Below, one piece after another: positions 1-24,000 of a stretch of 24,000 nucleotides of DNA; the first letter of the stretch is position 1; each line of letters starts with the position of its first letter. The stretch lies in assembly GCA_963769885.1 (NCBI GenBank), contig CAVYNH010000006.1, positions 409,791 through 433,790 on the forward strand, read 5' to 3'. The position numbers and the translations under genes are program-made. Source of the DNA: Methanobacteriota archaeon. GTDB lineage: Archaea; Thermoplasmatota; E2; DHVEG-1. The notes beneath the pieces were generated by a model that worked only from the letters and a program-made list of their open reading frames with translations, had not been told where the DNA came from and did not search any database.

Positions 1-956
1 ATTTTTTGGATAGAGGCGCTACGGGCTTTGATGGAGACGATGCCGGCGTAGAGGCCGTCTTGGATGGAAGGGTCCGGGATGGTGATGGGTTTGAGGATGG
101 TGTGGTGGGCGTCGACCGTGATTCGTTTTGTGGTGGTGGGGCTGTAGTAGTAGGTGTAGATGTTGTCTGAGGCGATTTCTCCTTGCGGGCTGGTGCAGGT
201 GAGGCGGACGCGCGCCATGAGGGTGCCGGTGACGAGGATGGTTTTTTTGATGTCGGTGGCGAAGGCGGTGCCGATGTAGTCCGGGGTTCCTGGGACGCCG
301 TAGCGGAGGTCGAAGTCGGCGAGTTGGTCGAGGTTGTAGGTTTCGACGGCGGTGGAGTTGGGTTTGAATTTGATGGCGGCCAGCGCGATGGGGTTGCCGA
401 GGAGCTGGCCTTTTTGGACAACGGTGTAGACGACGTAGCCGTCTTGGCGGATGCCGTAGTAGTCGAAGTCGATGGTCTGGCCTGGGATGGGTTCGTAGAA
501 GTAGTGGGTGTCTTCGACGGTGATGTGGGTGGGGTAGTCGGCGGGGGGTGTTTCGGTGGGGTTGTAGAGGACGTAGAATTTGGTGTTGCTGGTGGTGGGT
601 TCTGGGATGAGGAAGACGAGGCTGCAGGCGCTGACGTGGGTGTCGTCGGTGTGTTGGAGGTCGTAGGCCTGAGAGTCGATTTCTTGGGGTCCGGTGCCGT
701 CGTCGGCGGCGACGCGGATGGAGGTGTGGGTGTCGTTGATGGCCCAGCAGGGGTTGGTGAAGGTGACGCGGATGTCGATGGGCTGGTCGGCGGCGGTGGC
801 GTTGCCGGTGTCGATGGGGAGGGTGAGGAGCTGTTTGTACTGGAGGGTTTCAATGGCGGTGTGCGGTGAGGGTGGCTGTGCGGTAAGTGTACTTGTCGTA
901 AGGAGAAGGAGCGTAAAGGCTATCCAGAGCCGTCCTCGCGGTGATGCTGACGCCAT
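1..956 (-). CDS. Secreted protein of unknown function, N-terminal 318 codons (3' end lies beyond the window start)
   Basis: Absent from the supplied ORF track because it runs off the window edge. ATG at 956-954 is preceded by GAGGTG, and the frame stays open to position 1. The product starts MASASPRGRLWIAFTLLLLTTSTLTAQPPSP, which looks like a signal peptide. Codon usage is NNC-rich like neighbouring genes. The + strand ORF 183..869 is its Gly/Val-rich antisense shadow. Confidence 0.65.
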   Translation of the reverse strand, partial: MASASPRGRLWIAFTLLLLTTSTLTAQPPSPHTAIETLQYKQLLTLPIDTGNATAADQPIDIRVTFTNPCWAINDTHTSIRVAADDGTGPQEIDSQAYDLQHTDDTHVSACSLVFLIPEPTTSNTKFYVLYNPTETPPADYPTHITVEDTHYFYEPIPGQTIDFDYYGIRQDGYVVYTVVQKGQLLGNPIALAAIKFKPNSTAVETYNLDQLADFDLRYGVPGTPDYIGTAFATDIKKTILVTGTLMARVRLTCTSPQGEIASDNIYTYYYSPTTTKRITVDAHHTILKPITIPDPSIQDGLYAGIVSIKARSASIQK

Positions 957-980
957 GTCCACCTCTAAAAGTATTATTGC

Positions 981-995
981 TATATTTATATAATT
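981..995 (-). promoter_or_regulatory. TATA-like box upstream of the 1..956 gene
   Basis: On the minus strand this reads AATTATATAAATATA, about 25-40 nt upstream of the ATG at 956, in an AT-rich divergent intergenic region. Confidence 0.35.
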
Positions 996-1183
996 ATTCT
1001 CCTTTTTATCTAGTCCTCCCTTGGTTTTTTTTGCCCGCTCATCAAGAATGGGTGGAGCCAGGCATGCTTTCATTTTATGGACGCTCGAGCGGCTCCTGGT
1101 GCAAACGCCCCCGGCTCCACCAAGCCTGAGGATTAAAATACCTCGGACCCCTTCTTTCCCCAGACCGAGATAAAGGACCAGTC

Positions 1184-2146
1184 ATGCCCCAGAAAGACCC
1201 TGACCACCCCTACCTCAACGACCTCGACACCGTCGGCTTCACCCCGATTTTCATCCTCGGCCTGCACCGCAGCGGCACCAGCATCCTCTACAAGACCCTC
1301 ACCGCCACCGACCGCTTCAACCCCATCACCGCATACCACCTCATCCGCTACCACGAACTCCTCACCCATTTTCACACCCACACCACAGACCAGGCGAAGA
1401 CCGACCTCACCGCCCTCCTCCACGCCAAAGGACAGACCGACCGCGGCATCGACCGCCTCCAACTCACCGCCGACTTCCCCGAAGAATACGGTTTCCTCCT
1501 CGGCCACCAGACCATCCGTATGAACCTCACCCCCCGCACCCTCCTCCTCTTCACCACCCTCTGCAAGAAAATCCAGTACACCGCCCAGAACACCCGCCCC
1601 CTCCTCCTCAAAAACCCGTACGACTTCCCCAACTTCCGCTACCTCAAAGCCGCCTTCCCCACCGCCCGCTTCGTCTTCATCCACCGCCACCCCCTCAAGA
1701 CCCTCAGCTCCACCCTCAACGCCTGGCAGCACCTCGTCCGCACCAAAAACCCGTACACCGAACAACTCGCCCGACACTACCAACAATCCAGCGACAACCC
1801 ACTCCTCCACCTCCCGCTACGCACCGTCTTCCTTGACGCACCCGAGCTCGGCGCCGTCGCCCTCACCGCCACCGCCGCGAAGGCGACCCGCTACTACCTC
1901 ACCAACATCGCCAAACTCCCCGCACGCGACTACGTCTCCATCACCTACGAACAGCTCTGCAGCCGCCCACAGCAGACCCTCGACAAGATCCTCACCGCCC
2001 TCGGCGAGCCGCCGACCGACCTCGACGCCTCAACGCTCATCAGCCCCCGCGACGTCCCCATCGACCCCACCATCCAGAAGCTTGCCCCGTACATCAAGCG
2101 GGTCATGCGGCCGTACTGCGACGCCTTCGGCTACACCATCCCCTAA
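1184..2146 (+). CDS. Sulfotransferase family protein (PAPS-dependent type)
   Basis: 320 aa. LGLHRSGTSILYKTL matches the 5'-phosphosulfate-binding loop (xRSGTT/S). FIHRHPLKTLSS resembles the 3'-phosphate-binding RxxxxxxS element. No TM segments. Strongly C-rich NNC codon usage. Confidence 0.7.
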   Translation: MPQKDPDHPYLNDLDTVGFTPIFILGLHRSGTSILYKTLTATDRFNPITAYHLIRYHELLTHFHTHTTDQAKTDLTALLHAKGQTDRGIDRLQLTADFPEEYGFLLGHQTIRMNLTPRTLLLFTTLCKKIQYTAQNTRPLLLKNPYDFPNFRYLKAAFPTARFVFIHRHPLKTLSSTLNAWQHLVRTKNPYTEQLARHYQQSSDNPLLHLPLRTVFLDAPELGAVALTATAAKATRYYLTNIAKLPARDYVSITYEQLCSRPQQTLDKILTALGEPPTDLDASTLISPRDVPIDPTIQKLAPYIKRVMRPYCDAFGYTIP

Positions 2147-3297
2147 CTCGCCTTGAGGTCCGCCAGGTCTTTTTTCCGATACGTCTTCCCGCACCAGCGG
2201 ATCTCCCGCTTGACGCTGGAGACCACCGCGTTGTAGGCATACAAGAGGAACGCGATCGGCGCCAGCAGCCCGTACCAGATCCTGTACCTGAATTTCTCCG
2301 CTGGGTATCGCATCAGCCGCTGGAACGTCAGCAGCCCGATCCAGCCGTAGATTATCTCTAGGCCGATGGTCGCAAGGAAAAAGATGCCGAACACCGTGTC
2401 CCCCAATACGAACAGGACGGCATCCATGGCCAGGACCGCGGTCACAAACAACACGCCTAGGTAATAGATGATCCAGGCGGGGAGGCTGTACCAGCGGATC
2501 CAGGTGAGCTGCTGGCTGCCCCACTGGATGAAATTCCGAATGCTCGGCTCCGCTGGGCTTTCCGCCACGCACTGGGGGACGAACCGGATTTTGTATTTTG
2601 CCTTCTTCATCGCGTGCGTCAGGATGAGATCGTCGGAGAGGCCCTGCCGCCAGCGCGTGGCGATCCCCAGCTCCTGGAACAGAGATTTTCGCACGGCCGT
2701 GGATCCCCCCCAAGCGAAGGTCGTGATCTGATAGAACATGGCGCTGACCGTGGAGAGGCTCCAGGTGGAGATTAACGCGGATTTCAGGTTCGTCGCAAAG
2801 AACCAGCGGTAACCCGTGGAGGCACCGACCTTCGCATCGGTCAGCGGAGCGACGAGGTCGGTGAGCCAGTCTGGATGCGGCCGGATGTCAGAGTCGGCGA
2901 AGACGAGAATTTCGGCATCCGCACTGCGATCGATGCCCGTGAGTAGCGCCGAGATTTTCCCGCTCGTCCCGGGGACCGGCACGGCGTACTCCAGGCGGGT
3001 ATGCGCGAGGCCCTGGATGACCTCGCTGACAACCGGGAACGCGGGGTCCTGCGGGGAATCCAAGACGAACAGGAGGCGATAGGCAGGGTACTTCTGACGG
3101 CAGAGCGCCTGAAGATTCTCCCGAAGACCTTCGCCTTTCCCTTTGCAGGGGACAATGACGCAGACCGACGGCGTCGTAGTCGGTCTCTCCTCCCTGCGTG
3201 TCTGGAAGTACCCGATGATGAAGAGGAACGGCAGCGCCCCGATGCCGATGATCACGAGGCTCGCCAGGGAGAGCAGGAAGACGGTGACCGGCTCCAT
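2143..3297 (-). CDS. Membrane glycosyltransferase family 2 (ceramide-glucosyltransferase-like / Glyco_transf_21-like)
   Basis: 384 aa. Has an N-terminal TM helix, VIVPCKG...FVLDS, FADSD (DxD), WGGSTAVRK, LSDDL, a QQLTWIRW (QxxRW-like) motif and several C-terminal TM helices. Its stop overlaps the sulfotransferase stop in a shared CTAA. Confidence 0.75.
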   Translation of the reverse strand: MEPVTVFLLSLASLVIIGIGALPFLFIIGYFQTRREERPTTTPSVCVIVPCKGKGEGLRENLQALCRQKYPAYRLLFVLDSPQDPAFPVVSEVIQGLAHTRLEYAVPVPGTSGKISALLTGIDRSADAEILVFADSDIRPHPDWLTDLVAPLTDAKVGASTGYRWFFATNLKSALISTWSLSTVSAMFYQITTFAWGGSTAVRKSLFQELGIATRWRQGLSDDLILTHAMKKAKYKIRFVPQCVAESPAEPSIRNFIQWGSQQLTWIRWYSLPAWIIYYLGVLFVTAVLAMDAVLFVLGDTVFGIFFLATIGLEIIYGWIGLLTFQRLMRYPAEKFRYRIWYGLLAPIAFLLYAYNAVVSSVKREIRWCGKTYRKKDLADLKAS

Positions 3298-3406
3298 AGA
3301 GGTCTAGATGAAGGAAACGCCGACAACCCTTAAAAGATGTTCTCATCACAAAACCCAGGAAAAGAAATAATTCAGATTCCCTCACCGTCTCCCCCCAGTC
3401 CAATCC

Positions 3407-3413
3407 TTATATA
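3407..3413 (+). promoter_or_regulatory. TATA box (TTATATA) for the SPOUT methyltransferase gene; implies a leaderless or short-leader mRNA
   Basis: CCTTATATAC lies only 6-12 nt upstream of the ATG at 3419 and about 30 nt upstream of the ATG at 3440. That spacing favours 3440 (MSTLLAVEH...) as the real start on a near-leaderless transcript. Confidence 0.45.
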
Positions 3414-3418
3414 CCCAG

Positions 3419-4036
3419 ATGCCGTACACGCCTCCCATCATGAGCACCCTCCTGGCCGTCGAGCATTGCGAACGCGGCCTCTCCGACTGGCTCTTCCTAG
3501 AATACCGGCACGCAGCCACGATCTGGGAACCCGACGTTCTCTTCACCAACGTCAGCAGCAAGACAGCCACAACGAAGCTCCTCACCATCGGCCACGTGAC
3601 ACGCGAGCCCGTCAACACCCACCTCAAAGGCCGCCGCTGCATCATCCTCGACCCCAAAGCCACCACACCCCTGTCAACCCGGGACTTCACCAGGCTGCAT
3701 GCCATCGTCATCGGCGGGATCCTCGGCTACAAGAACCCGCGCGGCCGCACCAAGACCCTGATCAGCGACCACTCATCCTTCGAGACCCGCCACATCGGCC
3801 CCATCCAACTCACCATCGACGGCGCCGCCCTCGTCGCCAAGGCCGTCGCCCTCGGCCTGCGCATCAAAGACATCGAGATCGCCTACGAAGTCGAAATCAC
3901 CCACGACGCCGTCCACTCCACCATCCTGCCCTTCGGCTACCCGATCCTGGAGGGAAAACCCATCATCACCCCTGGCCTCATCGAGTACCTGATGAGGAAA
4001 GACGAACAAAAAAACAAAGAAAAGAAGTCGACTTAA
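3419..4036 (+). CDS. SPOUT-class SAM-dependent methyltransferase, DUF431 (PF04252)-like
   Basis: LAVEHCE...WLFLEYRH, CIILDPKA and the AIVIGGILGYKNPRGRT motif are collinear with the DUF431 predicted RNA methyltransferase family (GGILGD..PRxRT). The start is more likely ATG 3440 than 3419 (see TATA box). ORF 3337..4281 in another frame is a composition artefact. Confidence 0.7.
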   Translation: MPYTPPIMSTLLAVEHCERGLSDWLFLEYRHAATIWEPDVLFTNVSSKTATTKLLTIGHVTREPVNTHLKGRRCIILDPKATTPLSTRDFTRLHAIVIGGILGYKNPRGRTKTLISDHSSFETRHIGPIQLTIDGAALVAKAVALGLRIKDIEIAYEVEITHDAVHSTILPFGYPILEGKPIITPGLIEYLMRKDEQKNKEKKST

Positions 4037-4287
4037 TTCTCCTTGACCGCAAGGTTCGTCGCGACCGGACCGCGCTTCGACTCCGAAACGCAGTACGTCA
4101 CGCGATCCCCCTTCTCAAGAAAAATCGTCCAAAACGGCAGCACGGATTTATGGACGAACACCCGCTGACCATCCTCACCGCGGATGAACCCAAAACCCTT
4201 CCGCACATCATAAAACGACACAATACCTTGAATACTCTCTTTCAAACACTCACTTTCTTCATTGAATTTTCTTTTCTGTGACATCAT
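4033..4287 (-). CDS. Cold-shock domain (CSD) nucleic-acid-binding protein
   Basis: RNP1 KGFGFI and RNP2 VFVH motifs in an OB-fold-sized protein. The ATG start gives 84 aa with an unusual 14-aa N-terminal extension. An in-frame TTG at 4245 would give a canonical 70-aa CSP (MKESIQGIVSFYDVRKGFGFI). GTTTAAAG lies just upstream of the ATG on the minus strand. Confidence 0.75.
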   Translation of the reverse strand: MMSQKRKFNEESECLKESIQGIVSFYDVRKGFGFIRGEDGQRVFVHKSVLPFWTIFLEKGDRVTYCVSESKRGPVATNLAVKEN

Positions 4288-4442
4288 AAGAAATCACTTT
4301 AAACTGGAAAACGGAACATCAGGACTCGTTGTTCACCAAAAGGCTTGGCGACAAAACGCCGACTCTGTTTTCAACGGTTTGACCACCCCATACCATAAAC
4401 GTCTTTAAATACTTTTCTCACCGTACCCACCGACCAACCACA

Positions 4443-4919
4443 ATGCCACCCGCCACCACCGGCACCATCAGAAGAGCCACCCCTGCGGACCTCCCCGCCA
4501 TCATCGCACTCGAACAAGCCTGCTTCCCCGGCCCCCTCGCCTACTCACGTAGACAACTCCGTTACCTCCTCACCCACGCCCACAGCACCGTCCTCGTCGA
4601 AACCACAGACACCACGCTGCGCGGCTTCGTCATCATCCTCTACCGCCACGGATCAAAAACCGCCGGCATCGAAACCATCAACGTCGACCCCGCCCACCAA
4701 CGCCGCGGCATCGCCCGCCAGCTCCTCACCGCCGCCGAGACCGAGATGCACGCCCACGGCGTCCGTCGCATCCGCCTCGAAGTCTCCACACAAAACGCCC
4801 CCGCCCTCGCCCTCTACTACCAGGCAGGCTACCGAAAGACCGAGCTCCTCCCCAACTACTACATCTTCTCCCATCACGGTTCGCGCGACGCCTTCCGCAT
4901 GGTCAAAGACCTCACCTGA
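4443..4919 (+). CDS. rimI: GNAT family N-acetyltransferase, RimI-like
   Basis: 158 aa. Acetyl-CoA motif A is VDPAHQRRGIARQLL. LEVSTQNAPALALYYQAGY and a C-terminal YY....RDAFRM are typical of RimI/Ard1-type enzymes. A TTTAAATA box lies about 33 nt upstream. Confidence 0.75.
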   Translation: MPPATTGTIRRATPADLPAIIALEQACFPGPLAYSRRQLRYLLTHAHSTVLVETTDTTLRGFVIILYRHGSKTAGIETINVDPAHQRRGIARQLLTAAETEMHAHGVRRIRLEVSTQNAPALALYYQAGYRKTELLPNYYIFSHHGSRDAFRMVKDLT

Positions 4920-6331
4920 TTCGAAGACACCCACTCCTCGTTCTGCAGCACACAATACCCCCTCGTGTGTGCCTCCATAATCGACAGCAGCCCCTCACGG
5001 AACTGCTCCGGCACATACGACATGCTGCATGTCGGCCCTTCATGAATCCGCTCCACATGGTCCAAGCTGTGGACTTCCGTACCACCGCCACCCTGCATCA
5101 GGAAAAACGACTGCTCCTTCTCATCCTGATCCAGCTTCAGGTTCGCTGACTTCACCCGCATAGGGAACAATTCAATGGCCTCATCCGTATAATTGATGAG
5201 CCGCGGGTCAGTCTTATTGGCTGAGAGGAACAACAGAACCCCCATGCACTTCGAACACGTACCACACGGCATGACCTTCTCCCCTTCGATGTGGCACGAG
5301 TGGCATGACCGCTGGTTCTTCGCCAGCTCCGGGTACCGCGAAAACAAGATCCGCTCGACAACCAACCCAGTCACGGACCGCAGCGCGGACCACTGGACCA
5401 GCCCCGACATCCGCCGGTTATACCACAGGTTCATCCGCTGGTCGAACGCGACATCCTGATCATAGACGCCGTAATAGTCAACAAGCCCCTTGAATGACGG
5501 CGTTATCCGTAAATCGTCGAACTCGCTGCCGAGGAGGAGATTGCCGATCCGGCGCTCAGAGAATAGAGGCATCAAAGAGAAGACATAGTATGGAAAGATG
5601 CACATGCGAATGGGATAGACATCCGCCCGGATCTGCCGATGATCCTTCCTGATGAACGGCAGATGGTCAAGCATGAAAAGGTAGAATCGGTCCACGTTCG
5701 TCCACACCCGATTGGTGTTCGGCTCGGTCTGCTGATGGTACCGATAGGCAGTCATCGCGGTGCGCCAATGTCCGCCGCTCTCATTGACGTAGAGCGGGTG
5801 GACGTCCATGCCCATTTCCTTGAGCATCCCGTAGGTCGTGAGGCTCTCTTTACCGCCGCTGGATAAGATTCCGCAGCGCTTGTTATTAAAATTTTGTTGC
5901 AGAGGGGCATCCATGCTGATGCTCGCAGGGATGAACTGGGACTTTGGTTGCGCCGCCGCAGCGGTGGCCTCCTCCTCAGGAACTTGGTAGCCAGGAAGCA
6001 GGTAGTCTGCCGTGGGTTTCACCAGCTCATGGATGTAGGTCTCGCTGCAGAAGACCGTGTTGAGGTCGTTGAGCAGACCGAGGTCTGCCGAGCTGACGGG
6101 GAATTGTAACGTGAACCGCTCGGTGAACAGGCCGTAGTTGAGCAACGGCATGCAGAAGGCGAGACGGAGCAGGGGGAGATGCTCAGGGGCAATCGGGTCC
6201 TGGTACTGCAGGATCAGATCGAAGGAAAATTTCTGTTTGTTTCTGGTCAGCAGGGTCACGGTCGTGGTCGCGGTGTTCTTGACGAGGTCTGGCTCTGAAA
6301 GGGAGATGTCTTTGAAGCAGACAAAGTCCAT
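4874..6331 (-). CDS. PP-loop (adenine nucleotide alpha-hydrolase) superfamily protein with C-terminal Cys cluster; function unknown
   Basis: 485 aa. An N-terminal domain of about 150 aa is unassigned. CGILSSGGKESL is a variant of the SGGxDS PP-loop. CHSCH-x9-CGTCSKC (CxxC-x9-CxxCxxC) resembles the QueC-type zinc site. Its ATG lies 2 nt after the upstream DUF1611 stop. Its 3' tail overlaps rimI by 46 nt, convergently. Confidence 0.6.
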   Translation of the reverse strand: MDFVCFKDISLSEPDLVKNTATTTVTLLTRNKQKFSFDLILQYQDPIAPEHLPLLRLAFCMPLLNYGLFTERFTLQFPVSSADLGLLNDLNTVFCSETYIHELVKPTADYLLPGYQVPEEEATAAAAQPKSQFIPASISMDAPLQQNFNNKRCGILSSGGKESLTTYGMLKEMGMDVHPLYVNESGGHWRTAMTAYRYHQQTEPNTNRVWTNVDRFYLFMLDHLPFIRKDHRQIRADVYPIRMCIFPYYVFSLMPLFSERRIGNLLLGSEFDDLRITPSFKGLVDYYGVYDQDVAFDQRMNLWYNRRMSGLVQWSALRSVTGLVVERILFSRYPELAKNQRSCHSCHIEGEKVMPCGTCSKCMGVLLFLSANKTDPRLINYTDEAIELFPMRVKSANLKLDQDEKEQSFFLMQGGGGTEVHSLDHVERIHEGPTCSMSYVPEQFREGLLSIMEAHTRGYCVLQNEEWVSSNQVRSLTMRKASREP

Positions 6332-6333
6332 AG

Positions 6334-7407
6334 TTAGGTCACCTTCATGGTTAAGGTTTCGAGGGCGTCGACGATGCTATCTGCCTGGTCGCGGAGCGGG
6401 TCTATGACGGGGACGTGGAATCGTTCATGGTAATGGGTTTTGTGGGTGTTCATCTCAGCTGGGGTGAGGTGTTCGTGGCTGAGGCCGATGCCGAGGAGGG
6501 GTTTTTCGGTGATGAGCTCGGCGATGGAGACGACGCGTTGGGGGTCGGGCATAGGGTAGTCGGGGAAGCCGTCGAGGTGGGGGCGGCCCGGGGCGTCCAT
6601 GAGAAAGAAGCCGTGGACGCGGCCGGCGGTGAGGATTTCGAAGCCGCCGGGGAAGAAGGGGTGGACGAGGCTGCCTTGTCCTTCGATGATGATGTATTGG
6701 GGGTGGTCGTCGTTCCAGGAGTCGAGAATGGCGCCTTCGATGCCGCCGCTGATGAAGTCGTTGATGAGGGCGTCGAGGACGACGCCGTGGGGCCAGCCTT
6801 GCATCCAGCCGGTCTGTCCGGTGAAGATCATGTCGGCGGTGTAGCCATGGTTGCGGAGTTCGTTGACGAGGATAACGGCCATGGTGCGTTTGCCGATGGC
6901 GGAGTCGGTGCCGAGGAGGGCGATGCGAGTGGCCGGGATTTTGGTGATTTCTCCGGTGTAGAAGCGTTTGTGGTCGCGGTAGATTTTGCGGATGTCTGTG
7001 ATGGTGCAGTGGTGTCGTTTGGCGAGGCTGACGCAGTGGGGTTTGTCGGAGATGAATTCGTGGAGGCCGGAGACGATGTTGAGTCCGTGGGTGAGGGCGG
7101 TTTCGACGGCGTGTTCGTAGCCGGTGGGGAGGATGCCGCCTTCGGAGACGGCGCCGATGATGAAGGTGTCTGAGTTGGTCTGGTCGATGGCGGTTTGTAG
7201 TGAGGGGATGAGGGGGATACCGTTGGGTGTGCCGTCGAGGAGTTGCCCGGCGTCGCCGGGTGGGAGGGTGGTGTCGACGACGGCGGTGATGTCGTAGCGG
7301 CGGCAGTAGCGGATGAGGCCGTGGGCGGTTTTGCCGTCGGTGGTGGTGTAGAGCCGGTCTGCGTACACGATGGCGCGTGGTCGGTCCATGTGGTGGTTGC
7401 TCCCCAT
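6334..7407 (-). CDS. DUF1611 family P-loop protein (DgcN-like)
   Basis: 357 aa with a two-domain layout. ALLGTDSAIGKRTMAVIL matches the GTDxxxGK(R/M)T P-loop characteristic of DUF1611. An N-terminal Rossmann-like region is present. It sits 37 nt downstream of the PLP enzyme gene. Confidence 0.65.
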   Translation of the reverse strand: MGSNHHMDRPRAIVYADRLYTTTDGKTAHGLIRYCRRYDITAVVDTTLPPGDAGQLLDGTPNGIPLIPSLQTAIDQTNSDTFIIGAVSEGGILPTGYEHAVETALTHGLNIVSGLHEFISDKPHCVSLAKRHHCTITDIRKIYRDHKRFYTGEITKIPATRIALLGTDSAIGKRTMAVILVNELRNHGYTADMIFTGQTGWMQGWPHGVVLDALINDFISGGIEGAILDSWNDDHPQYIIIEGQGSLVHPFFPGGFEILTAGRVHGFFLMDAPGRPHLDGFPDYPMPDPQRVVSIAELITEKPLLGIGLSHEHLTPAEMNTHKTHYHERFHVPVIDPLRDQADSIVDALETLTMKVT

Positions 7408-7444
7408 TTTTTTTGTTGGAAAAGTCCTCAGGCTTTTGTTTTTT

Positions 7445-8479
7445 TTAGCGGAATCGTCTGCCGGTGAGGACGATGACGTAGTCGGAGTTGAGGACGCGGT
7501 GTTGTTTGAATTTGATGAGGGCTTCGATGGGGCTGGTGGAGGCGGGGAGGACGCTGAGTCCTTCGATGTCGAGGAGGAGGCGGTGGAATTTGAGCATGGT
7601 GTTGTCGCTAGCGTAGTCTGCCCAGCCGTTGGTTTGGTAGATGGCGTTGAGGGCGTGGTCGCCGTCGTAGGAGTGGTAGCTGATGAGTGGTTCGTTGATG
7701 GTGGTTTCGTGGAGGTCGTCGGGGTTGAGGTCTTCGGTTTTCGAGGCTCCGGTTTTGAAGCCGCGGACGATGGGGTTGCCGCCAGGCGTGCTGGCGCCGA
7801 CGAGGTAGGGGAGGTGGTCGATCTTGCCTTGGTCGAGGAGTTGTTTGAAGCCGTGGTAGATGCCGACGAGGGTGGTGCCGTTGCCGACGGGGGTGGCGAC
7901 GGCGGTGGGGCAGCGGCCGAGTTGGTGGTAGATTTCGGTGGCGATGCTCATGTAGCCGCGCCAGCCTTCGTTGCCGTTGCCTGGGTTTGCGTCGTAGTAG
8001 TGTTCGGTTTTGGCGAGGTGTCGACTGGCTTCGACGGCGTCTTCGTATTTGTCGTAGTCGGTGAGGATTTCGGCGCCGAATGAGTTGAGGGTTTCGCGGC
8101 GGTGTGGTGCCATCGTGTATTTTTCGGGGATGAGGATTTTTGCTTTGAGTCCGACGAGGTTGGCGAAGTAGGCGAGGCTGACGCCGTAGTTGCCGCAGGT
8201 GCCGACGGTGACGGTGTCGTAGCCTTCGCGCAGTGCCTTGGTGACGTGGTATTGAGAAATACGGTCTTTTTGGGTTCCGGTTGGGTTGCTGCCTTCGAAT
8301 TTCAGGTAGATGTTGCCAAAACCCAAGAGAGACTCAAGGTTGCGTGCTTGAGTAAACAGTGTTCCCCCGACACCCTTGGCGGGTGGTGGCTCCTCGTCTT
8401 TTTGGAGGTCCGAGACATCCATTTTTAGTGAACTCCCTATGTCCTTTGCGGTCTTTGCTGCGTACCCTATATTGCTCAC
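7445..8479 (-). CDS. PLP-dependent enzyme, fold type II (tryptophan synthase beta superfamily), threonine-synthase-like
   Basis: FEGSNPTGTQKDR matches the PLP-lysine motif (ThrC NPTGSFKDR, CysK SxKDR). GTCGNYG and VGNGTTLVG (phosphate loop) are present. The track start at 8479 is a GTG. An ATG at 8418 (MDVSDLQ...) preceded by GGAG is an alternative start. Confidence 0.7.
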   Translation of the reverse strand: MSNIGYAAKTAKDIGSSLKMDVSDLQKDEEPPPAKGVGGTLFTQARNLESLLGFGNIYLKFEGSNPTGTQKDRISQYHVTKALREGYDTVTVGTCGNYGVSLAYFANLVGLKAKILIPEKYTMAPHRRETLNSFGAEILTDYDKYEDAVEASRHLAKTEHYYDANPGNGNEGWRGYMSIATEIYHQLGRCPTAVATPVGNGTTLVGIYHGFKQLLDQGKIDHLPYLVGASTPGGNPIVRGFKTGASKTEDLNPDDLHETTINEPLISYHSYDGDHALNAIYQTNGWADYASDNTMLKFHRLLLDIEGLSVLPASTSPIEALIKFKQHRVLNSDYVIVLTGRRFR

Positions 8480-8699
8480 CAGTTAAAAAAAGTTTGCAAC
8501 GATGAGGCGTGATTTTTTGTTTTTTTGTGTGCGGATGATCGCGTGGTGGGTGGTTACTTGTGCATGATTTTTTTTTGGTTGGAGTGGTCGCGGGCGGTGG
8601 TGTGTGGTGATGGGTTTCCCCCGAGGTTTTATATAGAGCCATGGTATTGCCAGGCAGTAGGGTACTCTACAAACGTCTAACGTTGGAGCGGCAATACGT

Positions 8700-8834
8700 A
8701 TGACGCAGTACTGTAGTGTGTGTGGCGACGAGTTGGAGCCCGAGGAAGAGCAAGAGGGGATTTGCGAGAGCTGTAAGCTGGCGCAGGTCGAGGAGCCGAG
8801 TTCGGATGAAGGCGAGGTTCAGCCGTCGCGGTAG
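8700..8834 (+). CDS. Small zinc-ribbon protein (44 aa), not in the supplied ORF track
   Basis: Encodes MTQYCSVCGDELEPEEEQEGICESCKLAQVEEPSSDEGEVQPSR, a CxxC-x14-CxxC pattern with an acidic tail. GGAG lies 11 nt upstream and TTTTATATA lies at 8627-8635. It is followed by a T7-G-T9 tract. Confidence 0.45.
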   Translation: MTQYCSVCGDELEPEEEQEGICESCKLAQVEEPSSDEGEVQPSR

Positions 8835-8866
8835 TCGTGGGTGTGTTCGGGTCTGGTAGCCTTCGG

Positions 8867-8883
8867 TTTTTTTGTTTTTTTTT
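8867..8883 (+). terminator. Oligo-T terminator (T7-G-T9)
   Basis: GGTTTTTTTGTTTTTTTTTG lies 33 nt after the stop of the small zinc-ribbon ORF. Archaeal RNA polymerase terminates at oligo-T tracts. Confidence 0.5.
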
Positions 8884-8895
8884 GTCGCTGTGATG

Positions 8896-8910
8896 GATAT
8901 AATTAAATAG
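8896..8910 (+). promoter_or_regulatory. TATA-like box for the RAM-domain gene
   Basis: GATATAATTAAATAG lies about 50-60 nt upstream of the ATG at 8959, with a TAGGAGA Shine-Dalgarno-like site at 8944-8950. Confidence 0.4.
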
Positions 8911-8958
8911 TCTTGGGGCGTTGACGGGGCCGGAGTAACCTACTAGGAGAACCGGTCT

Positions 8959-9192
8959 ATGGCTATTGGGTTTGTTTTGATCCACGTCGCACCTGCGCAT
9001 GAGCATGAGGTGTACAATAAGCTGACCAAGCTGCCGCAGATCATCGAGCTGCATCCGCTGTTCGGCGAGTACGATCTCATCGCGAAGATCGAGGCGAAGG
9101 ATTTTGAGGAGCTGGGGACGATCATCGTCAACCGGATCCGGTCGATCACCGGCGTGCTTGATACGAAGACGTTGACGGGGCTGACGTTCTAG
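8959..9192 (+). CDS. Stand-alone Lrp/AsnC ligand-binding (RAM) domain protein
   Basis: 77 aa. IHVAPAHEHEVYNKL...IELHPLFGEYDLIAKIEAKDFEEL...I..I.GVLDTKTL fits the beta-alpha-beta-beta-alpha-beta AsnC_trans_reg domain. There is no HTH domain. Confidence 0.75.
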   Translation: MAIGFVLIHVAPAHEHEVYNKLTKLPQIIELHPLFGEYDLIAKIEAKDFEELGTIIVNRIRSITGVLDTKTLTGLTF

Positions 9193-9722
9193 TCTCTGTT
9201 TTTTTCTTTGTTGTTTTTTTGGTACATGCGGTAGGCGGTCTGTCGGTCTGGGAGGACTAGGCCGTTGTGCAGGTCGCCGGTGTACGCGGAGATGGTCGGC
9301 TGCGGGTGTCGTGAGGGGGCGTCCATTTTGAGGATGAGGAGTTGGCCGATGCGCATGCCTTCTTTGAGGGTGAAGGCGGTGTCTGAGGCGTTGAAGATCT
9401 CGAGGGTGAGGTTGCCTTCGGCGCCGGGGCTGATGAGCATGCTGCCCATGTGTGAGGTGATGCCGAAGCGGGCGAGGGTGGTGGAGCCGTCGTAGAGGCC
9501 GGCGTGGTCGTCGGGCATGGTGATGCGTTCGAGGGTGGAGCTGAGGATGAGTTTTTTGGGTTCGAGGATGTAGCTTGGTTGGGTGAGGATGTGTCCGGCG
9601 GGTTTGGCGAACTGGTCGGAGAGGTGGAGGCGGATGGAGGCGGATTTGAGGACCGGCTTGGGGGTGATGCGCAGTTTCTTCTCTTTGAGGAGGCGCGTGA
9701 TGGATTGGTCGGAGAGGAGCAT
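9189..9722 (-). CDS. dcd: dCTP deaminase (dUTPase superfamily)
   Basis: 177 aa. Has an MLLSDQSI N-terminus, DGSTTLARFGITSH (S-x-x-R-x-G), ISPGAEGNLTLEIFN and GMRIGQLLI, which are the typical Dcd motifs. Its stop shares a CTAG with the convergent RAM-domain gene. Confidence 0.85.
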   Translation of the reverse strand: MLLSDQSITRLLKEKKLRITPKPVLKSASIRLHLSDQFAKPAGHILTQPSYILEPKKLILSSTLERITMPDDHAGLYDGSTTLARFGITSHMGSMLISPGAEGNLTLEIFNASDTAFTLKEGMRIGQLLILKMDAPSRHPQPTISAYTGDLHNGLVLPDRQTAYRMYQKNNKEKNRD

Positions 9723-9860
9723 GGGTATCGATGCGGGGTAGGGGTGGGGGGCTTAAAATAGCCTTCGTGGTAGATTTTTGGGTTTGCTGATTTGTGCGTT
9801 GTGCCGTTTTTCCTCACAGTGTTTTTATTGCTGGGATGACAGAAGAGGGTACTGGGAGAG

Positions 9861-10943
9861 ATGTTTTGTATGAGGGAAGCCCGTGGAGTTGTCGTATGTA
9901 CGATCATAGCGGCTCTGTTTCTTGTGGGCATCTATCCTGTGGGTGCCCAGAGTCCGCCGATCGCCGATGCTGGTGGCCCCTATGTGGGGTACGAGTGCAA
10001 TGTCCTGTATTTTGATGCCTCGCGGTCGTTCGATCCGGACCATGATGCGTTGCAGTACCGGTGGGATTTCAACGGCGACGGGGTCTTTGATACGTCCTGG
10101 TCGTCGGAGCCGGACGCGTTGTATCAGTGGTTGGATGATTTCACGGGGACGTGCCAGGTCCAGGTTTCGGATGGGCAGTCGATCTCGGATGCGACTGCCG
10201 CTGTCCGGATCATGAACGTGTATCCTGTCATCGAGTCCATCACGGGGCCGGCGTATCCCGTCGAGGTCGGCTCTGAGGTCTATATCTTCGTCTCATTTTT
10301 TGATGGGGATGACCGCAGCGGCGTCCTCTCGGCTGATTCGTTCCAGGCGGTGTTCACGTGGAGCGATGGCACGCAGACGACGTATCAGGTGCCCAGCGGG
10401 GTCCAGACGGTCACCGGGACTCATGTCTACAGCGACCCTGGAGTGTACCCGGTCTTCGTCGAGATCACGGATGATGATAACGGCTCGTGTTCCGGTTCGT
10501 ACTACTACGTGGTCGTGTTTGAGCCGAATCCGCTGCCGGGCACCGGGTTTGTGACGGGCGGCGGCTGGATCCTCTCACCGCCCGGTGCGTACCGGTTGAA
10601 CCTGACGTTGACCGGCCAGGCGAACTTCGGGTTCAACGCCAAGTATCACAAAGGCAAGCAGATCCCCTCGGGTGAGACCGAGTTCAATTTGCATGTCGCG
10701 AGCTTGAACTTCCATTCCACGGACTACGAGTGGTTGATCGTGACGGGGAACCGGGCCCGGTACAAGGGGAACGGCACCATTAACGGCGACGGCGACTATG
10801 CGTTTATGCTCACCGGAGTCGATAACGGGAACAGGGGGGACCAGTTCCGCATCAAGATCTGGGACAAGGCGATCGGCACCCTAATCTATGACAATAACCA
10901 AGACCAGATCATCGACGGCGGGCAGATCGTGGTCCACCAGTAA
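9861..10943 (+). CDS. Secreted protein with two PKD-like domains and a C-terminal beta-rich domain
   Basis: Signal peptide M(FCM)REARGVVVCTIIAALFLVGIYPVGAQS. First PKD domain: PIADAGGPYVGYECNVLYFDASRSFDPDHDALQYRWDFNGDG. Second PKD-like domain ends GTHVYSDPGVYPVFVEITDDDNG. The C-terminal GGGWI....ANFGFNAKY...YAFMLTGVDNGNRGDQFRIKIWD module is of a type seen in many secreted proteins. Confidence 0.75.
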   Translation: MFCMREARGVVVCTIIAALFLVGIYPVGAQSPPIADAGGPYVGYECNVLYFDASRSFDPDHDALQYRWDFNGDGVFDTSWSSEPDALYQWLDDFTGTCQVQVSDGQSISDATAAVRIMNVYPVIESITGPAYPVEVGSEVYIFVSFFDGDDRSGVLSADSFQAVFTWSDGTQTTYQVPSGVQTVTGTHVYSDPGVYPVFVEITDDDNGSCSGSYYYVVVFEPNPLPGTGFVTGGGWILSPPGAYRLNLTLTGQANFGFNAKYHKGKQIPSGETEFNLHVASLNFHSTDYEWLIVTGNRARYKGNGTINGDGDYAFMLTGVDNGNRGDQFRIKIWDKAIGTLIYDNNQDQIIDGGQIVVHQ

Positions 10944-11079
10944 GCCAGAGGACCTTCCCCCCTCCCCTCCTTTTCTTTTCGAGTCTCTTCTCTGTTCTTC
11001 CTAATTCCCCCTAGTCCCTAAGGAGTTCCCGGCTTGATCCGCGTCAACCCCCCCGCTTCATTGTACAATAATTATTAGA

Positions 11080-11150
11080 CAGCCCCGGGCGGATTTGAAC
11101 CGCCGACGTTGGCTCCAAAGGCCAAAATGTTGCCACTACACCACGGGGCT
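11080..11150 (-). tRNA. tRNA-Gln (anticodon UUG)
   Basis: Minus strand reads AGCCCCG-TG-GTGT-AGTGGCA-ACAT-T-TTGGC-CTTTGGA-GCCAA-CGTC-GGCGG-TTCAAAT-CCGCC-CGGGGCT-G. It folds by hand into a full cloverleaf: 7-bp acceptor, 4-bp D stem, 5-bp anticodon stem, 5-bp T stem. U33 and purine 37 flank the TTG anticodon. Has A1:U72 and G73, with no encoded CCA. Confidence 0.9.
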
Positions 11151-11181
11151 CCACGCAGCAAGGGAAAACAGCCACAGGATT

Positions 11182-12864
11182 TTAAGGTTTAGCACCCGCC
11201 GCGCCCTGGATCTTCCCCCAGGTATCCCGCAGCTCCACCGACCGATTCAACACCAAACGCGTCGCAGTCGACCCCGGATCCACGCAGAAATACCCCAGCC
11301 GCTCGAACTGGAACCGGTCCAATGGCTTGCAGTGACGGACCGTCGGCTCGACCTTACAGCCATGCAGGACCTCAAGAGACCGCGGGTTCAGGAACTCCTT
11401 GAAATCCGCCCCCTTCTGATCCAGCGGGTCGCGTACCGTGAACAGCTTGTTGTAGAGCCGGACCTCCGCCTCCACCGCATGCCGGGCAGAGACCCAATGG
11501 ATCGTGGACTTCACCTTGCGGCCGTCCGGGGCGTACCCACCCTTGGTCTGCGGGTCGTACGTACAGCGCAACTCCACGACCCGACCATCCTTCTTCACGA
11601 CATCCTTGCAGGTGATGAAGTACGCGTACCGCAATCTGACCTCGCGGCCGGGCGCGAGCCGATAGAACTTCGGCGGCGGCTGCTCCATGAAATCCTCCTG
11701 CTCGATGAACAGGGTCTTGGAGAACGGGATCCGTCGGGACCCCATGGACGGGTCCTCGGGGTTGTTGACCGCCTCGACCTCCTCGGTCGTCTCAGGATAG
11801 TTCTCGATCGTCACCTTCAACGGCCGCAGCACACCCATGTACCGCGGTGCCGCCCTGTTGAGGTCATCGCGGATGCAGTGCTCCAGGAACTCGTAGTCGA
11901 CGATGCTGTTGAACTTCGCGACCCCGATGCGCTTGGAGAACAACCGAATCCCCGAGGGCGAGTACCCGCGCCGGCGCATCCCGGAGATCGTCGGCAGCCT
12001 CGGGTCGTCCCACCCGTTGACGTACTTCCCCTCGACGAGCTGCAGCAGCAGCCGCTTGCTCATCACCGTAAAGGTGAGGTTCAGCCGTGCGAACTCGATC
12101 TGCTGCGGATGATACACCCCGAGCGCGTCCAGGAACCAATCGTACAGCGGCCGATGGTTCTCAAACTCCAGCGTACAGATGGAATGCGTGATCCGCTCAA
12201 GGGAATCCTCCAGCCCATGCGCCCAGTCGTACATCGGGTAGATACACCATTTATCCCCCGTGTTGTGGTGCGTCGCATGCAGGATGCGGTACATCACCGG
12301 GTCCCGCAAGTTCAGGTTCGGATGGTTCATGTCGATCTTCGCACGCAGGACCTTGGAGCCGTCCGGGAACTCCCCCGCCTTCATGCGGCGGAACAAGGAG
12401 AGGTTTTCCTCGATGGAGCGGTCGCGGAAGGGACCATTGATCCCGGGCTTGGTGAGCGTGCCGCGCAGGTCAGCGATCTGGTCTGCGGTCAAGTCGTCGA
12501 CATAGGCCTTCCCTTTCTTGATGAGGTCCTCGGCGTACGCGTACATCTGGTCAAAGTAATTCGAGGCGTAGAACAGCCGGTCCTGCCAGTCGAACCCCAG
12601 CCATTTCACATCGGTGATGATGGACTGGACGTACTCCTCCTCCTCTTTCGCGGGGTTCGTGTCATCGAACCGCAGGTTGCACTTCCCGTGGTACTCCTCG
12701 GCGATCCCGAAGTTCAGGCAGATGGACTTCGCATGGCCGATGTGCAGATAGCCGTTCGGTTCTGGGGGAAACCTGGTGTGTACGCGGCCCTGGTACTTCC
12801 CTGACTGAAGGTCCGCGTCGATGATTTCCCGGATAAAATCCCTGCTCGCTTGCTGTTCGCCCAT
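11182..12864 (-). CDS. glnS: Glutaminyl-tRNA synthetase, bacterial-type (no eukaryote-style N-terminal extension)
   Basis: 560 aa. From memory it is collinear over its whole length with E. coli GlnS: [39 protein letters not shown] (HIGH), [34 protein letters not shown] (KMSKS), [39 protein letters not shown]. The 569-aa + strand ORF 11095..12804 is its antisense shadow. Confidence 0.9.
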
Positions 12865-12905
12865 CTGACACCGACTCCCACATCAGACTCACTAGGAGTA
12901 GACAG

Positions 12906-12977
12906 CAGCCCCGAGCGGATTCGAACCGCTGACAAGAGATCCAGAGTCTCCTATGTTAACCGCTACACCACGGGGCT
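12906..12977 (-). tRNA. tRNA-Gln (anticodon CUG)
   Basis: Minus strand reads AGCCCCG-TG-GTGT-AGCGGTTA-ACAT-A-GGAGA-CTCTGGA-TCTCT-TGTC-AGCGG-TTCGAAT-CCGCT-CGGGGCT-G. The cloverleaf folds by hand. Anticodon is CTG. The acceptor and D stems are identical to those of the UUG isoacceptor. Has A1:U72 and G73, with no encoded CCA. Confidence 0.9.
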
Positions 12978-13017
12978 TTCACGACCAATGAAACAAGGTG
13001 CAGATAAAAAAACTCAC

Positions 13018-13030
13018 TATATAACCTTTC
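13018..13030 (-). promoter_or_regulatory. BRE/TATA promoter candidate for the tRNA-Gln(CUG)-glnS-tRNA-Gln(UUG) unit
   Basis: Minus strand reads GAAAGG-TTATATA, a purine-rich BRE-like element followed by a TATA box, about 45 nt upstream of the tRNA 5' end. Confidence 0.45.
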
Positions 13031-13130
13031 AGGCCACCTGATGTCTTTGGGCGTCCTGCGGGCATAATATATCGAGGTGTAAAACGACCCGTGAAAAACG
13101 GATGAAGAAGAGTAAGAGTGAGGGGCGTGG

Positions 13131-13751
13131 TTAGCTGAGGGCGAAAACGTCGTCAGGGATATCGTCGAAGGAGATGTTGGTCAGCAAAACAGTGGTGGTC
13201 ATATTTGGGCCGAAGATGGCGGGGGTGGATTCGATTTTGAGGGGAAGGCCGTTGTCGTTCCAGAGCCAGGCGCGAACGGTGGTGTTGGTCACGTGTGTGC
13301 CGGTTTGGTATTGAACGATGGTGGTTTGTTTGCCGTCGATGACGTCGGTGCCGACCTGGGTGAGGTGGGCGGTGAGCATCTGGTTGGTGCAGTTGCCGAC
13401 AATGTTGGGGATGGGTATGGGAGAGTTGTCCCAGGTGTGGGTCATGATGTTATACATGTAGGTGCCGTTTGGGGTACTGATATAAGTGGCCGTATAATTT
13501 TCGACGTATTCTTGTTGTTTCATGTAGTGAGGTTTTTGCCAGAAGTGAGAGGTGAGGGTCACGTTATTGGTGGTGCCTATGGTGTCGGTGGTGACGATGG
13601 TGGTCATGTCGTAGTTGATAGTGGTGATCTGGTTGGCCTTGCTTACGAGGGTGGTGAGGGGGTTGGCTTGGGTGTTGGTCTGGGTGCATCCAGAAAGGAG
13701 AAGGATAGCGAGGAGGAGGGCTACACCGAGGAGTGCGTGTGTGCGTGGCAT
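13131..13751 (-). CDS. Predicted lipoprotein, LolA-like/DUF4367-like fold suspected
   Basis: 206 aa. MPRTHALLGVALLLAILLLSGC is a signal peptide with a lipobox (LSGC). The mature part is rich in Thr, Asn and N-x-S/T sequons. The late segment DVIDGKQTTIVQY....AWLWNDNGLPLKIE resembles lipoprotein-sorting-like beta-barrel proteins. The family call is weak. Confidence 0.6.
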   Translation of the reverse strand: MPRTHALLGVALLLAILLLSGCTQTNTQANPLTTLVSKANQITTINYDMTTIVTTDTIGTTNNVTLTSHFWQKPHYMKQQEYVENYTATYISTPNGTYMYNIMTHTWDNSPIPIPNIVGNCTNQMLTAHLTQVGTDVIDGKQTTIVQYQTGTHVTNTTVRAWLWNDNGLPLKIESTPAIFGPNMTTTVLLTNISFDDIPDDVFALS

Positions 13752-13814
13752 GGTCGTGGGAATCTGGTAGCGGTTTGATTAAGGTTCCGTTCTCCTGGCA
13801 GCTCCCGTGCTTTC

Positions 13815-14753
13815 TTATGGTCTGGTGAACAGGATTCCACCGTCGGAGGTGGAAGCGGTGAGGGTGTCGGCGTTGGTGACGTAAATGGTTATCCCCCGGC
13901 GGTATGCGCTACTGACCCAGATGATGTAGTCCGCGGGCTCCGCGGGGTGGGCGAGCACATTGGGGATCAGGATCCCGCTGATGTTTTCCCCTGATTCGAG
14001 GAGTATTTCCACGTGGTCGCGGGTCTGGGTGATCGTCGCGTTCTCGACTTGGGTGGCGTTGCCGTCCACGTCGTAGAAGGTCGCGGTCCAGTTCCCTGCG
14101 ATGACCGGGTAGGTCGCCGCAGGCTCGATCTTGAGGAGGGTGGCGGTCACGTCGTCGAGGTAGTAGGTGCGGTTGGTCTCCCAGGTGCCCCAGACGCCGA
14201 TGGCGGGGTAGAGGAGACCGGTGTCGGTGGTGGTGACGAAGTCGTAGGATTTCGTGAGCCAGGTGAGGGTGCCGTTGTCTTGGCCGTTGTCGGTGGTGTC
14301 TTGGTAGGTGAGGTCGGCTTTTGTGGGGGGCTGGGTGGTGACGCCGGTGATAATGGTGAAGGCGTTTACGCCGTAGTCCATGGAGGCGAGCTGGTAGGTG
14401 ACGGTGATGTAGTATTGGGTGTTGGGTTGTGCGTGGATGGCTCTCTGGATCCAGATCTTGCCGGCGTCGTTGAGGTTGTTGAGGTAGAGTTCGAGGCTGC
14501 GGTTGCCGTCGTAGGACTGGTTGCTTGTGGGGGTGATCCACCAGGTGATGGGGGGGTCGAGCAGGTCGGTGCCGTTGGCGGTCCAGTTGTCCATGGAGGT
14601 TTCGAAGGAGCTGTAGGTGGTGTTCGCGGCCGGGGGGTTCTGCACGAGGGGCTGGGTGGCTGGTCTGCTGGTGAGGATGAGGGTGACGGCGGCCGAGGTG
14701 ATGGAGAAGATGATGAGGCAGCTGGCGAGGATGGCTTTGGTGACGAGGCGCAT
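13815..14753 (-). CDS. Membrane-anchored or secreted glycoprotein candidate, unknown function
   Basis: Track ORF 13815..14762 begins at a TTG; the ATG at 14753 gives MRLVTKAILASCLIIFSITSAAVTLILTS, an N-terminal TM or signal anchor. There are about 11 N-x-S/T sequons. FETSMDNWTANG...GNRSLELYL resembles the start of a jelly-roll/CBM-like domain. It sits 63 nt upstream of the lipoprotein gene and is probably co-transcribed with it. Confidence 0.6.
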   Translation of the reverse strand: MRLVTKAILASCLIIFSITSAAVTLILTSRPATQPLVQNPPAANTTYSSFETSMDNWTANGTDLLDPPITWWITPTSNQSYDGNRSLELYLNNLNDAGKIWIQRAIHAQPNTQYYITVTYQLASMDYGVNAFTIITGVTTQPPTKADLTYQDTTDNGQDNGTLTWLTKSYDFVTTTDTGLLYPAIGVWGTWETNRTYYLDDVTATLLKIEPAATYPVIAGNWTATFYDVDGNATQVENATITQTRDHVEILLESGENISGILIPNVLAHPAEPADYIIWVSSAYRRGITIYVTNADTLTASTSDGGILFTRP

Positions 14754-15140
14754 GATGACCAAGTATTGGGATAGGATCAGGTCTTTTTACCCTTGTGGAA
14801 AATGTTTGGGAATCGCCGAACTACTCGGGGTGGGTTAAGGTTGTGTGAAGACAATCGAAGTTTTGTCAGCGAGGAAGCAGCCGTAGAGGGGGCAGGTGGT
14901 CTGTTTGGTGATGTCGTCGGTCTCGAACTCCCGCCGGCGGCAGAGATGGAGGACGATGGCCTTCAGGGGTGAGGTTAATACCGGTTGTTATTTGGGGATA
15001 GTGGAAAAATGCTCGTAGAATATCGCAGTCACGTTGTTTTCGGTCCTTGTCTTTTTGTACACTAGGGGTTCAGGGGGGTGAGGCGCGGGGAGCCAGTAAA
15101 GCCTTTTGAGATTAAGATACCCGAATTAAAATTGTTAAAA

Positions 15141-15182
15141 ACATGAATTAAAACCGTGTTAATACTTCTGTTTTGAATTTTT
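15141..15182 (+). repeat. Left copy of an imperfect direct repeat flanking the AT-rich ORF
   Basis: Left copy reads ACATGAATTAAAACCGTGTTAATACTTCTG-TTTTGAATTTTT; right copy at 15908-15968 reads ACATGCGTTTATACCGTGTTAATGCTTCTG-(21-nt insert)-TTGAATTTTT. The 21-nt cores 15150-15170 and 15917-15937 match at 18 of 21 positions by hand count. Confidence 0.6.
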
Positions 15183-15192
15183 ATCTATTACA

Positions 15193-15208
15193 AACATTTA
15201 AATAAATG
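15193..15208 (+). promoter_or_regulatory. Palindromic AT-rich element overlapping a TATA-like sequence upstream of the 15255 gene
   Basis: ACATTTA-AA-TAAATGT is a 7-bp inverted repeat with a 2-nt spacer, about 50 nt upstream of the ATG at 15255. A strong GGGGAGG Shine-Dalgarno site lies 8 nt before the ATG. Confidence 0.35.
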
Positions 15209-15254
15209 TGCAATATATTTAATCATGTCCTGATGTAACAGGGGAGGCAAGAAT

Positions 15255-15710
15255 ATGAGAGAAAGAACTATTTTGAAGAAAGCTGGAGTTTTTTCCGTGA
15301 TAGCAGTATTGCTATTGACTGCGACTGGTATGACAGTAAGTGCAAGAAACGATACGACACAATCGGTCACCACTTGTGCACCCATTGGTGACCCAACGAA
15401 TGTCACCTTCAACTTCAAAGGCGGTTTCGGTTTCACTATTGTGATAACAAATACTGGTAACGCAACAATGGCCATCAAAAATTGGACCTACAACATAAAC
15501 ATGACTCTGGGTCTGATTCTCCTTGGCAAAACAAAGAGTGGTACTAACATAACGCTTGCGCCAGGAGCATCAACCAAAATAAAAACGATACCCATCGGCA
15601 TAGGTGTAGGAACTGTTGAAATTAACATGTCCGTGCCTGATGAATATGTGTATGAATATTGGGAACGTGTTTATTTTATCGGTCCTTTTGTTCTACCACC
15701 CCAATCATAG
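15255..15710 (+). CDS. Small secreted protein with a CARDB-like beta domain (unknown function)
   Basis: 151 aa. Has a strong SD (GGGGAGG) and the signal peptide MRERTILKKAGVFSVIAVLLLTATGMTVSA. The mature domain ITNTGNATMAIKNWTYNI...GLILLGKTKSG...LAPGAS...IGIGVGTVEI aligns by eye with the C-terminal domain of the 23395.. protein. The codon usage is AT-rich and unlike the rest of the window. Confidence 0.7.
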   Translation: MRERTILKKAGVFSVIAVLLLTATGMTVSARNDTTQSVTTCAPIGDPTNVTFNFKGGFGFTIVITNTGNATMAIKNWTYNINMTLGLILLGKTKSGTNITLAPGASTKIKTIPIGIGVGTVEINMSVPDEYVYEYWERVYFIGPFVLPPQS

Positions 15711-15764
15711 ATAGCTAAAATCGACAACATACTTCCATAGAACATCCATTCGCTCTCTTTCTTA

Positions 15765-15788
15765 TTTTTTTGCTTTCGCACAAAAAAA
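15765..15788 (+). terminator. Oligo-T tract / weak hairpin terminator after the 15255..15710 gene
   Basis: TTTTTTTGC-TTTC-GCACAAAAAAA is a T7 run followed by an A/T-rich imperfect hairpin, 55 nt after the stop codon. Confidence 0.4.
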
Positions 15789-15852
15789 CCATGATCAATT
15801 TTTGTCTCAAAACCATGTCAATACTTGCATCAAAAACAATGATAGATTTATA
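15785..15852 (+). repeat. Three tandemly spaced degenerate copies of the same 20-nt motif family (AAAACCRTGWYAATACTT-like)
   Basis: Copies are AAAACCATGATCAATTTTTG (15785), AAAACCATGTCAATACTTGCA (15809-15829; 16 of 21 identical to 15150-15170) and AAAAACAATGATAGATTTATA (15832). They are spaced about 23-27 nt apart and share the orientation of the flanking repeats. Confidence 0.5.
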
Positions 15853-15907
15853 TACTACAAGAAAAAACCTAAATTCAATCCCGTTTTCTATTGTTTACGT
15901 CAAGTCG

Positions 15908-15968
15908 ACATGCGTTTATACCGTGTTAATGCTTCTGATTTCTAAGGATATGTTTTTATTGAATTTTT
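15908..15968 (+). repeat. Right copy of the imperfect direct repeat flanking the AT-rich ORF
   Basis: See the left copy at 15141-15182. It has the same orientation and lies about 767 bp away. Confidence 0.6.
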
Positions 15969-16180
15969 TGAACTAATGATGCTATACCTAAGTGATAAGA
16001 ACAAGAATGACCTGCGGGTGATGATTACGCTGAAGAAATCAGGAATCATTCTCTCCGAGAAAATACGGCTTCTTTGGCATTTTTTTTCATTCGGAAGTAC
16101 CGGAGCCTTCCCTCCTAAGAGAAAACCACCTCGGTGGAAGCGCTTAAAAACCCCCGCGAAGTATCCACCACCGACCCCCC

Positions 16181-16588
16181 ATGCATGAATGGGCCCTCGC
16201 CGAATCAATCCTCGCCGCCGCAGAAACCACCGCGGCCGACCAACACTTCAAGAAAATCAGCAGAATCACTATCAACCTCGGCGAACTCCAAAACATCGAC
16301 CGCGGCATCCTACGCTTCGCGCTCAAAGAACTCGCCAAGGAACGCCCCCGTTTCACCGCAACGAGATTCAGCTTCAGAACCGAAGCAACAACCTTCTCCT
16401 GCACCGCCTGCCGCCAGCACTGGAGCCTCGCCGACATCAAACAAAAACTCACCAGCGACGAGGCAGAGGCGATCCACTTCATCCCCGAGGCCGCCCTCAG
16501 CTACGTCCGCTGCCCCCACTGCGGCAGCCCCGACTACCACATCCTCACCGGCCGCGGCGTCACCCTCGCCACCATCACCGGAGACTAA
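16181..16588 (+). CDS. hypA: Hydrogenase nickel-incorporation protein HypA (Thermococcales-like long form)
   Basis: 135 aa. Has the N-terminal MHEWALAESI nickel site (MHE) and zinc site CTAC...CPHC. The segment AIHFIPEAALSYVRCPHCGSPDYHILTGRGVTLATI closely parallels Thermococcus kodakarensis HypA as I remember it. GCTTAAAAAC lies about 35 nt upstream. Confidence 0.85.
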   Translation: MHEWALAESILAAAETTAADQHFKKISRITINLGELQNIDRGILRFALKELAKERPRFTATRFSFRTEATTFSCTACRQHWSLADIKQKLTSDEAEAIHFIPEAALSYVRCPHCGSPDYHILTGRGVTLATITGD

Positions 16589-16592
16589 AAAA

Positions 16593-17309
16593 ATGGACCC
16601 CCGACCCCACATCATCGACACCCGACTCCAAAAAATCAAGCGGGTCATCGCGGTCGCCAGCGGCAAAGGCGGCGTCGGCAAAAGCATGGTCGCCGCCACC
16701 CTCGCCCTCACCCTCGCACAACACCACCGGGTCGGCCTCATGGACCTCGACGTCTACGGCCCCTCCACCCACCTCATCCTCGGCGCCAGCCACCTCACCC
16801 CCACCGAGGACAAAGGCCTCATCCCACCAAAAATAAACGACCTCTCATACATGAGTCCCGTCCTCTTCACCCACGACAGACCCGCTCCCCTCCGCGGCGC
16901 GGCCGTCACCGACCTGATCCTCGAACTCCTCGCCGTCACCCGCTGGGGGCCACTGGACTACCTCATCCTCGACATGCCCCCCGGCATCGGCGACGAAACC
17001 CTCGATGTCCTCCGCCTCCTCCCCCACGCCCAGTTCCTCATCGTCACCATTCCCTCCAAAGTCGCGGCAGGCGCCGTCGACCGCCTCCTCGACCTCCTCC
17101 AAGAACTCCACCGCCCCATCATCGGCATCATCCACAACATGACCACCGATCACACGCCCAAACCCACGACCACCAAGAAAGGAGTACGCTATCTCGGCAG
17201 CCTCCCCCTTGACCCCAGCCTCGAACCCGCCCTCGGCGACCCCGATCGACTCCTCGCCACACCCTTCGCACAAACACTAAAAAAAATAATCCCCGTAATC
17301 CAACGCTAA
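16593..17309 (+). CDS. hypB: Mrp/MinD-family ATPase, ATPase-type HypB
   Basis: 238 aa starting at the ATG 4 nt after the hypA stop. Deviant Walker A is VASGKGGVGKS. GLMDLDVYGP, RPAPLRG, WGPLDYLILDMPPGIGDETLD and TIPSK are collinear with the T. kodakarensis ATPase-type HypB. The 391-aa track ORF (16134..17309) is an artefactual upstream extension through hypA. Confidence 0.8.
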   Translation: MDPRPHIIDTRLQKIKRVIAVASGKGGVGKSMVAATLALTLAQHHRVGLMDLDVYGPSTHLILGASHLTPTEDKGLIPPKINDLSYMSPVLFTHDRPAPLRGAAVTDLILELLAVTRWGPLDYLILDMPPGIGDETLDVLRLLPHAQFLIVTIPSKVAAGAVDRLLDLLQELHRPIIGIIHNMTTDHTPKPTTTKKGVRYLGSLPLDPSLEPALGDPDRLLATPFAQTLKKIIPVIQR

Positions 17310-18655
17310 GGGACCGCGGCCTCCGCCAACAAATACGACCGTGCCTCACCCACCGTAAACAATGACCCAGTCACACAGATCAGATCCCTCTCCCCCGCCA
17401 TCCCCATCGCCGTCCCCAACGCCTCCGGAACCGACTCGCATACCGTGATCTCCTTATCCCGCGAGAACTCCCGCGCCAGCTCCAACAGCTTCCCCGGCGC
17501 GCACGCCCGCGGGTTCAACGACCGCGTCAACACCACCCGCCACGCCACCGGCACGATGATCTCCAGCATCCGCCGCATATCCTTATCATGGCAGATCCCC
17601 ACCACCAGCACCACCCGACGCCCCGGGAAATCCGCCTCCAACGTCCGCCGCAGCATCCCCATCCCATGCGGATTATGCGCCCCATCCAACACGATCGCCG
17701 GCTCATCCGCCACCACCTCCATCCGCCCTGGATGAAACGCCCGATCGACTCCCGCCACGATCGCCTGATCCGACACGAACACCCCCAGCAGCTGCAGCTG
17801 CTCCACCGCCGCCAACGCCACCGCGATATTCTCCCCCTGATACAGCCCCAGCAGCCGCGTGCTCACCTCATACTCCCGCAGACTCCCCAGAATCCGGAAC
17901 ACCTGCGACGACCGCGTCCGAGACAACCGAGACCACTGACCGTCACCGACAACAACAAGCGGCGCTAACCGCTTAGCCGCCACCTCCCTGATCACCTCCA
18001 GCGCCTCACCGGACGCCCCAGTCACCACCGGCACCCCCGACTTGATGATCCCCGCCTTCTCCACCGCGATCTTCTTCGCCGTATCCCCCAGAATCTCCGT
18101 ATGATCAAGCGCGATGTTCGTAATCACCGACACCACCGGCACCACCACGTTCGTCGCATCAAACCGACCGCCCAGCCCCACCTCCACCACCGCATACTCC
18201 ACCTGCTTCTCCTTGAAATACAGGAACGCGAGCGCCGTCGTGATCTCAAAGAACGTCGGCGGCTCCCCCTCCGCAATCATCCCCTCGACAACCGGCCGCA
18301 CCCGATCGACCAGCCGATCGATATCCTCACGAGAAATCGGGACGCCATTAATCACAATCCGCTCCGAGAACCACTGCAGATGCGGCGAGATATACACCCC
18401 CACCCGGTACCCCCCCTGCCCCAACACACTCGCCACATACTGGCACACCGACCCCTTCCCGTTCGTCCCCGCCACATGCACAACCCGCAGCCCCTGCTGC
18501 GGATTCCCTAACCGCTGCAGCAAAAGAGAGATACGCTCTAGGCCGAACTTCCAGCCGTACTTATCGAAGCTGTACAACCACCGGATTCCGGGACTCAGCT
18601 CAGTAGCCGTCAGAATACAACACCCCAGGATAACACTCGGTACTTCGTCAACCAC
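17306..18655 (-). CDS. folC: Folylpolyglutamate synthase / dihydrofolate synthase (Mur ligase family)
   Basis: 449 aa. HVAGTNGKGS is the P-loop. ISPHL, EVGLGGRFDATNV, ITNIALDHTEILG, GAHNPHG and a GSLF C-terminus are FolC hallmarks. The track start is a GTG at 18655. An in-frame TTG giving LYSFDKYGWKFGLERI would fit typical FolC N-termini better. The coding strand is G-rich, unlike most neighbours. Confidence 0.85.
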   Translation of the reverse strand: MVDEVPSVILGCCILTATELSPGIRWLYSFDKYGWKFGLERISLLLQRLGNPQQGLRVVHVAGTNGKGSVCQYVASVLGQGGYRVGVYISPHLQWFSERIVINGVPISREDIDRLVDRVRPVVEGMIAEGEPPTFFEITTALAFLYFKEKQVEYAVVEVGLGGRFDATNVVVPVVSVITNIALDHTEILGDTAKKIAVEKAGIIKSGVPVVTGASGEALEVIREVAAKRLAPLVVVGDGQWSRLSRTRSSQVFRILGSLREYEVSTRLLGLYQGENIAVALAAVEQLQLLGVFVSDQAIVAGVDRAFHPGRMEVVADEPAIVLDGAHNPHGMGMLRRTLEADFPGRRVVLVVGICHDKDMRRMLEIIVPVAWRVVLTRSLNPRACAPGKLLELAREFSRDKEITVCESVPEALGTAMGMAGERDLICVTGSLFTVGEARSYLLAEAAVP

Positions 18656-19273
18656 GAGTCCCCCGGCAAAATCCGTACCTCCCTACCCTGGATTAGTAAT
18701 CGCCCCTGCGCAAACAACTCGATCGTCCGCGGGAGGATCTGATGCTCCACCTCCAAGATCCGCTTCGCCAACGTATCCCTGGTATCACCCGGTAGCACCT
18801 TCACCGCCGCCTGCAGAATAATCGGCCCATGATCCATCTCCTCATCCATGAAATGCGTCGTACACCCCGAGATCTTCACTCCATACGCCAACGCATCCCC
18901 CTGTCCGTTCACCCCCCTGAACGACGGCAGCAGCGCCGGATGGATGTTGATCAACCGGCCTTTCCACTTCCGCACGAACTCCGGGGTCATAATCCGCATG
19001 TAGCCCGCACCGACCACCAAATCAACCTTATGTTTCTCGAGGGTCGTAGTAATCTGGGTCTCATGCAGCTCTCGGTTCTTCGCGACACATTCGATGCAAT
19101 ACCAGGGGATTTTATGCTTCTCCGCACGCTTCAGCGCCTGCGCCTCCGCCCGGTCACTGATCACGAGTACCAACCGCGGCGTTGATTTTATGCTGCTCCG
19201 AGGCATCGATGATGCTCTGCAGATCGGTCCCAGACCCTGAGGCGAGGACGCCGACGCGAAGAATCTTCCCCAT
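18610..19273 (-). pseudogene. purN: Phosphoribosylglycinamide formyltransferase (PurN) interrupted by a 1-nt frameshift
   Basis: ATG at 19273 encodes MGKILRVGVLASGSGTDLQSIIDASEQHKINA, then runs out of frame to a TGA at 19156-19154. The remainder (RLVLVISDRAE...GYMRIMTPEF...LINIHPALLPSFRG...GCTTHFMDEEMDHGPIILQ) is in the +1 frame. Removing one G/C in GCCGCGG (19174-19180) gives an intact 220-aa PurN; the 664-nt span is 663 plus 1. Confidence 0.7.
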
Positions 19274-19319
19274 ATGATTCCCTCAATCCTGCACTGCGAC
19301 CGAACCACGTGCGATGTTT

Positions 19320-20435
19320 TCAATGTTCCGGTACCGAGAAGATATGCTTCTGAATAGTCTCCCAGGGGGCATCCGTCTTGAATCCCGTCGGCGTGAAATG
19401 AGTGCGCGATGCAAAAAATCCAGCCTGACGGAGAGTCTCAAGAACATGGTCGAGAGGAGGCATCGGCGATTTCAATATCGACGCGATTCCCTCAACAGTG
19501 TAGAAAAACGGAGGTGCCTCCGCTTCTTCCTCAAGGGCGGTGATGAGTTTCCAGAGGCTTGGTCGGGAGCCGAGCGTCTTGGTAGGGAGGAGCATGCGGA
19601 CTACCTGGATCATCGTCTTATTCTGCAGCGACCCCATCCACAAGGGGCCGACATCATGGCCCAAAGGAGTCGCGAGAGGGATAGTCGTCATAGGGATTGT
19701 GACGTAGTTCGATATGGATTCCTTCGCGGCCCGTTTCCCACACGGGACTTGGACATAGGCGCGAAAGTAATGATCGGCAGCGTAGCAAAGCAGCGGCTTG
19801 ATGCCTTTGTCGTACTTGGCCGCCTCGCGGGCAATGATGCCGAGGAGGATGCGCAGGCCGGTCTCGCGCATACACGCGCCATGGGAGGGCCAGGCGGCGT
19901 AGCGGCGGCGGCAGACCTCGGGGAAGACGCCGCAGAGCGGCGCGGTGTCCGTGGCGGTGACGGCGAGCAATCCATTGGGCGCGATGCTACGCATGGCCGA
20001 GTCGAGAAAGGAGATTGGTGAGCCGAATGGGTCGATGTCTATGGAGTGGTAGCGGCTCTGGGAGAGGAGGGCGTTGAGGTCGGCGTGACAGGCGGTGGCG
20101 TTGTGAAGGTTGGCGCGCTGGATGTTGTCTTGGATGAGCTGGTGAGCAGCGTCTTTGGCGTCGTTAATAGTGACGTGGATGTCTCCTTCGAGTTCGTTGG
20201 CGAGCCGCAGGCCGCGGACGCCGCTGGCGGCGAGGCCGTCGAGGATGCGGGTGGGCTTCTGTCGTGTGTTGAGGAACCATTGGTTGGCGAGGATGGAGAG
20301 GTCGCGGCTCTGCTCCATGGAGGGGTTGTAGAAGGGCTGGGTGGTGCGGGCTGCCGGGCCTTTTTTCACTGTTTTCGGAGCCGCGGTGAGGGCGGTGGTG
20401 GTTCCTTCGGTGATGGTGTAGCGGGCTTGGGTCAT
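19320..20435 (-). CDS. trm1: tRNA (guanine26-N2)-dimethyltransferase Trm1
   Basis: 371 aa. FYNPSMEQSRDLSI, ILDGLAASGVRGLRLANE (SAM site), DIDPFGSP and a C-terminal domain with FYTVEGIAS....P match archaeal/eukaryal TRM1. Confidence 0.85.
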   Translation of the reverse strand: MTQARYTITEGTTTALTAAPKTVKKGPAARTTQPFYNPSMEQSRDLSILANQWFLNTRQKPTRILDGLAASGVRGLRLANELEGDIHVTINDAKDAAHQLIQDNIQRANLHNATACHADLNALLSQSRYHSIDIDPFGSPISFLDSAMRSIAPNGLLAVTATDTAPLCGVFPEVCRRRYAAWPSHGACMRETGLRILLGIIAREAAKYDKGIKPLLCYAADHYFRAYVQVPCGKRAAKESISNYVTIPMTTIPLATPLGHDVGPLWMGSLQNKTMIQVVRMLLPTKTLGSRPSLWKLITALEEEAEAPPFFYTVEGIASILKSPMPPLDHVLETLRQAGFFASRTHFTPTGFKTDAPWETIQKHIFSVPEH

Positions 20436-20458
20436 GAGAAAAGGGAGGTGGGAATGGG

Positions 20459-21019
20459 TCAGTAGAGTGGCGGGAGTTTTTCGGCCATGATTTTTTCGAT
20501 TTTGTAGGGGAGGAGGTTGCGGTTGACGGGGGTGACTTCGAGGATGCGGATGTCGTCGCGGCGGCGGATGTCTTGGAGGAGCGGGGTGCGTGATTTCTTG
20601 TGGAGGGTCACCATGATGGGTTTGTCGCTGTCGAGGGCTTCGATGACGACGTTGCAGAAGGGTTCGGAGAGCATCTCCATTTTGCCGATTTCGTCGATGA
20701 TGATGATGTCGATGGCGTCTTCGTTGATGGCGCGTTCGATGGCTTTGACGCCGATGCGTTCGAGGTTGAAGAGGTCGACGCCGTATTTGCCGACCTTGTC
20801 TTTGCAGTCCATGTCGAGTTTGGCGAAGACGGCTTTCTCCTTGGTCATCCAGTCTGCGACGTAGAAGCCGACCCGTTTCTTTTTCTCGACGATAGGCTCG
20901 GAGATCATCCCTTCGACGGTGTAGCCGCTCTTCTCGATCTTCTCAATGATCTTGATGAGGGTCTCAGTCTTGCCGACGCTGGGCATCCCGGTGATCCCTA
21001 TCTTGGGGATATCGTCCAT
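20459..21019 (-). CDS. Nucleoside-triphosphatase, THEP1/MJ1559 type
   Basis: 186 aa. Walker A is IGITGMPSVGKTE and Walker B is IIIIDEIGKMEL. GFYV and VTLH segments are as in THEP1-family NTPases. Confidence 0.8.
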   Translation of the reverse strand: MDDIPKIGITGMPSVGKTETLIKIIEKIEKSGYTVEGMISEPIVEKKKRVGFYVADWMTKEKAVFAKLDMDCKDKVGKYGVDLFNLERIGVKAIERAINEDAIDIIIIDEIGKMEMLSEPFCNVVIEALDSDKPIMVTLHKKSRTPLLQDIRRRDDIRILEVTPVNRNLLPYKIEKIMAEKLPPLY

Positions 21020-21081
21020 AGCTCGTAGAGGTAATGCGATTTGAGTTTAGAAGGCTTTGGTCTACGAGGAAAACAGGCGGT

Positions 21082-21762
21082 TTAGGCCGGTTTTTTCTTT
21101 ATAAAGAAAGGGCCGGCGAGGACGTAGACGAGGATCATGCCTAAGAGCAGGAGCGGGCCGGCGATAAAACCCAGGAGGGTGAGGGGGAGGGAGGCGAGGA
21201 TGACGAGGCTCGCGACCACGGTTGTGTATCTCCCCAGTTTTGGGTACGGCAACGAGGCGACCTGCATCAGCCCCAAGAGGATGAGGACGGCGAAGATAAC
21301 GAATGCAGGGAACCAGGAGGGTCCGAGGATCGCCAGGCAAACGAGGATGATCGTGCTCGCGGAGGCCGGCAGGCCGAGGAACGCCTCTTTCTCCTTCAGC
21401 AGATGGAAGCTGGAGAGCCGGGTCACGGCGCAGAACAGGAAAAACAGCATCCCGGCCAGCAAGAGTCCGAGGATGAGCGGCTGCAGGCCTGTGGCATAGA
21501 TGCCGTAGACGAAGACCGCCGGCGCCACGGTCAGGGAGACGAAATCGGCCATCGCCTCGAGGTAGTCGCCGATCTGTCCGCCGCCGAGCCGACGGGCGAC
21601 GACGCCGTCCAGGCCGTCCGCCAGCAGCGCCAGCAGGATCAATGAGAACGCCAAGGGGATCTGACCAGAGAAGACGGCGAGAATCGCCAGCAGCCCGAAG
21701 CCTGCGTTCAGGATCGAGAGTCCGTCGGCGACCGTCAGGAATCTAAGCATGGTGCTGGGCAA
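21082..21762 (-). CDS. pssA: CDP-alcohol phosphatidyltransferase; archaetidylserine synthase-like
   Basis: 226 aa polytopic membrane protein. DGLDGVVARRLGGGQIGDYLEAMAD is a variant of DG-x2-AR-x8-G-x3-D-x3-D, with one residue fewer and a D-to-E change. It overlaps the upstream decarboxylase gene by 20 nt. Confidence 0.75.
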   Translation of the reverse strand: MPSTMLRFLTVADGLSILNAGFGLLAILAVFSGQIPLAFSLILLALLADGLDGVVARRLGGGQIGDYLEAMADFVSLTVAPAVFVYGIYATGLQPLILGLLLAGMLFFLFCAVTRLSSFHLLKEKEAFLGLPASASTIILVCLAILGPSWFPAFVIFAVLILLGLMQVASLPYPKLGRYTTVVASLVILASLPLTLLGFIAGPLLLLGMILVYVLAGPFFIKKKPA

Positions 21763-22390
21763 GGGTATCCTCTCCTGCTTTCACCCGGTCATGGAGCCGC
21801 ACTGCCAGGGACGCGACCATAGCCTCTGGGAGGTACACATCCACGCGGGACCCCAGGCGGATCAGCCCGATGCGGCTGCCTCTCGCGACCACGTCGCCGG
21901 GCTTGATGTAGGGGACGATGCGGCGGGCGACCGTCCCCGCAATCTGGACGACCTTCACTGTCCCGCGGGGCGTTGTGAGATGGATGGTGACGCGCTCGTT
22001 GCGTTCCGAGTCCTTGGTGAACGCGGGCAGATGGCCGCCAGGGGCATGCTCCACCTTGGTGACAGTCCCATCGACCGGGCTTCGGTTCACATGAACGTTA
22101 TGGATGTTCATGAAGGTTTTCACCCAGTAGCAGGGGCCGACGTCCGGGTCGTCGATGGTGGCGATGCCGGTGATGACGCCGTCGGCGCAGGCAACGATGC
22201 CCACCCCTATTTTTCGCTCCGGGTCGCGGAAGAAGATGACGAGCAGGATGATTCCGGCGAGGCCGAGGAGGGCGGCGATGAGGAAGACGATGTGGAGGAG
22301 GCCGTCGGAGGCCAGGGTGCCGACATCGAAGACGATGGTGGCCATTCCGACCCCGATGATCCAGAGGGGGCATCCTCGGGCGAGCCTCAC
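21743..22390 (-). CDS. psd: Phosphatidylserine (archaetidylserine) decarboxylase, short archaeal type
   Basis: 215 aa with N-terminal TM helices. FMNIHNVHVNRSPVDG and IAGTVARRI are present. The self-cleavage-type motif is IRLGSRVDVYLP (LGS-T/R). It starts at a GTG and overlaps the archaeosortase stop in a shared GTGA. Confidence 0.75.
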   Translation of the reverse strand: MRLARGCPLWIIGVGMATIVFDVGTLASDGLLHIVFLIAALLGLAGIILLVIFFRDPERKIGVGIVACADGVITGIATIDDPDVGPCYWVKTFMNIHNVHVNRSPVDGTVTKVEHAPGGHLPAFTKDSERNERVTIHLTTPRGTVKVVQIAGTVARRIVPYIKPGDVVARGSRIGLIRLGSRVDVYLPEAMVASLAVRLHDRVKAGEDTLAQHHA

Positions 22391-23358
22391 CGTTTCCCTC
22401 CGAGGAATTGTTCGAGGGGACCTTTGCGTTTGGGGAGGTTGATGACGCCCATGATGTCGTCGTAGAGCTCCGGGACGATGTGGAAGGTGAGGAAGAGGAT
22501 GGCAATGAGGGCGAGCAGGGAGCCGGCTTTGCCGATGACGTTGTGCGCCATTTCAAAGGAGATACCGCTGCCGGTCATGAGGACGACGCCGGTGTTGCGG
22601 ACGAGGTTGAGGAGGTAGACGGGGACGACGGTGGCGAGCAGCGCGACGGTTTTCCGTTTCGGCTTGATCTTGGGCATGGCGCCGAGCATCCCGACGAAGA
22701 GGAGGAGGGATTGGACGGCGGTGCAGGCGAAGATGATGTGGATGGCGGTGTCATTGTAGGTGATGGTGGCCCCGGTCTGGGTGACGGTGAAACCGAGGAG
22801 GCGGAGCATCCAGACGGTCTGGTCGGCGACAATGAGAATGAGACCGTCGGAGAGGAACGGCAGGAGCTGTTCTATGGAGAAGTAGATGAGGCCGGCAAGG
22901 CAGGTGGCGCCGGCGATCCAGTTGAGGGCGGCGGGGTACTCCCGGCGTTTGGTAGAGAGCCATTCGTGGTAGGCGAGGTAGATAAGGACGTAGATGCCGA
23001 TGACGCAGATGGCGGCGTTGATGATGTCGCCGCCTTCTGAGAAGTAGAGGAGGTTGGTGTAGGTGGTCCAGAAGAGGGCGAAGAGGATCCAGCCGGTCAT
23101 CTTGAATCGGCTGCCGCGCTGCTGTTGCTTGTCGAGGGTGCCGATGCCGAGGAGGATGAGGCCGGCGAAGAGGGGGATGAGGTTGACCCAGTGGTACGGC
23201 GGCAGCGGATACGGGAAGAGGATGAAGTTGATGAGGATCATGGCTGTGGGGCCGCCGAAGAACCAGAGGAGGATCCGGGAATCCTTTGTGTCGGGTGTGG
23301 TGGATGCCATTGCTTGAAGATCAATTGGGCTGTATGGGGTGAGTCTACAAAAACCCAT
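22387..23358 (-). CDS. artA: Archaeosortase (ArtA-like exosortase/archaeosortase family transpeptidase)
   Basis: 323 aa polytopic membrane protein. HIIFACTAVQSLLLFVGML carries the conserved catalytic Cys context. YLLNLVRNTGVVLM carries the conserved Arg. EMAHNVIGKAGSLL carries the conserved His. Synteny with psd and pssA supports the call. The alternative start is ATG 23310 (MASTTPD...). The subfamily assignment is tentative. Confidence 0.7.
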   Translation of the reverse strand: MGFCRLTPYSPIDLQAMASTTPDTKDSRILLWFFGGPTAMILINFILFPYPLPPYHWVNLIPLFAGLILLGIGTLDKQQQRGSRFKMTGWILFALFWTTYTNLLYFSEGGDIINAAICVIGIYVLIYLAYHEWLSTKRREYPAALNWIAGATCLAGLIYFSIEQLLPFLSDGLILIVADQTVWMLRLLGFTVTQTGATITYNDTAIHIIFACTAVQSLLLFVGMLGAMPKIKPKRKTVALLATVVPVYLLNLVRNTGVVLMTGSGISFEMAHNVIGKAGSLLALIAILFLTFHIVPELYDDIMGVINLPKRKGPLEQFLGGKR

Positions 23359-23394
23359 TGGTACCGACCGCGAGCGTGTGGTGCGGGTTCTGCG

Positions 23395-24000
23395 TTATTT
23401 GACGTTGAGGACGAAGATGAGGAAGACGAAGCCGGTGGCGATCTTGCTGGCGGTGGCGCCTTCGGCGCAGGCCGCGGAGAAGCTGATGATGACCCTGCCG
23501 ATGCCGATGATCCGGTTGCAGGTCATGGTGTCCTGGGCGCCGGGGAGGAGGACGCCGGGGAATCCGGTGCTCATCGTCCCTGAGAGGATGAGACCGTTGG
23601 AGAGGATCATGACCCAGGTGACGTTGGTGGCGGTGCCCTGGCCGACGTTGCGGATGACGGCCGTGAGGTACGGGCCGCCGGTGACGTTCTGGATCAGGAG
23701 GACGGGAGGATGCTGGATTTCCGGGGTGGAGAGGCTGAGGTCGTCGTAGTAGGCAGCGGTGGCGTTGATGCTGCGGAGATCAACGGCTTGAAGGGTGAGG
23801 GGGCCGCCGCCGGTGTTGTTGCATTGGTTGCTATAGTGTTTTTGGACGAGGAGTTCGTTGTCGTAGTAGACCGTGAACCAGTCGCTGGTGAGGTTTGCCT
23901 CGGTGCGGAGTTCGACCCAGCGGCCTTTTTTGAGGGGGAGGGTCATAGCGTCGTTCTCGGATTCGACCATGTTGGTGGCGGCGTCCGCGCTGATCGTGAC
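23395..24000 (-). CDS. Secreted multi-domain protein, C-terminal 201 codons (5' end beyond the window end); LamG/jelly-roll-like plus CARDB-like domain
   Basis: The frame stays open from 24000 with no stop upstream of the track's Met at 23970. WVELRTEANLTSDWFTVYYDNELL...AAYYDDLSL resembles the end of a concanavalin/LamG-like domain. It is followed by IRNVGQGTATNVTWVM...GLILSG...LLPGAQ...IGIGRVII and a hydrophobic C-terminus ATGFVFLIFVLNVK. It ends 36 nt upstream of the archaeosortase gene. Confidence 0.65.
   Translation of the reverse strand, partial: VTISADAATNMVESENDAMTLPLKKGRWVELRTEANLTSDWFTVYYDNELLVQKHYSNQCNNTGGGPLTLQAVDLRSINATAAYYDDLSLSTPEIQHPPVLLIQNVTGGPYLTAVIRNVGQGTATNVTWVMILSNGLILSGTMSTGFPGVLLPGAQDTMTCNRIIGIGRVIISFSAACAEGATASKIATGFVFLIFVLNVK

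Follow-up and report, generated by a model that had tools for sequence, protein, structure and literature searches.

In vertebrate mitochondria the H strand is G+T-rich and the L strand A+C-rich, and the ND6 gene is mirrored. In Borrelia burgdorferi the codon usages of the leading and the lagging strand are mirrored within one genome. Here we describe a strand bias of mitochondrial strength, arranged in blocks of a few kb, in an archaeon and its close relatives, which suggests a mutation process of unusual strength that acts locally, is probably linked to transcription and has not been described for archaea.

In a comparison that draws in part on PMC2779903, vertebrate mitochondria share with this archaeon the amino-versus-keto type of skew, a similar amplitude (about 10:1 C:G at silent sites), a minority of genes on the other strand with reverse-complement codon usage, and a measurable push on amino-acid composition. 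However, mitochondria have one genome-wide polarity, attributed to strand-displacement replication, whereas in the archaeon the polarity flips every 1–5 kb and the sharp boundaries lie at starts and ends of transcription units. Borrelia likewise has two mirror-image codon usages set by physical strand (a case mentioned in PMC10030826), but there the sign is determined by the replichore, with a single switch at the origin, as opposed to many switches within 24 kb.

In classical transcription-associated asymmetry, as found in E. coli and human, the non-template strand becomes G+T-rich via C-to-T deamination and transcription-coupled repair (PMC10030826). The archaeal skew resembles it in following the direction of the unit and in affecting both silent sites and non-coding transcribed DNA; its polarity, however, is reversed, the non-template strand being A+C-rich, the change between sister lineages is mainly from G to C (on the other strand, from C to G) instead of C to T, and the amplitude appears much larger. 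Published intragenic skew outside archaea also runs from a C-biased 5′ end to a G-biased 3′ end (as in the archaeal PP-loop, trm1 and glnS genes), affects four-fold sites and amino-acid usage, and reaches promoters and 3′ regions. Unlike in that description, most archaeal genes are C/A-rich up to the stop codon, reversal at the 3′ end is seen where a convergent unit adjoins, whole genes are mirrored, and the amplitude appears far larger. In Haloferax, likewise a high-GC archaeon, third-position and non-coding GC skew is anticorrelated with gene strand, both being C-biased on the coding-strand side as here (Paravel et al. 2026, PMC12999951). That paper deals with correlations of cumulative curves at the chromosome scale and reports no mirrored genes, kb-scale domains or comparable amplitude.

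Results

The window, i.e. the whole stretch of 24,000 nt analysed, comes from an uncultured Thermoplasmatota archaeon of a narrow high-GC clade; about 31 kb of the source genome was examined, together with regions of relatives, mostly orthologous. Skew was expressed as keto-amino skew, KM = (G+T−A−C)/n, and as KM3, the same measure at third codon positions of the coding strand, given 5′ to 3′. On the + strand, GC skew in 500-nt windows ranged from −0.57 to +0.49. The standard deviation of KM in non-overlapping 500-nt windows was 0.250, far above that of shuffled sequences (0.044, maximum 0.059), and the sign of KM flipped at least seven times within 24 kb. The alternating strand-composition domains proposed in a first-pass annotation are thus real, and its seven hand counts of 60-nt lines were all reproduced exactly (7/7).

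Most of the blocks it had delimited were recovered, namely the G+T-rich ones at 1–1000 (KM +0.38, z 12), 5600–10600 (+0.27, z 19) and 13100–15000 (+0.33, z 14) and the C+A-rich one at 16130–19700 (−0.26, z −15). Block 19900–24000 is G+T-rich overall (KM +0.17, z 11) but heterogeneous, with strong skew at 20011–20750 and 22401–24000 and a value of about 0 at 20751–22400, and block 1130–5500 is C+A-rich overall (−0.23, z −15) but neutral at 2081–3310. The stretch 10950–13000, claimed as C+A-rich, proved essentially neutral (KM −0.05, z −2). At about 21000–23500 the AT component of the skew is absent; membrane proteins encoded there have T-rich second codon positions. Pfam confirmed the underlying gene calls, and the long antisense open reading frames, which have no Pfam family, are by-products.

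In 100-nt bins, gene orientation accounted for little of the KM variance (R2 = 0.23) in comparison with physical continuity, i.e. the bins lying 300 nt to the left and to the right (R2 = 0.76). This supports the view that composition goes with the physical strand more than with the single gene. As had been claimed, the domains cross oppositely oriented genes and change sign inside genes, as seen from KM3 of gene parts.

The leftmost domain (1–1100) is G+T-rich on the + strand (KM +0.37) and holds a − strand gene with a C/A-rich coding strand, which has its start codon at 956 and extends beyond the left edge; for its orthologue in another assembly, L086 (629+ aa), KM3 lies between −0.60 and −0.90. 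A C+A-rich domain (1101–2080, KM −0.41) lies over the + strand sulfotransferase gene (1184–2146; KM3 −0.74, −0.78, −0.59), with a sharp onset in the divergent intergenic region and an abrupt end near the stop codon, after which a T6 run is found at 2170. The neutral stretch 2081–3310 contains the − strand GT2 glycosyltransferase gene (2143–3297), which has a GC3 of 0.83 yet a KM3 of about 0. The next C+A-rich domain (3311–5490, KM −0.27) covers the + strand SFM1-like (3419–4036) and rimI (4443–4919) genes, an embedded, mirrored − strand CSD gene (4033–4287, KM3 +0.44) and, likewise mirrored, the last 600 nt of the − strand PP-loop gene (4874–6331). The latter gene is conserved, with full-length homologues, and overlaps the convergent rimI by 46 nt at its 3′ end. 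Its third positions pass from C/A-rich to G/T-rich (KM3 −0.26, −0.07, +0.09, +0.38, +0.55), so that the sign change noticed there is genuine and gradual; the same gradient recurs in L087, L088 and L090–L094.

From 6231 to 10370 the + strand is G+T-rich (KM +0.31), intergenic DNA included. The − strand genes DUF1611 (6334–7407), PALP (7445–8479) and dcd (9189–9722) have C/A-rich coding strands, and the + strand Zn-ribbon (8700–8834) and RAM (8959–9192) genes are mirrored, as is the 5′ half of the + strand PKD gene (9861–10943), a lineage-specific insertion. The 3′ half of PKD lies in a near-neutral stretch (10371–13110) together with − strand tRNA-Gln(UUG) (11080–11150), a bacterial-type glnS (11182–12864) and tRNA-Gln(CUG) (12905–12977). 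Two − strand hypothetical genes with C/A-rich coding strands (13131–13751 and 13815–14762) form the domain 13111–15090, G+T-rich on the + strand (KM +0.33), which stops abruptly beside − strand T-runs at 13094 and 13006. It is followed by a low-GC (0.36), unskewed island (15091–16110) with the + strand gene hyp151 (15255–15710), at the position of which relatives hold different low-GC genes.

At 16110 a C+A-rich domain (16111–19030, KM −0.32) sets in within about 100 nt. It includes hypA (16181–16588) and the gene for a ParA/Mrp-type ATPase (16623–17309), both on the + strand with C/A-rich coding strands, and the convergent, fully mirrored − strand genes folC (17306–18655) and purN (18610–19323). 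In a gradual transition zone (19031–20010) lie the 5′ portion of purN and the last 700 nt of trm1 (19320–20435, − strand); within trm1, too, the reported sign change was found (KM3 −0.63, −0.57, +0.03, +0.12). The remainder (20011–24000) is a co-oriented − strand string of the 5′ part of trm1, THEP1, pssA, psd, artA and hyp191, with coding strands that are C/A-rich, strongly in the 5′ part of trm1, THEP1, artA and hyp191 but only weakly in the pssA and psd genes.

The strongly skewed units, eight in number and distributed over both strands, have C/A-rich coding strands without exception (8/8), and every fully mirrored gene is convergent with, downstream of, or embedded in a strong unit of the opposite strand. 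The skew begins abruptly at promoter regions, weakens 5′ to 3′ and continues past the stop codon: at the unit starts at 1100 and 16110 the switch takes about 100–400 nt, the unit end at 13110 being equally sharp, and in the convergent zones 4500–6400 and 18300–20000 the change is spread over 1.7–1.9 kb. Convergent gene pairs number six, and in five of these the 3′ ends overlap and leave no space for a terminator, which suggests that the spill-over would be due to transcriptional read-through; stop-codon overlaps of 4 nt are seen for sulfotransferase/GT2, SFM1/CSD, RAM/dcd and ParA/folC (31 in relatives for the last). The T-runs just past stop codons at 2170 and 13094/13006 coincide with abrupt ends of skew. 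The C/A skew starts 40–100 nt upstream of TATA-like boxes, and the divergent intergenic regions 8480–8699 and 9723–9860 are skewed. The 5′ half of PKD (9861–10370) and the dcd–PKD intergenic region are G/T-rich on the + strand, and no leftward unit that would explain this is annotated upstream. The absence of T-runs from C/A-rich DNA is partly circular as evidence for read-through.

At four-fold sites the C/A-class genes, which as previously stated are the majority, contain.08 A,.79 C,.08 G and.04 T, and the mirrored genes.06 A,.10 C,.73 G and.11 T. The share of C at two-fold pyrimidine sites is.94 and.39, respectively, and that of A at two-fold purine sites.67 and.13. The mirrored set consists of folC, purN and the CSD, Zn-ribbon and RAM genes, as listed earlier; glnS, also listed, is near-neutral and, like the PP-loop gene and trm1, mirrored at its 3′ end only. 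In comparison with about 113 outgroup homologues each, protein composition is shifted in folC (z = −5.1) and oppositely in DUF1611 (z = +4.3), and in the PP-loop protein the C-terminal half is displaced (z = −3.4) and the N-terminal half is not (z = +0.6). Since one tRNA pool could not select for opposite usages, and since proteins are shifted in opposite directions with mirror symmetry, the skew points to mutation rather than codon selection. Coding-strand G gives way to C at four-fold sites and to A at two-fold purine sites, independently of sequence context; T is replaced by C, its depletion being weaker than that of G.

L001 and L086, assembled independently from the same population, align collinearly with the window at 99.93–99.96% identity over 1–9098 and 13756–24000, covering the switch points at about 1050, 5500, 15000–16130 and 19800; a few indel discrepancies with other assemblies were seen. 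Relatives at 75–88% identity share both the synteny and the mirrored genes, with KM3 of +0.30 to +0.49 for CSD (mirrored in three lineages), +0.33 for RAM, +0.50 to +0.76 for the 3′ end of the PP-loop gene, and positive values for folC and purN. Identity to the sister lineage (L002) is roughly uniform along the window (76–82%). Relative to it, dcd has shifted to C/A, with synonymous differences of 50:0 in that direction, and the overlapping antisense RAM gene to G/T; similarly, hypA and ParA have shifted to C/A and the antisense folC, purN and trm1 to G/T. As these shifts agree on the physical strand, evolutionary change is itself physically continuous. Transversions from G to C (C to G on the other strand) are the commonest class.

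The trait is confined to the high-GC clade. Excess RMS KM is 0.23–0.31 in clade loci and 0.00–0.10 in 47 loci of the outgroup, the more distant Thermoplasmatota, and KM3 of PALP, DUF1611 and rimI orthologues is −0.49 to −0.83 in the clade as against −0.11 to +0.12 in the outgroup (49–66 loci of identical gene order). The order and orientation PALP–DUF1611–PP-loop–rimI are kept in 49–75 outgroup loci without the skew. The trait coincides with a rise of GC3 from about 0.28 to about 0.75.

Discussion

The bias arises by mutation, is specific to the clade, runs continuously along the physical DNA and is labile in evolution. Of the three causes considered in the first-pass annotation, the one that agrees with the evidence is an unusual local process of strand-asymmetric mutation or repair, and the flipping is indeed too frequent for replication skew. 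The accompanying statement that transcription-coupled bias alone does not explain the pattern was overstated: with uniform unit polarity and mirrored genes lying downstream or embedded, a unit model with read-through leaves little to explain beyond the 5′ half of PKD. From this geometry we infer, with a probability of roughly 0.6, a transcription-unit-linked asymmetric mutation pressure that strips G and T from the non-template strand. In the narrow high-GC clade such a pressure would have arisen with extreme strength, strand specificity and local polarity, starting sharply at promoters, running along the unit on the non-template strand and reading through overlapping convergent gene ends into downstream DNA, so that antisense genes in downstream or embedded zones would acquire reverse-complement codon usage. 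Net transcription direction is the presumed driver, and the weakly skewed GT2, glnS, PKD and pssA genes may have weak or bidirectional transcription, or may be recent acquisitions.

The loss of G and T from the non-template strand runs counter to all established transcription-associated mechanisms (PMC10030826), and its polarity is also the reverse of classical replication bias. No known pathway can be named for it, and G-to-C as the largest class is not predicted by simple deamination. The skew of the 5′ half of PKD, which the status of PKD as a lineage-specific insertion may or may not explain, and the onset of skew upstream of TATA-like boxes speak against the unit model. So does the CSD (cold-shock domain) gene, which might be expected to be well expressed, yet is mirrored.

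A strand-specific mutation or repair process could instead be tied to the physical strand independently of transcription, the agreement with gene orientation being secondary; repair-patch synthesis with a polarity, replication that depends on recombination or is primed locally and sets out from particular intergenic sites, or chromatin or topological domain effects would be its variants. Such a process would suit the greater share of bin variance explained by continuity (76% versus 23% for orientation), the passage of skew upstream of TATA-like boxes and through both divergent regions, and the mirrored PKD 5′ half, which lacks an explanatory upstream unit. We nevertheless consider it unlikely, since a process blind to transcription predicts that about half of the strong units are G/T-rich, whereas 8/8 share one polarity, and the sharp boundaries lie at unit starts and T-run terminators. 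Origins every 2–5 kb fit no process known to us.

Selection on RNA or DNA composition, instead of mutation, is more doubtful still. Transcripts poor in G and U would have been favoured as GC rose, for the sake of unstructured RNA, resistance to R-loops or absence of oligo-U termination signals, with mirrored genes as selected long overlapping 3′ UTRs or antisense RNAs. RNA made of C and A only cannot pair, G-C, A-U and G-U pairs all being impossible; moreover, the trait accompanies the GC3 rise and the bias peaks towards the 5′ parts of units. However, mirrored genes, with 73% G and 10% C at four-fold sites, would have maximally disfavoured mRNAs of their own, proteins are pushed off the family norm in both directions (z −5.1 and +4.3), non-coding spacers are skewed too, and G depletion ignores sequence context.

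Finally, a chimeric assembly, recent inversions in a genome with a strong replication skew, or recombination between oppositely polarised lineages, which the many sign changes and the few indel discrepancies might suggest, are already contradicted and hardly credible, as the independent assemblies are collinear across the covered switch points, gene order and orientation as well as mirrored genes are conserved in the clade (and the order in unskewed outgroup loci), genes in which the switches fall have conserved homologues over their full length, sequence identity to the sister lineage is roughly uniform, and transitions inside genes are gradual over 1.7–1.9 kb, unlike breakpoints.

Alternating strand composition

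The first-pass annotation had proposed, from sequence alone, that domains of opposite strand composition alternate along the window, and the alternation is confirmed here as highly non-random. The GC skew of the + strand, computed in 500-nt windows, swings repeatedly between +0.47 and -0.57, and the keto-amino skew (KM), calculated as (G+T-A-C)/n, has a standard deviation of 0.250 in non-overlapping 500-nt windows, against 0.044 (maximum 0.059) after shuffling. Penalised segmentation yielded 14 segments separated by 13 boundaries, with at least seven sign changes in 24 kb. The + strand is strongly G/T-rich at 1-1100, 6231-10370, 13111-15090, 20011-20750 and 22401-24000, strongly C/A-rich at 1101-2080, 3311-5490 and 16111-19030, and neutral or transitional at 2081-3310, 5491-6230, 10371-13110, 15091-16110, 19031-20010 and 20751-22400. 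All seven hand counts made earlier on 60-nt lines were exact and the blocks then outlined are right overall, except that the one at 10950-13000 is essentially neutral (z = -2) and those at 1130-5500 and 19900-24000 are heterogeneous. The claim that the domains belong to the physical strand has gained quantitative support: over 100-nt coding bins, gene orientation alone gives an R2 of 0.23, compared with 0.76 for the average of the neighbouring bins 300 nt away on both sides, the sampling ceiling being 0.88.

The pattern goes on beyond the right end of the window. At positions 1-5800 of L001, an independent assembly of the same population, an HTH regulator has a third-position GC skew (GC3 skew) of -0.79 and a corresponding AT3 skew of +0.90, and three co-oriented genes (peptidase C25, RibD_C and ThyX) are neutral.

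Silent-site composition of the genes

Pfam searches confirmed the sulfotransferase, the glycosyltransferase (GT2), the SFM1-like protein, rimI, DUF1611, the PALP enzyme, dcd, the PKD protein, the class Ic aminoacyl-tRNA synthetase, the ParA/NUBPL ATPase, folC, purN, trm1, THEP1, pssA and psd, and calls on independent contigs added hypA, the cold-shock domain (CSD) gene and the RAM (AsnC_trans_reg) gene. On their coding strands, at least 15 genes, lying on both strands, have GC3 skews down to -0.83 and AT3 skews up to +1.0. The pooled four-fold sites of these C/A-class genes contain A.08, C.79, G.08 and T.04, and those of folC, purN, CSD, the Zn-ribbon gene and RAM contain A.06, C.10, G.73 and T.11, so that silent usage in the latter, mirrored genes is very nearly the exact reverse complement of the former, at two-fold sites as well. 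The third-position GC and AT skews of folC are +0.68 and -0.76, and folC and purN are the mirror image of the C/A class. Third positions are near neutral in GT2, the PP-loop gene, PKD and glnS. Mis-called genes do not account for the mirroring, since Pfam confirms folC, purN, CSD and RAM; the RAM protein is moreover 100% identical to that of the sister lineage L002, with 17 synonymous differences.

In chunks of about 100 codons, third-position KM on the coding strand (KM3) rises monotonically from -0.26 to +0.55 within the PP-loop gene (4874-6331, - strand) and from -0.63 to +0.79 along the string trm1, purN, folC. On the + strand the profile passes smoothly over convergent gene ends, with rimI at -0.70 beside the PP-loop 3' end at -0.55, and ParA at -0.77 beside folC at -0.72. 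The long stop-free antisense ORFs were rightly regarded as by-products of a stop-poor composition, and they match no family. One of them, of 569 aa (11095-12804, + strand), runs antisense to all of glnS and has no Pfam match, and in the related locus L005 a gene caller placed a Pfam-less ORF on the opposite strand at the expected position of ParA.

Mutation and selection

Two mirror-image silent usages in one genome are not selectable by a single tRNA pool. Intergenic spacers carry the skew of their domain (8480-8699, +0.35; 9723-9860, +0.42; 16589-16622, -0.59), and protein composition, measured as Thr/Pro/His/Gln/Asn/Lys versus Gly/Val/Phe/Cys/Trp against about 113 outgroup homologues, is pushed in opposite directions in folC (z = -5.1) and DUF1611 (z = +4.3), and differs between the C-terminal (z = -3.4) and N-terminal (z = +0.6) halves of the PP-loop protein. 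No dependence of the G depletion on sequence context was found. Mirror symmetry, skewed spacers, opposite protein shifts and context independence together argue for mutation rather than selection.

Synonymous differences between the window and L002 run almost entirely in one direction. Of those in dcd (91% amino acid identity), 50 pair a G or T of L002 with a C or A of the window and 0 go the other way, the pairs (L002 base, then window base) being G-C 22, G-A 15 and T-C 13; folC is the mirror image, with C-G 47:2, C-T 21:8 and A-G 11:3. Expressed on the + strand as window minus L002, the changes fall into runs regardless of gene orientation: first RAM +0.26 and dcd +0.67; then hypA -0.22, ParA -0.14, folC -0.45, purN -0.29 and trm1 -0.24; and then pssA +0.63, psd +0.27 and artA +0.36. 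Outgroup polarisation shows a G/T-rich state of folC and purN as early as the common ancestor of the two lineages, and a drift back in L002 (G>C 30, T>C 20, G>A 10); for dcd it gave 5 versus 6 among very few passing sites.

Synteny and restriction to one clade

A metagenome scan with the PP-loop family recovered 80 loci. The window scores 0.248 in excess RMS KM, five loci at 78-85% identity (GC 0.53-0.59) score 0.226-0.313, and the 47 outgroup loci analysed (50-57% identical, GC 0.28-0.50) score only 0.00-0.10. In the same arrangement, PALP, DUF1611 and rimI have KM3 values of -0.73, -0.49 and -0.83 at a GC3 of about 0.75 in the clade, the narrow high-GC group around the window, against +0.12, +0.09 and -0.11 at a GC3 of about 0.28 in the outgroups. 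The gene order is therefore old, and the asymmetry, like the increase in GC, is derived in one clade. High GC by itself is not the explanation, since outgroup loci at GC 0.45-0.50 are unskewed and the neutral genes of the window have a GC3 of about 0.8.

Relatives at 75-88% identity, as well as 49-75 unskewed outgroup loci, keep the gene order and orientation of the window, which argues against recent inversions behind the local sign reversals; an inversion of folC and purN in particular is rejected, as their orientation is the same in all relatives. For glnS, identity to the window is 88% in L002, 77-78% in L004 and L088 and 78% in L087. The mirroring is repeated in relatives for CSD (+0.30 to +0.49), RAM (+0.33) and the PP-loop 3' end (+0.50 to +0.76), and folC and purN are likewise positive. 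A recombination mosaic or acquired islands would be expressed in blocks that differ among relatives; such differences are limited to the PKD gene and to the island of low GC at 15091-16110, every skewed and mirrored block is syntenic, and a mosaic is rejected. When folC was aligned against a genome collection, the matches listed were mostly bacterial, with the best archaeal one among them 51% identical and no close relatives, and exact-protein look-ups of dcd and the sulfotransferase found neither on record. Full-length homologues of the PP-loop protein and the others occur across Thermoplasmatota, and a foreign origin of folC and purN is rejected by their hundreds of Thermoplasmatota homologues and by conserved synteny. 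Chimeric assembly is rejected, because L001 (window 13756-24000, 99.96% identity) and L086 (window 1-9098, 99.93%), independent assemblies of the same population, are collinear with the window.

The island itself (GC 0.36) is unskewed, and the 151-aa product of the gene in it matches DUF7601 weakly; other low-GC genes stand at its position in L002 (Big_7) and L004 (PQQ beta-propeller). Insertions may vary at this site, or the DNA may be untranscribed and have kept its ancestral composition. The PKD-domain secreted protein (9861-10943, + strand) stands where all relatives have a Zn-ribbon/PspC gene, and the adjoining dcd acquired its extreme C/A bias after the split from the sister lineage.

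Probable association with transcription units

All eight strongly skewed units (the left gene, sulfotransferase, SFM1-rimI, PALP-DUF1611, dcd, hyp315-hyp206, hypA-ParA, and artA through trm1) are C/A-rich on their own coding strand. Composition switches within 100-400 nt at the unit starts at 1100 and 16110, with TATA-like boxes near the sharp starts, and equally sharply at the unit end at 13110; in convergent zones the change is spread over 1.7-1.9 kb. Stop codons overlap in five of the six convergent pairs, so that transcripts must end within the opposite gene. Domains end abruptly where a T run follows the stop codon (T6 at 2170 for the sulfotransferase; 13094 and 13006 for hyp206), and the two long C/A-rich domains contain no + strand T run of five or more, the stretches free of such runs reaching from 2170 to 6502 and from 16080 to 20361; this evidence is in part circular. 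Where a spacer lies between the convergent genes of a pair in relatives, both can remain C/A-rich (glnS/PspC, big1085/Sacchrp_dh), and overlapping pairs always include one mirrored partner.

A strand-asymmetric mutation pressure tied to transcription units and specific to the clade, with skew spilling over from the units into downstream antisense genes, would best account for this arrangement. The sign of the skew follows transcription in all eight strong units, yet orientation alone gives an R2 of 0.23, and the mirrored genes fit a rule of transcription direction only given read-through or antisense transcription. The units do not explain two exceptions, the dcd-PKD spacer and the 5' half of PKD, and CSD is mirrored even though genes of this type are often well expressed.

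Comparison with known asymmetries

Transcription-associated asymmetry in a general sense agrees with the mutational origin evident at four-fold sites, in spacers and in the opposite displacement of proteins, but its classical polarity is absent, the non-template strand having 79% C and 8% G at four-fold sites. In classical biases, deamination of single-stranded DNA enriches the non-template or leading strand in G+T (PMC10030826), and the polarity of the window is opposite. A gene skew from 5'-C to 3'-G in fungi is a near analogue (PMC3315797); a similar course is seen in the PP-loop gene, trm1 and glnS, but not in the sulfotransferase, DUF1611, PALP, ParA, artA and others, which are C/A-rich up to the stop codon. 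Vertebrate mitochondrial DNA resembles the window in amplitude and in its mirrored minority genes: mitochondrial-type asymmetry shares the extreme A+C versus G+T at silent sites and the mirrored usage on the opposite strand, but a uniform polarity across the genome, linked to how it replicates, is not seen in the window. Another near analogue is the anticorrelation at third positions in Haloferax (PMC12999951), in a paper which concludes that strand-specific mutational skews are largely missing from archaea. A literature search for the asymmetry of this clade found no description. Replication skew is rejected, as its sign is constant over hundreds of kb within a replichore and switches only at origin or terminus.

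Interpretation

We put the probability that this is a real, mutational, clade-specific phenomenon of the physical strand at about 0.9; the fuller statement, in which we infer a link to transcription, is probable to a lesser degree. More tentatively, this Thermoplasmatota clade may have an unusually strong, locally polarised, transcription-coupled mutational regime, with about 10:1 C:G at silent sites and a polarity that would reverse all known transcription- and replication-associated biases. If so, the genome sequence would itself be a record of net transcription direction, read-through and antisense transcription, and an undescribed archaeal pathway of strand-specific damage or repair would be implied. 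Candidates are the processing of G-specific lesions on the exposed non-template strand and error-prone resynthesis of the template strand, and such a pathway may also have driven the GC rise of the clade. The responsible pathway could come to light where the clade and unskewed sister lineages differ in their genes for repair and replication.

The clade would be a striking counter-example to the near-absence of strand-specific mutational skews in archaea that a recent survey concluded (PMC12999951), with an amplitude otherwise known from animal mitochondria. Should the link to transcription hold, it would offer a natural experiment in which transcription-associated mutagenesis runs with the polarity reversed, and operon limits, read-through and antisense transcription would be readable from DNA composition. 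The strength of the bias is sufficient for proteins of one genome, and even parts of a single protein, to be reshaped in opposite directions. Stop-free antisense ORFs mislead gene callers, and the bias will carry over into composition-based binning, the detection of horizontal transfer and phylogenetic work on these proteins.

Additional observations

Of the differences between the window and the independent assemblies of the same population (window 3086, 6205-6206, 8665, 17184, 18639 and 19171-19172), six out of eight lie within a few nt of GTAC, whereas just 2.7% of positions are as near to one. The frameshifts that result occur on both sides: purN is wrong in the window, and the C-terminus of ParA, the N-terminus of folC and GT2 are wrong in the other assemblies. 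A motif-linked sequencing error, perhaps at methylated GTAC, could be the source of these differences, or there could be a genuine hot spot for indels.

The PP-loop protein (485 aa) has an SGGKES (PP-loop-like) motif and conserved CHSCH and CGxCxKC cysteine motifs, and neither a Pfam family nor a PDB relative was found for it. Its conservation, at 50-85% identity, extends over Thermoplasmatota contigs numbering in the hundreds, and its gene invariably follows those for DUF1611 and a PALP enzyme.

Glutaminyl-tRNA synthetase is unusual in archaea. The window encodes a bacterial-type enzyme that matches E. coli GlnRS structures at E ~ 1e-208; its gene lies between tRNA-Gln genes with CUG and UUG anticodons, and this tRNA-Gln/glnS/tRNA-Gln arrangement (11080-12977, - strand) is retained in relatives within the clade.

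Follow-up and report, generated by a model that had tools for sequence, protein, structure and literature searches.

A bacterial-type glutaminyl-tRNA synthetase gene set between two altered tRNA-Gln genes in Thermoplasmatota archaea

A Thermoplasmatota locus carries a gene for a bacterial-type glutaminyl-tRNA synthetase (GlnRS), glnS, between the genes for its two tRNA-Gln isoacceptors. The observation of an archaeal glnS flanked by both tRNA-Gln genes is confirmed. We consider it probable, at roughly three chances in four, that the locus is a direct-glutaminylation cassette in which a captured bacterial GlnRS and the host's own tRNAs are expressed from one promoter, the tRNAs having been retuned. 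The tRNA changes and the putative operon appear to be new, whereas annotation pipelines already name the enzyme's gene. The window, which here means the whole 24,000-nt stretch of DNA that was analyzed, contains the following elements, listed in the order in which the unit is read (promoter, tRNA-Gln(CUG), glnS, tRNA-Gln(UUG)).

13018-13030, minus strand: archaeal promoter of the BRE/TATA type, GAAAGGTTATATA, which ends 40 nt before the mature 5' end of tRNA-Gln(CUG)
12906-12977, minus strand: tRNA-Gln(CUG), 72 nt (ARAGORN, Rfam RF00005)
12865-12905, minus strand: spacer of 41 nt from tRNA-Gln(CUG) to glnS, in which a GGAG resembling a Shine-Dalgarno element precedes the ATG by about 10 nt
11182-12864, minus strand: glnS, bacterial-type GlnRS, 560 aa (ORF and profile matches)
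11151-11181, minus strand: spacer of 31 nt from the glnS stop to tRNA-Gln(UUG), without a TATA-like box
11080-11150, minus strand: tRNA-Gln(UUG), 71 nt (ARAGORN, Rfam RF00005)

A preliminary description of this DNA had proposed the same minus-strand order and the same two spacer lengths, and ARAGORN, Rfam and ORF analysis placed every element accordingly. The spacer lengths count each tRNA as ending at position 73. ARAGORN gives tRNA-Gln(CUG) one additional 3' base (12905). The promoter candidate that had been suggested upstream of the first tRNA was also borne out: GAAAGGTTATATA is the sole exact match to RAAANNTTATATA within the window, and two matches with at most one mismatch were found there, against 0.05 expected by chance. 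An A-rich BRE and a [TC]TATATA box are present 40–45 nt upstream of the tRNA in the related loci L081, L082, L085 and L086, where the promoter has been kept despite differing flanking genes. Because the spacer between tRNA-Gln(CUG) and glnS is only 41 nt long, it has no room for an independent BRE/TATA promoter. In relatives this spacer measures 19–41 nt and always contains GGAG, GGAGG or GGGG; the one between glnS and tRNA-Gln(UUG) ranges from 27 to 49 nt among relatives in subclade I and reaches 221 nt in L238. No TATA box occurs in any spacer of 19–49 nt. The conserved placement of the promoter and the short spacers suggest that tRNA-glnS-tRNA is one transcription unit. When the 3' portion of the unit was folded, no significant structure emerged (z = 0.38), and no terminator was assigned to it.

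The two tRNA-Gln genes are the only tRNAs detected in the window by ARAGORN and RF00005, with Rfam scores (61.1 and 63.2 bits) that exceed the gathering score of 29. The anticodons initially read as CUG and UUG were upheld by ARAGORN, and the two isoacceptors together cover both glutamine codons. Both tRNAs have the form AGCCCCG...CGGGGCU-G, that is, A1:U72 with G73, and share the D stem GUGU/ACAU. Neither gene encodes CCA, the next bases being CTG or TCT. tRNA-Gln(CUG) has A1:U72, G2:C71, C3:G70, G10 and a 16-nt D arm; tRNA-Gln(UUG) has the same acceptor and D stems and a 15-nt D arm. The identical stems, A1:U72, G73 and missing CCA reported at the outset are thus all present. Across eight distinct clade members, 21 of 21 cloverleaf pairs are kept, six of them with compensatory changes and none broken. 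L081, L209 and L211–L216 have exactly the same tRNA-Gln(UUG) sequence (100% identity), with GlnRS proteins that are only ~80% identical to that of the window. Both window tRNAs display the CUG/UUG cloverleaf, the A1:U72 pair and the AG[CU]CCCG stem of archaeal-type tRNA-Gln. An A73 discriminator has been given as the archaeal rule (PMC9499178); both tRNAs break it by having G73.

By its profile matches, the window enzyme is unambiguously a bacterial-type GlnRS. It scores 722.8 bits with the NCBIfam GlnRS model TIGR00440 (cut-off 425.8), and falls below the cut-offs of the archaeal GluRS model TIGR00463 (355.3 bits against 401.75), the bacterial GluRS model (73.7 against 289.95) and the GluQRS model. 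Pfam places the class I Rossmann catalytic domain (PF00749, E = 2.4e-107) at residues 28–336, and matches to PF03950 and PF20974 indicate that the two β-barrel anticodon-binding domains are present. Comparison with PDB entries gave 721 bits for the P. aeruginosa enzyme, 697 for E. coli, 469 for human and 194 for archaeal GluRS. Together with the TIGR00463 score, this argues against the protein being an archaeal GluRS, the outcome that the preliminary description had named as fatal to its reading. Its claim of collinearity with E. coli GlnS was confirmed by an end-to-end alignment with 57% identity (E. coli residues 8–552), and the protein has neither an N-terminal appendage nor a YqeY tail. 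A eukaryotic GlnRS, with an N-terminal appended domain of ~200 residues, was considered and rejected: the appendage is absent, the alignment with human GlnRS begins at human residue 263 and query residue 26, and the human scores (406–469 bits) are lower than the bacterial ones (697–721 bits).

The catalytic motifs HIGH (residues 41–44) and VMSKR (267–271) are conserved in all 32 clade members compared. Arg30, Asp66, Tyr211, Ser227, Cys229, Phe233 and Gln255, which we take to be the glutamine-selecting residues of E. coli GlnRS, occur unchanged in the window protein and in all 32 members. The window protein also conserves Arg341, Arg402, Arg410, Arg412, Gln517 and Arg520, which read the anticodon (C/U34, U35, G36); across the 32 members, HIGH, MSK and the first five of these residues are invariant or nearly so. 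Leu136 is invariant in the same set, and Val occupies this position in the later-sampled P0222. All 32 members have Asn at the position of Asp235, the residue by which the E. coli enzyme recognizes the 3:70 base pair; this substitution fits the C3:G70 pair of the window tRNAs. The Planctomycetota matches L001, L003, L006, L014 and L036 likewise have Asn there. From these conserved residues we infer that the window enzyme would charge both linked tRNAs directly with glutamine. The family does include neofunctionalized members, GluRS2 and GluQRS, and the window clade is known from sequence alone, so one could picture a GlnRS-like paralogue with another role, either a non-discriminating or tRNA-Gln-specific GluRS or a tRNA-modifying enzyme of the GluQRS type. 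We regard this as very unlikely, given that the full-length protein includes both anticodon-binding barrels, that it clears the GlnRS threshold by a wide margin while the GluRS and GluQRS models stay under theirs, and that Arg30, Tyr211, Gln255, Cys229, Ser227 and Phe233 are invariant.

The enzyme has many close relatives. Hundreds of Thermoplasmatota metagenome proteins are 73–100% identical to the window GlnRS, all named homologues in the clade are from Thermoplasmatota, and annotation pipelines already label clade proteins as GlnRS. The preliminary description had allowed that its novelty would lapse if such an enzyme proved common and already annotated. This holds in part for the enzyme; the tRNA changes and the operon lie outside that caveat. 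The phylogeny it had called for was obtained in part: in neighbor-joining trees rooted on E. coli, with no eukaryotic GlnRS included as an outgroup, the archaeal clade was monophyletic among 79 bacterial GlnRS (97/100 bootstrap), and a second tree put 33 of 33 archaeal sequences in one clade. Among the matches listed, the nearest non-archaeal relatives are bacterial, at 61–71% identity. The GlnRS tree has deep, coherent subclades, and base composition follows the host: host loci span 31–58% GC, and the GC content at third codon positions (GC3) of glnS is like that of its neighbors. For the window gene, GC3 is 0.854 and that of confidently annotated neighbors is 0.71–0.88, in agreement with the match to local composition described earlier. 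Because the clade is monophyletic and glnS matches its host in composition across loci of 31–58% GC, the comparison shows what was probably a single acquisition of a bacterial GlnRS gene by the ancestor of the lineage, with vertical descent since.

Genes around glnS point to an archaeal host. The window encodes archaeosortase A and Trm1 (TIGR00308), both over their cut-offs. An archaetidylserine-synthase-like CDP-alcohol phosphatidyltransferase is uninformative as to domain because its sole above-cut-off NCBIfam match is the bacterial-type pssA model. Among related loci, L159 has TFB and L160 has an archaeal CCA-adding enzyme. GlnRS is unexpected in archaea and its closest relatives outside them are bacterial, as would also be seen if assembly or binning had chimerically joined a bacterial gene to archaeal DNA. 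The chance of such an artefact is negligible: the gene lies between archaeal-type tRNAs and behind an archaeal promoter with archaeal genes on either side in the window, the identical protein is found on a 785-kb contig, and the arrangement recurs in dozens of independent JGI, ENA, NCBI and Logan assemblies, including single-contig genomes of 1.9–4.2 Mb.

Every related locus that was examined has a tRNA-Gln gene no more than ~950 nt from glnS. The full sandwich is present in the window, L081–L086, L209, L211–L216, L238 and L243, in both subclades and amid unrelated flanking genes. A survey of relatives had been proposed for just this arrangement, and it proved widespread. The layout in subclade II is variable; L159 and L239–L241 have tRNA-Gln(CUG)-glnS only, and L242 has its UUG tRNA 620 nt upstream. 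Neither the sandwich nor the pair of isoacceptors at glnS occurs in any of the 80 bacterial loci among the matches listed. Recurrence at the related loci examined, set against none of the 80 bacterial glnS loci listed, puts the arrangement far beyond chance. The variety of neighborhoods might be explained if the cassette travelled on a mobile element or virus that integrates at tRNA genes; flanking genes do differ among L081, L085 and the window, and fragments of an IS66-family transposase lie ~9 kb away in L081. Yet the window and most loci lack a neighboring integrase or transposase, synteny among the window, L082 and L083 extends beyond 15 kb, and the GlnRS subclades are deep and coherent, with composition tracking the host. 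Such an origin is highly improbable, and it was dropped when a scan of viral contigs gave no relative above 56% identity.

The discriminator base distinguishes most linked tRNAs from other archaeal tRNA-Gln. A tRNA-only scan of metagenome contigs yielded 65 archaeal-type A73 tRNA-Gln genes, most of which share the AGCCCCG acceptor stem with the window tRNAs. The comparison of position 73 that the preliminary description had recommended showed G73 in 13 of 17 distinct glnS-linked copies and in 0 of 57 distinct unlinked ones. One D-loop nucleotide has been lost from 15 of those 17 linked copies and from none of the 57 unlinked, although the two sets are unequal in phylogenetic breadth and some of the differences could reflect lineage rather than function. 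All 57 distinct unlinked genes have A73 and the longer D loop. In the tRNA-only scan, glnS was adjacent to five of six testable G73 genes and to none of 48 A73 genes (Fisher p = 1.9e-6). G73 is typical of the clade yet not obligatory, because three loci retain A73: L243, a full sandwich with A73 in both tRNAs; L237, in which glnS is followed by an A73 tRNA-Gln(CUG); and L158, in which an A73 tRNA lies 951 nt from a glnS fragment. Enzyme positions 272 and 490 alone separate two A73-linked enzymes from the G73-linked ones, which, with n = 2, is a lead only.

The window tRNAs are 76–90% identical to ordinary archaeal A73 tRNA-Gln, a figure inflated by the way the unlinked set was retrieved, the search pattern having come from the window tRNAs themselves, and 47–64% identical to bacterial tRNA-Gln. 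They also have the acceptor stem, D stem and T arm of the ordinary archaeal A73 molecules. The linked tRNAs are best read as resident archaeal tRNA-Gln that changed later, and not as bacterial imports. Had enzyme and both tRNAs been transferred together from a bacterium, some trace of the grouping might be expected in bacteria, and a loose linkage does exist there: 8 of the 80 bacterial loci listed (L009, L013, L016, L046, L054, L063, L068, L069) have tRNA-Gln(CUG) no further than 5 kb from glnS. We nevertheless judge joint transfer extremely unlikely, as both isoacceptors accompany glnS in none of those 80 loci, bacterial tRNA-Gln begins with U1:A72, several of those sampled encode CCA, and the identities and shared arms given above are those of archaeal tRNA. 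The preliminary description had offered two routes, a bacterial enzyme to which resident tRNAs adapted or movement of the whole module; these identities decide for the first. Its core proposal, a bacterial-type GlnRS in an archaeal genome packaged with both tRNA-Gln genes behind a conserved archaeal promoter, stands.

The cassette probably arose, and would operate, as follows. An ancestor of the lineage gained a bacterial-type GlnRS gene once, and the gene has taken on the base composition of its host and sits between the host's own tRNA-Gln(CUG) and tRNA-Gln(UUG) genes. Insertion between a pre-existing tandem tRNA-Gln(CUG)-tRNA-Gln(UUG) pair is one idea, which remains speculative because this tandem was present in only 1 of 80 tRNA-first loci scanned (L154). 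The single BRE/TATA promoter 5' of tRNA-Gln(CUG) would give a tRNA-mRNA-tRNA precursor, from which RNase P and RNase Z would excise both tRNAs; the glnS mRNA that remained would have a short leader containing a Shine-Dalgarno element. A CCA-adding enzyme would finish the tRNAs, and enzyme and substrates would be produced together from one precursor. The host tRNAs were already equipped with features that bacterial GlnRS reads (the weak 1:72 pair, G2:C71, G10, U35 and G36). In most of the clade they further gained G73, the discriminator of bacterial tRNA-Gln, at a position where archaea otherwise invariably have A73, and lost one D-loop nucleotide.

Whether the cassette acts alone is a separate matter. 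Contig MUGE01000080.1 of the MBG-D metagenome-assembled genome (MAG) M11B2D carries the full G73 sandwich, and M11B2D_scaffold_622_3 is listed as gatE (arCOG01719, 512 bits, TPM 12,926; PMC6461988, Supplementary file 6). Because M11B2D has the module together with a highly transcribed GatE homologue, the cassette may not be the sole route to Gln-tRNA and may not have replaced the indirect GluRS/GatDE pathway. The module had been called self-contained; enzyme and both tRNAs are indeed linked, but they may not be self-sufficient given this homologue. A dual pathway, in which a functional cassette operates alongside a retained non-discriminating GluRS and GatDE without being self-sufficient, is a serious possibility that we put somewhat below even odds. 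The two routes might share tRNAs, with GatDE clearing Glu-tRNA-Gln, or draw on two pools, G73 for GlnRS and A73 for GluRS/GatDE. Besides the coexistence of gatE and the G73 sandwich in M11B2D, it would account for the retention in every linked tRNA of A1:U72, described as a GatDE recognition element (Rampias et al., PMC2943598). Against it, the case comes from a single MAG whose duplicated marker genes make a binning error possible, and the best nr match of the M11B2D GatE is a bacterial entry at 40% identity. Moreover, a single gene for each tRNA isoacceptor is usual in archaea and both are already present in the cassette, and no A73 tRNA-Gln was seen on any G73-module contig (~20 kb visible per locus).

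We advance more tentatively, as a possibility with perhaps a third of the weight, the reading that this branch of the Thermoplasmatota has switched, or is midway in switching, from GluRS and GatDE to direct charging by the captured GlnRS, with tRNA-Gln identity rewritten through A73 to G73 and the D-loop deletion. If so, the tRNA-enzyme-tRNA operon would hold co-adapted partners together, and the A73 sandwiches, split modules and retained GatE would be natural intermediates. These would record a stepwise crossing of the tRNA identity barrier, long proposed as the cause of GlnRS-less archaea.

Reviews published up to 2022 hold that archaea have no GlnRS at all and explain this by an A73 archaeal tRNA-Gln that bacterial and eukaryotic GlnRS cannot read (PMC9499178, PMC8762117, PMC5388404). 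Contrary to these reviews, one large, environmentally common archaeal lineage did gain the enzyme, and the locus and its relatives point to tRNA positions that changed alongside it. Our literature search found no paper on the Thermoplasmatota GlnRS or its operon. The tRNA identity hypothesis for the archaeal GlnRS gap is now open to simple charging experiments. The findings also bear on the co-evolution of translation components after horizontal transfer, on annotation, since clade proteins are mislabelled as YqeY fusions, and on the design of orthogonal synthetase/tRNA pairs.

Among known systems, the bacterial GlnRS/tRNA-Gln pair of the E. coli and P. aeruginosa type (PDB 1GTR, 1QTQ, 5BNZ) is close in family, domain order and sequence (57% identity to E. 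coli), and the window enzyme keeps its catalytic, glutamine-pocket and anticodon-reading residues. The tRNAs likewise share with their bacterial counterparts a weak 1:72 pair, G2:C71, G10, U35, G36 and G73. They differ in having A1:U72 rather than U1:A72, C3:G70 rather than G3:C70, and G37 and A38 rather than A37 and U38, and in not encoding CCA. The enzyme differs in its archaeal host and in the Asn at the Asp235 position, and the gene in lying between its own two tRNA genes behind a BRE/TATA promoter, as in none of the 80 bacterial loci listed. With the archaeal indirect pathway (non-discriminating GluRS, GatDE and A73 tRNA-Gln) the window shares codons, acceptor stem and A1:U72; unlike that pathway, its locus has a dedicated GlnRS, and in most linked tRNAs position 73 is G and the D loop is shortened. 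The best-scoring NCBIfam model for the protein is NF011291 (851 bits), the Deinococcus-type GlnRS/YqeY fusion (PDB 2HZ7), whose name NCBI's pipeline gives to these archaeal proteins. The match covers profile positions 10–560 of 769 and lacks the C-terminal YqeY/GatB-like domain of ~200 residues; the name is a misnomer for the archaeal clade because the protein stops at residue 560 without that domain. GlnRS genes in Heimdallarchaeia have been mentioned in passing as neighbors of cox genes (bioRxiv 10.1101/2024.07.04.601786). The window clade belongs to another phylum and has another gene neighborhood, and no tRNA linkage is described for the Heimdallarchaeia genes. The pyl cassette, in which a synthetase gene stands beside its tRNA gene as a persistent unit, offers a parallel in organization: there too, a synthetase gene is coupled to the gene of its own dedicated tRNA in a unit that persists across genomes. 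PMC4153887 places the tRNA-Pyl gene (pylT) next to that for pyrrolysyl-tRNA synthetase (pylS). The pyl cassette, however, introduces a tRNA and an amino acid that are both new and is transferred horizontally as one unit, whereas in the window the enzyme is foreign, the tRNAs appear to be the host's own altered in place, and a standard amino acid is re-routed.

The unit comprises two tRNA-Gln genes and the glnS gene between them. The features of the window used here are:

9861-10943, convergent: PKD-domain gene, downstream boundary of the unit
11080-11150, minus strand: tRNA-Gln(UUG), found by ARAGORN and Rfam
11182-12864, minus strand: glnS ORF (560 aa), between both tRNA-Gln genes
12906-12977, minus strand: tRNA-Gln(CUG), found by ARAGORN and Rfam
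13018-13030, minus strand: BRE/TATA candidate GAAAGGTTATATA, ending 40 nt before tRNA-Gln(CUG)
13131-13751, co-directional: gene whose end is the upstream boundary of the unit
19320-20435: Trm1 (TIGR00308; 296 bits, cut-off 281)
21082-21762: CDP-alcohol phosphatidyltransferase, archaetidylserine-synthase-like (only above-cut-off match, TIGR00473)
22387-23358: archaeosortase A (127 bits, cut-off 75)
In the window: THEP1-type NTPase

ARAGORN and Rfam agree that these are the only two tRNA genes in the 24 kb, with anticodons CUG and UUG. The gene order, coordinates and spacers (41 nt between tRNA-Gln(CUG) and glnS, 31 nt between glnS and tRNA-Gln(UUG)) are as the preliminary description gave them, as are the tRNA details. 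Both tRNAs have the acceptor end AGCCCCG...CGGGGCU-G (A1:U72, G2:C71, C3:G70, G73) and the D stem GUGU/ACAU, and neither gene encodes CCA. The BRE/TATA candidate proposed upstream of the first tRNA proved to be the sole exact match to the pattern in the window; with one mismatch allowed there are two, versus 0.05 expected by chance.

The host is an archaeon. The phosphatidyltransferase falls under the cut-offs of the archaetidylserine synthase models, TIGR00473 is the bacterial-type pssA model, and this gene is evidence for neither domain of life. The glnS gene matches its neighbours in composition (GC 0.608, GC3 0.854), as had been noted, and a 785-kb contig (NCBI, ENA) encodes a protein 100% identical to the window GlnRS. 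Elsewhere in the window, at 15100-16000, GC drops to 29-42% (58% for the window). This island holds a plus-strand ORF (15255-15710, 151 aa) with a signal-peptide-like N-terminus, a GC3 of 0.38, codon usage unlike its neighbours and no family match. Direct repeats of 34 nt (82% identical; 15141-15174 and 15908-15941) flank it, and the syntenic locus L082 has other genes at this position (HypA and a PQQ beta-propeller protein). The island looks like a recently inserted cassette.

Profile and structure comparisons identify the enzyme as a bacterial-type GlnRS. The protein scores 722.8 bits with TIGR00440 (cut-off 425.8), and its 355.3 bits with the archaeal GluRS model are below that model's cut-off. 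Against solved GlnRS structures it scores 721 (P. aeruginosa), 697 (E. coli), 509 (Deinococcus), 469 (human) and 415 bits (yeast), versus 271 for eukaryotic-type and 194 for archaeal GluRS. It is 57% identical to E. coli GlnRS. When aligned with that enzyme, it and all 32 sampled clade members have invariant glutamine-binding residues; the HIGH, MSK and anticodon-reading residues are invariant or nearly so in the 32 (one has Lys at Arg412). The roles given here to the glutamine pocket and anticodon-reading residues are those we take from E. coli work. Leu136 of E. coli GlnRS pries apart the first base pair and Asp235 reads G3:C70. Leu136 is invariant in the 32 members and variable among 79 sampled bacteria; the Asp235 position is Asn in 32/32 members.

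Hundreds of proteins 73-100% identical to the window GlnRS came up in two database searches, and every named organism among them belongs to the Thermoplasmatota (Thermoplasmata archaeon M11B2D, Thermoplasmatales archaeon ex4484_30, a "Methanomassiliicoccales archaeon"). M11B2D is a Thermoprofundales/MBG-D MAG (PMC6461988). Bacterial proteins from many phyla, the best among the matches listed, reach 61-71%. Distance-based neighbour-joining trees of archaeal and bacterial sequences were rooted on E. coli. In the first, with 79 bacterial GlnRS, the archaeal enzymes are monophyletic (support 97/100); a second tree placed 33/33 archaeal sequences in one group. The GC of the host loci spans 31 to 58%. 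Taken together, these results indicate that the gene was transferred from bacteria once, long ago, and has been inherited vertically since.

The linkage that the preliminary description proposed to look for in relatives does recur. All subclade I loci of sufficient length (L081-L086, L209 from M11B2D, L211-L216) have the tRNA-Gln(CUG)-glnS-tRNA-Gln(UUG) sandwich, and shorter, incomplete contigs are compatible with it. Synteny with the window exceeds 15 kb in L082 and L083; the flanking genes of L081 and L085/L086 are unrelated to the window's. Across subclade I sandwiches (including L081, L082, L085 and L086) the first tRNA has a BRE/TATA element 40-45 nt upstream, the first spacer (19-41 nt) carries a Shine-Dalgarno-like element, and the second (27-49 nt) has no TATA box. 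In subclade II the layout is not uniform: L238 and L243 are sandwiches, L159 and L239-L241 have CUG-glnS only, L242 has a UUG tRNA 620 nt upstream of glnS, and in L237 glnS precedes a CUG tRNA. Because it occurs in both subclades, the sandwich is probably the ancestral layout.

None of 80 bacterial glnS loci has a sandwich, and a scan of viral contigs for GlnRS found no close relative. In 8/80 bacterial loci (L009, L013, L016, L046, L054, L063, L068, L069) a tRNA-Gln(CUG) gene is no more than 5 kb from glnS; in L063 and L068 the two share a strand, with the tRNA about 100 nt downstream. Of the 22 tRNA genes in these loci, eight are tRNA-Gln(CUG), far above expectation, so glnS and tRNA-Gln are loosely linked in Anaerolineae and Bacteroidales as well.

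Other features of these loci were recorded. An A73-type archaeal contig, L154, has a tRNA-Gln(CUG)-tRNA-Gln(UUG) tandem (9256-9429; 27 nt apart) in sandwich order, the only one in 80 tRNA-first loci scanned; such a tandem could be the ancestral site of glnS insertion. In L239-L241 (Thermoplasmatales ex4484_30 type) the genes next to the CUG-glnS pair encode an AsnC-family regulator and a class II synthetase-like protein of 339 aa (PF00152), perhaps an AsnA-type asparagine synthetase paralogue; if so, two amide-amino-acid functions lie side by side. Four genes downstream of the module, the window (6334-8479) and L082 (14264-16348) share a conserved gene pair, one encoding a threonine-synthase-like PLP-dependent protein (NF004996, 402 bits), the other a DUF1611/DgcN-like P-loop protein.

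Metagenome contigs were scanned with a tRNA-only pattern derived from the window tRNAs, which yielded 73 archaeal-type (A1:U72) tRNA-Gln genes. Of 65 with A73, 0/48 testable genes adjoin glnS, versus 5/6 testable among eight with G73 (Fisher p = 1.9e-6). The AGCCCCG acceptor stem of the window tRNAs recurs unchanged in most A73 genes. Identity between the window tRNAs and archaeal A73 tRNA-Gln is 76-90%, a value inflated because the pattern was built from the window tRNAs; with bacterial tRNA-Gln, including copies beside the most similar bacterial glnS, it is 47-64%. The contrast with bacteria holds despite this bias. Of the two origins first considered, adaptation of resident tRNAs is the one favored; by these identities the window tRNAs are the host's own, altered. 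Pooled distinct sequences, with linked tRNAs from one clade and unlinked from many, have G73 in 13/17 linked versus 0/57 unlinked and lack one D-loop nucleotide in 15/17 versus 0/57. Anticodon-stem differences between the sets may be a lineage effect. Eight distinct linked CUG tRNAs keep 21/21 cloverleaf pairs, six with compensatory changes, and have an invariant acceptor stem and discriminator, which marks them, to all appearances, as working genes under selection. The 71-nt tRNA-Gln(UUG) is 100% identical in the window, L081, L209 and L211-L216, genomes whose GlnRS is only ~80% identical and whose GC is 13 points apart; the CUG isoacceptor is far more variable among them.

G73 is not obligatory in the clade. 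L243 (790-kb contig ERZ23498930) has the complete sandwich, but its two tRNAs, identical except for the anticodon, carry A73, and their D loop is still short (15-nt D arm); its GlnRS (P0222, sampled later) has Val136 and Asp235 versus the usual Leu and Asn. In L243 and the L244 entry, the gene directly upstream of the sandwich encodes a class I LysRS. In L237 the tRNA 252 nt after glnS has A73 and a long D loop; in L158 an A73 tRNA and a glnS fragment are 951 nt apart. Bacteroidota-type enzymes with Val235 and Pro136 (Bacteroidales, Lentimicrobium; L054, L063, L068, L069) adjoin A73 tRNA-Gln without G3:C70, versus G3:C70 and G73 at the Asp235 loci (L009, L013, L046), a small but clean co-variation within bacteria. 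Enzyme and tRNA clearly co-vary, with more than one solution. G73 UUG tRNAs away from glnS on archaeal contigs (L160, possibly L168) fit lineages with a split module.

The indirect pathway (GluRS plus GatDE amidotransferase) may persist beside GlnRS. A supplementary table to the Thermoprofundales study (PMC6461988) lists M11B2D_scaffold_622_3, one of the highly transcribed genes, as GatE (arCOG01719, 512 bits). The M11B2D contig MUGE01000080.1 carries a G73 sandwich; provided the binning is correct, this MAG has GatE alongside GlnRS. A1:U72, kept in all linked tRNAs, does not discriminate between direct and indirect readings, since bacterial GlnRS also needs a weak first pair. A1:U72 is reportedly recognised by GatDE (PMC2943598). 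The comparison shows a bacterial-type GlnRS with an intact active site that has become fixed in an archaeal lineage. It also shows that the gene is coupled to the genes of both its tRNAs behind a single conserved, putative archaeal promoter, and that tRNA positions important for acceptor-end recognition have undergone lineage-specific changes. We propose that one precursor transcript would span tRNA-glnS-tRNA, that RNase P and RNase Z would release from it the two tRNAs and an mRNA with a short leader, and that glutamine would be charged directly onto both tRNAs; G73, the shortened D loop and Asn235 would be mutual adaptations.

GlnRS itself is a textbook enzyme. It had been cautioned that the linkage might already be annotated, and pipelines have indeed labelled the Thermoplasmatota genes, but no account of the clade, of the tRNA-enzyme-tRNA operon or of the changes in discriminator and D loop was found in the searchable literature. 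No GlnRS was detected in archaeal genomes in one study (PMC5388404), "all archaeal species" lack it according to another (PMC9499178), and cultured Methanomassiliicoccales use the amidotransferase route. The one mention of archaeal GlnRS found there is in passing, for Heimdallarchaeia (bioRxiv 10.1101/2024.07.04.601786). A73 is described as the archaeal rule and G73 as bacterial, a difference proposed as the reason archaea never acquired GlnRS (PMC9499178). This "identity barrier" explanation becomes directly testable, hence its relevance to researchers on synthetases and tRNA identity.

Compared with known enzymes, the window protein, as first described, is a GlnRS (TIGR00440, alignment to E. 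coli GlnRS) without the N-terminal domain of eukaryotic GlnRS. Its best NCBIfam model is the GlnRS/YqeY fusion (NF011291), of which it covers only positions 10-560 of 769, with no YqeY tail. The NCBI name "glutamine--tRNA ligase/YqeY domain fusion protein" is therefore a misnomer and, because NF011291 scores best, the archaeal clade is systematically misannotated as the fusion.
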